Assembly (NCBI GenBank): GCA_964403245.1
Contig: CAYOEW010000002.1
Span: 1 to 49,568 of the forward strand
From: an uncultured Lachnospiraceae bacterium
Lineage (GTDB): Bacteria; Bacillota; Clostridia; Christensenellales; UBA1242
Length of the DNA stretch: 49,568 nucleotides
Reading direction: 5' to 3'
Shown: positions 1 to 49,568 of the stretch, in pieces
How the letters are laid out: each line of letters begins with the position of its first letter
Numbering within the stretch: position 1 is the first letter of the stretch
Notes under the pieces: model-generated
What the model saw: only the letters and a program-made list of their open reading frames with translations
Told to the model about the DNA's origin: nothing
Database searches by the model: none
Made by a program: the position numbers and the translations under genes

Positions 1-101
1 CAAAACAAATAACCTGTAATGACGCTGCAAAAATGGCAAATATGCCAATCTCAACATTCTTCAAATATCTAAATCTTGAAAAACAAAGACTCAACTCTTA
101 A
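1..101 (+). CDS. 3' end of a gene cut by the window edge; the tail resembles a C-terminal helix-turn-helix (recombinase/regulator-like)
   Basis: Frame 3 reads KQITCNDAAKMANMPISTFFKYLNLEKQRLNS with TAA at 99-101. The A..M..P.ST.FKYL pattern resembles HTH tails of resolvase-type and other small DNA-binding proteins. Only 32 codons are visible. Confidence 0.3.
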   Translation, partial: KQITCNDAAKMANMPISTFFKYLNLEKQRLNS

Positions 102-244
102 TCCTCAAGAAATTCTTCAATGTTTATTATCTCATCAAAATCCAGTGTTTTCTTTTTCCCGTTAAGCCATGGATAATTATCTTTCTTTTGTGGCTGTATT
201 GTATCTTTTTTGTTTCTAATATTTTTCTTTAATATTTTTTTCAT
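98..244 (-). CDS. small hypothetical protein (48 aa; Lys-rich N-terminus, acidic C-terminus)
   Basis: ATG at 244 is preceded by AAGGGG 5 nt upstream. The longer ORF-track start at 295 has no RBS. No family recognised. Confidence 0.35.
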   Translation of the reverse strand: MKKILKKNIRNKKDTIQPQKKDNYPWLNGKKKTLDFDEIINIEEFLED

Positions 245-330
245 AATTACCCCTTTTATTTTGTTTTTTATTGAAAAAAGCAACAATTTTTGCAAAAAAA
301 AGAATATTTTTTCTTTTTTTCTGGTTTGTT

Positions 331-522
331 TTATTTTTCGCCTTCACATATTGCAATCTGGATTTTTGTACATTTCTCAACTTCTTCCATTTCTTCTTTT
401 GTCAATTGGCGAATAAGTTTGTTTACATCAATTTTTCGCATACAAGTCAATTGTTCTGCCAAAACTATGCACGGAACATCATTTATAGAAATTTTAACGT
501 ATTTTCCAAAAGATTTGTAATT
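331..522 (-). pseudogene. 63 sense codons in the same frame as, and directly after, the TAA stop of ORF 523..846; possibly the 3' part of a nonsense-interrupted gene
   Basis: Reading the minus strand past TAA (523-525) gives NYKSFGKYVKISINDVPCIVLAEQLTCMRKIDVNKLIRQLTKEEMEEVEKCTKIQIAICEGEK, then TAA (331-333). No SD-preceded start lies inside it. Confidence 0.3.
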
Positions 523-846
523 TTATGCAAAGCTTCTTTGTTCAAGTTGCAACGAAACTCCATAAAGCAAAAAGCGTAATCTCTTTCTTTTTAAGCTTTC
601 ACATAAATTTACAATAGTCTTTTTCAAAACTTTTTCTTTAATTTTTGGCGCAACCATCTCTTTATCAAAATCTCTTGATGAAAAATTTCTATGGTCTGAA
701 ACCCTTAAAGATTTCATAAATTCCAAATCATCTTTTATTATTAAATATTTTGATGATGATTTACTGCTTTTGTAAATTTTGAAAGTAAAATTTGGATAGT
801 CTTTCATTGTTTGTTTCACAATTCTTTCAAATCTTTCTTCTTCCAT
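523..846 (-). CDS. hypothetical protein (107 aa)
   Basis: ATG at 846 has a GGAGGTG RBS 4 nt upstream. The ORF-track start at 897 would run through the promoter/palindrome. No family recognised (contains LRVSDHRNF). Confidence 0.45.
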   Translation of the reverse strand: MEEERFERIVKQTMKDYPNFTFKIYKSSKSSSKYLIIKDDLEFMKSLRVSDHRNFSSRDFDKEMVAPKIKEKVLKKTIVNLCESLKRKRLRFLLYGVSLQLEQRSFA

Positions 847-947
847 TTCCACCTCCACAAAAAGTTTTCTTCCTTTGCTATATTCAATATAGCACATTTA
901 AAGTCCAAAAAAACGGATTCCAAAAAATTTATTTTTATTAACTTTTT

Positions 948-979
948 TTAAAAAAATTGCAGAGTTTATTACTCTCTGC
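948..979 (-). terminator. intrinsic terminator downstream of tRNA-Arg
   Basis: On the minus strand: GCAGAG, a 9-nt loop, CTCTGC, then AATTTTTTT. Confidence 0.6.
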
Positions 980-995
980 GACTTTTATTCTTGTA

Positions 996-1070
996 TGGTG
1001 CACCCACCAAGACTCGAACTCGGCATAAGCGTTCCGAAGACGCTTGTGATATCCACTTCACTATGGGTGC
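996..1070 (-). tRNA. tRNA-Arg (anticodon UCG)
   Basis: The reverse complement folds as a cloverleaf. Acceptor GCACCCA/TGGGTGC; D-stem GTGA/TCAC with loop AGTGGATA; anticodon stem AGCGT/ACGCT with loop CTTCGGA (anticodon TCG). It also has a 4-nt variable region, T-stem CCGAG/CTTGG with loop TTCGAGT, discriminator A and an encoded CCA. Confidence 0.9.
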
Positions 1071-1109
1071 ATTGCGATTTTTTGAGTGTATCCCAACTTT
1101 TCACGACTT

Positions 1110-1138
1110 ATTTTATCATTTTGAAAAATTTATGTCAA
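1110..1138 (-). promoter_or_regulatory. sigma-70-type promoter for tRNA-Arg
   Basis: Minus strand: TTGACA, 17 nt, TAAAAT with an upstream TG (TGATAAAAT), about 40 nt before the tRNA 5' end. Confidence 0.5.
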
Positions 1139-1198
1139 TAAAAGAAAAAAGAGAATTGGCGGTTCTCTTTTTTACTCTTTCGAGTGGCTTTTGGTCTG

Positions 1199-1885
1199 CT
1201 AACCATATCTGTCAATTGGACATTGGAGAAAATTTATCTCTTTTGGTTCTGCAACATTGTGGATTTCACTAATTGAATTTTCTTGTGTGACGGACTGTAA
1301 GTTGAAAAATTCAACTCCTATATTTTCACACAAAAATTTTTTAGGTAGTGTTGCACGCATAAACATAAACTTGGACTTGCAAATTTCGGCGGTTTCTGAA
1401 CAAATCAAAAACACTGCTTCAATTCCGTCCTGAAAAGCATTGGCATATGCCTTTACCATAATGTCATACAAAACAAGTGATAAATCTGGAACAATCGTAA
1501 ATTTTCTTATCTTCTTTGTGCTGTTCAAGAACAATGTCACTGTGAACCATGAATATGTGAGCATCGGAATGATGTCATATATCACTTCCATGGTGAGTGC
1601 CCCTGCTGTCATAAAGAGTCCAATGAAAATCACCCCAACCCATTTTGGAGTGTGGCCATATTTTTTCTCAAAGAGAAAGAAAACCACATACTGCAAACAT
1701 GAGAGAAGGGAAATAATTCCCGCGCTCCAAGACCCTGCAAATATGAATGTCAAACCATACATAACTTCTCCGCATAAGCCCAAAATCAGAAATAATTTCT
1801 TGCTTTTGACCAAATACGAAAGACAAAGTGTTACTGTCGCCGTCAAGCCTAGAATCTGAGTAAGTATCGCGCTGACATTTGACAT
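1199..1885 (-). CDS. YgjV-like inner membrane protein (PnuC/SWEET-like small transporter fold) with a ~60-aa soluble tail
   Basis: 228-aa ORF with about 6 hydrophobic helices. The N-terminal pattern ILGLTATVTLCLSYLVKSKKLFLILGLCGEVMYGLTFIFAGSWSAG resembles the YgjV family as I recall it. No well-spaced SD. Confidence 0.55.
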   Translation of the reverse strand: MSNVSAILTQILGLTATVTLCLSYLVKSKKLFLILGLCGEVMYGLTFIFAGSWSAGIISLLSCLQYVVFFLFEKKYGHTPKWVGVIFIGLFMTAGALTMEVIYDIIPMLTYSWFTVTLFLNSTKKIRKFTIVPDLSLVLYDIMVKAYANAFQDGIEAVFLICSETAEICKSKFMFMRATLPKKFLCENIGVEFFNLQSVTQENSISEIHNVAEPKEINFLQCPIDRYG

Positions 1886-2191
1886 AAATATTTTTTTAAC
1901 ATCCTCTTCTTGTATGCCTCAAACTTTGTGCCCTGCCTTCATAGATTGGATTTTTTGCTTTTATTGTGTATGCCTTTACCTTTATAGCAAGAAATTCCAC
2001 ATTTAAACAGGAGTTTGCGACCTAGATTTCCCGATGGATATTATGCGGGATATATCAAGACCTGTGACGATGTGTCAACCACACGCAAAAGCATATTTTT
2101 GAAAAAACACACATGCAACACTGCTTTTGCCATGGCGTTTAAGTTAACAGTCCTCTGGCACACCGTAAATCTATGCTTGATACATTATATA

Positions 2192-2220
2192 TTATATCAC
2201 GCGAGAAAAAATAATGCAAC
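2192..2220 (-). promoter_or_regulatory. promoter driving a ~300-nt leader of the YgjV-like gene
   Basis: Minus strand: TTGCAT, 17 nt, TATAAT with an extended TG (TGATATAAT). Confidence 0.45.
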
Positions 2221-2334
2221 CTTCCTGATGTGAGCAATTTTTTCAGATTTGTGTATTTTTTTGGCGAAACAAAATTATTTGCTTGCTTTTTTCTGTGAAA
2301 TGTGTATAAAATATATATAAATAAAGGAGTTTAT

Positions 2335-4335
2335 ATGAATAAAAAGTTTAAATCCTTCCTGATTTCTTTGTTTTTTTTGACTATTTTGGGATATGCAGGT
2401 GGCGTTGCATTATATTATTTCACCAAAAACCCAAAAAGCATTACAACTGCATTGACGACTGATTATGCATATATTGGAGCGGGAATTGGAGCAGGATTAG
2501 CAATTCTTTTTACGCTTATGTCAAAACCAAAAAAGAAAGAAGCACCAAAATCGACTGGAAAAACCGCTGCTGGCACTGAAATGAAATTGTCATATGACGC
2601 TGAATGGCTCAAAAGTGAAGATATTGGAAATCAAAAGGGATTGATTGCAACAACTTGGGCACAACTCCCTTCGCTCAAAAACACCGGAATTGTGTTTAAG
2701 AATGCCATTGAAAATGGAAAATATCAAATTGGAATGAAAGATGAATATCATTGTCTTATTGTCGGAACAACCGCTTCCGGAAAAACATCCGCTTGTCTTG
2801 TTCCAACAATCCGAATTTTGGGACACTCTGGCGAAAAACCTTGCATGGTCATCTCTGACCCAAAAGGTGAACTTTTCACATTGACAAGCAGAATCATGGC
2901 GGATGAAGGATATCGCGTCATAACCCTTGACCTTCGTGACCCATTTTCATCCACACGTTGGAACCCAATGGACCATGCTTATGACCTCTATCATCAAGGA
3001 AAGGATTTCAAAAACCACATCACCCGCGTAAACAACGGAAAGAAACCAAAAGACCTTGGTTTCAGAGAAGTTCCTGGGGAAAAATATGGCGCAGAGTGGT
3101 ATGGCTTCAATGGCATTGCCTATGCTTCAATTGAAAGCGTGAAAGTTGCTGTTTCAAGTGCTGAACAAGTTTATTGTGATTTGGCTCAAAACGAACTTCG
3201 TGAAATCTGCAACACAATTGCACCAAAATCGCCAAAAGCGTCTGACCCAACATGGGAAGAAGGTGCACAAGACTATCTTTATGGTTGTGCTCTTGCAATG
3301 CTTGAAGACAGCATGAATCCAGAACTTGGCATGACAAAAGAAAGATTTAATTTCTATAACCTTTACAAAATCGCAACCTATCGCGACCCTGATGCCGACG
3401 CTCCATTTGAAACTGTGAGAAAATATCTTCTTCAAGGAAGAGATGAATCTGTTTCAAACGTTCCGAACTTGACATCCGCCGTCATCAACAACGCTCCAAA
3501 CACAACAAAGTCATATATTGGTGTTTTGAATGGAAAAATTTCATTTATGAACGACATCGGAATTTCATATCTCACATCCGAAAGTGATTTAAGTTTTGAC
3601 GATTTCACAAGCAAACCAACAGTTTTCTATCTCATCATTCCAGATGACAGAGAAGAACGTCACAATCTTGCAATTTTGTGTTTGTCACAACTTTACAAAC
3701 GTTTGGTTGACAAAGCAAACTCATATCCAGCAAAGAAATTGCCAAATCACGTTTACTTCATTTTGGAAGAATTCGGAAACCTTCCACCAATTCCAAAATT
3801 TGACAGTATGATCACAGTTTCCCGCGGAAGAAACATTTTGTATGAAATGGCAGTTCAGTCCTACACACAGCTTGAAACAAAATATGGTCAAGATGCTGCG
3901 AAAACAATCATCGGAAACTGCAACGCACAAATTTATCTTGGAACTGACGACCAACACACACGTGACGACTTTTCCAAAAACTGCGGTGAAGTTCAACTTC
4001 TCCATGAAGAAACAAACACTTCAACAACAAAGTCTGAAAAAGACAAGGACGGAAAAAGCACAAGCACAAGTGTTCAACTTCAAAGAACAACTCGCCCACT
4101 CATCACTCCATATGAATTGGGTCAGATTGAGCGTAACACAGTGGTTGTCAAACTTTTCAGATATAATCCAATCAAAATCAAGCAGACTCCTTCATATGAA
4201 ACACCTTTCTTCTATCGCAAAGATGCTGAAAAGCAAGTTGGAATCATGAAGAGTTTGGACACACAAAAAGTTTACTACGACATCAAAGTGAGAAATCGTA
4301 AAATTCTCAAATCCACTGGATTTAGTTCGTTCTAA
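2335..4335 (+). CDS. type IV secretion coupling protein (VirD4/TraG/TraD family ATPase)
   Basis: Two N-terminal TM helices. Walker A is VGTTASGKTS and the Walker B-like segment is VYFILEEFGNLP, followed by RGRNI..AVQSYTQLETKYG, as expected for the TraG/TraD C-terminal domain. AAGGAG RBS lies 5 nt before ATG 2335; the GTG at 2302 in the ORF track is probably not the start. Confidence 0.85.
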   Translation: MNKKFKSFLISLFFLTILGYAGGVALYYFTKNPKSITTALTTDYAYIGAGIGAGLAILFTLMSKPKKKEAPKSTGKTAAGTEMKLSYDAEWLKSEDIGNQKGLIATTWAQLPSLKNTGIVFKNAIENGKYQIGMKDEYHCLIVGTTASGKTSACLVPTIRILGHSGEKPCMVISDPKGELFTLTSRIMADEGYRVITLDLRDPFSSTRWNPMDHAYDLYHQGKDFKNHITRVNNGKKPKDLGFREVPGEKYGAEWYGFNGIAYASIESVKVAVSSAEQVYCDLAQNELREICNTIAPKSPKASDPTWEEGAQDYLYGCALAMLEDSMNPELGMTKERFNFYNLYKIATYRDPDADAPFETVRKYLLQGRDESVSNVPNLTSAVINNAPNTTKSYIGVLNGKISFMNDIGISYLTSESDLSFDDFTSKPTVFYLIIPDDREERHNLAILCLSQLYKRLVDKANSYPAKKLPNHVYFILEEFGNLPPIPKFDSMITVSRGRNILYEMAVQSYTQLETKYGQDAAKTIIGNCNAQIYLGTDDQHTRDDFSKNCGEVQLLHEETNTSTTKSEKDKDGKSTSTSVQLQRTTRPLITPYELGQIERNTVVVKLFRYNPIKIKQTPSYETPFFYRKDAEKQVGIMKSLDTQKVYYDIKVRNRKILKSTGFSSF

Positions 4336-4341
4336 AAAAAT

Positions 4342-4367
4342 ACGCATCGACAAGGTGCGTTTTTTTG
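4342..4367 (+). terminator. intrinsic terminator after the coupling-protein gene
   Basis: ACGCATC, 5-nt loop, GGTGCGT, then T7. Confidence 0.7.
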
Positions 4368-4401
4368 TGCCGTTTTTTGAATTTTTGTCATAAGAAAGCA
4401 T

Positions 4402-4863
4402 ATGGAAACTTTGTATAATGATGAAATGTTGCCAGAAAATTTCGAACAAATTGCACGGGCATATTCCCAAAAAATGAAGGAAAACGGATTTGTTTTCATT
4501 CATTTGAAGGAAGAAGAAACAAACCTGCTGGCTGGGGAAATTTTGACACTTTTTGCCAAAATGCAGGCGTGCTTACAACGGCTGGAAAGGTGTATGAAAT
4601 CGGACAAATTAAAGTGCCGGATTGAAAGTGCAACATCATTGATTGAAGAGCGATTTTTGAATAAAAAAACACACACTTTTCGGTGTGTGGAAAATGAAAA
4701 TGATGCATTTTTAAGTTTGGTTTCAATCGAAAACACAGTTATTCTCAAACTTATGCTTTTGTCTGTCAAAACGAACGAATTTGAACTTTGCAACAACATC
4801 ATCACGGGCATATCCGGAGTGTTTGCCGAAAGTTTTTCTCAAGAAGGATTTGTGATTGACTAA
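4402..4863 (+). CDS. hypothetical protein (153 aa)
   Basis: Clean ORF with weak RBS and no recognisable motifs. Its stop overlaps the stop of the convergent gene. Confidence 0.45.
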   Translation: METLYNDEMLPENFEQIARAYSQKMKENGFVFIHLKEEETNLLAGEILTLFAKMQACLQRLERCMKSDKLKCRIESATSLIEERFLNKKTHTFRCVENENDAFLSLVSIENTVILKLMLLSVKTNEFELCNNIITGISGVFAESFSQEGFVID

Positions 4864-5408
4864 CTCAACAAGAAATCAACAACATTTGGAAGTGCTTTTT
4901 CCATTGCGTCCAAGAAAATTCGGTTTTTTTCTGGGGAATATCTCGATGCTTTGTTTGAAATGTTGATAAGTTTTTTTGCGTCAAGATGAAGTTCATCTGC
5001 AATTCCTTCACAAATAAGATTTGAAATCACCATAAGCGCGTTGTCACGTGTGATGTTTCTGCGAAGCATTGCGTTTTTCAGAAGTTCAACATCATCGGTG
5101 ATTTTTTCAAGTGCTGGGTTAAGGAAAAACTCCATTTTTTCAAGTGCAAATTCGTTTCCATTTGCTCCTGCCAAAATTTCCCAAGACATATAATATTCAA
5201 AATTCGGTTGTAGAAAATTGTCAAAACCTCTGTTGAAAAAATATGCTGTCACATCTTGTGCAACACAATCTCCCGCCATTGCTTTTGTGCAAAGTTCTGT
5301 GAATGCTTCCACGAAGTCGCCTCTGTCAGCGGATTCAATTATTTTTTTTCGTTCTTCAACAAAAGATTTGAAGGCGAAATCACGATCAGTAAACAAATTT
5401 GCGTCCAA
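4860..5408 (-). CDS. hypothetical protein with faint Sel1/TPR-like repeat character
   Basis: AAAGGAG sits 5 nt before TTG at 5408, in frame with ORF 4860..5459. The segment GDCVAQDVTAYFFNRG...YYMSWEILAGANGNEFA is Sel1-like. The TTG start is inferred. Confidence 0.45.
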   Translation of the reverse strand: MDANLFTDRDFAFKSFVEERKKIIESADRGDFVEAFTELCTKAMAGDCVAQDVTAYFFNRGFDNFLQPNFEYYMSWEILAGANGNEFALEKMEFFLNPALEKITDDVELLKNAMLRRNITRDNALMVISNLICEGIADELHLDAKKLINISNKASRYSPEKNRIFLDAMEKALPNVVDFLLS

Positions 5409-5471
5409 AGTTTTCTCCTTTGAGAAATTATAACTTAATTTTTTCAAAAAAACAAACAAAAAGACGTTTTT

Positions 5472-5948
5472 TCATGTTTTACACTTAATGTTTTGAAAAA
5501 TATTTCTTTCCAACCACACAAAATATTCCGAAAAGCAATAGAAAATCACAAAAAACAATCCGCATGAGAGTGTGGCAAGCAAATAGGTCAATTTTGTCAC
5601 TTTGACAAAAAATCCGAACACACCGACAATCAAAAAAGACGCCGACATCATCACAACGGCAAAAATCACAAATTTGATTATCTGCAAAATAATTTCCCGC
5701 CTGTTCCCCTGCGAAAGTTCTTTGCTCAAACCAAAAATCCCCCTCAAATCCAAATGCGGTGATTTTTTCGCGATAATTGGCGTGTATGCCAAATCAACAA
5801 AACAGAAAATCCCCGGCAAAAGAAAAAACAGGGAGAAAAAAGCGACCAAGAAAAGTTTGCAGATTTCGACATAGCAAATTTTGAGAAGAATTTTGACTTT
5901 CATGCGCAAATTATTGCAAAAAAAACACATTTTATGCAAAACTGCCAA
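5472..5948 (-). CDS. small polytopic membrane protein (start uncertain)
   Basis: The ORF has about 4 hydrophobic segments. None of the candidate starts (TTG 5948, internal ATGs) has a clear SD. Confidence 0.4.
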   Translation of the reverse strand: MAVLHKMCFFCNNLRMKVKILLKICYVEICKLFLVAFFSLFFLLPGIFCFVDLAYTPIIAKKSPHLDLRGIFGLSKELSQGNRREIILQIIKFVIFAVVMMSASFLIVGVFGFFVKVTKLTYLLATLSCGLFFVIFYCFSEYFVWLERNIFQNIKCKT

Positions 5949-5963
5949 AATGCGTTTTTTGTT

Positions 5964-7412
5964 TTATAAAATTGGTGAAAACAGTCTGAAAATTGCTTGA
6001 AGGAAACTTGTTAACCACTTCTTTTTGCGGAAATAGTTTGTGTCAACCAACTCGCAATTTTTCAGGTCGTCTGCAAAATATCCCTTATACTCTTCGGTTA
6101 GTTTTTCTGAATAGAAAATCACTGTATCTTCAAAATTGAGTCTGAAAGAGCGATTGTCGATGTTGCAAGTCCCAATTGAAAGTTTGTTGTCATCCACAAC
6201 AAGCGTTTTGCTGTGCAAAAAGCCGTTATAGAAAAACACATCTGCGCCCATTTCAACCATATCTTTCAAATATGAGAGTGAAACCCACCAAACTGTTCTG
6301 TGGTCAGGTTTGTTTGGAATCATGATTTTGACTTTTACACCACTTGAAATTGCGATGCGAAGTGCGGACATAAACGCTTCGTCAGGAATGAAATAAGGCG
6401 TTTGAATAAGCACTTCTTTTTTTGCACTTGTGATGAGTTTGATGTAGGCTTCTTTGATGTATTGCACATTGCTGTCCGGCCCAGAAACGAGCACCTGCAA
6501 ATATGTGTCGCCCATTTTGTCTGGTTTCGGGAAAAGCCCATCTTTGAGATATTTTGATGAAGGGGCGTTTTCTTTTTTGATATATCTCCAATCGTTCAAG
6601 AAAACGTTCTGCAAAACGAAAACTCCCGGCCCAACGATACGCACATGTGTGTCGCGCCAAGGAGAAAGTTTCTTCTTTTTCCCCATATGGTCGTCACGTA
6701 TGTTAATTCCGCCGGTGTAAGCAATTTTGCCGTCAATCACGACAATTTTTTTGTGATTTCGATAGTTAAGTTTCAAATTTATCATACGTATGTGAGCGAA
6801 AGGTGGGAAAAATTCAGCAACTTCCCCACCTGCTCTTTCAAGTTTTCGAAAAAATCTTCTGGGAGCGCCCAAGCACCCAATTGAATCATAGATAAACTTG
6901 ACTTTGACGCCTTGCTTTGCCTTTTTGATCAACACGTTCATCACTCTTTTTCCGACTTTGTCGTCATCAAAGATGTAATATTCCATGTTAATCGAATGTT
7001 TTGCATTTTCAAGGTCGCGAATCAATGCGTCAATTTTTTCTTCACCCCAACGAAAGATTTTGACGTCATTCGCAGGACAAAGGATGCTTCCATAGTTGTA
7101 ACAAAGTTTGACAGTTCCAACATCGTCTTTCAAAATATTGTCCACATCTTTGATTGAAACAAGATAGTCACGAATTGCCTTGTCATATTCCACTTCATAG
7201 AGTTTGTGGTTGGAAATCAGGCGTCTTACACGAATGGAAAGACCGCTTCCAAAGATGATGTAAAGGATATATCCGACATATGGCAAAAAGGTCGAAACTG
7301 TCAGCCAACTTATCACACTTGAAAGCTTTTTTCTTTCAAAGAAAATCATTGAAACCAAAAGCAAGAAGTTAAGGACAACATAGGTGACAAAGACCCAAAA
7401 CCAAGCATCCAT
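5964..7412 (-). CDS. cls: cardiolipin synthase
   Basis: Two HKD motifs (HKKIVVIDGKIAYTGGINI and HSKTLVVDDNKLSIGTCNID) and two N-terminal TM helices, about 480 aa. ATG 7412 overlaps the TGA of the upstream giant gene, with a GAGGTG RBS. Confidence 0.9.
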   Translation of the reverse strand: MDAWFWVFVTYVVLNFLLLVSMIFFERKKLSSVISWLTVSTFLPYVGYILYIIFGSGLSIRVRRLISNHKLYEVEYDKAIRDYLVSIKDVDNILKDDVGTVKLCYNYGSILCPANDVKIFRWGEEKIDALIRDLENAKHSINMEYYIFDDDKVGKRVMNVLIKKAKQGVKVKFIYDSIGCLGAPRRFFRKLERAGGEVAEFFPPFAHIRMINLKLNYRNHKKIVVIDGKIAYTGGINIRDDHMGKKKKLSPWRDTHVRIVGPGVFVLQNVFLNDWRYIKKENAPSSKYLKDGLFPKPDKMGDTYLQVLVSGPDSNVQYIKEAYIKLITSAKKEVLIQTPYFIPDEAFMSALRIAISSGVKVKIMIPNKPDHRTVWWVSLSYLKDMVEMGADVFFYNGFLHSKTLVVDDNKLSIGTCNIDNRSFRLNFEDTVIFYSEKLTEEYKGYFADDLKNCELVDTNYFRKKKWLTSFLQAIFRLFSPIL

Positions 7413-10400
7413 CAATTCACCTCTCTGCTTTCAGAAGTTGTTTCTCCTGCACCTTTAACAGTGATGTTGACAAGAATATATTTCATTTCAAAGTTTGTTT
7501 CAACAAAACTTTCGAGATAATATTCACAGTTATTTTCTTTTTCCGTGCTTGTTGCTTTTTCTGTTTTCCATTTTTCTTGTGTTGTGTCATACACATAATA
7601 TGTTTCTCCAATCACAAGGTCGCCATCATATTTAACAAGTTCTTTTGTGAAATATGTTATTCCAACTTCCTTTGTTTTGTCCGTTGTTTCAACGTAAGAA
7701 ACGGTGGTGCCATCCGAACCTGTTTTCTGTTTATAATAAACTTTTCGAACATTGGCAATAAGTGTTGTTGATTCGTCAATTGTGGTGGACGACAATGCAT
7801 AATGAAGTTCGCCATCATCCTTCAAAATTGCAAAATCAACTTTCAAATCACCTTCAAAACCTGAAATCTCTTTGATGTTGTCTTCAAGAGCAGAAAGTTC
7901 ATTTGTTAAACGATAGTAAGTCTTGCCTGCAACAACTTCTTTATCTTCTGTCTTGACATATTTGTCAACTTTTTCGTAATAAGTTTTGTCTTCTTTTAAT
8001 TCTTCGTCTGTTGTTACAGAATATGTGTCTGTTCCGTCATCCGTTGTCTTTTCATAGTAGGTCTTGCCTGAAACAAACGAAGTGTCTGCTGTTGCTTCAT
8101 ATCCCACGAATTCATAAAGGTCACTTAACAAATATTTGCCTTCTGTGACACTGCTTGCATCTGTGACAATGTTGCCAGAAGCAACTTCTGTGAGTGCTGG
8201 CAAGGTTTCGTCCACAATCAAATCCACAATCAAATCCACAATCTTGAATTTGAAATTGATGAGATAATATTGTCCACCAACAAAAACATAATATTGCAAT
8301 TTTTCATCTTTTTCAAGAGAAATTGCTGTCACTTCGCGAAGTGTGTTGCCGTTAAACTCATAATATCCAACAATTCCTTCTCCATTCACTTCTTCTTGGA
8401 CAAGCTTGTTGAGATCTGCAAGTTCAAAGTAAAGTGTGCTGGTTGTTGCATATGAAATGTTTTTTTCTTTACCTTGATGTACATAGAATGTAATGGTGTA
8501 TTTCTTATATGAAATTGTGCCGTCTGCATTATTTATTGTTGCAAAATATGTTCTGGTGATGATGCTTGTAAACGTTGCGTAATAGTAAGTCTTGCCTGCA
8601 ACAACTTCTTTATCTTCTGTCTTGACATATTTGTCAACTTTTTCGTAATAAGTTTTGTCTTCTTTTAATTCTTCGTCTGTTGTTACAGAATATGTGTCTG
8701 TTCCGTCATCCGTTGTCTTTTCATAGTAGGTCTTGCCTGAAACAAACGAAGTGTCTGCTGTTGCTTCATATTCCACAAATTCATAAAGGTCGCTTAACAA
8801 ATATTTGCCGTTTGTGAGTTCGTTTGCATCTGTGACAATGTTATCTTTTGTTGCTTCTGTGTATTGGGTGTAAACTGATGAGTTTCCGCCTTTCAAACCA
8901 TTCAAAACGCCGTTTGATTCAAGTTTGTTAAGCGTGATGTTGTCCGCCCCATTGTCTTTTGCAATAAGTTCTCGCGCCTTGTCGTCAAGAAGTTTTTCGT
9001 TTGAAACGAAGCCTGCCAACGCTTCTGTGTCTGTGTTCACAATATAATATGTCACTGTCCATTGTTCAACAGATGTGATTTCTCCATTTTCGCGGATAAT
9101 CACGAAGTATGTCACGTTTTCAGTATTTCCACCTTGCTTTGTTGTCTTGTATCCTGTTACTGATTTGTATGAGTCTTTTATGTTAAGGAATTCATATTCT
9201 CTGTCGTCGTCAGGCAAGTTTGACAAACTGAAGTTTGTGTTTGACTTAACTGTGGCTGACTTTTCGGCTTTTCCACGATATACATAATATGTGATGTTGT
9301 AGATTGTGAATGAGTCATCTCTTGACGCCAAATATTGTCTTGTTGTTTTTCCTAATGGCAAATCAGAAACTTTTCCACCTTCAATTTGAGTGATGTTTCC
9401 TTGAGAGTCAAGTTCATACCAATCATATTCCCCAATGTTACCATTAAGATTATATGATCCATTTTCGCCGGTTGTCGGAATCAAAACAGATTTATTTACA
9501 CGGGTTGAAGTGTCATACACCATCATCGTGCCTGTGACAATTTCTTGTGCAAAATTACCCTTTGAATCTCTTCCTGTGACAAGAATGCTGAATTCATATT
9601 GTCCGGCAGTTGAGAATGTCCAAGTTCCAATATTTCCGCGTGGGATGAGTGTGTCGTCAACCTTAATCATGTGATATGTGAAGTTGCTTTCGACAACATT
9701 TTTGTTGTCACCAACCAATTCTTCAAGGGAAACTGTTTCTCCAACCTTGCATGCAAAGGATGTAGAGATTTTGGTTACATTATTACCTTTATCAATTTCG
9801 TATATTGCTGATGAAACATTGTTTGTTTTAGCACTTGGCACGCTGTAATAATATCCATTTGGAATAACAAGAATATTATCCATTGTATGAGAGTTTTCGC
9901 TATCAATTTTATATTTGGTTGTCAACGTAATCGTTCCTGCATTTGGATAATATACTAGTTGATTGTTTTCGGTTTCAAAAGGAACAATAAATTCTTCATC
10001 TTTAACTTGTTCAAAATACAATCTGAATTGAGCAAGTTTAAGTTTTTTGTTTGCTTCTTGATATAATCCATCATCACCTGACACGCGTTGATATACGTTC
10101 ACAGTGATTGTGTGTGATTCAAGAACAAAATCTTCACTTGTCGTGATTGCTCCGCGTTCGTCAATAAATGCTGAACCAAGACCACCAGAGATTGTGGTGT
10201 TGATTTCAAATTCATATTTGAATGGATCATCAAAGAATCCTACTGGACTTCCAACAGACTTGCTATCAGCAGTATATAGCACTGTCTTAATTTCTTTTGC
10301 CCACTGATTAAGCGTTGTGACATAATATGTGTTTGTGCCGTTTGAAACTTTGAGATAGTCTTCAACTTTGACAACATAATTGCCTTGCTCGTCAATATTC

Positions 10401-13400
10401 GAATGTTCTGCACTCTTCGCGTTTGGATATACCCTGAACTCTTGCGCGTGCTGATAAGTTCTGTTATTCGCTTTAAACAAGAAGAAGAGCGTTTCTGTCT
10501 TATAGTTTGAATTGTTCAATTCCGCAATGTTTTCAATGTTGAGAGTGATGTTTTCTTTATAATTTTCTATACTGCCAGATGCATCACCTTCGTGTCTGAT
10601 ATATTTTTCTTCATTCAGTTTATTAAATTCATCTTCACTGTTTATCAGTATAAATTCATTATCTTTCAAATAATAAGTTTTGTTTTCAACAAAGGAAGTT
10701 GCTGAATTATAACTCACATCTGTTTTTAATTCGCTACCATTATATTCAAATTCAACATTTCCTGTTTTTTCAACAATTGAAATATAGAATTTCTCATTTC
10801 CCAAATTATTTTCCAAACCGTCGATGCTTGCTGAAATTCCAACATATTCGGTGATTGCATATGTGCGGTTGTTTGTTTTGGTGATTCTTGTCATTTCATC
10901 AATATTTTTTTCTGTGATTTCTTCGTTTGAAACAACAAATGTCACTGATGCACCTGAGTCAAGTTTGACTTCCAAAGTGTCGTTGAGAACCGAACTGATT
11001 GATTTTTCTGTACCAACATTTTCTCCCAACATAATATTTTGTCCATCTTCAATGTTTGTCGATTTAAACATTCCTTCAGACGATGCCGCGCGAACAAGGG
11101 TCACTGTGTAATACAGATATGCTTCGTTTGTTTTGCTTTCATCATCTTGAGTCATATCCTTGAGAGTTATTCTCATCTTCACATTTGATAAGGTGTTGCC
11201 TGTGCCATAGTAAATTCCATTGATTTTCGGAACCACAAAGCCGTGATCATCTCCTGCTGCATTTTGTCCGGCAACAATTTCTACTCCGCCATCTTTTTCC
11301 TTCAAGAAGTTGAAGGAGTCGCTTGTGAAGAGATCTGCGCCATCGCTGGATTTTTCAGGAAGTTCTGTTTGATATGTAGTATCAGAATATTCGTCTCCTG
11401 TTCCGCCAATCCAAGTGTTATCTTGGAGATAATAGTCAATTGCGGTGACTTTCAGGTTATACAACTGCGATGTCAAAGCCGAACCAGTGTCAAAACTTGT
11501 TTCGGTTTCTTTGTTATATGCATATGCATCAATTCCTTTTAACAAAACACTGACAAAACCATCACCAAGTCCACTAGTTTCAGGAGTGGAATAAGTCGAA
11601 TTGACATTATAACTTTGTTTTATGTCCACTTCAATCTTATTAGTTTTTTCATCTTTATAAATTGCTTTAACCGAATAAATCGGTGTAATACCATCACTAC
11701 CTTTGGTACATTTCAGCCAAAGTGTAACAGTTTTAATGTTATAGTATTTAAATTTGTCAACTGAGCCTCCGCTGATCGACTTCCAGCCGTCATTCTTGTC
11801 TTTTTCATTATACAAGCTATAAGAAGTATCATTCGCAGATGCTTCTCTCTGCCATTCAGGTGTTGTGCCAGCATATGCTTCATTGTCTCCGCCATATTCT
11901 GTTGTAACTCTGAATATTACACTATAATTTGCTTTTCCGGCCTCAGTTGTCACTTGGATGGAATCTAACTTATATTTAGTTGTTGTTCCTGATTTTCCAA
12001 TTTCATAATCAACTGGTTTGTAAACCGTATAAAGATCAGAATTGTCATCCGAAGATGGTGCTTGCTTGGTTGTTTCAACCTCTTGATATCTCACTCCGAC
12101 ACCGACATAATTGCCTTCTTCGATTGTTGTTGATGAGATAGATTCAACTTCTGGATTGAGGTCTGCGACGAGTTTGAAGTAGAATTTAATCTTGTAGCCA
12201 AATGTATTTTCCCCTTCAATCACAAAGTATCTTTCGCCCAAATTGAGTTTTGGAAGTTTAAGTGAGAGATATTTATATTGTTCGTCATCGGAATCATTTG
12301 TAGTAGGATTGCCTTTATAAGTGTTACTATTTTCGCCTACCTGTTTCCATGAGTTTGAACCACTGTCATTGTTGTATGGAGTCAATGTGTTATTAAGATC
12401 GCCGAAGTCGTTATATCCGCTTGGGGTGTTGATTGTGTAGGTGTACGTGAACTTGTTTGCGCTGTTGATTGATGTTCCACCATACATAAATGCGTTGATA
12501 ACTCCAACATCAAATCCGGTTGCTTCTGCGTTATTTGTCCAAAGGTTGAATGATGTTTCACCTTTGTTAATCACATAATAAGAATTGTTGTTGCTTGTGA
12601 TTGTGCGGTGTTCATCTTTGTCAAATTCGGTGTTGCCCGGATTGAACGAACTTGTTGCGTTATGACTGCTCTTAAACTGAACTGTTGTTGACGATCCCGG
12701 AACAACCTTGAACATGATGTTATATTCTTTTACAATTTCAACTTTTGCGACTTTGACTGTGTAAACAATCTTCATCATGACGTAGTTTCCGTCGTTACTG
12801 CACCCTTGGGCTGTGATTGCATAGTCCAAAGTTTTGCCAGTGTCAACTTCCACTCCATTTTTAGTGATTTTTTGGTCACCGGAAAGAGTGATATAGTTGT
12901 TGTTTTGATCTCCGCCAGTCACATAACCATCTCCGTTTATTTCCTGACTTGCTCTTGGGTTCAAACCGGTGGAATATATTATTTCATTTCCACTTGCATC
13001 AACAAATTTGTCTTTTTTGAGTTTGTTGTGGATTTCATATGCAAGAGTTCCTTCTTTAATTGGCGCGCCATCAAATCCATAGATAAACAATTCAAAATTG
13101 CCAGAATTTTGAGCCATAAGTTGTTTTGTATAATTTTCTCCTGTGCGGGTGTTTTTGATTCCAAAAATGTTGTTATATGACCCAAACAAACTGTTTGAAG
13201 TGCCGGCAACAATTTCTTGAATATGCATTTCATCTACACTTTCTGTTGCGTTTTCAACTCCAAATTCAACATCAATATAGAAGTTGTATTTTGCGCTTGT
13301 TTTGATTGTCGTGTCACCAACCTTAACTTGAACGCCCAAACTTACTTTCTCTTCTGTATACCAAGCGTCAACATCATAAGCATTTGCTTTTTCGGTTTTT

Positions 13401-16400
13401 TCTTCTGTTATTGTTACATTCTTATTTGTTGCTATGCTTAATATGTTGTCGACATTGAATTCAATATAATTGCCTGAGTTATCTTTGAAATAGTAAATTT
13501 TTTTACTATCATATTTTTTATCATTAGTTTCGTTATAAATATAAGCTTTTTCATAGTAAGTCTTGCCTTCAGCAAATGAAGTGTCTGTTGTTTGTTGATA
13601 ACTCTCACTTCTTTCATAATAGCTCTTGCCTTCTTCAAATGAAGTGATTTCTTTGTATTCTCCACTTTCAGTCTTTTCATAGTAAGTCTTGCCTTCTTCA
13701 AATGAAGTGTCTGTTGTTACTTTATATGTGTAAATCAGTTCATAGTAAGTTTCACCTTCTTCAAACGAAGTGTCGGTTGTTACTTCGTATTCTCCACTCT
13801 CACTTCTTTCATACAATTCACCCATTGGAGCATAAGTGATTTGTGAAGATTGATGTTTCAAAAGATCGCTTCCAGTGTCAATGTAATATTCTTTATTATC
13901 AGTACATGTGACTTCATAAGTCCTGGTTTGAGTTCTCCATAACGTGCTTATTGAGTAAAATTTAAACGTAAATTTAACTTTTGTCCCGGCCGGAGTCCCT
14001 TCCTTAAATTGATATGCAAATCTTTTTTTGACTGTTGAATCTTTTGTTGCTGTAATCAACTCAAGTGTTGTGTCATCAGTAAGTTTGATTGTTGAGCCAT
14101 CCTTATATTTCGCAACAATTCTTGCTGTGAGTTTTGGAACTGATTCATAATATTCTTCATCGTTAATTGGTGAAATTCCGTCTTTTGCGTTGTTTTCGTT
14201 TTGATAAGTTCCGTCATATAAATAACCTGTCAAACTTTCACCCAATTCAACATTGATTTCTTTTCCAAGTTCAGTTACTTTCAATTCTTTGACTTTTGCA
14301 GTGTTTTCTTTCAAGAATCTTACATAATATGTTGCGCCTTTTGTTGCTTTTCCTTTACCGCTGAACGTTGCGCTCATGATACGGTCAGATTCAAACAGTG
14401 TCTGTGTGGACATCGTTGCCAAATCTTCTGCATAGATTGTTTCTTGGTTGTTGTCATAGTTTGGAGAATGTGTTTCAACCGAAATCACACTTCCATTAAC
14501 CAAAATCACTTCATATTCTGCAGAAACTTCGTTGCAGGTGAGAGTAAACACAACTCTTCCGTTCTTGCTTGTGTCCGAAAGAATAAATCTGATGTTTAAA
14601 TTTGGCATACTTTTTGACGTTGCAAGAGTTTCTTTTGAATATACTTTCCCAGATGTATCTTGAATTGTCGCATTTTCAATTTCTGTGATTTCAATCTTAT
14701 ATTCTCTGCCAAAATCAATACCTTCAAGCCCTTCAACTTCTTTAACAACAAATCTATTATCTGTCGCAAAAGTTGCTATTGAATCAAAGAAGTTTTCAAA
14801 ATAATCGCTTCGGCATGCACCATCACTTTCAACTTGCACTTCAATATATTCCGCAGTCGAAGAATTTTCTCCGTCTGGTTTTGGATAGTTTGGTGTGACT
14901 GTAACGTTTTTGTAAACATAATAAGTAAAGTTGAATGAGAATCCATAAATACATTCACCTTCAAACCAATAAACCATATTGATTGTTTCTGTCACGCCCG
15001 TTCCGTCAACTGCAACATTTTGTGGTGTAATTGTCAACGAATACTGCGACTCAACATCTTTAAATCTTATATCACCATGGAAATTAACCTTATCGTATTC
15101 CACATAATATACTTTTGTTTCGGTTGTTCCATTTTCTTTTGTTTCTATTGAGTTAAATTTTACATATTTTGTTCCACCGATTGTTTCTGTTTCAAAACCT
15201 TCTTTTGTAGTTCCATCAGATATTTCTCCAACTTTATTTAAAATTGGTTGGTTATTTTTATCAATCGTCTTCTCAAAATATTCTGTTCCGGCAGGAATGA
15301 TGATACGTTGTTCAAAACCAAATTTGTCTGCTATCACATCCAATCCAACCGAGTCAGAACCTTCTCCGACTTTGAATTCGACATTTCCATATCTCTTGTG
15401 GCTGTCAGTGATTGTTTTGGATGTCAAAGTCACACTCTTCTTCACAGTGATTTCAAAATCAAAACTGAAAGTTTCATTGTCTGAATCTGTGATTGTGGCT
15501 GTGAATTTGAATGTCACATCTTGGGTCAAGTGAGCAAATGTAACTTTGTTGTTTTCGTTGTCAATATTCACCAATTTGTCTGCTGTCAATTCACCTGCGT
15601 TGTCCAAAGTTATGCTCTCTGTTGTCACTTTCAATGAGAGAGTGTAACTTCCGTTATTCAACAAATCTGTGATTGAACTGAAAATTCCATATTCTTCAGA
15701 GTTAACATTTTCCTTTGCTTTGATGAAGTCATATGTCTTTCCACCCACAAATCCGGAGTTGAAAGTCCATGCATAGTGTCCTTTGACAGTCAAATCAAGT
15801 CTGAACGCAACTTTGTCATAATATTCTTTTTTGTTTTCAACCTTCAAAAGTGGATAGAATCCAATTTCTGCATTGAAGTTTTCTGTCACATTGTTTTTTG
15901 GACAAATATGCAAGCGGTTTTGTTCGTCAAGATAGAAATATTCTCTCTCAAGATTATCTGACAAAACATAATATGTCTTTGTTTGAGTTGTTTCTTCTCC
16001 ATCTTCGCCTGTTGTCGTCACTTCAAGGTCAAACTTCACATATGTCTTTTTGTCGATTGTTTCTGTTTCAAATGAGAGCACATCTTTTTCAAGAGTTCCC
16101 ACTGCTGTTGAAGAAATTGTTTCACCGTCTTTTTCAAAATACTCTGTTCCAGCAGAAATCTGTTGATATTTTTTCAAGAAGTTTGAAAGGTCTGCGTCTG
16201 ATGAAACATATGCTCTGATTCCAGCAACTGGAGAGTCTGTTCCGTTGTTTGTAATTTGAAGAGTTGGAGTAAGAATAATCTCTCCGCTTCCGGCACTGAT
16301 TTCGGTTGTGTAGGTGTTTCCGTCTGCTGTAAGGGCTTTTGTATCAGCCGTTTCTCCACTTCCTGTTGTTTTGCTCAAAGTGTGTTTGTAGGTCTTTCCT

Positions 16401-19400
16401 TGTCCAAACTTGAGTGTGTAGGTTTGTTCACTTCCGACAACCTTGTCGCCTTGTGTTTGTTCTTGTCCAGCTCCTTGAAGAACAAGGCTTCTCAAAATTC
16501 TTTCAACTGTGATGTCAATTTGAGAATTTGAAGTAAGCATTGTGATTATGAGTTTGCTTCCATCAAATTCATAGGTAAAGTAAGCATCAAAGTCTGTTGT
16601 GACAACGCCGTCAATCATAACTTCTTTGATTCTGTATTCAGATGTAAACGAAATTGCATTGGCAAGCAATTCGCCAACCTTTTCCACCTTTCCAAAACGT
16701 GTTTTGCCGTCATTTGCTGTGTTTTGGAATTGTTCTGCAAAGTCAATTACATATTTTTCGCCGTCATAATATTTGCTTTCAACATCCAAATATTCCCCGT
16801 CTTCAGAGAATGGATATGAAACATCTTCAAGTGTGGCATCCGCTTTAACCTTGATGCGATAGAACCATGAGAATGTGTAGCCATTTTGTGAGAATGTCAA
16901 CTTCAATCCAATGTATGCGTCTTCACCGCCTGCTGTAAGGCTGTAAATCTTCAATTGGTCTGTTCCGACAATTTCTCCATATTCTTCGCCTTCAACGATT
17001 GAAAGTGAATATGTTGCGCCTTCCTGATTTTCAAGGCCAACCAAACTGCCTCTGAATCCGAAGCCAGAAGCATGCGTTGTGGATTTTTCTGTGTCATGAA
17101 CGACATTATATGTCTTTCCTGCCTCCAAAGTTTCAAAAACTTCGTTGTCAACAAGCCCTTGATATTCTCCAGTCAAGACATCAAGCGAAACCTTTTCAAA
17201 TGTGTTGTAGGTGTTGTCATTGTTTGAATAGTAAACATAATTTTCACCAATTCTTGTGATGTAAACTGGAATGGACACTATCACTGTAAGGGTGTTTTCA
17301 TCTTTTTCAACATCCATTTTTATTCGAATAGCATTTTCATCATCGTCAATCATGAAATTGTCAATGCTTGTTACTGAAACTCCCTTCTCACCATTTTTGC
17401 TGAAATATCTTCCGCTGAAGCTGTCAACAAGATAGTCCGAACTGTAAGTCTTTCCACTGAACAACACAACCTTTTCTTTTCCGTTGCTGGAAATTGATGT
17501 TGCATATTCTTCGGTGCCGACAATTTTGAAAATTTCGGTGATATTTTTGCCAAATCCAATTTGGAAGTCAAGTATCAAATGAACTTCCGAATCTGAATCA
17601 ATTTTTACGATTGTTCCATCATAAAGCAATTTAACCGCATCAATTATCAAATTATTATTCGATTTGCCTTCTTTGACAGAGAATTGCTGTGTCACATATT
17701 CTTCTGCACCAATTTGAAGAGTGGCTGTTGTCACCCCAAATTTGCCGTCCGAATCGAGCGTTATATAGGCTTTATCAGATATATTTTCAAATGTTGGAGA
17801 TGGAATTTCTTTCAAATCCAGATTATCAAATTTACATTCATTTTTAAAGAAACTCACAAGCGAAAACGCATCATAGAATGTTTCAAGCTCGGAATCCGTG
17901 TTTGCCAAAGTGAGTTTTGGGTTTTCCTTTTGTCTGATGATGATGTCTGGATGAACAAGGAATGTCAAAGTTTGACTTGCAGCGAAATTTGTCTGAACTC
18001 CATAATAAATTGTCACCTTGATTGTTGTGAGTTGGAACACAGATTCAGAGTCAACATATAAACACAATTTATTTTCTGATTTTTCCAATATAACACGTTC
18101 GTCATTATTGTCAACTTTAATAAGTTTAGCTTTTATTTCTTCAACACCAGAACCTTTTACTGCCGCGAACCATGAATATGAATTGTTGACGATGATTGAG
18201 TTTCCGCTTTCATCTGTTTTTAAATTGCCATTTTCATCTTTGTCTGTCGTTTTTGTTCCCTTTGCGGAAAGTTTCAAATAGTTGTCAAGGTCATATTTTT
18301 CACCGGCAACAATTGAAAGTTTTGTGCCGTCTTTTGTAAGATAATCAGAGTGGTCGGTGTAATAACTTTCAAACGTTGAATTGATTCCAACATCCGCCAA
18401 GAATTCCAATTCAAGAGAAATTCTGTAAAGACTCTTGTCTTTGTCCATCACAAGAAAACCAATGGTGGTGTCTTTTCCGAATGGATTGATGATTTTGATT
18501 TTTTCGATTTCTTCCGTCAAGTAATCATCAATTGATTTTGAATTCGTTTGTGTTTCTTCTTGTCTGTCAGTCCCATCATCGTTGAATCCAATCATCAACA
18601 TGATATCTTTCTTGGTCTGTAAGTCCCAACTTGAAAAACTGCTCTCATCCAAGAAGAATATTGATTCTGACGCTTCTTCTGTGTTTGATCCTGTGTAAAC
18701 TTTCACAAGATTTGACAAAGTCAAAACATCCTTGGTTGTTACATATTTTGACACCTTCACATTTGTTATACTTTCGCTTTCTTCGTATGAAGGCGTTCCA
18801 GCAATGTCTGTAATATCATATTTAACCTTTGAAATTCCTTCACTCTCAACACTGAATGTAATCTTCTTTTTGGAAGCTTCATCCAAGACAAAGTTGCCGG
18901 CATTGTCAACAACCTCAATCATCAAACAAGTTTCCTTTGATGATGTTGTTGAAGAGAATCCAATGATTGCGTTTCCGTCTGTGTTCAAGTTTATGATCTT
19001 GTTATTTCCAGTCCCCGGGTCTTCCACCAATTTTATGCTGTAAATTCCATCTTTTGTTTCGATTTTCTTTCCATATTGGTCGGTTATTTCCGTTTCAAGA
19101 TATTTGTTGAGTTTTTCAAGTATTCCTTCAAGGTCTTCTCCTGCAATATCTTCACTTCCCCACTTGATTGAAGTTTCGTTTGACTTGATATTTACGATGA
19201 CATTTGCAATTTTTCCATCTTCTTTGAAATTGTTGTTATTTTCAAATGCTGATGAAATTGAAACTGGCTGTTGATAGTAAATGAAGAAATGATCATTGTT
19301 GCTCTTGTCTTTTATGATTTGAGTATAATCACTTTTGCCGTCATTAAATCTTAATTGCAAACGAACATACTTCCCTTCGTCAGTTCCATTTGTGGCCGCT

Positions 19401-21565
19401 TTGAAGAGATCTTCTTTGATTGAAAGAGAGCCTGTGTAAGACAACTTGTCTGTGTCGTTATCTTTTACAAGACTTTCAATGGAAACATATTGATCCGCAG
19501 AAACATTTCCGTTTCTGTCAACACACTCAACTTTGATTTTTCCATCCGCATACGCAGTGTCAACTTTTTGCGCGTCACTTTCAAAATCAGAACTTTCAAG
19601 AACAAGTTTGAATGTGATGACTGACTTTTTCAATCCACTGTCATCACGATTGATTGCTGGAACATAGATTTGTTCATCTTTCGTTACACTTGCGTCTTCT
19701 TCAATTTCAAAAGAAGGGGTCATGTTGTAAATTGAAAGGTTGCTTCGAACAATAACTTCTTTTGCGTTTGACATACCAACAAAATTGTATTTATTGTCTT
19801 TATCAAGATATGGTTTGTTGTCAGCATTCGTTTTCACAATCGCAGCAACAACATAAACCTTTCCTTCAAAACTCTCAAAGGCTGTCAAAATTGAACCTTC
19901 AAGTTCATAAAGGGTGTATTGTTTTTCTGAAATAGTATAATTAACCCCACCTTTGCAATCAAACACTTCGGTCATAACAAAACCATTAGGAACATCTGTA
20001 TCACAATATAAGAAATATTTCACAGTTTTGTAAACTTTGTCTTCCGAAATTTCACCAACCAATTCAGACAAATCGATGTGAGCAGGAGTTTTAACTATGT
20101 TTGAATTTCCATCTTCTTTGAAATTGATTTCAAGTTCAATTTCATCTTCGCTTTTCCATCCAATTTCTCCTTCGTCTGTTTTTGCTGAAAATTTGAAATT
20201 GAAAGACTTTTCTTCGTCAAATTTGAAGAAGTTCACCATTTTTCCATCATTGTTCTCAAAGAAGAAGTTCAATTTAACTTCAAAGTTTTCGCCTTCTGAT
20301 GCGGAAAAATCCCAATAATAATAATTTGGATTTGTTGGGGTTGTGTTTGGAAGAAGATAATATATTACACTTGCATTTTCGAAATAATTTTTTGTGGCAA
20401 CATAATTTTCTCTTGTTATTGTTGTTTCTTCACCGCTCTTATCAACCTTCATCAAACTTCCGCCGGAAATTTCCAGACCTTTAACCAATTTGATTCCAAT
20501 GTTTGAATAAAGCGTGCTGAGTTCTTGCGCTTTGCTGTCTTTGATTGACACACCCAAAGCCTTGTCACCACCAGACTTTGCTGTCACACGAATTTTTTTG
20601 TCAAAATTTCCTTCAAAAGTTTCGTTTTGAGAACTGAAATTTACACTGCTGATTTCAGCATTCAAAACTTTGATTTGAATGTCACAAGACACACAGTGTG
20701 TTGGGTTTTCTCTGAAATATGTACGAATAAGGTCTTTAAGATCTGACGCACCGCTGTTCTGCTTCAAGAATTGCGATTGATAGTATGCATTCGCGAAGGT
20801 GTATGCTGTGATTGTTGCAGTGTTGTCTCCTGTTATTTGTTCAGCATAAAATTTGCCCGTTTCTTCGTCATAACGAATGAAACCTTCTGCTGTTGCACTG
20901 TAAACAACAATTTTCTTGTCTGCGCTTGTGTCAGAAAACATATATTGACTTTTTTCTGGCACAAATGTTGTTTCAAGACCAAATTCCGAACCAACAACAA
21001 CTTCTTGAACAGTTCCCGTTTGTGTTGAGCCAGCGATTTTTGTTTTGATTTCATATACTGGAACGTCAACAAAAATGTTTACACTCTTTGCTTCAAGAAG
21101 TTTGTTTTCTGATTTTGCAGTGAGAAGGGAGTTTCCACCAACAATGATATTATCAAAAATTTCTTGACTGTATTCTGATTCAATTTGCACTGAAAATGCT
21201 TTGTTGAGTTTGACTTGAAGTGGAACAGTGATGACTCCGTCTGTGACATACCATTTTTCGTCTTTCTTGATTTTTCTTCCATTTGCAAGAGAAAGTTCAA
21301 CATTTGTTGCTGTGACATCTTCGGTCGTGGTCGAAATTGTCATCTTGAAATCAGAAGCAACTTCATATCTTCCAGTGTCAGCATTATAACTTCCAAGTCC
21401 TTCGTCAATTTCTGTTGAAAAACTCATGTCTTCCGGATTTACTTTTTTCTCATCAAACCCGCCAGACACATAAATTGAAAGCACAGTTGCACCTGCAACT
21501 GCAACCAGTCCAAATATAACAAGCATAATTGCTTTCCACAGACTTAAAGCTCCTCTTTTTCTCAT
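7412..21565 (-). CDS. giant (4717 aa) N-terminally membrane-anchored, probably surface-exposed protein of unknown family
   Basis: Uninterrupted 14,154-nt ORF with GGGAG 7 nt before the ATG. The N-terminus MRKRGALSLWKAIMLVIFGLVAVAGATVLSIYV is a basic stretch plus a ~22-aa hydrophobic anchor. The rest is hydrophilic, rich in T/E/K/N/Y/S/V and nearly Cys-free. It has internal protein and DNA repeats. Confidence 0.85.
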   Translation of the reverse strand: MRKRGALSLWKAIMLVIFGLVAVAGATVLSIYVSGGFDEKKVNPEDMSFSTEIDEGLGSYNADTGRYEVASDFKMTISTTTEDVTATNVELSLANGRKIKKDEKWYVTDGVITVPLQVKLNKAFSVQIESEYSQEIFDNIIVGGNSLLTAKSENKLLEAKSVNIFVDVPVYEIKTKIAGSTQTGTVQEVVVGSEFGLETTFVPEKSQYMFSDTSADKKIVVYSATAEGFIRYDEETGKFYAEQITGDNTATITAYTFANAYYQSQFLKQNSGASDLKDLIRTYFRENPTHCVSCDIQIKVLNAEISSVNFSSQNETFEGNFDKKIRVTAKSGGDKALGVSIKDSKAQELSTLYSNIGIKLVKGLEISGGSLMKVDKSGEETTITRENYVATKNYFENASVIYYLLPNTTPTNPNYYYWDFSASEGENFEVKLNFFFENNDGKMVNFFKFDEEKSFNFKFSAKTDEGEIGWKSEDEIELEINFKEDGNSNIVKTPAHIDLSELVGEISEDKVYKTVKYFLYCDTDVPNGFVMTEVFDCKGGVNYTISEKQYTLYELEGSILTAFESFEGKVYVVAAIVKTNADNKPYLDKDNKYNFVGMSNAKEVIVRSNLSIYNMTPSFEIEEDASVTKDEQIYVPAINRDDSGLKKSVITFKLVLESSDFESDAQKVDTAYADGKIKVECVDRNGNVSADQYVSIESLVKDNDTDKLSYTGSLSIKEDLFKAATNGTDEGKYVRLQLRFNDGKSDYTQIIKDKSNNDHFFIYYQQPVSISSAFENNNNFKEDGKIANVIVNIKSNETSIKWGSEDIAGEDLEGILEKLNKYLETEITDQYGKKIETKDGIYSIKLVEDPGTGNNKIINLNTDGNAIIGFSSTTSSKETCLMIEVVDNAGNFVLDEASKKKITFSVESEGISKVKYDITDIAGTPSYEESESITNVKVSKYVTTKDVLTLSNLVKVYTGSNTEEASESIFFLDESSFSSWDLQTKKDIMLMIGFNDDGTDRQEETQTNSKSIDDYLTEEIEKIKIINPFGKDTTIGFLVMDKDKSLYRISLELEFLADVGINSTFESYYTDHSDYLTKDGTKLSIVAGEKYDLDNYLKLSAKGTKTTDKDENGNLKTDESGNSIIVNNSYSWFAAVKGSGVEEIKAKLIKVDNNDERVILEKSENKLCLYVDSESVFQLTTIKVTIYYGVQTNFAASQTLTFLVHPDIIIRQKENPKLTLANTDSELETFYDAFSLVSFFKNECKFDNLDLKEIPSPTFENISDKAYITLDSDGKFGVTTATLQIGAEEYVTQQFSVKEGKSNNNLIIDAVKLLYDGTIVKIDSDSEVHLILDFQIGFGKNITEIFKIVGTEEYATSISSNGKEKVVLFSGKTYSSDYLVDSFSGRYFSKNGEKGVSVTSIDNFMIDDDENAIRIKMDVEKDENTLTVIVSIPVYITRIGENYVYYSNNDNTYNTFEKVSLDVLTGEYQGLVDNEVFETLEAGKTYNVVHDTEKSTTHASGFGFRGSLVGLENQEGATYSLSIVEGEEYGEIVGTDQLKIYSLTAGGEDAYIGLKLTFSQNGYTFSWFYRIKVKADATLEDVSYPFSEDGEYLDVESKYYDGEKYVIDFAEQFQNTANDGKTRFGKVEKVGELLANAISFTSEYRIKEVMIDGVVTTDFDAYFTYEFDGSKLIITMLTSNSQIDITVERILRSLVLQGAGQEQTQGDKVVGSEQTYTLKFGQGKTYKHTLSKTTGSGETADTKALTADGNTYTTEISAGSGEIILTPTLQITNNGTDSPVAGIRAYVSSDADLSNFLKKYQQISAGTEYFEKDGETISSTAVGTLEKDVLSFETETIDKKTYVKFDLEVTTTGEDGEETTQTKTYYVLSDNLEREYFYLDEQNRLHICPKNNVTENFNAEIGFYPLLKVENKKEYYDKVAFRLDLTVKGHYAWTFNSGFVGGKTYDFIKAKENVNSEEYGIFSSITDLLNNGSYTLSLKVTTESITLDNAGELTADKLVNIDNENNKVTFAHLTQDVTFKFTATITDSDNETFSFDFEITVKKSVTLTSKTITDSHKRYGNVEFKVGEGSDSVGLDVIADKFGFEQRIIIPAGTEYFEKTIDKNNQPILNKVGEISDGTTKEGFETETIGGTKYVKFNSIETKENGTTETKVYYVEYDKVNFHGDIRFKDVESQYSLTITPQNVAVDGTGVTETINMVYWFEGECIYGFSFNFTYYVYKNVTVTPNYPKPDGENSSTAEYIEVQVESDGACRSDYFENFFDSIATFATDNRFVVKEVEGLEGIDFGREYKIEITEIENATIQDTSGKVYSKETLATSKSMPNLNIRFILSDTSKNGRVVFTLTCNEVSAEYEVILVNGSVISVETHSPNYDNNQETIYAEDLATMSTQTLFESDRIMSATFSGKGKATKGATYYVRFLKENTAKVKELKVTELGKEINVELGESLTGYLYDGTYQNENNAKDGISPINDEEYYESVPKLTARIVAKYKDGSTIKLTDDTTLELITATKDSTVKKRFAYQFKEGTPAGTKVKFTFKFYSISTLWRTQTRTYEVTCTDNKEYYIDTGSDLLKHQSSQITYAPMGELYERSESGEYEVTTDTSFEEGETYYELIYTYKVTTDTSFEEGKTYYEKTESGEYKEITSFEEGKSYYERSESYQQTTDTSFAEGKTYYEKAYIYNETNDKKYDSKKIYYFKDNSGNYIEFNVDNILSIATNKNVTITEEKTEKANAYDVDAWYTEEKVSLGVQVKVGDTTIKTSAKYNFYIDVEFGVENATESVDEMHIQEIVAGTSNSLFGSYNNIFGIKNTRTGENYTKQLMAQNSGNFELFIYGFDGAPIKEGTLAYEIHNKLKKDKFVDASGNEIIYSTGLNPRASQEINGDGYVTGGDQNNNYITLSGDQKITKNGVEVDTGKTLDYAITAQGCSNDGNYVMMKIVYTVKVAKVEIVKEYNIMFKVVPGSSTTVQFKSSHNATSSFNPGNTEFDKDEHRTITSNNNSYYVINKGETSFNLWTNNAEATGFDVGVINAFMYGGTSINSANKFTYTYTINTPSGYNDFGDLNNTLTPYNNDSGSNSWKQVGENSNTYKGNPTTNDSDDEQYKYLSLKLPKLNLGERYFVIEGENTFGYKIKFYFKLVADLNPEVESISSTTIEEGNYVGVGVRYQEVETTKQAPSSDDNSDLYTVYKPVDYEIGKSGTTTKYKLDSIQVTTEAGKANYSVIFRVTTEYGGDNEAYAGTTPEWQREASANDTSYSLYNEKDKNDGWKSISGGSVDKFKYYNIKTVTLWLKCTKGSDGITPIYSVKAIYKDEKTNKIEVDIKQSYNVNSTYSTPETSGLGDGFVSVLLKGIDAYAYNKETETSFDTGSALTSQLYNLKVTAIDYYLQDNTWIGGTGDEYSDTTYQTELPEKSSDGADLFTSDSFNFLKEKDGGVEIVAGQNAAGDDHGFVVPKINGIYYGTGNTLSNVKMRITLKDMTQDDESKTNEAYLYYTVTLVRAASSEGMFKSTNIEDGQNIMLGENVGTEKSISSVLNDTLEVKLDSGASVTFVVSNEEITEKNIDEMTRITKTNNRTYAITEYVGISASIDGLENNLGNEKFYISIVEKTGNVEFEYNGSELKTDVSYNSATSFVENKTYYLKDNEFILINSEDEFNKLNEEKYIRHEGDASGSIENYKENITLNIENIAELNNSNYKTETLFFLFKANNRTYQHAQEFRVYPNAKSAEHSNIDEQGNYVVKVEDYLKVSNGTNTYYVTTLNQWAKEIKTVLYTADSKSVGSPVGFFDDPFKYEFEINTTISGGLGSAFIDERGAITTSEDFVLESHTITVNVYQRVSGDDGLYQEANKKLKLAQFRLYFEQVKDEEFIVPFETENNQLVYYPNAGTITLTTKYKIDSENSHTMDNILVIPNGYYYSVPSAKTNNVSSAIYEIDKGNNVTKISTSFACKVGETVSLEELVGDNKNVVESNFTYHMIKVDDTLIPRGNIGTWTFSTAGQYEFSILVTGRDSKGNFAQEIVTGTMMVYDTSTRVNKSVLIPTTGENGSYNLNGNIGEYDWYELDSQGNITQIEGGKVSDLPLGKTTRQYLASRDDSFTIYNITYYVYRGKAEKSATVKSNTNFSLSNLPDDDREYEFLNIKDSYKSVTGYKTTKQGGNTENVTYFVIIRENGEITSVEQWTVTYYIVNTDTEALAGFVSNEKLLDDKARELIAKDNGADNITLNKLESNGVLNGLKGGNSSVYTQYTEATKDNIVTDANELTNGKYLLSDLYEFVEYEATADTSFVSGKTYYEKTTDDGTDTYSVTTDEELKEDKTYYEKVDKYVKTEDKEVVAGKTYYYATFTSIITRTYFATINNADGTISYKKYTITFYVHQGKEKNISYATTSTLYFELADLNKLVQEEVNGEGIVGYYEFNGNTLREVTAISLEKDEKLQYYVFVGGQYYLINFKFKIVDLIVDLIVDETLPALTEVASGNIVTDASSVTEGKYLLSDLYEFVGYEATADTSFVSGKTYYEKTTDDGTDTYSVTTDEELKEDKTYYEKVDKYVKTEDKEVVAGKTYYRLTNELSALEDNIKEISGFEGDLKVDFAILKDDGELHYALSSTTIDESTTLIANVRKVYYKQKTGSDGTTVSYVETTDKTKEVGITYFTKELVKYDGDLVIGETYYVYDTTQEKWKTEKATSTEKENNCEYYLESFVETNFEMKYILVNITVKGAGETTSESREVN
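7913..8172 (-). repeat. copy A of an intragenic ~260-bp direct repeat (first 190 bp identical to copy B)
   Basis: By direct comparison, 7913-8102 is identical to 8582-8771. The next ~70 bp carry about 11 mismatches. The offset is 669 bp (223 codons). Confidence 0.9.
8211..8243 (-). repeat. 12-bp in-frame tandem repeat, about 2.75 copies (encodes VDLIVDLIVD)
   Basis: TCCACAATCAAA at 8211-8222 and 8223-8234, then TCCACAATC at 8235-8243. Confidence 0.9.
8582..8842 (-). repeat. copy B of the intragenic ~260-bp direct repeat
   Basis: See copy A. Encodes NIVTDA..GKYLLSDLYEFV.YEATADTSFVSGKTYYEKTTDDGTDTYSVTTDEELKEDKTYYEKVDKYVKTEDKEVVAGKTYY. Confidence 0.9.
13546..13815 (-). repeat. degenerate tandem array encoding (T)TDTSF.EGKTYYE units
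   Basis: Four DNA units of the form TCATAGTAAGTCTTGCCTTCTTCAAATGAAGTGTCTGTTGT with variants. The protein reads TTDTSFEEGETYYEL..TTDTSFEEGKTYYEK..ITSFEEGKSYYER..TTDTSFAEGKTYYEK. Confidence 0.85.
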
Positions 21566-21681
21566 TACAAAACTCCCATTTCCAAAAATCTCAAATCAAC
21601 ACAAACAAAAACAGGTAAAAAATAAAAATTTAATAAACAAAAATATGTCCAAAATTATTGTTTGCTTAATTTAACAAAATA

Positions 21682-21710
21682 ATTATACATTTTTTTGCCT
21701 TCAAGTGCAA
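21682..21710 (-). promoter_or_regulatory. candidate promoter of the giant gene
   Basis: Minus strand: TTGCAC, 17 nt (contains A7), TATAAT, about 110 nt upstream of the ATG. The -35 is weak. Confidence 0.35.
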
Positions 21711-21813
21711 GCGTTTCAGCCGAAAAGTGTAGATTTTATATATAAAATATATAATTGCCGTCCACCAGAGCGAAAATCAGTCACTTTCTGCGCGTTACAC
21801 AACTTTCAAAAGG

Positions 21814-21842
21814 TTGACACAAGGCGGATTTTGGGATATAAT
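21814..21842 (+). promoter_or_regulatory. consensus sigma-70 promoter positioned for a leaderless transcript
   Basis: TTGACA (21814-21819), 17 nt, TATAAT (21837-21842). The ATG at 21849 is 6 nt after the -10 and has no SD. Confidence 0.6.
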
Positions 21843-21848
21843 CAACAT

Positions 21849-22505
21849 ATGAACACGAATTATGAAGTTTTGAATTATCTCAACTTGACGAGCAACGAAC
21901 TCGGCAAACTTTACAAACTCACTGGCTACAATCCGTTGCCAAGTGATTTTGTGCTGACAAAAAAAGCAATCAAGGAAAGATTACTCCTTGGACAACTTGA
22001 ATGTCCAAAAATTCCAAATTTTGTGTTTGAATCAAAAAAAGAACTCAAAAAACGCTTTAAGACATCTCTGAAAAATGTCAATAATGTTTTGAAAAAAGCA
22101 TCCATTGAAGGATTTGATGTTGAATTTGTAAAGAAAATGGATTTTTACTTCAATGTTCGAAGAGAAGTCACCCAAATCATCTTGAAAAAATTCGGAAAAG
22201 TTGATTTTGACGAGTGTGATGCATATCTTGAAATCTATGCACTCGACCCAATCTTTTCTGATTTGTTGGAAGTCCTTTATGAAGAAAATTTTGACCTTTC
22301 TTGCATCACTCCAAAATTGCAAAAGGAATATTCTGCTTTGCGAGAAAAACGCTTCAAAACTTTAGCAAAAAAAGAAACAAAAAGACGCAAAACAGCAGAA
22401 AAACAAGCACAAATGGTGCGTGAAAATGTCAAAATGGCTCAAAAAACAAAAAAATCACAAAAAGTTGTCAAAATGGCAAAACATAACAACAAGGAGAAAT
22501 CATGA
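21849..22505 (+). CDS. hypothetical protein (218 aa) with a Lys-rich C-terminal tail
   Basis: ATG 21849 is in frame with ORF 21705..22505, whose upstream part contains the promoter. The tail reads KKETKRRKTAEKQAQMVRENVKMAQKTKKSQKVVKMAKHNNKEKS. Its TGA overlaps the ATG of the next gene (ATGA). Confidence 0.55.
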   Translation: MNTNYEVLNYLNLTSNELGKLYKLTGYNPLPSDFVLTKKAIKERLLLGQLECPKIPNFVFESKKELKKRFKTSLKNVNNVLKKASIEGFDVEFVKKMDFYFNVRREVTQIILKKFGKVDFDECDAYLEIYALDPIFSDLLEVLYEENFDLSCITPKLQKEYSALREKRFKTLAKKETKRRKTAEKQAQMVRENVKMAQKTKKSQKVVKMAKHNNKEKS

Positions 22506-24082
22506 TACAAGCAATCAACGTTTCGTTGGCTTTTGGCGGAAGAACGCTCTATAAAGAAGTCAACTTGAAATTCACAAAAGGAAACTGCTATGGCATCATC
22601 GGTGCAAACGGAGCAGGAAAATCAACATTTTTGAAAATTTTGACCGGCGAACTTGAACCTAACACCGGCGAAATCATCATCACCCCAGGCGAAAGAATGT
22701 CTGTTTTGGAACAAAACCAAAACAAATACGACAATGAAACTGTTTTGGACACTGTGCTTTTGGGTCACAAAAGACTTATGGAAATCCAAAAAGAAAAAGA
22801 TGCTCTCTACGCAAAAGAAGACTTTTCGGATGAGGACGGAATAAGAGCAGGCGAACTCGAAACAGAATTTGCTGAATTGGGCGGTTGGGAAGCCGACAGT
22901 GAAGCAAAAACTCTTTTGCAAAATTTGGGCGTTTCGGAAGATTGTTTCTATGACCTTATGTCAACTCTTGACGCAAAAATCAAGGTCAAAGTGCTTTTGG
23001 CACAGGCATTGTTTGGAAATCCTGACATTCTGGTCTTGGACGAACCTACAAACAACCTTGACTTCAAAACAATCAGATGGCTTGAAAACTTCTTGCTTGA
23101 TTTTGAAAACATTGTCATCATCGTGTCCCACAACAGACACTTTTTGAACAAGGTTTGCACACATATTTGTGATGTTGACTTCGGTCAAATCAACATGTTC
23201 CTTGGAAACTATGATTTCTGGTATGAAACAAGTCAACTTCTTGCACGTCAAGCAAAAGACCAAAACAAAAAAGCCGAGCAACGTGCAAAAGAACTCAAAG
23301 ATTTCATCGCCCGCTTCTCTGCAAATGCTTCAAAATCAAAACAAGCAACAAGCAGAAAGAAAGAATTGGAAAAGCTTACAATTGAAGATTTGAAACCTTC
23401 GTCAAGAAAATATCCATATGTTGATTTCAAATATGAGCAAGAAATTGGAAAAGAAATCTTGAAAGTTGAGAAACTCTCCAAAAAAGGAATGTTTAACAAC
23501 CTCTCGTTTAACGTTGAGCATGGACAAAAAATTGCATTTCTTTCATCAAACAGCCAAGTTCTCACAACACTTTTCAATATCATTGCAGGAAAAGAAGAAG
23601 CAGACAGCGGAACAATCCGTTTTGGAAAAACAATCAAATATTCCTATCTTCCACAGGACAACAGAGAATATTTTGACGACTGCCACCTGTCAATTGTGGA
23701 TTGGTTAAGACAATATTCCAAAGACAAAACTGAAAGTTATGTCCGCGGATGGTTGGGCAGGATGCTGTTTTCAGGTGAAGAAAGTTTGAAAGAAGTCAAC
23801 GTCCTTTCTGGTGGAGAAAAAGTCAGGTGTATGCTTGCAAAAATCATGCTTGAATCTGGAAACTTCTTGATTTTGGATGAACCAATCAATCACCTTGACC
23901 TTGAAAGCATTACATCTCTCAACAAAGGAATGATCAATTTCAAAGGTGCAATGATTTTTGCAACAGGTGACCAAGAAATCATCGAAACAGTTGCAAACAG
24001 AATCATTGACGTTGTTGATGAAAACACCATAATCGACAAACAAATGTCATATGAAGAATATATGAAAAAATTCAAAAATTAA
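22502..24082 (+). CDS. ABC-F family ATPase (YbiT-like), no TM domain, with one degenerate nucleotide-binding site
   Basis: Two tandem ABC domains joined by a linker (RFSANASKSKQATSRKKELEKL). NBD1 Walker A is GANGAGKST and the NBD2 signature is LSGGEKVR. The NBD2 Walker A position reads LSSNSQVLTT. AAGGAG RBS. Confidence 0.9.
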   Translation: MIQAINVSLAFGGRTLYKEVNLKFTKGNCYGIIGANGAGKSTFLKILTGELEPNTGEIIITPGERMSVLEQNQNKYDNETVLDTVLLGHKRLMEIQKEKDALYAKEDFSDEDGIRAGELETEFAELGGWEADSEAKTLLQNLGVSEDCFYDLMSTLDAKIKVKVLLAQALFGNPDILVLDEPTNNLDFKTIRWLENFLLDFENIVIIVSHNRHFLNKVCTHICDVDFGQINMFLGNYDFWYETSQLLARQAKDQNKKAEQRAKELKDFIARFSANASKSKQATSRKKELEKLTIEDLKPSSRKYPYVDFKYEQEIGKEILKVEKLSKKGMFNNLSFNVEHGQKIAFLSSNSQVLTTLFNIIAGKEEADSGTIRFGKTIKYSYLPQDNREYFDDCHLSIVDWLRQYSKDKTESYVRGWLGRMLFSGEESLKEVNVLSGGEKVRCMLAKIMLESGNFLILDEPINHLDLESITSLNKGMINFKGAMIFATGDQEIIETVANRIIDVVDENTIIDKQMSYEEYMKKFKN

Positions 24083-24107
24083 ATCGCAATAATTTGCGAT
24101 TTTTTTA
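24083..24107 (+). terminator. intrinsic terminator after the ABC-F gene
   Basis: ATCGCAA, loop TAAT, TTGCGAT, then T7. Confidence 0.7.
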
Positions 24108-24388
24108 TTTATTTTGTTTTTTTATTTAAAAATTAAAATAAAATTAAAAAAATATTTATTTAATTAAAAAAATGTTTATAAATTCGATTTTTTATTTATT
24201 TTTAATATTTTTTAAAAAATAATGTAAAAAACCTACACACCCCTAATTTATGGACAAAAAATAAAAGAATTGCGTTTTTTCTTTTATTTTTTAATATTTT
24301 TATTTGTTTTTTTATTTTTTATTTTATTTTATTAAAATTTAATTTATTTTTAATATTTTATTGTTTATTTTTTATTTTAATTTATTTT
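24108..24388. other. ~280-bp almost pure A/T low-complexity spacer between convergent genes
   Basis: Only one short G/C-containing island (ACCTACACACCCCTAATTTATGGAC, about 24231-24255). The motif ATTTTTAATATTTT recurs three times. Confidence 0.8.
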
Positions 24389-24853
24389 TTATAATTCTCT
24401 TGATTTTTCAATTAAAAAATCAATTTCTGTTTTTTCTTGTGGCTTTTTTATTTCCTTTTGGAAATTGTGAATTCTTCTGTTTTTATATTCAAAGTTGAAT
24501 TTTTCTTCATTCTCTCGCTTGTATTTCAAAGTTCCTTCTTTTCCACAAAGAGTAATCAAAAATTTGACACCTTCGTCCTTTGTGATTATTGCAAGAGTTT
24601 TTTCTGTTTGTCTTGTTTTGAAATAAACACAAACCACATCAAGAATTTTCTTGTCCGCATCTTCAAAAGAAAAGTTTCCAAAGAATCGTTTGCAGTTTTC
24701 ATTGTGCGCAAATCTGTCATATTCAAAATTTTCAACAATCTTTGCAATTTCCTGCATATCTTGATTGTCGCTGATTTTTATTGCATTTATAAATTTTTTC
24801 CACTCTTCATTCAGTTCAGCATCCAATTTGATTTTTCTTGGTTCTCTTTTCAT
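24389..24853 (-). CDS. hypothetical protein (154 aa)
   Basis: AAGGAGAG RBS before ATG 24853. The upstream promoter is TTGCAA, 17 nt, TAAAAT with extended TG. No family recognised. Confidence 0.55.
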   Translation of the reverse strand: MKREPRKIKLDAELNEEWKKFINAIKISDNQDMQEIAKIVENFEYDRFAHNENCKRFFGNFSFEDADKKILDVVCVYFKTRQTEKTLAIITKDEGVKFLITLCGKEGTLKYKRENEEKFNFEYKNRRIHNFQKEIKKPQEKTEIDFLIEKSREL

Positions 24854-24984
24854 TTCTCTCTCCTTAAATTTATTTTATCACAAAACAATCTCTTTTGCAA
24901 GTATGAATTATTTCTTATTTTTGTTTCAAAAATCACAGAATAACACGTTTTTTGCTTTTTATTTTGATATTTATATAAATAAAA

Positions 24985-25013
24985 TTGACTTTTGTTTTTG
25001 TTTGTTTTAAAAT
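24985..25013 (+). promoter_or_regulatory. candidate glyQS promoter
   Basis: TTGACT, 17 nt, TAAAAT, about 40 nt before the ATG. Confidence 0.4.
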
Positions 25014-25051
25014 ATTTTTGCTTGAAAAAGTTTAAAAGAAGAAGGAATTTT

Positions 25052-26446
25052 ATGGAAGAAAACAAAAATTTGACTATGGACAAAATTGTTAATCTTGCAA
25101 AGACAAGAGGTTTTGTTTATCCGGGAAGCGAAATCTATGGCGGACTCGCAAACAGTTGGGACTATGGCCCAATCGGGAGCGAATTGAAAAAGAATATCAA
25201 AGACCTTTGGTGGAAAAGATTTGTTCATGAAAATGAATACAACACAGGAATTGATGCTGCAATCATCATGAACCCAAAAGTTTGGCAAGCAAGTGGACAC
25301 CTTGCTGGTTTTTCTGACCCGCTCATCGACTGCAAAGAGTGTAAAACTCGTCACAGAGCCGACCATTTGGTTGAAGAATATGTCAAAGAACACAACCTTG
25401 ACATTATTGTCGGAGAGATGAAAAATGAAGATTTTGAAAAATTCATCACCGAAAATCATGTAAAATGTCCAAAATGTGGCAAAAGCAATTTTACTGGTCT
25501 TCGCAATTTCAATTTGATGTTCAAAACATTTATGGGTGTCACAGAAGACGCAAAGAGTGAAGTTTATCTTCGTCCTGAAACAGCGCAGGCAATGTTTGTT
25601 GATTACAAAAACGTTGTAAGAACTCAAAGACCAAAAATGCCGTTTGGAATTGCTCAAATGGGAAGAAGTTTCAGAAACGAAATCACACCAGGGAACTTTA
25701 TTTTCAGAACTCGTGAATTTGAACAGATGGAACTTGAATTTTTCTGCAAACCTGGAACAGACCTTGAATGGTTTGCTTATTACAAAGAGCAGATGAGAAA
25801 TTGGCTCTATGACCTTGGCATCAAGAAGGAAAATTTGAGAGAAAGAGATCACTCACCTGAAGAACTTTGTTTTTACAGTAAAGCAACTTGCGACTTCGAG
25901 TTTTTATTCCCATTTGGTTGGGGTGAACTTTGGGGAATTGCAGACAGAACAGATTATGACCTGACACAACATCAAAAATTCAGCGGAGAAAACATGGAAT
26001 ACATCGACCCAATAACAAACGAAAAGTTCATTCCATATGTCGTTGAACCTGCTTTGGGCGTTGACAGAATGTTTTTAACGGTGCTTTGCAACGCATATGA
26101 TGAAGAAGTGATTGGCGAAAATGACACAAGAGTTGTTTTACATTTGATTCCTGCTCTTGCACCATATAAGGTTGCTGTGCTTCCACTTTCAAAGAAACTT
26201 TCCGACAAAGCAAAAGAAGTATACAGAAATCTTTCAAAAGAATTTAATTGTGATTATGATGAATCTGGTTCAATCGGAAAACGTTATCGCCGTGAAGACG
26301 AAATCGGCACTCCTTTCTGTGTGACAATTGATTTTGACACCCTTGAAAACAACACTGTGACAGTCCGTGACCGCGACACAATGCAACAAATCAGACTTCC
26401 AATTAACGAATTGGAAAGTTATATTTCAAAAGCAATCAAATTTTGA
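25052..26446 (+). CDS. glyQS: glycine--tRNA ligase (homodimeric class II type)
   Basis: [42 protein letters not shown]... and an [25 protein letters not shown] class II motif; about 464 aa. ATG 25052 follows GAAGGA. The TTG at 24992 in the ORF track is unlikely to be the start. Confidence 0.92.
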
Positions 26447-26577
26447 TTGAATGGCATAAAAAATTTTTGAAAAACATATATTTAATTGAGTTTAAATTGT
26501 TGACATTCCAAAAAAATATGACTAAAATTAGAGTGTAACAATCAAATTACAAATTTTATTTAAAAGGAGAAACAAAA

Positions 26578-26799
26578 ATGGCTAAAAAATCAGATTACTT
26601 TGGTTTGGATTTCATCGTAAGTCTTATTCTTGCAATCATTCCAGTAACTTCATGGCTTTGCGGAGCAATCACAAGAATCCAAGAAGGAAAAATTGTTGCC
26701 GGCATTTTGAGATTGGTTCTTGGCTTCAACATCATCTGGATCTGCGACCTTGTTCTTATGATTACAAACAAGCACATTTTAAGACTTTTGGATTGCTAA
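26578..26799 (+). CDS. small membrane protein (73 aa, two TM helices)
   Basis: AAAGGAG RBS. The promoter TTGACA, 17 nt, TAAAAT lies about 50 nt upstream, and a terminator follows directly. Confidence 0.6.
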   Translation: MAKKSDYFGLDFIVSLILAIIPVTSWLCGAITRIQEGKIVAGILRLVLGFNIIWICDLVLMITNKHILRLLDC

Positions 26800-26812
26800 A
26801 TCGCAACAAAAA

Positions 26813-26842
26813 AATAATCTCTATTTTGGAGATTATTTTTTT
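26813..26842. terminator. bidirectional intrinsic terminator between convergent genes
   Basis: AATAATCTC, 7-nt loop, GAGATTATT, flanked by an A-run and a T-run. Confidence 0.7.
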
Positions 26843-26845
26843 ATT

Positions 26846-28141
26846 TTACTTTTTTATATCTTCTGTTTTCATGAGTTGTTCAGCATTGTTTGATGCATTA
26901 TGTTTAATCGGTTTCCATTCAACTTTTTTGAAAATTGCGGAGTATGTAAGTGGAATAAGAGTAATCATAAACAATGGATAAGCAAACATTGAGAGAATTT
27001 TTCTGAAAGGCTTTGCTTTGATTCTTTTCCAATCTTTCAAAACTGCAAGTGAGCCATACACAAACATTCCAGCATAAACCGACAAAAATAATGACACAAA
27101 ACTGATTGCAAGTGAGCCAAGTTGAGCCAAAACTGACGCCCCGCCCAAAATCAGAAAAATGCTTTTGACTGTTTTGATGAGTTGAACAAGAAGAGCATAA
27201 CTTGTCGAGAGCATTGGAAGGGGTGAAAGCGTGATGAACATGTCATAAAATCCAAAATTCAATCGTCTGAAAAATTGAAGAATCATGCGAAGTCCCAACG
27301 CCCCAAAAACCTGATATCCACCTTTTTGCCATCTCATGCGTTGACGATAAGTCTGTTTCCAAGTTGCAGGCTGTTCATCATAAAAAACTGCGTCATCACA
27401 ATATGCAATTTTATATCCCGCGATTGCTTTGTCGCAAGAAAATTCAAGGTCTTCGGTGATTTTTTTATATTTCCATCCATCGCTTGGATTTATCACTTCG
27501 CTTGACATCAAAAATCCCGTCCCGCTGATGTGTGTTGACAAATTAAAGAAATTTCTTGGACCATGAGTAAATCTGCATTCTCTGATGAAACCAATTGACG
27601 CTCCCATTGACCAAAGACTTTCATCAAAGTTTTTCGAAGCACGATATGATGTTATGATTTTTTCTCCGCTGTCAAACGCTTTGTTCATTTCTTTGATGTA
27701 ATTCTTTTCCAAAATGTTGTCTGCGTCAAACACAAAAAATCCGTCTGGATGATAGTCAGGAAATTTTTCCGCAATCCCGCGAAGCAATAAATCGAGAGCG
27801 TATCCTTTTCCAATTTTTGTCAAGTCATGTCTTTCAAACACATCTGCTCCCATTGATCTTGCAATTTCAGCAGTTTTGTCACCTTCCGAGCAGTTGTCAG
27901 CGCAAACAAAAATCCTTAATTTTGATTGATCATAATCTTGTCTTTTAATACTTTCAATAAGTTGTCCAATAACCGCTTCTTCATTTCTTCCCGCAATCAA
28001 AATGCCATATGTGTGATCTTCTTTTGCAGGTCCATATTTCTTTTTATAAAAAAATCCAACAATCACATACACAATTTGATATAAAACCAAAACTGATGCA
28101 AGAGTTGTAAGAATGATGTTGATGACTCCCCAAATACTCAT
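26846..28141 (-). CDS. membrane-embedded processive family-2 glycosyltransferase (polysaccharide synthase-like)
   Basis: One N-terminal TM helix; the GT-A core has FVFDADNIL (DxD) and QRMRWQKGG (Q..RW); C-terminal TM bundle. ATG 28141 has GGGAG 6 nt upstream. The ORF-track start at 28168 falls inside the -10 box. Confidence 0.85.
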   Translation of the reverse strand: MSIWGVINIILTTLASVLVLYQIVYVIVGFFYKKKYGPAKEDHTYGILIAGRNEEAVIGQLIESIKRQDYDQSKLRIFVCADNCSEGDKTAEIARSMGADVFERHDLTKIGKGYALDLLLRGIAEKFPDYHPDGFFVFDADNILEKNYIKEMNKAFDSGEKIITSYRASKNFDESLWSMGASIGFIRECRFTHGPRNFFNLSTHISGTGFLMSSEVINPSDGWKYKKITEDLEFSCDKAIAGYKIAYCDDAVFYDEQPATWKQTYRQRMRWQKGGYQVFGALGLRMILQFFRRLNFGFYDMFITLSPLPMLSTSYALLVQLIKTVKSIFLILGGASVLAQLGSLAISFVSLFLSVYAGMFVYGSLAVLKDWKRIKAKPFRKILSMFAYPLFMITLIPLTYSAIFKKVEWKPIKHNASNNAEQLMKTEDIKK

Positions 28142-28166
28142 GATAATCTCCCAAATTTCCAAAGGC

Positions 28167-28196
28167 ATTATACATGAAACGGGGGGGTAGTGTCAA
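28167..28196 (-). promoter_or_regulatory. consensus promoter of the GT2 gene with a homopolymer in the spacer
   Basis: Minus strand: TTGACA, CTACCCCCCCGTTTCATG (18 nt), TATAAT, then 19 nt including GGGAG before the ATG. Confidence 0.6.
28181..28187. repeat. G7/C7 homopolymer tract
   Basis: GGGGGGG on the plus strand. It is the longest G/C run I found in this AT-rich window; the others are 5 nt or shorter. Confidence 0.95.
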
Positions 28197-28329
28197 GACT
28201 TATAATCAAAAATGCTCGATTTTTGTCGATTTTTTGCATTTTTTTTACATTTTTTATCAAAATTTTTAACAAAAAAATTATTTTTTGATATTTTTTATCA
28301 ATTTCCACACAATATTTTTGGAGGGAAAA

Positions 28330-28503
28330 ATGAAAGACGAAAAATGCAATTGTGGTGTGAGATGCAATGTCAACGAATGTGTTTTCAATGAATGTGGAAG
28401 CAAATGCAACAAAGAAACAATCGACATCTCAAAGGGAACAAACGAACCACTTGAAGATGGCGACCAACCACACTACTGCAAAAGTTTTAAAAGTAAAAAC
28501 TAA
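28330..28503 (+). CDS. small Cys-rich protein, DUF1540-like (57 aa)
   Basis: GGAGGG RBS. MKDEKCNCGVRCNVNECVFNECGSKCNKETIDIS has the C..C.V..C.....C....I pattern I associate with DUF1540. Confidence 0.55.
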   Translation: MKDEKCNCGVRCNVNECVFNECGSKCNKETIDISKGTNEPLEDGDQPHYCKSFKSKN

Positions 28504-28507
28504 AAAA

Positions 28508-28545
28508 AAGACAGCATTGAAACCTAAAAAATGCTGTCTTTTTTT
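28508..28545. terminator. bidirectional intrinsic terminator
   Basis: AAGACAGCAT, 13-nt loop, ATGCTGTCTT, flanked by A8 and T7. It overlaps the last codons of the minus-strand gene. Confidence 0.7.
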
Positions 28546-29246
28546 GTGAGAAACGTCCAACCAAGCAATGTTCGGAAAAACACCGCCCAATATGTCAATC
28601 TTGCACTATCCAAAAATTCTTTTGCAAGAGAAAGTTCTTTGTCTGACAAAATTTCTTTCATAAATTCCACCGCTTTTTTTGAAGCGTCTTTTTCAATTTG
28701 CACTTCCCGATATTTCATGAAAAGCGAAAGCAAAAACAACAAAAGTCCAACTCCCAAAAATCCAAGTCCAACAAAAAGCCAAATTTGTTCTGAAAGAATG
28801 TTGAAAACATTGAGAAGACTGAGCACAATCCCTGCCAACACAGCTGGCATAAAGAAAAACCCGCAAATTTTGACGCGATATCGAAGTGACCAATGTTTTT
28901 TGAGTTTGTCACCTTCAAAATCTTGTTTTGCATGACCAAGTTCGTGTGAAACAATCGCAACAGAGGTAATGTTGCTGGAATACATTGTTTCTCTTGAAAG
29001 TGCGACAACGCCAGAACTGTAATGATCTTTGAATTTTTCACAACTTGCAATTTTGAGTCTTCCCCCAAAATGACGTTTGTTGATTTCTTGCACATATTCA
29101 AGAGTGTTTGTTTGATATGAAAGAGAAATTTTTGAATTTTCTTGATATTTCTCCATGAAATTTTCGGCAGAAAAACTTGCCACAGCAAGCGCGAAGCAAA
29201 GAAGTAAAACAAAAACAATCACAACTGCAATCACAACATATGTCAT
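28524..29246 (-). CDS. membrane zinc metallopeptidase, YugP-like
   Basis: N-terminal TM helix, HELGHA zinc motif (VAIVSHELGHAKQD) and two C-terminal TM helices; about 240 aa. Confidence 0.75.
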   Translation of the reverse strand: MTYVVIAVVIVFVLLLCFALAVASFSAENFMEKYQENSKISLSYQTNTLEYVQEINKRHFGGRLKIASCEKFKDHYSSGVVALSRETMYSSNITSVAIVSHELGHAKQDFEGDKLKKHWSLRYRVKICGFFFMPAVLAGIVLSLLNVFNILSEQIWLFVGLGFLGVGLLLFLLSLFMKYREVQIEKDASKKAVEFMKEILSDKELSLAKEFLDSARLTYWAVFFRTLLGWTFLTKKDSIF

Positions 29247-29252
29247 GCCTAT

Positions 29253-29281
29253 ATTATATATGAAAAAGAAAATTTAATCAA
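29253..29281 (-). promoter_or_regulatory. near-consensus promoter positioned for a leaderless transcript
   Basis: Minus strand: TTGATT, 17 nt, TATAAT, then ATAGGC, then ATG (29246). No SD. Confidence 0.55.
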
Positions 29282-29324
29282 CTTTTATGTCGCAACATGC
29301 AAATTTTGTCACACAAATTCACCT

Positions 29325-31220
29325 TTATGTCAACAAAAGCACAGTGTCACCTTTGTTAAGTTTTGTGCCTGCCGGCGGAAGTTGTTCTTTGATGATTCCA
29401 CCATTTCCGTCAATTTCATAGTTAAGCCCAAGAGTTTTAAGTTTTGCAACCGCATCCGCAAGGCTGTATCCTGTCACCTGTGGCATCAAAACTTCTTCCA
29501 AAACAACACTCGCATCATCTTTTGGAATGTCATATAACTCAAACAAATTTGTGAAAAACTCCTTCCCATATGGCGCTGCAACAAGCGAGCCATAATATGC
29601 TCCGGCGCTTGGTTCATCAACCATAATCATAAAAAGATATTCCGGATTGTCGGCAGGATACGTCCCGATGAATGACGAAATATATTTTCCCTGCGCAATT
29701 CGACCATTTTCGTCATATTTTTGCGCCGTTCCTGTCTTGCCACCAATATTGTATCCTTCAACAAACGAATAATCCACTTTTTTGTTTTCTGCTTTTTGAA
29801 GAAGCATGTTGAGTGTCTTGCTTGTCTTTTGCGACAAAATCCTTTTTTCGCTGGATGAAGGTGTGTATTGGATTTCTCCATTCACATCAGTCACATTTTT
29901 GATGATTGTTGGAGTTTTGTATATTCCTCCGTTTGTAAGTCCTGCAACAATTGAAAGAAGTTGGATTGGCGTGACAGCAATTGCATGACCAAAACCCATT
30001 CTCGCCAAATCAACATTCTTCACATTTGATTTTGACATGACAATCCCCGCACTTTCACCTTTGATTGTGATGCCGGTCTTTTGCCCTATGCCAAATTTTT
30101 GCATATATTCATAAAATCTGTCAACACCCAAACGAAGCGCAAGGTCCATGAAACAGCAGTTACACGAATTTGCAAACGCTTCTGCAAGCGTCTGACTTCC
30201 ATGTCCAATTGAACGCCAACATTTGATTTTTTGCCCATCCACCATGCGATATCCGGGGCAATAAAAGTGGTCATCAAGAGAAGTTACCCCTTCTTCAAGC
30301 GCGGCGGCAATTGTCAATATTTTGAAGGTTGACCCCGGTTCATATGTGTCTGTGACAGCCTTCATTTTGGATTGTTCAAAAAGTGCGTAAAGGTCATCCC
30401 TTGGAACATCATTAAGGTCAAAACTCGGCTTTGAGGATATCGCCAAGATTTCGCTTGTTTTTGCATCCATGACAATCCCTGTCACACCTTTCGCCTTTTG
30501 CTCTTCATACGCTTTTTTCAAGACTTGTTCCAACAAAATTTGAATTTTGCTGTTTGCTGTCAATTTGACATCACAACCCGCAATCCCATTCACATAATAT
30601 CTGATTGTTCCGCCAATTTCTTTTCCTTGCAGGTCGCTTTGAACATAACTGTATCCGTCAATTCCTGTCAGATATTCATCAAGATATGCTTCCAAACCCG
30701 CCTGGCCAACATTGTCGATTGATGTAAACCCCAAAATTTGCGTAAGCAAGTCGCCATAGACATAATATCTTCCGACATTTTCTGTCAAATAAACGCCATC
30801 AAGTTGTTTGTCATAGATTTCTTGTGCAATGTCATCTTCAATCTGCATTTTCAACAAAACTTCCGAAATGTTTTTCTTTGAAACCTTCTCCAAAGTTTTT
30901 TCGGCGTCAAGTTCCAAAATTTCAGCAAGGACCTTTGCTGTTTTTTCTGCATCTTTGACTTCGCGTCCGCGCACATAGACGTCATAAGTTGTGTAACTCA
31001 CAGCCAAGGTGTCGCCTGTGCAATCAATAAACTTTCCACGCGGTGCGGTCATTTTCAAGTCCCTCGTCCACTGGTCTGTCGCACGTTGTTGCAGATTTTT
31101 TCCGTTTATTATCTGAACAACAAAAAGCCTTACACCAAGGCTACAAAAGATGAATATCAAAACAAGCAAAATCGCTTTTATTCTCTTTTGCAACGATGCT
31201 AATGTGTAAGGCTTTTGCAA
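29325..31220 (-). CDS. class B penicillin-binding protein (FtsI/PBP2B-type transpeptidase) with a C-terminal PASTA domain
   Basis: Motifs STFK (EPGSTFKI), SCN (ANSCNC) and KTGTA. The PASTA-like tail is VLMPQVTGYSLADAVAKLKTLGLNYEIDGNG. GGAGG lies 5 nt before TTG 31220, just after the upstream stop; the TTG start is inferred. Confidence 0.88.
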   Translation of the reverse strand: MQKPYTLASLQKRIKAILLVLIFIFCSLGVRLFVVQIINGKNLQQRATDQWTRDLKMTAPRGKFIDCTGDTLAVSYTTYDVYVRGREVKDAEKTAKVLAEILELDAEKTLEKVSKKNISEVLLKMQIEDDIAQEIYDKQLDGVYLTENVGRYYVYGDLLTQILGFTSIDNVGQAGLEAYLDEYLTGIDGYSYVQSDLQGKEIGGTIRYYVNGIAGCDVKLTANSKIQILLEQVLKKAYEEQKAKGVTGIVMDAKTSEILAISSKPSFDLNDVPRDDLYALFEQSKMKAVTDTYEPGSTFKILTIAAALEEGVTSLDDHFYCPGYRMVDGQKIKCWRSIGHGSQTLAEAFANSCNCCFMDLALRLGVDRFYEYMQKFGIGQKTGITIKGESAGIVMSKSNVKNVDLARMGFGHAIAVTPIQLLSIVAGLTNGGIYKTPTIIKNVTDVNGEIQYTPSSSEKRILSQKTSKTLNMLLQKAENKKVDYSFVEGYNIGGKTGTAQKYDENGRIAQGKYISSFIGTYPADNPEYLFMIMVDEPSAGAYYGSLVAAPYGKEFFTNLFELYDIPKDDASVVLEEVLMPQVTGYSLADAVAKLKTLGLNYEIDGNGGIIKEQLPPAGTKLNKGDTVLLLT

Positions 31221-31222
31221 AA

Positions 31223-31894
31223 TTAACCTCCAAACAAACCACCTATGAAATTGCAAAGTCGGTCAAACCAATTTGTTTTCTCTCCAACATCTCCCGCATT
31301 AAGTTCTTCTTCGGGATATGTTTCCAAAAACTCCATTCCTGTCTTTGTTGTGTCAAGATTTGCGATATTTTTCAAATATTTCGCAAGATTGAGATTGTAT
31401 GTTTCGTCAATTTGGAAATAATTCGCACTCATATTGTCAATGACAACTGCATTTGTCACACAAATCACACCACCAACTGCAAGTGCGCAAGCAAGTGCAA
31501 TTCCAACTGCTTTCTTGTTTGTTTTCTTGCTGGATTTTTTCTTTGTTTGACCTTTCTGTTTGAGTTTTACAACTTTTTTCTCTTCCGCAATCAAATCATA
31601 GTTCGGTTTTTCAATTGTTTTCTGACTTTCTTGTTGAGCAGAAATTTCAACCTTCTCATATTGTTTTTCAATCAATTCTTCTTTTTCTTCAAGAAATTGT
31701 TGAGTGACTTTTTCTTCTTCGGCTTTTTTCACATCCCCGATTGTCTTGTTTTCAAGAGAATTGAGATATTCTGTCTGAATTTGCGGTTCGTGAGAAATCT
31801 CAACAGGAATTTTTGTTTCCTGCACAGGAACAACCTTCACCTTTGGTCTCTCAATTTTTGTTTCAGTTTCTGCATCCATGACAAGTCTGTCCAT
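31223..31894 (-). CDS. bitopic membrane protein in the FtsL position of the dcw cluster
   Basis: AAAGGAG RBS. It has a ~130-aa E/K-rich cytoplasmic region, a single TM helix (AVGIALACALAVGGVICVTNAVV) and a ~70-aa external tail. The FtsL assignment is by position only. Confidence 0.45.
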   Translation of the reverse strand: MDRLVMDAETETKIERPKVKVVPVQETKIPVEISHEPQIQTEYLNSLENKTIGDVKKAEEEKVTQQFLEEKEELIEKQYEKVEISAQQESQKTIEKPNYDLIAEEKKVVKLKQKGQTKKKSSKKTNKKAVGIALACALAVGGVICVTNAVVIDNMSANYFQIDETYNLNLAKYLKNIANLDTTKTGMEFLETYPEEELNAGDVGEKTNWFDRLCNFIGGLFGG

Positions 31895-31931
31895 ATATTA
31901 TATTTTTCTCCTTTGTTGGATATTCAAACAA

Positions 31932-32870
31932 TCAAATTTTTTCGACAATTCGAAGTTTTGCACATGTGCTTCGGCTGTTGTCTTTTTTCTCCTGTTCACT
32001 TGCAACAATTGGTTTTCTGGAAACAAGTTTCACACTCGCCCTGTGTTCACAAATGCAAATTGGAGTCTTTGGTGGACATATGCAATCTGTGGAAAGGAGT
32101 TTGAAAACATTTTTTGCAATTCTGTCTTCCAAACTGTGAAAAGTAAGCACGCATCCCCGTCCGCCAACTTTCAAAAGTTTGGTCATTTCTTCAAAGAAAA
32201 CATCAAGTCCGCCCAGTTCGTCATTCACAAAAATTCTTATTGCTTGAAATACTTTTTTTGAAGCACCACCACGCGAGAAAACCACTTTTTTTGGAATGCT
32301 GTTTTCAATTATTTCTTTGAGTTGGAAAGTTGTTTCAACTTCTCCATTTTCTCTTTCTTTGATGATGTTTTTTGCGATTACTCTTGCAAACTCTTCTTCT
32401 CCATATGTTTGAAAAATCCAAACAAGTTTGTCATAATCAAAATTGTTTACAACATCGCGCGCCGTCTGAACATTTTCACTTCTGTCCATTCTCATGTCAA
32501 GCGGTCCGTCATGAACAAAAGAAAACCCACGATTTCCTTCGTCAATTTGATATGAACTCACTCCCAAATCGACCAAAAAGCCGTCAATTCCTTGCGGGGC
32601 AACTGTTTGAAGATATGCAGGAGCATCTTTATAGTTTGATTTAACAAAAGTCACCTTGTCCAAAAACGGTTTGAGAGTTTCTTTTGCTTTTTTAAGCGCG
32701 TCTTCATCGCGGTCAAAAGCATACAGATGTCCTGTTGTCAAACGCGATGCAATTTCAAAAGAATGTCCACCGCCTCCAACTGTGCAGTCGACATATATGC
32801 CATCTTGCTTGATATTAAGCCCATCAATCACTTCATTCAGCATTACGGGAATGTGTTTGAATTCCATCAT
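31932..32870 (-). CDS. rsmH: 16S rRNA (cytosine1402-N4)-methyltransferase
   Basis: MMEFKHIPVMLNEVIDGL..YVDCTVGGGGHS...DLGVSSYQ...FHSLEDR, as expected for MraW/RsmH. The start is taken at the conserved N-terminus (32870), not at the ORF-track 32981. Confidence 0.9.
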   Translation of the reverse strand: MMEFKHIPVMLNEVIDGLNIKQDGIYVDCTVGGGGHSFEIASRLTTGHLYAFDRDEDALKKAKETLKPFLDKVTFVKSNYKDAPAYLQTVAPQGIDGFLVDLGVSSYQIDEGNRGFSFVHDGPLDMRMDRSENVQTARDVVNNFDYDKLVWIFQTYGEEEFARVIAKNIIKERENGEVETTFQLKEIIENSIPKKVVFSRGGASKKVFQAIRIFVNDELGGLDVFFEEMTKLLKVGGRGCVLTFHSLEDRIAKNVFKLLSTDCICPPKTPICICEHRASVKLVSRKPIVASEQEKKDNSRSTCAKLRIVEKI

Positions 32871-32946
32871 ATAAGAATAATAACACAAAATTCGAGAAAA
32901 TAAAACAAAAAAGCCACCTTTTCGGGTGACTTTCTTATCTTTTTCC

Positions 32947-35874
32947 TTATTCAGCGGTTGGATTGAATGTGAAAAGTTCAATCAAAGCCTTTCTGAAATC
33001 TGTTGAAGCAGTGCTGTAAACTTCATTGATTGCTGAAGTTAAGGTTGTGTCATATGTTGTATGGTCTTCATCTGAAAGAAGACTTTCATTCTTCACAGAA
33101 AGCATCTTCTTCATGTTGTTGAAGATTTCAATCTTTTGTGCTTCTGTTTTGTCCATTGCGTCAATCAATTTCTGAACTTGCTCTGCATAAGCTTTTGTTG
33201 CTGAAATATTATATCCTTTAAGTCCAGTTTCCAATGTGTCAGCAAAATCAATTACATCCTGAATTTCAATCATGATTTCTTCAAAATCTTCATAGGTGTA
33301 ATAATCTTGAACATTTGTGATTCCAATATATTTTTTGATGTCTTCGGCGTTCTCGTTTGGAGTAAGTCCATTAAATTTGTTTGCATCGCTTGAGATGTTG
33401 TCGCCTGTCAAATACCAAATCACATGTGTGAAGATTTCATTGAACACACCATTCTTTTCTCCATTGTTGTATGCATCAACTCTCAAAATTTCAAGCACTT
33501 TGCCATAAAGTGACAACGCGTTTTCATTTTTGGATGACAAGTCATTGTTGAGTGTGATGTCGAGAAGTTTTTCAATTGTTGAAATGGTTTTTGTTCTTAC
33601 ATCTTTATTATCAAACACTGAAAGGTCAGTTTTTGCTGGGAATGTCGAAATTGTGCTTCCTGTAAGTTCAGAAATTGAACTGTCAATCTCATCAAAAATT
33701 TCTTTTGACAATTTTTTGAAAGTTTTTGCTGAAAGCACTGGTTCAAGCATTTTTGAAAGAACTGATTCTGTTCCAATCTTGTCGGAAATCATTGCTTTCA
33801 TAAGTTTCTCAAGGTCAATATCTCCTTGAATGAGATATTTCAAGTATGTCTTTTCTTCAACTGACCCGCGATTCAAAATGTTGAGAGCTTTTCCAATAAG
33901 TCCCAACTCTTTCTTCCATGTTTGATAGTCGTCTTCCTTTTTTATGTCATCCAAATCAGGAAGTGAAACATTTTCTGAAATTTGGTCAATTATTTCTTCA
34001 AAAACAATTGTTTTCAAATCAAGTGCATTAAGTTGATAGAATGGAAGCACAACACCCACAAACAAATTTTCATCTCGCGCAAGTCCCATCAAAACTCTGT
34101 CCAAAATGCTGTCAAATGTTACACCTTCTTTTCCAAAGTCTGTGAGCCCAAGTGTTTTTGCATAATCAATTGGCTGTGAAATAAATTCAAAGAAATTTTC
34201 ATAAGTTGAAAGTGTTGTTTTTCCAATTGGATTTTTTTCTTCCCAATACACTTCATCACCCAAGAGTTCAGCACCATAAATTTTGAGAATATTGTCAAAA
34301 ACATATACTTTTTCTGTTCTGACACCTTCTTCTTCTGGCAAAATCAAAATGTTGAGATTTCTTATTTTGTCAAAAGTTGTTCCAATCGAAACCAAAACTT
34401 CTTGAATGCTGTTAACACTTGTGAGTGTTTCAATGATGTCTGTTGATGAGAAAAGTTCGGATATTGAAATTTTCTTATTCAAATCAATGAATGCTTTGAC
34501 CGCATCAAGTGCGTCTTTAATCATTTGGTCTTTGTTTTCAATGTTCAAGTTGACTCCAACTTCAATTCCATCTTCATTTTCAAAGGCTTGTTCAATTTGG
34601 TCAGACAAAAGTTTTCCAACTGTGTTAAAGCCATCTCTGACAAGATTAAGATTGAAAATATTGTCCGCAACAGCCTTCACACTTTCTTCGTTTTCTCCAA
34701 CAACATTCATGATGTTTTCAAATTTTGTTGTGTCCACATCATTAAATTTTGTGATAAGGTCGCCTTTGAAAATTTCATCAAAAACATCAACAATTTTCAA
34801 AATATCATGTTTGATATATTCATATGTGCTAAAACTTTCATCACTAAACACTTCATACAAATCTGAAATGATGTCTTGTGCTGTTTGAGGAAGATTTTCA
34901 AGTCCCAAATCACCTTTGACTGTGTCAAATTTCACAATCAAGTCATTTACTGTGTCTGAAATAACTTTTTTGAAAAGCCCTTTGTCTAAGAACTCTTCCA
35001 TTGCTGTTTTGAAGTTGGTTAAATCAATTTCAGAGAATTTCCCCGCTTTTGCTTTGTTGTAAACCGAAACAAATTCATCATATATGCTTGTCATTGAAAC
35101 AACTTCTTTTCTGAATTCAATTTTTTCGCCATCAATTTCAACTGTTGACATATAGTCGAAAAGTGCGTTGTCAATTCCGCCGGCGCTTGCAATTTTCCCT
35201 ACTGCACTTTGGTTGTATGCCAAAATGATGTCGTTTACTTCTTTTGGGAAAATTTCAGAAATTGACTGCCCAATTGTTTTGAGTTCTTCGGAATTGTTTT
35301 CAAGTGTTTGAACTTGCGTTTGTGAATTTTCTTCAAGTTCGGCAATTTCAGCGTAGGTTTGTGTGAGCGACGTCAATGGTGCAAACAGCAAAATCATAAA
35401 CATGAAACCTTCAACAAGTCCAATCAAAGCACCATAAGCACGAAATGGTTTGTGTGCTTTGAAATCGTTTTTCTTTTTTCCAAAAGAAAGTCTTGCAACA
35501 ATGAGATATATTATGTCAAAAATTCCATTTGAAACAAGTGTCAAAAGCATAAACAAAATTGGTGAAACAATCGCTTTTGGAAGGTTGTTAAGAAATGTTT
35601 CTGCTGTTGCAAAATTTGAAAGGTCAACATTCGTTTCAACCGCATTGATGATATATTCACTCAATGTGTATTCAACACCTTCGGATGTTATTGTGATTTT
35701 CAAAATTGCATCTGTGACTGTTTTTGTAACCAACAGAGCCACAACAACACTTACCACAAAAAACAACAAGTGAAGTGAAGATCTTTTGAGTCCCCTTATC
35801 ATCCCAATGAAAAATCCGACAATCAAAAATAATGCCAAAACTGCTATTGATGCCCAAAAAACAATTGTGTTCAT
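32947..35874 (-). CDS. 975-aa membrane protein: CvpA-like 4-TM N-terminus fused to a long helical E/K/D/L/I-rich domain
   Basis: AAGGAG RBS. The N-terminus MNTIVFWASIAVLALFLIVGFFIGMIRGLKRSSLHLLFFVVSVVVALLV resembles the CvpA family. The remaining ~800 aa have no motif I recognise. Confidence 0.7.
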   Translation of the reverse strand: MNTIVFWASIAVLALFLIVGFFIGMIRGLKRSSLHLLFFVVSVVVALLVTKTVTDAILKITITSEGVEYTLSEYIINAVETNVDLSNFATAETFLNNLPKAIVSPILFMLLTLVSNGIFDIIYLIVARLSFGKKKNDFKAHKPFRAYGALIGLVEGFMFMILLFAPLTSLTQTYAEIAELEENSQTQVQTLENNSEELKTIGQSISEIFPKEVNDIILAYNQSAVGKIASAGGIDNALFDYMSTVEIDGEKIEFRKEVVSMTSIYDEFVSVYNKAKAGKFSEIDLTNFKTAMEEFLDKGLFKKVISDTVNDLIVKFDTVKGDLGLENLPQTAQDIISDLYEVFSDESFSTYEYIKHDILKIVDVFDEIFKGDLITKFNDVDTTKFENIMNVVGENEESVKAVADNIFNLNLVRDGFNTVGKLLSDQIEQAFENEDGIEVGVNLNIENKDQMIKDALDAVKAFIDLNKKISISELFSSTDIIETLTSVNSIQEVLVSIGTTFDKIRNLNILILPEEEGVRTEKVYVFDNILKIYGAELLGDEVYWEEKNPIGKTTLSTYENFFEFISQPIDYAKTLGLTDFGKEGVTFDSILDRVLMGLARDENLFVGVVLPFYQLNALDLKTIVFEEIIDQISENVSLPDLDDIKKEDDYQTWKKELGLIGKALNILNRGSVEEKTYLKYLIQGDIDLEKLMKAMISDKIGTESVLSKMLEPVLSAKTFKKLSKEIFDEIDSSISELTGSTISTFPAKTDLSVFDNKDVRTKTISTIEKLLDITLNNDLSSKNENALSLYGKVLEILRVDAYNNGEKNGVFNEIFTHVIWYLTGDNISSDANKFNGLTPNENAEDIKKYIGITNVQDYYTYEDFEEIMIEIQDVIDFADTLETGLKGYNISATKAYAEQVQKLIDAMDKTEAQKIEIFNNMKKMLSVKNESLLSDEDHTTYDTTLTSAINEVYSTASTDFRKALIELFTFNPTAE

Positions 35875-35949
35875 GTTTTTCTCCTTCTTTTTCCTATTTT
35901 AATATATTTTTGTCTGATTGCAAAGAAAAAACCATAAGATTTTTGCCTT

Positions 35950-37029
35950 TTATTGAATTTTTCCTTCAACAATTTTGAAAATTTTTCCTTCAACGGCACT
36001 TTCATCTGTGCAAGTGATGAATGTTTGTGTGCGGTCAACAAATTTCAAAAGCCTGCGTTTGCGGTCGCTGTCAAGTTCAGAAAACACATCATCCAAAAGA
36101 AGAATTGGATATTCCCCATTGATGTTGTTCATATTTTCAAGTTCTGCAAGTTTAAGCGAAAGTGCAACAGTTCGCTGTTGTCCCTGTGAACCAAAATCTT
36201 TGACTTCAACATCATTCAAAAATATGTCAATATCATCCCGATGAACCCCAATGCTTGTGTATCCAAGTTTATGGTCTTTCTCCAAATTTTTCTTCAACAA
36301 TTTTTCCATGTTGATTTCAAAATTTTCATCCAACTCAACGTTGCACCCACATCTATATATAAGGTTGAGATTTTCCTTTCCACCACTCAAATATGAATGC
36401 GCTTTTTGGGCGTAAGGAAGAATTTGTTCAACAAACTTTTGTCTTTCAAAAGCAATTATCTTTGCACTCGTCACAAGCGCCCTGTTCCAAATGTCAATTG
36501 TTTCTTTGAGTGCTGAAATTGACGAACAAGTTTTGATGAGTTTGTTTCTGTTTGCCAAAATTTTTTCATAGCGCGCAAGTTGATAAAAATATCTTTTGTT
36601 GTTTTGAGATATGTCAATATCCATAAATCTTCTTCTCTCTTGTGGGCTTTCTCTGACAAGTCGAAGTTCCTGCGGAGAGAAAAACACAAGGTTAATTTCA
36701 CCAATAAGTTCCCCCAAACGCCTTATTGGAAGAGAATTGATTTTGACACTTTTCTTCTGATTTGCAAAAAGTGAAACATCAATCGTCACATCTCTGTATT
36801 TTTTGTTTGCTGTCATGGTTATGTGTGAAGACTCTTCTTTCCATCTGATAAGTTCCTTGTCCTTGCAAGATTTGAAACTCTTTCCAAGGCAAGAAAAATA
36901 TATGCTTTCAAGAAGATTTGTCTTTCCTTGCGCATTTTTTCCAATGAAAACATTTACCTTTTCATCAAAGTGAACGGTAAGATTGTCATAATTTCGAAAA
37001 TTCTTTATTGTAAGTTTTTCTATCTTCAC
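35950..37029 (-). CDS. recF: DNA replication and repair protein RecF
   Basis: MKIEKLTIKNFRNYDNL...GKNAQGKTNLLESIYF, plus a C-terminal LLLDDVFSELD Walker B/signature region. Confidence 0.92.
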   Translation of the reverse strand: MKIEKLTIKNFRNYDNLTVHFDEKVNVFIGKNAQGKTNLLESIYFSCLGKSFKSCKDKELIRWKEESSHITMTANKKYRDVTIDVSLFANQKKSVKINSLPIRRLGELIGEINLVFFSPQELRLVRESPQERRRFMDIDISQNNKRYFYQLARYEKILANRNKLIKTCSSISALKETIDIWNRALVTSAKIIAFERQKFVEQILPYAQKAHSYLSGGKENLNLIYRCGCNVELDENFEINMEKLLKKNLEKDHKLGYTSIGVHRDDIDIFLNDVEVKDFGSQGQQRTVALSLKLAELENMNNINGEYPILLLDDVFSELDSDRKRRLLKFVDRTQTFITCTDESAVEGKIFKIVEGKIQ

Positions 37030-37070
37030 GCAACCATTTTAGCACATTTTTTTTATATTTCAAAACGCGC

Positions 37071-37099
37071 TTGACAATTTATTTTTTTTATTTTAAGAT
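37071..37099 (+). promoter_or_regulatory. candidate dnaA promoter
   Basis: TTGACA, 17 nt, TAAGAT, 22 nt before the ATG. Confidence 0.4.
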
Positions 37100-37121
37100 T
37101 ATTTCATACAGGAGATGTTTT

Positions 37122-38465
37122 ATGCAAGATATATCAGTTGTTTGGCAACAAATTTTGGAAAAACTTGAATTGCAAGTTTCTTCCGTTTCATTTATGTTGT
37201 GGATAAAAACAATCAAACCTTTGGATATTGATGAAAAAGACAATTTCGTCATCGCAGCGCAATCTGTTTCTGCAAAAAACCAAATTTTGAGAAATTTTCT
37301 TGACAAAATCGGCGAATGTGCTTTTGAAGTGACAGGAAAACCAATGAAAATTGTCGTTCTTGACCAAAATGAAGAGATTGAATATCTCAAATCAAACAAA
37401 GTTGATGAAAAAAATGTTTCTTCTAAAGAAGAAAAAAATCCTTTTGTTGAAAAATTTACTTTCGACAATTTTGTTGTCGGCAAAAGCAATCAATTTGTCT
37501 ATGCAGCCGCTCGAACTGTCGCTGAACATCCGGGAAAAAGATATAATCCGTTGTTTATCTATGGTGGTGTTGGTCTTGGAAAAACTCACCTTTTGCACTC
37601 AATTGGAAACTATATCCGAGAATTTTCACCAGAACTTAAAATCAAATATATCACTTGCGAACAGTTTACGAATGACTATATCTCTTCTCTTTATTCACCG
37701 ACAAAAAACAAGGCAATTATGGAATTTCGCGGAAAATATCGCAATTTGGACGTCTTGATGGTGGATGATATTCAATTCATTGCACGCGGAAAAGAAACTC
37801 AAGAAGAATTTTTCCACACTTTCAACGAACTTATCATGGAAAGCAAACAAGTCATCATCTGTTCAGACCGCCCACCAAAAGATATTCCAACTCTTGAAGA
37901 CAGACTTCGCAGTCGTTTTTCAAGTGGACTGATTCACGACATTCAACAACCTGACATTGAAACAAGAATTGCCATTTTGCACAAAAAAAGCCAACTTGAA
38001 AAATATTACGCCGAAGATGATGTTATAAACTATATCGCTGAACGCATCGACACAAATATAAGAGAACTTGAAGGGAAACTTTCAGAAGTTTACTTCTTGG
38101 CAACACTTTCAGGAAAAAAAGTTGCAACAATGGAAGAAGTCAAAGATATTTTTTCAGGACAACTTGAAGAAACAAAGTCAGATTTGACTGCAGATAAGAT
38201 TATTTCGGTCGTTTGCGACTATTTCAACATTTCATATCAGGACATCACTGGCAAGAAGAAAAGCAAAGAAATTGTTGAACCAAGAATGATTGCAATCTAT
38301 CTGATAAGCGAACTTTTGTCACTCCCACTCGTCAACATTGGAAAACTTTTTGGTGGACGTGACCACACAACAATCATGCACTCTCGCGACAAGATTACAG
38401 AAGACTTGAAAAACAACAAAAAAATCCAACTTCTTGTTGCAGACATCAAAGAAATTTTGAAATAA
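37122..38465 (+). CDS. dnaA: chromosomal replication initiator protein DnaA
   Basis: AGGAG RBS. MQDISVVWQQILEKL..., AAA+ GGVGLGKTHLLHSIGN, and the C-terminal DNA-binding LPLVNIGKLFGGRDHTTIMHS. Confidence 0.95.
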   Translation: MQDISVVWQQILEKLELQVSSVSFMLWIKTIKPLDIDEKDNFVIAAQSVSAKNQILRNFLDKIGECAFEVTGKPMKIVVLDQNEEIEYLKSNKVDEKNVSSKEEKNPFVEKFTFDNFVVGKSNQFVYAAARTVAEHPGKRYNPLFIYGGVGLGKTHLLHSIGNYIREFSPELKIKYITCEQFTNDYISSLYSPTKNKAIMEFRGKYRNLDVLMVDDIQFIARGKETQEEFFHTFNELIMESKQVIICSDRPPKDIPTLEDRLRSRFSSGLIHDIQQPDIETRIAILHKKSQLEKYYAEDDVINYIAERIDTNIRELEGKLSEVYFLATLSGKKVATMEEVKDIFSGQLEETKSDLTADKIISVVCDYFNISYQDITGKKKSKEIVEPRMIAIYLISELLSLPLVNIGKLFGGRDHTTIMHSRDKITEDLKNNKKIQLLVADIKEILK

Positions 38466-38496
38466 TGTGTGTGAAAATGTGTATATCTTAAACTGC

Positions 38497-38662
38497 TTGT
38501 CCACAAAGTTATGCACATTTTTGAATTTGAAAAAACCACAATATATTGTGTTGTTGAGTAACAAAAAATCACAAAATAGACGATTTTCGACAAGTTATAC
38601 ACATTTCCACAGCCATAATAAAAATTATTGTTATTTAAATAAAAATTAAATTATAAATTAAC
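38497..38662. other. oriC-like element: DnaA-box cluster followed by an AT-rich unwinding region
   Basis: Boxes with one mismatch to TTATCCACA, all in one orientation: TTGTCCACA (38497-38505), TTATGCACA (38509-38517) and TTATACACA (38595-38603). A two-mismatch box ATTTCCACA is at 38603-38611. Then GCC and a 48-bp almost pure A/T run (38615-38662) containing ATAAAAATTA twice. Confidence 0.6.
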
Positions 38663-38692
38663 TTGCGTGTGTGGGCGCGATTGTGTTATAAT
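38663..38692 (+). promoter_or_regulatory. candidate dnaN promoter
   Basis: TTGCGT, 18-nt GC-rich spacer, extended -10 TGTTATAAT. Confidence 0.4.
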
Positions 38693-38716
38693 ATTAGCGA
38701 ATAAAGGAGAAATATT

Positions 38717-39817
38717 ATGTTAGTAAGTTGCCATGGAATTGAACTTTCAGATGCATTTTTAAGTGTAAGTAAAGCCATTTCAAACAAAATCACAAATCCA
38801 ATTTTGGAAGGAATTAAAATTGTTGCCGAAGATGACACTCTCACATTCAGTGCCACCGATACAGAACTTTCAATTGAAAGAAAAATCAAAGCAAACATCA
38901 AAACAGAAGGTGAAGCAGTTGTTCCTGGAAAATTCATCACTGAATTCATCAAAAAACTCACAAACGAGATGATTGAACTTGAAATCAATGACAAAAACCA
39001 GATGATAATCAAATATGACGACAGCCAAAGCATCATTGCTTGCTATAATGTTTTGGAATATCCATCATTCAAAACTGTTGAATCCATGAAATATTTTGGA
39101 ATTGCAAAAAAAGACCTTAAAACAATCATCAACAAAACAATTTTTTCAGTTGCAGTTGATGATTCAAGACCAATTTTGAAAGGAGTGCTTTTTGACATCG
39201 AAAAGAACACTCTCAACGCCATTGCTCTTGATGGATATCGTCTTGCAAAGGTGAAAAAGAACATTGTTTCAGACCTTGATATGAACATTGTTATTCCTGC
39301 AAAAAGTTTGGCTGAAATTTCAAGACTTTTGGATGACAGTGATGAAATCATCAATGTTTATGTTGACAACAGCACTCTTATGGTTGATTTTGGTGACACA
39401 AAACTCACCACTCGCCTTTTGGAAGGAGAATTTGTAAACTACAAACAAATCATTGCTGCAAACTATGGCACAGTTTGTGTTGTGAACAAAGCACAATTTG
39501 AAGATGCGCTTGAAAGAGCAAGCTTGCTTTCAAAAGTTGGACAAGGAAATTGTGTAAAATTTGATGTTAAAGAAAAGAATTTGTGCATAACTTCAAATTC
39601 AGAACTTGGAAATGTCAAAGAAAATGTTCCTGTAAACATGAGCGGGAAAGAACTTTTGATTGCATTCAATGCAAGATACTTCATTGAGAACTTGAAAGCA
39701 AACACAGATGAGTTTGTGAAAATTTGCTTCAACGCACCTGCAAATCCATGTGTGATTGTTCCTGTTGAAGGCGATGAATTTTTGTATTTGATTTTGCCAG
39801 TGAGAATGATTGGTTAA
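38717..39817 (+). CDS. dnaN: DNA polymerase III beta sliding clamp
   Basis: AAAGGAG RBS, 366 aa, and the expected position after dnaA. ILEGIKIVAEDDTLTFSATDTELSIE and the C-terminal YLILPVRM are characteristic. Confidence 0.92.
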   Translation: MLVSCHGIELSDAFLSVSKAISNKITNPILEGIKIVAEDDTLTFSATDTELSIERKIKANIKTEGEAVVPGKFITEFIKKLTNEMIELEINDKNQMIIKYDDSQSIIACYNVLEYPSFKTVESMKYFGIAKKDLKTIINKTIFSVAVDDSRPILKGVLFDIEKNTLNAIALDGYRLAKVKKNIVSDLDMNIVIPAKSLAEISRLLDDSDEIINVYVDNSTLMVDFGDTKLTTRLLEGEFVNYKQIIAANYGTVCVVNKAQFEDALERASLLSKVGQGNCVKFDVKEKNLCITSNSELGNVKENVPVNMSGKELLIAFNARYFIENLKANTDEFVKICFNAPANPCVIVPVEGDEFLYLILPVRMIG

Positions 39818-39824
39818 AAAAAGT

Positions 39825-39848
39825 AAAATCGGAGAAATCCGATTTTTT
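39825..39848 (+). terminator. intrinsic terminator after dnaN
   Basis: AAAATCGGA, loop GAAA, TCCGATTTT, then a T-run. Confidence 0.7.
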
Positions 39849-39992
39849 CATTGCAACTATGTGGATGATAAAAAATCAAAATTTCAATTTTTTTTGAAAT
39901 ATTTTTACGCACCAACCTGTCGAAGAAAGAAATATTTTTGTTGATTTTTTAAAATTATTTAAAATCTGACAAAAAAATGAAGTCATTTACAG

Positions 39993-40021
39993 TTGACAAA
40001 AGATTTTAAATCTTTTATAAT
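39993..40021 (+). promoter_or_regulatory. consensus promoter of the rpmH-rnpA-yidD-yidC operon
   Basis: TTGACA, 17 nt, TATAAT. Confidence 0.6.
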
Positions 40022-40060
40022 AAGGCGTAATCTTTACGAAAATTGCTTAAGGAGAAAAAA

Positions 40061-40195
40061 ATGAAAAGAACATTACAACCTAAAAAAAGACAAAGACAAA
40101 AAGTTCACGGATTCCGTCAAAGAATGAGAACTAAAGGTGGAAGAAACGTTTTGAAAAGACGCAGAAACAGAGGCAGAAAGAACATCGCTGCTTAA
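40061..40195 (+). CDS. rpmH: 50S ribosomal protein L34
   Basis: [44 protein letters not shown] (44 aa) with an AAGGAG RBS. It is below the ORF-track size cutoff. Confidence 0.93.
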
Positions 40196-40204
40196 GGTGT
40201 TTCA

Positions 40205-40534
40205 ATGGATCACAGATTAAGAAAAAACAGTCAGTTTCAATACATCTATCGCAAGGGAGAAAGATGTCACACCGACAATTTCACGCTTTTTGCTGTTCCA
40301 AGCAGGTTTTCAACCTACAAAATTGGTTTTTCGATCAGCAAAAAACTTGGGAAAGCGAACAAAAGAAATTTGCTTAAAAGAAGGATGAAGGAGATTGTTA
40401 AAAACCTTCAAATTCCTTCTTTTTGTAACTATGTTGTTCTTGCCAAAGAAGGTGCAACTGAACTTGATTTTCAACATTTGAATTTTGAACTTAAAAGATT
40501 GTTTGAAAAATATGAAAATAAAAAACATTCTTAA
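40205..40534 (+). CDS. rnpA: ribonuclease P protein component
   Basis: MDHRLRKNSQFQYIYRKGERCHTDNFTLFAV..., 109 aa, directly after rpmH. Confidence 0.9.
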   Translation: MDHRLRKNSQFQYIYRKGERCHTDNFTLFAVPSRFSTYKIGFSISKKLGKANKRNLLKRRMKEIVKNLQIPSFCNYVVLAKEGATELDFQHLNFELKRLFEKYENKKHS

Positions 40535-40775
40535 AAACATCTTTCTTACACCTGTTTGGATTTACAAATTTTGTATTTCCCCACTTTTGCCACATGCATG
40601 CATATTCACTCCAACTTGTTCGGACTATTTTGTGCGTTCGGTCAGAGAATTTGGAATTTTGAAGGGTTCTTGGCTTGGAGTAAAAAGAATTTTCAGATGT
40701 GTTCCATGGCAAAAGAAAAGAGGGTATGACCCTGTTCCAATCAACATAAAAGGAGACAACCTATGGATTTTGTGA
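40512..40775 (+). CDS. yidD: membrane protein insertion efficiency factor YidD
   Basis: YKFCISPLLPHACIFTPTCSDYFVRSVREFGILKGSWLGVKRIFRCVPW..GYDPVP. Overlaps the rnpA 3' end. Confidence 0.85.
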   Translation: MKIKNILKNIFLTPVWIYKFCISPLLPHACIFTPTCSDYFVRSVREFGILKGSWLGVKRIFRCVPWQKKRGYDPVPINIKGDNLWIL

Positions 40776-42031
40776 GTTTAAACTTGACAGTCTTGAATGC
40801 TCCAACTGGTTTTTGGCAGACGATTTTGAATGCATTTAAGGGTGCTTTGGGCACTTATATGCTTGCCATAATCTTACTTGCAGTGCTTGTCAGAATTGTT
40901 TTTTCGCTTGTTGACATCATAAACAAAAAAGTTACAATGAAAACAAACGCCATTAACGAGAAAATGAAACCTGAAATGGAAGCAATTCAAAAGAAGTATG
41001 GCGGCGACAGAGTCGTTATGCAACAAAAAATGAACGAACTTCAAAGAAAATATGGCGGAAGTATGATGGCCGGCTGTCTTCCAATGCTCATTTCCTTGGT
41101 TTTGCAGTTTACTGTGTTTTTGACGCTTTGGTCATCACTTCAAGCGGTTGCAAATTTCAATATTGCTGAAAAATATGAGAACATGAAAAATGTTTACGCA
41201 AATGTCATCAATCTCAACACTCAAGAGATGCTTTCGTCTTTGAGTGGATATGAAAATGGTGACGAACTTTCAGTTGTTGTTGATGTTGAAGGAAAGATTG
41301 TTCAAATTTCAAACACAACGAAGGGGTTAACAAATGAGGTGGAATACAAGAGTGATTGGTCAAACGAAGAAATTTACAATCTTCTCGAAACATATGTGAT
41401 TGATCCATCAAACGAAGAAACAACTCAAGCGACAGCCTACACACCAAAAACATACAGCAGTGTGCTCAAAACTTTGGCTGAAGAAATATCTGAAAAATAC
41501 TACCTTGAAAATCAGGAAGGATTTTTGTGGATTAAGAATGTTTATAAATCAGAATCCCCAACAAGTCCATTATTCACAAAAAGTGAAATAAAGAACTATC
41601 TTTCAGGGTTCTATTCAGAAGAAGAGAAGGCTTTGGAAGAAGAGAACGACTATGAAGGCAAAATCTTTGATTGTGTCATCACTGCGGGAATTGGTCAAAA
41701 AGACCTTGGATGCAACGGATATTATATTCTTACAATCATCGCTGTGCTTTCATCATTCCTGTCGCTTTGGCTTTCAAACAAGCTTATGAAAAATCAAAGC
41801 AGTTCTCAATCACAATCAAAAGCAATGTATTTCATAATGCCAATCATCTTTGGAATTTTCACATTTATGTACACAAGTTTGTTTGCGATTTACATCATTG
41901 TTGGACAACTTGTGATGATTGCTCTCACTCCGCTTACAACATGGGTTGTCAAGAAATGGAATGATCACGACGAAAAGAAAAACAAAGACAAAAATGTGAT
42001 TGAAGTTGATTACAGAAGAAAAGACGTTTAA
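40763..42031 (+). CDS. yidC: membrane protein insertase YidC/Oxa1 family with enlarged extracytoplasmic loops
   Basis: TM1 plus amphipathic hairpin (LAIILLAVLVRIVF...KMKPEMEAIQKKYGGD...LQRKYG) and GCLPMLISLVLQFTVF. The FLWIKNV motif follows only after a ~140-aa insertion. AAAGGAG RBS lies inside yidD. Confidence 0.88.
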   Translation: MDFVSLNLTVLNAPTGFWQTILNAFKGALGTYMLAIILLAVLVRIVFSLVDIINKKVTMKTNAINEKMKPEMEAIQKKYGGDRVVMQQKMNELQRKYGGSMMAGCLPMLISLVLQFTVFLTLWSSLQAVANFNIAEKYENMKNVYANVINLNTQEMLSSLSGYENGDELSVVVDVEGKIVQISNTTKGLTNEVEYKSDWSNEEIYNLLETYVIDPSNEETTQATAYTPKTYSSVLKTLAEEISEKYYLENQEGFLWIKNVYKSESPTSPLFTKSEIKNYLSGFYSEEEKALEEENDYEGKIFDCVITAGIGQKDLGCNGYYILTIIAVLSSFLSLWLSNKLMKNQSSSQSQSKAMYFIMPIIFGIFTFMYTSLFAIYIIVGQLVMIALTPLTTWVVKKWNDHDEKKNKDKNVIEVDYRRKDV

Positions 42032-42039
42032 TAAAATAT

Positions 42040-42078
42040 AAGAATGTTATTCAAATTTGAATAGCATTCTTTTTTTTG
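42040..42078. terminator. intrinsic terminator between convergent yidC and the amidase gene
   Basis: AAGAATGTTATTC..GAATAGCATTCTT long hairpin followed by T8. Confidence 0.7.
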
Positions 42079-42097
42079 ATAAGTTTTTTTTGAAAAG

Positions 42098-43129
42098 TTA
42101 TGATTGACCGACAAGCGCATTCCAAGTGTTTTGCCCCACAATTCCGTCCGCGGAGAGAGAATTGTTTTGTTGGAAAGTTGTGACGGCAGATCTTGTTTGA
42201 GCACCGAAAATGCCGTCAATTGTTCCAACTGGAGCCAAATTACTTTCAAGAAGTCTTTGAAGAAATGTGACATATGTTCCTGTTGAACCTTGCCTTAAAA
42301 GTGGATATGGTGGCAAGAAAAGAAGAGTTCTCCAAGTGTTTTGACCAACAATCCCATCGACAGACAAACCGTTTCTTTGTTGGAAATTTCGAACAGCATT
42401 TTGAGTTCGACTTCCAAAAATTCCGTCAACAGAAACATTGTATCCGTTTTGATTTAAAATAAATTGCAACAGAAAAACAAAATTGTTTCGACTTCCATTT
42501 CGAATGAGTGGATAGTTTGAAAGATTGTTTCTTGGAACGAAATCCACATTTAAGAAATTGCAAACCCCTTCACAAGCTTCTTCTCCAACTTCAATTTGAA
42601 ACAATGGATTGATCATAAGTCGTGCTTCTCTCAAATTTGTCATAAATCCTGCTTCAATCAAAGCGGACGTGCAGTTTACATTTGACAATACGCCAACATC
42701 CAACGTCTTGACACCGCGTCCATTTTGCTGTGTTCCGCGAATCAAACTGTCATACAAATTTTGAGCCAAATTTTGACTTTGAGTTGCTCTGCGGTTGAGT
42801 GGGGAATAATAAACTTCAAGTCCAGAAGCAGAATTAAAATCTTCGCCAAATGCGTTGTAAGCAAAAGTGACAAGAAGTGTCAGATTTTGTCTGTTTATTC
42901 TTCTTATTCGCTCTGAAATTGAAACATCATAAAGTTCTGGTTTGACGTCATAGACAGAAAATCCGTTTCTTAAACACGCTTCAATAAAATAATTCTTTGC
43001 GGAGCGATTAAACTCGTTTTCATATATTTGTCGGTTAAGACCGGGCAAGACAGGTGTTCTTTTTCCCGGTGTTGGTGGGTTGACGCCATGTTCGTCATTT
43101 GCCCCTATGTAAAAATTATCGTTTGCCAT
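42098..43129 (-). CDS. N-acetylmuramoyl-L-alanine amidase (Amidase_3-like) with two C-terminal PG_binding_1 repeats and no signal peptide
   Basis: GANDEHGVNPPTPGKRTP and ALIEAGFMTNLREA resemble Amidase_3. The two repeats are LQFILNQNGYNVSVDGIFGSRTQNAVRNFQQRNGLSVDGIVGQNTW and LQRLLESNLAPVGTIDGIFGAQTRSAVTTFQQNNSLSADGIVGQNTW. GGGAG RBS. Confidence 0.85.
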   Translation of the reverse strand: MANDNFYIGANDEHGVNPPTPGKRTPVLPGLNRQIYENEFNRSAKNYFIEACLRNGFSVYDVKPELYDVSISERIRRINRQNLTLLVTFAYNAFGEDFNSASGLEVYYSPLNRRATQSQNLAQNLYDSLIRGTQQNGRGVKTLDVGVLSNVNCTSALIEAGFMTNLREARLMINPLFQIEVGEEACEGVCNFLNVDFVPRNNLSNYPLIRNGSRNNFVFLLQFILNQNGYNVSVDGIFGSRTQNAVRNFQQRNGLSVDGIVGQNTWRTLLFLPPYPLLRQGSTGTYVTFLQRLLESNLAPVGTIDGIFGAQTRSAVTTFQQNNSLSADGIVGQNTWNALVGQS

Positions 43130-43211
43130 ATCATCTCCCTGTGTATAGTATTTTTTGAGCCATACTCTTTTTTAATATATGAGATTGATTTGTTTTTTGT
43201 TAGTTTTGACC

Positions 43212-43240
43212 TTGATTTATTGTCCTGTGTGTGATAAAAT
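43212..43240 (+). promoter_or_regulatory. promoter positioned for a leaderless transcript
   Basis: TTGATT, 17 nt, TAAAAT with extended TG (TGATAAAAT). ATG 43247 is 6 nt after the -10 and has no SD. Confidence 0.55.
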
Positions 43241-43246
43241 CAAAAC

Positions 43247-43837
43247 ATGGGAAGATTAAGAAGGGACGATGAAGACGTCTATTACACATTCAAAGGTTTT
43301 CAAACAAGATGCATAAATCAAGGTTATGCTTTTCGTTTTGATGATGGGTTTTATGACTGTTTGACGCTTGCGATTGGAGATAAGACCGTTGGAGAAATGA
43401 TTCGTGACAGCGAAACAGTTGGGAAATGTTATTTTTACGCACTTTTGCTTTCAAGAGCAATCAAAGATGCCACGCTGGTGCATGGGTCTTTGCATAAGTT
43501 GGACAAAGAGATAAACGACCATCTTTATCAGGAATTTAAACATGCTTGGGTGGAAAAAGATGGATATGTTTTTGACACCACCGCGCGAATGGTTTTCAAA
43601 AAAGAAGTCTATTATCACAGAATGCAGGTGGAAGTTGAAAAAAGATATGAAAAAAGCGATCAGATGGAAAATCTGACCTTTGTCAAACTTGGAAAGTATG
43701 CGGTTTCTCTTCGCCCTGTTTTGAAGGACAGGTTTGAAAAGATTTGCAAAAAGTGGAATATTGACCCGCTGGATAAAAAAATCGAAGATGATGAAATTGA
43801 AATAAAAAATGAAACCTATAAGGAAAAATCCTTATAG
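43247..43837 (+). CDS. hypothetical protein with a transglutaminase/papain-like Cys-His-Asp signature
   Basis: GKCYFYALLLSRAI (Cys), then FKHAWVEKDGYVFDTT (His..Asp), with spacing as in transglutaminase-like cysteine peptidases. 196 aa, no signal peptide. Confidence 0.5.
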   Translation: MGRLRRDDEDVYYTFKGFQTRCINQGYAFRFDDGFYDCLTLAIGDKTVGEMIRDSETVGKCYFYALLLSRAIKDATLVHGSLHKLDKEINDHLYQEFKHAWVEKDGYVFDTTARMVFKKEVYYHRMQVEVEKRYEKSDQMENLTFVKLGKYAVSLRPVLKDRFEKICKKWNIDPLDKKIEDDEIEIKNETYKEKSL

Positions 43838-43847
43838 GTTTTTTGTT

Positions 43848-44402
43848 TTATTTTTTTGAAATGAATTTTTGATATGCGTTCCAAATGGCTTCTTCAACTT
43901 CTTCAATTGAGAGATTTGAACTGTCAATAACAAAATCGAATTGTGAAAGGTCATCGTTGTCAACATTATATATTTGCAAATATCTTTCGTTTTCAAGTTT
44001 TCGGCGATTCAAAAGTGAACGTTTTGCTTCGATTGGGTCAACAATTTTTTCCTTTCCTTCACGGTCAGATTTGATGAGTCGATTGACCATTTCTTCTTCA
44101 TTTATGTCAACAAAAACTTTGAAACTTTCTGGAACAAAATGCCAAGCAAGTCTGCTGTCAAAGATGATGTCTTCATCCTTGTGTTGTTCACCAAGTTTTG
44201 CGGTTTCATTGTCGATGAAGAAATCATATGATGGGTCATTCAAACAAAGTGCGTTGAATTCTTCGCTACTCAACCCGCGTCTTTTTGCTTCTTCCTTAAA
44301 GATGTCTCCCACTCCAATTCTGCGAAAATTTCGAGTTTTTTCCATAAGTTTTGCCACAGTTGATTTGCCACTGCATGGTTTTCCTGTTATCGTTATGTTC
44401 AT
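43848..44402 (-). CDS. cytidylate-kinase-like P-loop NMP kinase family protein
   Basis: MNITITGKPCSGKSTVAKLM (P-loop at the extreme N-terminus), 184 aa, AAGGAG RBS. Confidence 0.65.
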   Translation of the reverse strand: MNITITGKPCSGKSTVAKLMEKTRNFRRIGVGDIFKEEAKRRGLSSEEFNALCLNDPSYDFFIDNETAKLGEQHKDEDIIFDSRLAWHFVPESFKVFVDINEEEMVNRLIKSDREGKEKIVDPIEAKRSLLNRRKLENERYLQIYNVDNDDLSQFDFVIDSSNLSIEEVEEAIWNAYQKFISKK

Positions 44403-44542
44403 ATTGCTCCTTATTTCTTATAAGTATAAAACAATTTGGTGGGAAATCAAAATAATTTTGTGAATTTAATCAAAACAACTCAAAAAAATGTTGTGATTTT
44501 TTTGCAAATGTGGTATAGTTTTGTTAAAAGGAGAGAAATATA

Positions 44543-45355
44543 ATGCGCTCATGTGAAGCAACCGGGAAAAATATCGAACAAGCAATCGAAAATGCACTTT
44601 TTGAACTTAAAGCAGTAAGAGAAGATGTTGACATCAAAATTTTGAGTGAAGGTGGTTTTTTGAAGAAAGCCAAAGTTTTGGTTTCAATTTCAGAGGATGC
44701 TCTTGACAAATATGAAAAGAGAGAAAAATTGAAAGAAGAAATTGCTGACGAAGATTTTGCAGAAAACTTTGTTAAACAAAAAATCCAACAGGAAACAGAA
44801 AAAGAAGAAGTTAAGAAAGAAGAGAAAAAACAGCCAGAAAAGACAATCACAATTGTTGCTGATGAAGAATATGTGAAGCCTGAAAAGAAAGAAAATGCCG
44901 AAAATAAAATTTCAGCAGAAGAATTTATTGACGGGATTTTGAAATCTTTGAATTTGGAAGCAAATGTTGAAAAAACCGAAGATGAAAGATTTTGTTTCTA
45001 TTCTCTGACAGGGGAAAATTTGAACGACCTTATTGGACATCATGGAGAATGTATGCTTGCACTTTCTCAAATCATGAATATTGTTTGCAAAAATGAAGAC
45101 AGAAAAAGATTTGTTCTTGATGTTGAAAATTATCGCAAAAAGAGAGAAGAGAGTTTGATTGCTCTTGCAAAACGTGTTGCGAGCAAGGTTGCAAAAACTG
45201 GAAGATATTACAAACTTGAACCTATGGATGCAAGTGAGAGAAAAATCATTCATACGGCACTTCAAGATGATGACAGAGTGACAACACTCTCAAAAGGAGA
45301 AGAGCCAAGAAGATATTTGATTGTTTTCCCAAAAGAATATCGTGACAGAGATTAA
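44543..45355 (+). CDS. jag: Jag/KhpB RNA-binding protein (Jag_N, KH, R3H)
   Basis: The N-terminus ATGKNIEQAIENALFELKAVREDVDIKILSEG is followed by an E/K-rich linker. The C-terminal R3H is EPMDASERKIIHTALQDDDRVTTLSKGEEPRRYLIVFPK. AAAGGAG RBS. Confidence 0.88.
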   Translation: MRSCEATGKNIEQAIENALFELKAVREDVDIKILSEGGFLKKAKVLVSISEDALDKYEKREKLKEEIADEDFAENFVKQKIQQETEKEEVKKEEKKQPEKTITIVADEEYVKPEKKENAENKISAEEFIDGILKSLNLEANVEKTEDERFCFYSLTGENLNDLIGHHGECMLALSQIMNIVCKNEDRKRFVLDVENYRKKREESLIALAKRVASKVAKTGRYYKLEPMDASERKIIHTALQDDDRVTTLSKGEEPRRYLIVFPKEYRDRD

Positions 45356-45363
45356 AAATTTGG

Positions 45364-45388
45364 AAATCACCACTTTTGGTGATTTTTT
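45364..45388 (+). terminator. intrinsic terminator after jag
   Basis: AAATCACCA, loop CTTT, TGGTGATTT, then a T-run. Confidence 0.7.
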
Positions 45389-45477
45389 ATTTTGCATGGT
45401 CATCTGTTGTTAAAAAAATGATTAAAGATGTTTTGTAAATCACTTTTGTATTCAACAATTTCTTGATTTTTTCGACA

Positions 45478-46824
45478 ATGAGTGATATACTACAAAAGAC
45501 TATGGAAGAAGCGATTGTTTCAATCTCCACCCCGCTTGGAAGAGGGGCTGTGGCAATTGTGCGAATGAGCGGAAGCGGTGTGCTTGATGTTGCACACAGC
45601 ATTTTTTCTTTTGACGGAGAAGTTGAGCCACGCTATATGCACTTTGGAAAACTCAAACTTTTGAGCGGAGAAAAAGAAGAATGCCTTATGGTTTTCTTTA
45701 AAGAACCTTTTTCATACACCGGTGAAGACGTTGTGGAATTTCAAATTCATGGTGGAGTTTTGATTGCACAAAAAGTGGTTGAAACTTGTGTTGCGCATGG
45801 AGCACGATTGGCTGAACCGGGAGAGTTTTCAAAACGCGCATTCTTGAATGGGAAAATCACTCTTGACAAAGCAGAAGCGATTATCGGAGAAATCAACGCA
45901 GAAACCGAAGGTGAACTTCGAAGCAGTTTGCAAGTAACAAATGGAAAGTTGTCATCAAGAATTTCTGAACAACAAGAAAAAATCAAAACTTTGCTTGCTG
46001 AAATTGAAGTTGGAATGGACTATCCTGATGAAACAGAAGAAGATTTGTTGATTGAAAAAATTAAAAGTGAGATTTCCAAAATTGCAGAAGAAAACAAAAA
46101 AATCATCGACCAATCTCAAAGCGCGAGATATTTGAAAAACGGAATAAATGTTGCGTTGGTTGGAAAGACAAATGTTGGGAAGAGTAGCGTGATGAATGCT
46201 CTTTTGGGGGAAGACCGAGCAATCGTGACAGCAATTCAAGGAACAACACGTGATTCAATCACTGAAAGTTTTCTTTATGATGGAATCAAAATCAATTTGG
46301 TTGACACTGCTGGAATTCGTCAGACTGACGATGTTGTTGAAAGTATCGGAATTGAAAAAAGCAAACAAACTCTCGAAAATGCTGACCTTGTTTTGTTTGT
46401 TTTGGACGGAAGTGAAAAACAAAGTTTGGAAGATTTGGAAATCGAAAAAATGCTGATTGGGAAAAAAGTTGTTTTTGTTATCAACAAAAGTGATATGCCA
46501 AGAAAACTTGAAAACAAACCAAATGAAATTGTTGTTTCGGCGTTAAAGAATGAAAATATTGAAAATTTGAAAGACAAAATTGTCAAAATGGTGATTGAAA
46601 ATGAGATTGATTTTAACAGTCTTGTTCTTACAAATGAAAGACAAATTGGAATTCTTGAAAGCTCACACGAAGAAATGAATGAGATTGTGAAAAATGATCT
46701 TCCACTTGATATTTTGGCTATGAAAGTTAAGAATGTTTGGAAGACACTTGGAAAAATCACTGGAAATACAGAGAATGAAGATATTATTGATTTGATTTTT
46801 TCAAAGTTTTGTTTAGGGAAATAG
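45478..46824 (+). CDS. mnmE: tRNA modification GTPase MnmE
   Basis: TPLGRGAVAIVRMSG; G-domain GKTNVGKSS, DTAGIR and NKSD; C-terminal FCLGK. The start is uncertain (ATG 45478 or 45502; the ORF track gives TTG 45463). Confidence 0.92.
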   Translation: MSDILQKTMEEAIVSISTPLGRGAVAIVRMSGSGVLDVAHSIFSFDGEVEPRYMHFGKLKLLSGEKEECLMVFFKEPFSYTGEDVVEFQIHGGVLIAQKVVETCVAHGARLAEPGEFSKRAFLNGKITLDKAEAIIGEINAETEGELRSSLQVTNGKLSSRISEQQEKIKTLLAEIEVGMDYPDETEEDLLIEKIKSEISKIAEENKKIIDQSQSARYLKNGINVALVGKTNVGKSSVMNALLGEDRAIVTAIQGTTRDSITESFLYDGIKINLVDTAGIRQTDDVVESIGIEKSKQTLENADLVLFVLDGSEKQSLEDLEIEKMLIGKKVVFVINKSDMPRKLENKPNEIVVSALKNENIENLKDKIVKMVIENEIDFNSLVLTNERQIGILESSHEEMNEIVKNDLPLDILAMKVKNVWKTLGKITGNTENEDIIDLIFSKFCLGK

Positions 46825-46827
46825 AAA

Positions 46828-48705
46828 ATGAGTGTAAAAATTGAAAAGTTTGATTCAATCGTTATTGGTGCAGGGCATGCTGGTTGTGAAGCGGCCCTTG
46901 CTCTTTCACGCACCGGAAACAAAACTCTTCTTTTGACAATAAGTTTGGACGCAATCGCCTTTTTGGCATGCAATCCTTCAATTGGTGGAACTGCAAAAGG
47001 ACAGTTGGTCGGAGAGATTGATGCTTTGGGCGGAGAAATGGGGAAAAATGCCGACAAAACAGCCATTCAAATTCGAATGTTGAACCGCGGAAAAGGGCCG
47101 GCTGTTCAAAGTTTGCGTGCGCAGGCGGACAAAAATGCTTATCATCAAGAGATGAAAAAAACTTTGGAAAAAGAGAGTGATTTGTTTGTTCGTCAAGGAG
47201 AAGTGATTGATATTAAGATTGATGGTTGTGAAAAAATAATAACCACTCGCCTTGGCATGAAATACAGCGCAAAAAGTGTTGTTTTTGCCACTGGTGTGTA
47301 TTTAAAAAGTGAAATAATCATCGGAGATGTAAGAGAGAATGTGGGGCCAAATGGTTTCAAAAATGCTTCTCTTTTGTCTGAGAGTTTGGAAAAATTGGGG
47401 ATTAAGTTGTTGCGTTTTAAGACCGGGACCCCCGTTCGTCTTCATGCAAGAAGTGTAAATTATGATGCAATGGAGATTCAGGAAGGTGATGAAGATGTGA
47501 TGCCATTTTCTTTCATGACCGAAGAAAAAATCAAGAATAAATCCGTTTGCTATTTGACCTATACCACCCCGAAAACACATGAAATTATTCGTGCAAATTT
47601 GGACAAAGCGCCTGCAATTTCTGGGGAGATAAAAGGTGTTGGACCGAGATATTGTCCATCAATTGAAACAAAAGTTGTGCGTTTTGCAGACAAAGAAAGG
47701 CATCAACTATTCCTTGAACCAGAGGCGTTGGATACTGACGAAATGTATTTGCAAGGATTCAGCACATCCATGCCTGCGGAAATTCAAAAAGATATGGTTG
47801 AGTCATGTGTTGGGCTTGAAAATGCAGAGATTATGCGTGACGCGTATGCGATTGAATATGATTGTATTGAACCAACTCAACTCAAACCGACATTGGAACT
47901 TAAAACGATTGATGGGTTGTTTTTTGCTGGGCAAATCAATGGCACAAGTGGATATGAAGAAGCTGGGGCTCAAGGATTGATTGCTGGAATAAACGCAAAT
48001 CTTTTTAACAAAAAGAAAGAACAGCTTGTTTTGAAAAGAAGTGATGCATACATTGGTGTTTTGATTGATGATATTGTTACGAAAGGAACAAATGAACCTT
48101 ACCGAATGATGACAAGTCGCGCGGAATATCGTTTGCTTTTGCGTCAAGATAATGCGGATATGAGATTGACCGAAATTGGAAGAAAAGTCGGTCTTGTTGA
48201 TGATGAAAGATATGAAAAATTTCTGCTTAAAAAACAAAAAATGGCATTGATTGAAGAAAAACTTGACATGAAAGTGAAAGTTAATGAGTCTTTAAAGAAA
48301 ATTTGTGAAGAGAATAACGAAAATCTGCCAAAAGAAAGTATCAAATTGAGAGATTTGCTTAAAAGAAATAATATTGACATTTTCAAAATTGACGAAGTGT
48401 ATCATGTTTTTGATGAAGATGAGAAAGATTTGTTGGAGTTTGTGAACATTAAAATTAAATATGAAGGATATCTGAAACAACAACAAGAAGATGTTGACAA
48501 GATGTTGGCGAATGAAAATGTTTCAATCCCGGAAGATTTTGATTATTCATCTCTGCAGGGACTGCGTGCAGAAGCGATTGAAAAATTGCAAAAAATCAGA
48601 CCATTAAATCTCGGGCAGGCATCACGAATTTCTGGTGTGTCGCCCGCAGATGTTTCTGTGTTGTCAATTTTGGTAAAATCATACAAAAAGAAAAGGAATT
48701 TATGA
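46828..48705 (+). CDS. mnmG: tRNA uridine 5-carboxymethylaminomethyl modification enzyme MnmG
   Basis: FAD motif VIGAGHAGCEAA, GPRYCPSIE and 625 aa, as expected for GidA. Confidence 0.95.
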   Translation: MSVKIEKFDSIVIGAGHAGCEAALALSRTGNKTLLLTISLDAIAFLACNPSIGGTAKGQLVGEIDALGGEMGKNADKTAIQIRMLNRGKGPAVQSLRAQADKNAYHQEMKKTLEKESDLFVRQGEVIDIKIDGCEKIITTRLGMKYSAKSVVFATGVYLKSEIIIGDVRENVGPNGFKNASLLSESLEKLGIKLLRFKTGTPVRLHARSVNYDAMEIQEGDEDVMPFSFMTEEKIKNKSVCYLTYTTPKTHEIIRANLDKAPAISGEIKGVGPRYCPSIETKVVRFADKERHQLFLEPEALDTDEMYLQGFSTSMPAEIQKDMVESCVGLENAEIMRDAYAIEYDCIEPTQLKPTLELKTIDGLFFAGQINGTSGYEEAGAQGLIAGINANLFNKKKEQLVLKRSDAYIGVLIDDIVTKGTNEPYRMMTSRAEYRLLLRQDNADMRLTEIGRKVGLVDDERYEKFLLKKQKMALIEEKLDMKVKVNESLKKICEENNENLPKESIKLRDLLKRNNIDIFKIDEVYHVFDEDEKDLLEFVNIKIKYEGYLKQQQEDVDKMLANENVSIPEDFDYSSLQGLRAEAIEKLQKIRPLNLGQASRISGVSPADVSVLSILVKSYKKKRNL

Positions 48706-49400
48706 AAAATTTAGAAAAAATCTTCAAAAAATATGACTTTTTGTTAAATTCAGAGCAAATTTTTGCTTTTGAAAAATATTTTTCATTGCTTATCGAAACA
48801 AACAAAGTGTTAAATCTGACAGCAATAACAGAAGAAGATGAAGTTGTTGTTAAACATTTTTTGGACAGTGTTTTACCTCAAAAATTTTTTAAAGAAAATG
48901 CAAAAGTTGTTGATGTGGGAAGTGGTGCAGGTTTTCCAGCACTCCCATTGAAAATTATTCGTCCTGATTTGGATTTAGTGATGATTGACAGTCTTGGAAA
49001 ACGTGTAAATTTCTTAAACAACGTGATAAATTCTCTTAACCTGGAAAAAATTCAGGCTGTCCACGTTCGAGCAGAAGATTTTGCTTTGAAAAATCGTGAA
49101 AAATTTGATGTTGCAACTGCGCGTGCGGTTGCTCCGCTTGTGACTTTGGTGGAATATTTGCTTCCGCTTGTCAAAATTGGTGGGTGCGCGGTGATTTATA
49201 AGTCTACAAAAATTGATGAAGAGATTATTCAGGCAGACAAGGCAATTAAAATTCTTGGTGGAAAAATTGAAAAAGTTGAAAAATATTTTATTGAAGAAGA
49301 AAACTTGGAAAGAAATGTTTTGATTGTAAGAAAAATTTCAAATACCCCTTCAAAATATCCTCGCGGACAAAATAAACCAAAAAATTCTCCAATTTTATAA
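48702..49400 (+). CDS. rsmG: 16S rRNA (guanine527-N7)-methyltransferase
   Basis: NLTAITEEDEVVVKHFLDS and the SAM motif VVDVGSGAGFPALPLKI. ATGA overlap with mnmG. Confidence 0.92.
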   Translation: MKNLEKIFKKYDFLLNSEQIFAFEKYFSLLIETNKVLNLTAITEEDEVVVKHFLDSVLPQKFFKENAKVVDVGSGAGFPALPLKIIRPDLDLVMIDSLGKRVNFLNNVINSLNLEKIQAVHVRAEDFALKNREKFDVATARAVAPLVTLVEYLLPLVKIGGCAVIYKSTKIDEEIIQADKAIKILGGKIEKVEKYFIEEENLERNVLIVRKISNTPSKYPRGQNKPKNSPIL

Positions 49401-49410
49401 AAATTTCAAA

Positions 49411-49446
49411 AAATAAGCAAATTTATTGATTTTTTGCTTATTTTTC
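49411..49446 (+). terminator. intrinsic terminator after rsmG
   Basis: AAATAAGCAAA, 11-nt loop, TTTGCTTATTT, then a T-run. Confidence 0.65.
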
Positions 49447-49506
49447 TTTATTTTTTTTATTTTTTTATGTATAATTTATTTGAAAATATTTTTTAAAGGA
49501 ATTGAA

Positions 49507-49568
49507 ATGGGAAGAATAATCGCTTTTGCAAACCAAAAAGGTGGAGTTGGAAAAACAACAACTTGTGT
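49507..49568 (+). CDS. parA: ParA/Soj chromosome-partitioning ATPase (5' end only)
   Basis: MGRIIAFANQKGGVGKTTTC is the deviant Walker A of ParA. It sits in the conserved position after rsmG. Confidence 0.8.
   Translation, partial: MGRIIAFANQKGGVGKTTTC

Follow-up and report, generated by a model that had tools for sequence, protein, structure and literature searches.

What does an uninterrupted reading frame of 4,717 codons do in a bacterium whose relatives lack most biosynthetic pathways? The question is raised by a stretch of DNA of 49,568 nucleotides, analysed here at its full length and referred to as the window. Its closest relative is Candidatus Caccovivens, which is placed in the GTDB family UBA1242 (PMC8035907). 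The genomes of this Christensenellales family are reduced (0.75-1.1 Mb in published relatives), are reported to be devoid of an F-type ATPase as well as of most biosynthesis, and are proposed to belong to obligate symbionts or parasites (PMC12306168). UBA1242 bacteria are widespread and uncultured in the animal and human gut, are negatively associated with chicken growth and also lack standard transporters (PMC12306168; PMC13155120). The giant gene makes up 1.3-1.9 % of the genome, and an earlier note, based on the letters of the window, had described its product as an anchored protein without recognisable domain architecture, possibly a surface fibre or attachment organelle.

A single intact gene for a giant protein

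The open reading frame lies at 7412..21565 on the minus strand, starts with ATG and runs without internal stops through 4,717 amino acids to its stop codon; the product is the same sequence as protein P0002. A Shine-Dalgarno-like GGGAG (21573..21577, minus strand) is positioned 8 nt 5' of the ATG at 21565. Further upstream, a candidate promoter at 21682..21710 (minus strand), a consensus match only, would comprise the -35 element TTGCAC (21710-21705), a 17-nt spacer and the -10 element TATAAT (21687-21682), directly preceded on its 5' side by TG. The gene is real and intact and is under purifying selection, with a within-species dN/dS of 0.25-0.31. Its product is rich in T (10.4 %), E (9.1 %), K (8.3 %), S (8.0 %), V (7.2 %), N (7.0 %) and Y (6.6 %) and contains 17 cysteines (0.36 %), as the earlier note had described for this unbroken frame, and the ectodomain carries a net charge of -284.

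The N-terminus consists of a basic stretch (MRKRG) and a lone hydrophobic segment (aa 1-37; 21455..21565, minus strand), which a hydrophobicity scan identifies as the only one in the protein (Kyte-Doolittle windows over aa 4-37). It is followed by a family-conserved juxtamembrane motif, Y-x-x-G-G-F-x-E-K-x-V-x-P, also given as YLxGGFxEKxVxP. The same layout of basic residues, hydrophobic segment and motif recurs in all 71 giant members of the family described below, and W10, G25, L29 and P44 are kept in at least 85 % of them. An LPXTG-like motif (LPXT[GAS]) is absent from the whole window protein, LPXTG occurs in the last 60 residues of none of the 71 giants, and none has a lipobox within its first 60 residues; no second hydrophobic segment or other anchor signal is present in the giant protein. 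Both the N-terminal segment and the missing C-terminal anchor had been noted before, and the protein is probably held in the membrane by its N-terminus as a signal anchor.

Most of the protein is non-repetitive, in line with the first description. Tile BLAST finds no self-similarity within aa 40-3900, and profile-profile comparison with hhalign detects no internal repeat above 70 % probability in the same range when 71-sequence profiles are used, with 4-sequence profiles giving a likewise non-repetitive picture. The best internal match is weak (68 %, aa ~1550-1690 against 2195-2340), and a C-terminal module repeat of ~100 aa emerges from the profile comparison. The claim that short-motif arrays are confined to the C-terminal third does not hold: the main array, about five copies of the 21-aa motif ..Y-x-V-T-T-D-T-S-F-x-E-G-K-T-Y-Y-E-K.. 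(aa 2585-2700; 13466..13813, minus strand; by TRF a 63-nt period x3.8 at 13549-13785), sits at 55-57 % of the protein length. It is a lineage-specific insertion that is missing from most relatives (family occupancy 0.05-0.10). Further arrays are found at aa 4257-4331 and aa 4489-4554.

The C-terminus holds two related units. Copy 1 (aa 4236-4445; 8231..8860, minus strand) closes with the C-terminal motif that is usual in the family, ..QYYVFVGGQYYLINFKFKIV, and copy 2 (aa 4459-4717; 7415..8191, minus strand), its tandem duplicate, ends in ..EMKYILVNITVKG... The units share a 96-aa core of 88 % identity and, at the DNA level, a 261-nt direct repeat of 96 % identity (7913-8173 / 8582-8842), with a 12-nt micro-repeat (x2.8 at 8211-8243, TRF) at their junction. 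The last ~270 residues arose by recent tandem duplication of what is normally the C-terminal end in this family, and a short-read assembly could misjudge the number of copies.

Known domain classes

Searches of sequence libraries do not place the protein in any characterised family, adhesins included. The protein matches no Pfam family at E<=1, nothing above noise in NCBIfam and no entry in PHROGs; phmmer against PDB sequences returns nothing at E<=10, a family profile of 3,834 positions finds no match there either, and tblastn finds none in phage genomes. Eleven diverse relatives (about 46,000 residues) show no real Pfam match at E<=0.01 and no catalytic family, and no Rfam element is found in the 49.6-kb window. 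SLH and CWB2 wall-binding domains are absent by Pfam from the window protein and the 11 relatives, and the CW_binding and Choline_bind models do not match the giant protein at E<=1; the earlier note was right to see neither SLH nor choline-binding domains. None of the libraries searched annotates the family, and the papers found do not mention it.

Motif and class tests reject several more specific assignments. The 21-aa GKTYYEK arrays resemble CW_binding_1 in period (about 20 aa) and in their G-K-x-Y-Y core, but Pfam does not support membership of this choline-binding class, and the arrays are lineage-specific inserts. A sortase-anchored (MSCRAMM / LPXTG) protein is rejected for want of LPXT[GAS] and of a second hydrophobic segment. 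The RTX / T1SS class is dismissed because GGxGxD occurs in two of 71 members and not in the window protein, and the organism is a monoderm with PBP and amidase genes. Neither the CxEQ motif nor a lipobox of alpha-2-macroglobulin / thioester proteins occurs in any of the 71, and collagen-like and lipoprotein hypotheses are ruled out by motif tests. The Ebh / FIVAR-GA class does not agree with a model of 45 % strand and 12 % helix, the lack of a Pfam match and the N-terminal position of the hydrophobic segment. Finally, the Omnitrophota type of giant is excluded by the length of 4,717 aa, the single hydrophobic segment and the absence of a SecA domain.

A family of colinear giants

An exhaustive HMM search, with a trimmed alignment of the N-terminal module as query, recovers 139 cluster representatives, 71 of which are giants of 3,250-5,670 aa. 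Nearly all 139 align from their own N-terminus (residue ~1-25). The family draws on independent assemblies in NCBI, ENA, JGI and Logan, and its giants keep the segments of the window protein in colinear order. Members share the basic N-terminus, single TM segment and YLxGGFxEKxVxP motif, a conserved N-module of ~1,100 aa and a colinear core of 3.3-5.7 kaa, all of which are found in the window protein; it is colinear end to end with the proteins of L004 (3,977 aa) and L003. Two separate records, the GTDB MAG contig L004 and the metagenome contig L005, hold the 3,977-aa orthologue in identical sequence, and close variants occur in two other strains of the species behind L004. Exact-sequence look-ups among contigs with the giant protein and with DnaA of the window gave no match. 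A metagenome scan with alignment A2 brought up three further strains of that species only, and a word-indexed homology search with aa 1-1200 or a 4-sequence alignment returned one protein, P0001, from an index that misses most family members. The giant protein is neither an orphan nor an artefact.

Conservation across the family is highest in aa 38-1100. The colinear core that follows (aa 1101-4235; 8861..18265, minus strand) consists of mostly unique sequence, predicted to be beta-rich, and is interrupted by lineage-specific insertions at about aa 1101-1200, 1801-1900, 2101-2200, 2501-2700 and 3201-3300, outside which family occupancy is 0.5-0.9. Between genomes that share 58-95 % identity in ABC-F, PBP, GlyRS and cls, identity falls to 24-47 % even in the N-terminal module, and within species the protein shows hypervariable patches and indels. 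The protein evolves several times faster than its neighbours, in the manner of surface proteins. A gradient of variability from N- to C-terminus was rejected, as two more species have their hot spots elsewhere, and for this reason we claim patchy hypervariability only.

Predicted fold

Structure prediction with a family alignment changes the picture that the sequence searches give. AlphaFold2 on aa 38-1100 (18266..21454, minus strand) with a 33-row family alignment reaches a mean pLDDT of 87.8 and a pTM of 0.54; a run with a 2-sequence alignment (pLDDT 36) was discarded. The resulting all-beta model (45 % strand, 12 % helix) is confident and depicts this most conserved module as a string of about 9-10 consecutive Ig-like beta-sandwich domains with a few inserted helices. 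According to the pTM, the domains may pack more compactly than a straight fibre would. The model covers 23 % of the protein. A crude predictor trained on it (block-CV Q3 0.68) assigns about 50 % strand and <3 % helix to the remainder beyond aa 1100, and these other 77 % (~3,600 residues) could hold non-Ig, even enzymatic, domains.

At E<=1e-3, Foldseek matches the aa 38-1100 model to 252 PDB and 205 BFVD entries, among which multi-Ig-domain chains prevail. These include a gp210-type nuclear-pore chain, which is the top PDB match, Sap, EA1, protocadherins, alpha-2-macroglobulins (several among the top 50), the GhpA neck, PrgB and phage Ig-decorated tail proteins. With identities of 6-11 % and global TM-scores of 0.07-0.18, the matches show fold class only. 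The statement that the protein has no recognisable architecture therefore stands for its sequence, which matches no library, and falls for its fold, at least in aa 38-1100. Likewise, the missing Big/cadherin/FN3-like periodicity is a feature of the sequence, while an Ig-like periodicity is present in the predicted structure.

Genomic neighbourhood

Directly downstream of the giant gene lies cls (5964..7415, minus strand), encoding a cardiolipin synthase of 483 aa with two N-terminal TM segments (Pfam PLDc_2/PLDc/PLDc_N; 436 bits for the TIGR04265 equivalog model, cut-off 290). The two genes share 4 nt, where the start of cls meets the giant stop, as expected of the operon-like unit that had been proposed. 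In all six loci with a visible downstream gene this gene is cls, at gaps of -4 to +38 nt, and the pair persists even where the other flanks differ. A survey of homologues and neighbourhoods returns a colinear family and, in these loci, a constant partner gene. Two small genes complete the co-directional run: 15 nt after cls a 158-aa ORF without family match (5472..5948, minus strand), predicted to be a multi-pass membrane protein, which has weak homologues in the corresponding place in L010 and L013, and, as final gene, a 199-aa ORF for a soluble protein without family match (4860..5459, minus strand), whose equally placed homologues in these two loci reach 52-59 % identity.

The giant gene lies on the minus strand about 15.5 kb left of dnaA, in agreement with the near-origin placement first noted, and with the cumulative GC-skew minimum at about 37-39 kb it is co-oriented with replication. 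It is origin-proximal and syntenic in the family loci. Since the oriC-proximal region is syntenic as a whole in this lineage, the adjacency of cls may partly reflect a general conservation of gene order.

Proposed function and alternative explanations

We are inclined to read the giant gene as encoding a very long, acidic cell-surface fibre, with attachment as the role that we infer for it. This is the reading that best fits the probable anchor, the Ig-like model and the surface-like evolution; of the earlier proposal, the surface location and fibre agree with these data, and the attachment function is an interpretation. Export by the Sec pathway would leave the uncleaved N-terminal helix in the membrane, and the conserved N-terminal module would span the peptidoglycan layer. 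Roughly 40 sandwich domains would then project outward and form a stalk, which in its extended state would measure some 100 nm or more, and the variable inserts and C-terminal modules would touch a ligand on a partner cell, a host surface or a particle. In a lineage with genomes of 0.75-1.1 Mb and without most biosynthesis, the fibre would keep the cell attached to its source of metabolites. Putative co-transcription with cls suggests a role for cardiolipin, and we speculate that this lipid aids the export or positioning of the giant protein.

The gene is the obvious candidate for the structure by which UBA1242 contacts its partner or host, because of its share of the genome (1.3-1.9 %), the place and the order of about 40 presumed domains that are kept across the whole lineage, and its faster evolution. 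A more far-reaching version, which we regard as unlikely in its entirety, takes the family as the attachment organelle of partner-dependent UBA1242: a core-gene fibre of ~40 domains that would tether the cell to a specific bacterial or host partner and would be functionally coupled to cls and the two small conserved proteins, which would build its membrane export or exchange site. If true, this would explain the proposed obligate episymbiotic or parasitic lifestyle of the lineage. The protein could also serve as antigen for labelling and sorting, as bait for the partner and as marker gene of the lineage.

Rather than a discrete fibre, the N-terminally anchored copies could be packed laterally as the outermost layer, forming an S-layer-like envelope coat, scaffold or sheath. 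Sap and EA1 assembly arrays are among the best Foldseek matches (Sap E 3.9e-13 for 9g93_A and 2.9e-11 for 6qx4_B; EA1 8.1e-11 for 8opr_A), the protein is strongly acidic, a pTM of 0.54 suggests defined inter-domain packing, and a fixed core gene with conserved, non-repetitive domain order is what would be expected of a structural component and less so of a contingency adhesin. However, these matches have 9-10 % identity (TMq 0.09-0.13; TM 0.09-0.18) and do not surpass those to cadherins and macroglobulins. The protein has no SLH, CWB2 or other wall-binding module, and fast divergence with patchy hypervariability is no less in keeping with an exposed interaction surface. To our knowledge, 4,000-5,700 aa is also far above the size of known S-layer subunits. 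We consider such a coat possible, though rather doubtful.

A cleavable signal peptide would turn the product into a released or non-covalently held exoprotein that might, through domains in the ~3,600 residues beyond the model, serve nutrient scavenging, matrix formation or attack on other cells. A small-x-small site, A-V-A|G, is indeed present at aa 22-24 inside the hydrophobic segment, with G-V-A|G counterparts in relatives, and the protein has no second anchor. Moreover, the model spans only 23 % of the protein, and predatory Omnitrophota giants hide degradative domains that are seen only by structure prediction (bioRxiv 10.1101/2023.11.21.568195). Yet the hydrophobic run of about 22-27 residues has the length of a TM helix and extends beyond the candidate site, and G25, L29, Y-x-x-G-G-F and P44, all after the site, are among the most conserved residues of the family, which argues for their retention in the mature protein. 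The 11 members searched (about 46,000 residues) and the family profile against PDB sequences also reveal no catalytic family, and secretion in this form appears improbable.

More improbable still is that the protein, in analogy to PrgB, is the surface adhesin that makes cell-cell contact for a type IV secretion system or a similar conjugation-like machinery and so aids the transfer of macromolecules. This idea draws on the nearby gene for a VirD4-like coupling protein of the CD1115 family (269.6 bits; cut-off 250), which lies 3 kb beyond the operon end and whose product would act together with the giant protein, on its counterpart at the same relative position in L010 (79 % identity) and on the PrgB Ig-like domains (8beg) among the Foldseek matches. 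Against it, VirB4, VirB6, relaxase and other T4SS genes are not visible in the 49.6-kb window, and three loci that keep the giant-cls pair show no coupling protein in the downstream stretch covered, 10 kb in L008 and 6 kb each in L012 and L013. Dozens of other Ig arrays match at least as well as PrgB, whose LPXTG anchor the giant protein lacks.

An assembly artefact, fused gene call or decaying pseudogene, conceivable on a metagenome-type contig that coincides with the entire window and carries a 261-nt repeat of 96 % identity near the 3' end of the gene, is effectively refuted by the colinear architecture of 71 independent giant cluster representatives, by the identical orthologue in L004 and L005 with close variants in two more strains and by the within-species dN/dS, and at most it is uncertain how many copies of the final unit of ~223 aa are present. 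The refuting condition of the earlier note, a frame broken by long reads, is answered indirectly by the intact colinear ORFs of 3.3-5.7 kaa in these 71 clusters.

Comparison with known systems

As a putative surface fibre, the giant protein invites comparison with adhesins of the SiiE, LapA/LapF, MpIBP and Bap/Esp type. Like these, it is an acidic, nearly Cys-free and probably all-beta, extracellular protein of several thousand residues, with sandwich domains of about 100 aa in a row that presumably reach out to surfaces. Their repeats are near-identical, arranged in tandem, detectable by Pfam and variable in number, whereas the giant protein has a fixed domain order without Pfam match and its core domains lack significant mutual similarity, aside from the one weak 68 % match and the ~100-aa C-terminal module repeat. 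They are retained by a C-terminal T1SS signal, an outer-membrane plug or LPXTG, while the giant protein has only its candidate N-terminal helix.

An analogy, drawn by description only, is offered by the gliding 'leg' Gli349 of Mycoplasma mobile (3,183 aa), which combines an N-terminal transmembrane segment, long units of ~100 residues and a distal C-terminal binding region (PMC6376172). This layout is shared, as are a reduced-genome, host-dependent bacterium of the Bacillota/Mycoplasmatota as host and the lack of similarity to known binding proteins. Gli349 differs in its 18 recognisable sequence repeats and its LRR-containing 'foot', and its partners are Gli521, Gli123 and an internal F1-ATPase-like motor. 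Counterparts of these are not seen in the window, which also has no neighbouring gene of Gli521 size, and UBA1242 genomes are those reported to be devoid of an F-type ATPase (PMC12306168).

Giants of Omnitrophota and other ultra-small bacteria likewise combine small genomes, suspected partner dependence, domains seen only by structure and a proposed role in attachment. Those of Omnitrophota exceed 10,000 aa, reach up to 85,804 aa, contain numerous transmembrane regions and mostly carry divergent SecA DEAD-helicase domains (bioRxiv 10.1101/2023.11.21.568195). The giant protein, with 4,717 aa, has a single hydrophobic segment and no SecA DEAD-like domain.

Sap and EA1 of Bacillus anthracis are also chains of sequence-dissimilar beta-sandwiches on a Gram-positive surface. 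They measure about 800 aa, bind wall polysaccharide through N-terminal SLH domains and form a 2-D lattice; the giant protein is 5-6 times longer and has a predicted membrane helix in place of SLH. All-different beta-sandwich arrays with one helix or a lipid as their membrane tether are further known from gp210 and from bacterial and eukaryotic alpha-2-macroglobulins. Here gp210 is eukaryotic and C-terminally anchored, as opposed to a bacterial protein with an N-terminal candidate anchor, and the thioester CxEQ or lipobox of the macroglobulins is found in none of the 71 giants; at 7-9 % identity and TM 0.08-0.14, these matches are no evidence of common descent.

Since the modelled fold class is that of Big/cadherin/FN3-type adhesins and S-layer arrays, the giant protein is not without precedent. 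What sets it apart is the combination of domains that have almost no detectable sequence similarity and yet keep a family-wide order, a probable N-terminal anchor and an evolution faster than that of its neighbours. It offers a clean case of an Ig-fold array whose sequence repetition is nearly undetectable, which is invisible to family databases and is revealed only by structure prediction with a family alignment.

Sequence features of the giant protein

The gene at 7412..21565 (-) reads as 4,717 codons from ATG to stop with no break, as an earlier note had stated. A Shine-Dalgarno-like GGGAG lies 8 nt upstream of the ATG (-), and a stretch resembling a consensus promoter (TTGCAC-17 nt-TATAAT) is found upstream at 21710-21682 (-). 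The reported composition also holds, with T, E, K, S, V, N and Y contributing 6.6-10.4 % each and Cys 0.36 % (17 residues). Scans for hydrophobicity and motifs agree with the description of a single hydrophobic segment, which follows MRKRG (windows covering aa 4-37) and has no counterpart elsewhere in the whole protein, and of a missing LPXTG-like motif. The view that no domain can be recognised stands for sequence searches: Pfam returned no family at E<=1, NCBIfam only noise, PHROGs and phage genomes no match, and PDB sequences none at E<=10. It does not stand for the predicted fold of aa 38-1100, which is an Ig-like chain.

The protein had further been described as mostly non-repetitive, with motif arrays confined to the C-terminal third. 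The first part is correct for aa 40-3900, where profile-profile comparison of 200-residue tiles (71-sequence profiles) gave no significant internal repeat and the strongest match, aa ~1550-1690 against 2195-2340, was weak (68 % probability). The second is not, as the main array, built of a 21-aa motif (T-T-D-T-S-F-x-E-G-K-T-Y-Y-E-K), lies mid-protein at aa 2585-2700; it is missing in nearly all relatives. What the same comparison did detect were the window's own lineage-specific arrays and, close to the C-terminus, a recurring module of ~100 aa (92-96 % probability). A tandem duplication makes up the C-terminal 270 residues, and the usual family end motif (..YYV.VG..YYLI..F..) is consequently present twice. 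At the 3' end of the gene this duplication spans 669 bp, with 261-nt cores at 7913-8173 and 8582-8842 that are 96 % identical; it resembles the product of recent slipped or unequal recombination, and its junction is a possible site of length variation. A 12-nt micro-repeat (2.8 copies, encoding DLIVDLIVD) sits exactly at the junction, at 8211-8243.

A family of giant proteins

A single relative emerged from a word-indexed homology search, namely a truncated protein of a Candidatus Caccovivens MAG with 45 % identity and a syntenic neighbourhood. Scanning of GTDB species genomes yielded an intact 3,977-aa ORF in a human-gut MAG (locus L004) as well as a copy of 2,935 aa or more that is more distant (L003), both colinear with the window protein along the whole length present. 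Compared with the single relative of the word-indexed search, an exhaustive HMM search based on the first 1,100 residues returned 139 representatives clustered at 50 % identity, including the query itself (the identical collection entry P0002); apparently, giant proteins of biased composition overwhelm the word prefilter of 8,000 candidates. Giants make up 71 of the 139 (3,250-5,670 aa, median 4,075), and all of them align starting within their own first ~25 residues.

Every giant carries a basic N-terminus, one hydrophobic helix and the juxtamembrane motif Y-L-x-G-G-F-x-E-K-x-V-x-P. Motif tests detected a C-terminal sorting signal, lipobox, thioester motif or collagen-like run in none of the 71, and the RTX-type GGxGxD motif in only two, the window protein not being one of them. 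The first ~1,100 residues are the best-conserved part; beyond them the core stays colinear (family occupancy 0.5-0.9), with conserved aromatic, Gly and Pro columns throughout and insertion hot spots at about aa 1101-1200, 1801-1900, 2101-2200, 2501-2700, 3201-3300 and 4201-end. Pfam domains were absent from 11 diverse relatives (~46,000 residues), and the 3,834-position family profile matched no PDB sequence at E<=10. The family is mentioned neither in two detailed papers on UBA1242 nor in a survey of giant genes in Omnitrophota and other ultra-small bacteria (bioRxiv 10.1101/2023.11.21.568195).

Predicted structure

AlphaFold2 reached a pLDDT of 36 with only two sequences; a family alignment of 33 rows gave a model of aa 38-1100 with a mean pLDDT of 87.8 (1,027 of 1,063 residues >=70; pTM 0.54). 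Of this model, 45 % is strand and 12 % helix; the strands cluster into about 9-10 groups, each the size of a sandwich (~110 residues), and a few helices are inserted. Foldseek searches with this model, which the earlier note had suggested, gave 252 PDB and 205 viral-protein matches at E<=1e-3. Nearly all of the best ones are chains with Ig-like or beta-sandwich domains in tandem, including a gp210-type nuclear-pore chain, Sap and EA1 of B. anthracis, protocadherins, desmosomal cadherins, alpha-2-macroglobulin/CD109/complement, the GhpA neck, contactins, PrgB Ig domains and Ig-decorated phage tail proteins. At 6-11 % identity and global TM-scores of 0.07-0.18, these matches fix only the fold class of the modelled segment, as predicted Ig-like arrays, and are silent on descent. 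For the remainder of the protein, a simple secondary-structure predictor that had learned from the model together with the family alignment (Q3 0.68 in block cross-validation) puts strand at about 50 % and helix at <3 %, at equal strand density; by extrapolation, the entire ectodomain would comprise about 40 Ig-like domains.

Genomic setting and pairing with cardiolipin synthase

The cumulative GC-skew minimum at about 37-39 kb places the replication origin inside the window. About 15.5 kb separate the giant gene from dnaA, which confirms the origin-proximal position noted before, and its strand, the minus strand, is co-oriented with replication. In this region recF (35950-37029, -) is upstream of and divergent from dnaA (37071-38465, +), not downstream of dnaN. 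Between mraW and recF, a large, unannotated 975-aa membrane protein (32947-35874, -) carries four hydrophobic segments in its N-terminal part, where CvpA/Colicin_V matches below threshold, its remaining ~800 residues matching nothing in Pfam or NCBIfam.

The stop of the giant gene overlaps by 4 nt the start of cls, the cardiolipin synthase gene, whose product is a TIGR04265 equivalog (436 bits against a cut-off of 290). The operon-like unit proposed earlier is recovered in the survey of homologues: cls directly follows in all six loci with a visible downstream gene (window, L004, L008, L010, L012, L013), with gaps of -4 to +38 nt, even in the ~24 %-identity tier, where the genes past cls differ. 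In closer relatives, as in the window, two ORFs come next, one for a multi-pass membrane protein (158 aa) and one for a soluble protein (199 aa). Since oriC-proximal gene order is kept lineage-wide, adjacency alone is weak evidence; judged from the sequence, the overlap or near-abutment indicates probable co-transcription. Farther along, a 153-aa ORF (4402-4863, +), 54 % identical to its L010 homologue (27694-28155) and inverted relative to its neighbours when compared with that locus, contains a terminator-like hairpin (4689-4670, -), which blurs the 3' boundary of the operon.

Upstream and divergent of the giant gene, an unannotated ORF of ~230-266 aa followed by an ABC-F translation ATPase is widely syntenic. 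In the window this ORF is lysine-rich, without a family match (21705-22505, +), and runs 4 nt into the ABC-F start; it is kept at the same place in L001, L004, L010, L011 and L013 (35-59 % identity). A perfect TTGACA-17-TATAAT at 21814-21842 falls inside it, and its true start is therefore probably further downstream. Between ABC-F and glyS, a GC trough at 23000-26000 (0.29 versus about 0.36 elsewhere) holds overlapping 154-aa and 168-aa ORFs on opposite strands; Rfam gave no match there, and no T-box was found at the gathering threshold upstream of glycine-tRNA ligase.

Host lineage and divergence

The window (35 % GC) shares its gene order with Caccovivens/UBA1242 MAGs, and its ABC-F and PBP are 95 % and 88 % identical to those of a Caccovivens MAG. 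Candidatus Caccovivens corresponds to GTDB genus UBA11517 (family UBA1242, order Christensenellales), with a type genome of 1.1 Mb and 34 % GC (PMC8035907). UBA1242 genomes are mostly <1 Mb, are devoid of amino acid, nucleotide and lipid pathways and of standard uptake transporters, have incomplete glycolysis, and have been proposed to belong to obligate symbionts or parasites (PMC12306168). If genome size resembles that of relatives, the giant gene represents 1.3-1.9 % of the genome.

Between genome pairs in which ABC-F is 79-95 %, PBP 66-88 %, GlyRS 58-88 % and cls 58-70 % identical, identity drops to 24-47 % even for the giant protein's best-conserved part. Within species its amino-acid diversity is patchy, one ~430-residue decile reaching 7.6-10.6 % and the others <=3.4 %, and the position of that decile varies from species to species. 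In one strain pair dS ranges from 0.007 to 0.19 along the gene, an about 30-fold variation that suggests recombination. Such fast and patchy divergence would be expected of an exposed surface molecule under diversifying pressure.

Possible function and relation to known systems

We lean, by a modest degree, towards a Sec-exported, N-terminally tethered, wall-spanning Ig-like stalk, with variable inserts and C-terminal modules displayed for contact with a ligand. Sec would export the protein, the N-terminal segment would keep it in the membrane, and the Ig-like domains would extend through the wall as a fibre or stalk; inserts and C-terminal modules could then bind a ligand displayed by a partner cell, by a host surface or by a particle. 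For aa 38-1100 the path from sequence to fold class is shown, at the level of a predicted model. We speculate that the coupling to cls may reflect a lipid need for export or positioning of so long a polypeptide.

An S-layer-like coat is an unlikely alternative that would account for the Foldseek matches to Sap and EA1, the acidity of the protein and the fixed architecture across the family, but it fits poorly with the size and with the lack of a wall-binding module of any sort. Release as an exoprotein after N-terminal cleavage seems less probable still, though the 77 % of the protein that lies outside the modelled segment (aa 38-1100) leaves it some room. We give little credence to an adhesin associated with a T4SS, for which the sole support is a nearby VirD4-like type IV coupling protein gene (2302-4335, +; NCBIfam conju_CD1115 equivalog, 269.6 bits against a cut-off of 250) that is inconsistently linked to the giant gene. 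As no other T4SS gene is visible in the 49.6-kb window and a 79 % identical copy occupies the same relative position in L010 (28317-30302), this gene looks like a syntenic chromosomal 'orphan' coupling ATPase of a reduced genome rather than a mobile element. Misassembly and pseudogene readings are practically excluded by the 71 colinear giants drawn, like the family at large, from independent NCBI, ENA, JGI and Logan assemblies, by the colinear L003 and L004 copies and by the dN/dS that three strains of a single species show along the gene (0.25-0.31); the copy number of the 669-bp 3' unit is the sole residual assembly doubt.

The protein belongs to an already known kind, that of giant bacterial surface proteins made of Ig-fold domains. 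What is unusual is that its core domains are without significant mutual sequence similarity, yet keep their order across a family diverged to about 24 % identity; that the anchor, as read from the sequence, would be N-terminal; that the gene is core and syntenic in a lineage with genomes under ~1 Mb; and that it is always paired with cls (6/6 loci). That it serves as an organelle of obligate episymbiosis is a doubtful extension. The nearest functional analogue we can name is Gli349 of Mycoplasma mobile, whose motor partners have no counterparts seen in the window; the resemblance is one of layout, since in Gli349 a transmembrane segment at the N-terminus is followed by ~100-residue units in the middle and by a 'foot' that binds at the distal end (PMC6376172).

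Follow-up and report, generated by a model that had tools for sequence, protein, structure and literature searches.

Homopolymer contingency loci are textbook features of a few Gram-negative mucosal pathogens and of mycoplasmas, whereas invertible promoters and methylation dominate discussion of phase variation in gut commensals. In Mycoplasma hyorhinis, poly-A tracts act as promoter-spacer switches on the vlp lipoprotein antigens, and opc of Neisseria meningitidis also carries a tract of the promoter-spacer type. Elsewhere in Neisseria, the -10 and -35 elements of fetA enclose a poly-C tract, and porA has a poly-G tract (PMC5320596). A second layout, with poly-G inside the coding region, is described for LOS and capsule glycosyltransferase genes of Campylobacter jejuni, Haemophilus and Neisseria (PMC8437040, PMC8355987). 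In Staphylococcus aureus, simple-sequence repeats in icaC and in the ica promoter region switch ica, the PNAG synthase operon (PMC7911514).

We analyzed a 49,568-nt stretch of DNA (hereafter, the window) from a MAG of the genus Ca. Caccovivens/UBA11517, family UBA1242; the assembly comprises 797 kb in 56 contigs, at 36% G+C and 75% completeness. Caccovivens corresponds to GTDB genus UBA11517 of the family UBA1242, order Christensenellales (PMC8035907), and UBA1242 genomes are ~1 Mb in size, metabolically depleted and proposed to depend on partner cells (PMC12306168). Our literature search found no paper tying UBA1242 or Caccovivens to phase variation, nor one tying Clostridia more broadly to a homopolymer strategy.

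Like Neisseria fetA/frpB and porA, a GT2 gene in this window has a G/C homopolymer between its -35 and -10 boxes. It differs from the neisserial genes in tract length (7-9 at this gene and its orthologues versus 10-14 there), in its host, a Gram-positive-lineage Clostridia MAG, and in its output, which would be a glycan synthase and not an outer-membrane protein. With M. hyorhinis vlp it shares a -35/-10 homopolymer for surface components in a reduced-genome, host- or partner-dependent Bacillota relative, but the tract here is poly-C/G and the predicted product a glycan synthase. S. aureus ica offers a likeness in the reversible, repeat-mediated ON/OFF switching of a synthase-dependent exopolysaccharide in a Gram-positive; the ica repeats, however, are a tetranucleotide repeat within an accessory gene and a 5-nt motif that influences binding of a regulator, and the synthase has no homopolymer in its own core promoter spacer. 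On the comparisons that follow, we consider it likely that the tract in this window is a simple-sequence contingency tract, placed in a sigma-A-type promoter whose gene encodes a stand-alone GT2 resembling exopolysaccharide synthases, and that it functions as a slippage-driven switch.

On the minus strand, positions 28196-28167 read TTGACA-CTA-C7-GTTTCATG-TATAAT. The -35 hexamer TTGACA (28191..28196) and the -10 hexamer TATAAT (28167..28172) are both perfect consensus, and they enclose an 18-nt spacer (28173..28190; in full, CTACCCCCCCGTTTCATG). The C7 homopolymer (28181..28187; G7 on the plus strand), which is the proposed slippage site, begins 3 nt downstream of the -35 box. A ribosome-binding site, GGGAG (28148..28152, minus strand), comes 14 nt after TATAAT and 6 nt before the ATG at 28141, where a monocistronic gene for a 431-aa GT2 protein (P0001; 26846..28141, minus strand) opens. 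The hexamers, the spacer, the tract, GGGAG and the ATG had all been named in the original prediction, and all were exact in the re-read sequence. The further statement that this was the longest G/C run in the window, with the others at 5 nt or shorter, was borne out by a run count, in which it is the sole G/C run above 5 nt in 49.6 kb.

The genes on both sides of the GT2 gene lie on the opposite strand: a divergent, Cys-rich DUF1540 gene upstream (28330..28503, plus strand, 57 aa; PF07561 on an identical Logan contig) and a convergent 73-aa ORF downstream. The GT2 gene therefore needs a promoter within the 189-bp gap at 28142-28329. In a consensus scan of 26000-30500, the single 12/12 match was the TTGACA..TATAAT pair at C7, which is the only strong promoter in the gap, and the homopolymer sits inside the spacer of this predicted promoter of the gene; the same scan returned a weaker promoter-like site, TCGACA-16-GATTAT, 33 nt farther upstream. 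From the 12/12 hexamers and the orientation of the gene, transcription would start near 28160 with a leader of ~19 nt. In the ORF listing, the GT2 ORF opens at an ATG that falls within the -10 box (28168); the more plausible start is 28141, where a ribosome-binding site precedes the ATG. An exact look-up of the 431-aa protein returned no match; gene callers had used the upstream ATG, which gives 440 aa.

Directly 3' of the GT2 stop lies an AT-rich hairpin followed by a T run (AATAATCTC-caaaata-GAGATTATT; 26808..26837, minus strand). It is likely a terminator, possibly a bidirectional one, and it was missing from the consensus scan because it has fewer than three G-C pairs. Two other features were considered for this region and rejected. 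An extended -10 (TGn) does not apply to the C7 promoter, as TG directly abuts TATAAT, and a riboswitch or leader RNA was dismissed because nothing in 26400-28600 reached the Rfam threshold. A second hairpin (AAAAAAAGACAGCATT..AATGCTGTCTTTTTTT), at 28505-28545 on the other side of the DUF1540 gene, where this gene meets a convergent Zn-peptidase gene (PF04298), overlaps the stop codon of the latter and probably terminates transcription from both sides.

The product had been predicted to be a membrane-embedded GT2 enzyme, and sequence and modeled structure both agree with that class. P0001 matches the Pfam families Glyco_tranf_2_3 and Glyco_trans_2_3 (PF13641, PF13632), and its topology comprises one N-terminal and several C-terminal transmembrane helices. 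The motifs D139-A-D141, E230-D231 and Q267-R-x-R270-W271 are invariant among 55 homologues and correspond to the GT-A signature of DxD, (T)ED and QxxRW. NCBIfam matches were weak (EpsU, 105 of 700 bits; PgaC_IcaA, 56 of 422 bits), and the equivalog cut-offs for EpsU, PgaC/IcaA and CelA were all far from reached. In sequence, P0001 is marginally related to the cellulose synthases in the PDB (E = 0.002).

The AlphaFold2 model of P0001 (pLDDT 92.6, pTM 0.90) packs a transmembrane bundle on the GT domain, as in solved synthases. Its best Foldseek matches in the PDB are hyaluronan synthases (8smn, 8smm and 8smp) and the cellulose synthase BcsA (4p00), with E values of 5e-16 to 1e-13; chitin synthase Chs1 is also among the top matches, and the full set spans E values of 5e-16 to 1e-8 and TM-scores of 0.5-0.65 on the query. 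What P0001 has in common with class I hyaluronan synthases, BcsA and chitin synthase, all membrane-integrated processive GT2 enzymes, is the transmembrane bundle of its model and a GT-A domain carrying the D, DxD, (T)ED and QxxRW motifs; P0001 differs from these enzymes in being only 14-18% identical to them and in having no PilZ or accessory domain. The invariant motifs and the matches of the predicted structure support the assignment of P0001 as a stand-alone, membrane-integrated synthase-type GT2.

The gene is accessory within the genus, with a match at E ≤1e-90 in only 26 of 154 genomes. A metagenome scan with the GT2 protein yielded distant relatives only (identity ≤46%) and no additional strains. 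In an Eggerthellaceae MAG (L036/L088), a C14 run lies at position 2811, ~25 nt past the end of a distant GT2 homologue that is 39% identical.

By composition, a lone G7 run is not improbable: under an i.i.d. model, 0.46 G/C runs of at least 7 are expected per window, so the G7 run by itself is not significant. This is the starting point of the principal alternative, in which C7 drifts slowly, below the hypermutability threshold in a repair-proficient cell, the 18-nt promoter is constitutive and length differences are ordinary divergence with little regulatory meaning. We regard this alternative as improbable, though a serious competitor, and the evidence on it begins with the genome as a whole. 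G/C runs in the MAG number 1225 at length 4, 162 at length 5, 7 at length 6, 1 at length 7, 2 at length 8 and 2 at length 9, with a second mode at the long end. Markov models of order 3-5 were contaminated by the long runs themselves, so the expectation was taken from the observed decay in run counts from length 4 to length 6. Spacers of the form TTGAC[AT]-N16-19-TAnAAT make up 0.2% of the genome and yet contain two of the five runs of at least 7 (P roughly 4e-5), which speaks against slow drift.

Each of the five runs of at least 7 in the MAG belongs to an envelope gene, either in its coding region or in its promoter spacer, and three of these genes encode glycosyltransferases. Relative to the decay of shorter runs, long tracts are over-represented, and they are concentrated in or before genes for two GT2 proteins, a GT28-like protein, a lipoprotein and a membrane protein; Campylobacter, Haemophilus and Neisseria likewise have G/C tracts in several glycosyltransferase genes of one genome. 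The second promoter-spacer tract, a G9 at C32:5855-5863, lies in TTGACA-AAAATTTGC-G9-TAGAAT (18-nt spacer) upstream of a Big_3 (Ig-like domain) lipoprotein gene, and it is a closer analogue of M. hyorhinis vlp than the GT2 promoter is. At C39:2599-2607, a G9 occupies codons 30-33 of an MGDG-synthase/GT28-like glycosyltransferase gene, whose ATG frame ends just past the tract while the other 355 codons remain readable in a different frame. With G8 the gene would be in register, and the G9 looks like a phase-OFF allele. The protein cluster of this gene is a singleton. The remaining two tracts are in frame: a G8 at C27:5375-5382, within a GT2 paralogue 37% identical to P0001, and a G8 at C25:9869-9876, within a TMEM164-like membrane protein of the TMEM164 family. 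The C27 tract is absent from the relatives of the paralogue in its 90% cluster, so it may be a recent or chance occurrence.

We then read the upstream and coding sequences of GT2 orthologues from 12 other species of the genus (58-64% identity). Counting the window, nine of the 13 orthologues have a G/C tract of 7-9 at this gene, against a background of ~1 per 160 kb (~5 per 800 kb), and the tracts fall in at least three positions: the promoter spacer, codons 2-4 and mid-gene. Inspection of orthologous promoters for variable tracts, as the original prediction had recommended, thus revealed C9 at the same place in four other species, all with 19-nt spacers: TTGACA-AAT-C9-GCGGTGG-TATAAT in G138, TTGACT-C9-ATACCTTTGT-TAAAAT in G116 and TTGACT-C9-GCCATTGATG-TATTAT in G114 and G057; in one of these, C8 and C9 alternate (see below). 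G160 instead has G8 in codons 2-4, immediately 3' of ATG GC, and G074, G096 and G063 have an in-frame G9 of Gly codons at mid-gene (nt about 474-519). These four orthologues, together with the C39 and C27 genes of the MAG, represent the Campylobacter-type frameshift layout, from which the copy in the window differs in having its tract in the promoter. Four orthologues (G050, G124, G129 and G051) have no G/C tract; G051 has T7 in its spacer. The recurrence of long tracts at one gene, at three positions, speaks against slow drift, whereas the G050 orthologue, whose promoter has an 18-nt spacer without any tract, favors it. In another species of the genus, a 20-nt spacer with G9 (TTGACT-TTGCAC-G9-TATTG-TATAAT; L023, G001:C2, positions 926-957) precedes a different gene, for a 541-codon GT2-like membrane protein.

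The orthologues also bear on a different account, in which the tract acts other than by its length, as a regulator site, through DNA structure or through spacer composition, or in which transcription from another start makes length changes incidental. In five species the tract begins 0 or 3 nt downstream of the -35 box, a conserved placement that fits such a role, as does the weaker promoter-like site 33 nt upstream. The sequence around the promoter tracts, however, is unrelated between lineages (CTA..GTTTCATG, AAT..GCGGTGG, ..ATACCTTTGT and ..GCCATTGATG), which leaves the homopolymer and the hexamers alone as common elements. Moreover, the coding-region tracts of the same gene in other species can act by frameshift only, and a search of the region returned no Rfam element. 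We consider a role unrelated to length very unlikely, and switching through spacer length remains the reading we favor.

Length variation was judged from independent public assemblies encoding identical or 90%-identical proteins, in which the assembly consensus hides minority alleles. For the species of the window there are three assemblies only. L024 (SRR10277277) has C7, the same as the window, and these two may derive from one sample. L152 (SRR10277276), which encodes a protein of the same 90% cluster (P0146), has TTGACA-CTA-C8-GTTTCATG-TATAAT, that is, a 19-nt spacer between identical hexamers and with identical flanks. The original prediction had been staked against a tract that is invariant across strains, and this is not what we found, given C7 and C8 within one 90%-identity protein cluster. 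A sample of C7, C7 and C8 is also compatible with slow drift, and the C8 strain differs from the window by ~12 substitutions in 245 nt and by an A8-to-A7 change elsewhere in the gap; with a background so diverged, the C7/C8 pair alone cannot tell rapid switching from slow divergence.

The orthologous tracts flip on identical backgrounds. Among 14 sequences of the G114-type promoter, taken from the representatives of two species and from 12 contigs with a gene for P0122 or P0123, C8 is found in six and C9 in eight. Of the contigs, assembled from different runs, eight match at every position of 1,881 nt except in the tract, where four have C8 and four C9; no other column of the alignment contains an indel, leaving aside an offset at the edge of the locus, and five A7/T7 runs in the same locus are invariant. 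This contrast speaks against slow drift.

A coding-region tract behaves in the same way. In the G160 type, G8 stops the ATG frame after 9 codons and is seen in the representative genome and in 3 samples, while G9 restores a 433-aa protein and is seen in 9 samples displayed and 11 further ones; the G8 and G9 backgrounds are identical over about 1.39 kb. The gene call for the G8 form (P0008, 401 aa) opens inside the coding sequence, and its cluster also includes P0137 and P0139, both called at 399 aa. At the mid-gene position (nt 474-482; L136 versus L143), two sister sets of strains have the same upstream region; one has a continuous G9 (P0021), and in the other (P0017) the run is broken, as GGGGAGGGG, with a change of Gly to Glu. 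The interrupted tract should be stable, locking the gene in frame. Two further observations concern gene calls of uneven length: in the P0035 cluster, an orthologue is split into genes of 98 aa and 333 aa on one 300-kb contig, with an intact 432-aa form in the same 90% cluster, and P0036 (312 aa) and P0145 (429 aa) form a similar short/long pair.

As all of these data are short-read metagenome assemblies, in which G/C runs of 8-9 are harder to call, the length differences might be thought to reflect sequencing or assembly error at homopolymers. The lengths nonetheless recur in independent assemblies (G8 in 4, G9 in at least 9, C8 in 6 and C9 in 8), no A7/T7 run in those contigs is ever miscalled, and C7 appears both in the window and in an independent Logan assembly. 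We give error as the source of the differences almost no credence. With the tract varying between close strains while its flanks stay constant (C7/C8 in the species of the window, C8/C9 at the orthologous promoter), the patterns among strains and orthologues are the footprints expected of slipped-strand phase variation at this GT2 gene family. They lend support to the candidate switch of the original prediction, in which slipped-strand changes in spacer length would act on the GT2 gene.

How fast such a tract would slip is a separate matter. Neisseria and Haemophilus are repair-proficient, with longer tracts, and Campylobacter is not known to have mismatch repair. The MAG, which has both mutS and mutL (contig C12), resembles Neisseria and Haemophilus in this respect and is unlike Campylobacter, and loss of mismatch repair was accordingly rejected as a cause of hypermutability; both genes were also present in 99 of 100 genus genomes searched. 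Their presence is a further point in favor of slow drift. C7 is shorter than the C8 and C9 tracts that vary in the orthologues, and, given mutS and mutL, its slippage rate may be modest, below that of the 8- and 9-mers.

To relate tract length to output, we turned to the spacer preference of the genome's own promoters. Among the 27 perfect TTGACA..TATAAT promoters in 797 kb, the spacer is 17 nt in 20 and 18 nt in 5, and among 99 relaxed matches it is 17 nt in 64, 18 nt in 26 and 19 nt in 3. These counts accord with the earlier assertion that 17 nt is optimal, and they indicate that an 18-nt spacer is usable and that 19 nt is rare. (With 27 perfect promoters, the promoter set of this MAG is unusually consensus-like for so small a genome.) By this measure, the C7 promoter would probably be ON or at a medium level, and the C8 promoter OFF or low. 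More generally, 18 nt (C7 here, C8 in the G114 type) would be a working, sub-maximal state, and 19 nt would be weak or off. A 17-nt spacer at the GT2 promoter was absent from every lineage, the 20-odd observations being all 18 or 19 nt, so the system may toggle mainly between 18 and 19.

These data are compatible with a model in which one C would be gained or lost through replication slippage, shifting the -35/-10 spacing to 17 nt with C6, 18 nt with C7 or 19 nt with C8. The spacing would in turn set the use by RNA polymerase of an otherwise perfect promoter, and lineages would switch, heritably and reversibly, between a higher level (18 nt, perhaps 17) and a low or zero level (19 nt) of what is presumably a surface sugar polymer, the former being the putative ON state.

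The mechanism itself is well known; that an unstudied lineage holds a member of it is new and, judged from the sequence comparisons, well supported. A broader reading, to which we assign roughly even chances, is that Ca. Caccovivens/UBA1242, gut Clostridia with reduced genomes and a probable dependence on partners, has a genuine simple-sequence phasome in which homopolymers have come to control one stand-alone exopolysaccharide synthase through three or more independent routes, differing among species. A phasome of this kind would point to strong and repeated selection for the stochastic switching of a surface glycan, for example against phages or host IgA, or for attachment to partner cells, and its switching would be legible in public metagenome assemblies. 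If confirmed, the finding would show that homopolymer switches can be surveyed without cultivation in thousands of public metagenomes, and it would mark the GT2 surface polymer as a trait on which selection fluctuates, in bacteria suspected to live at the expense of other cells.
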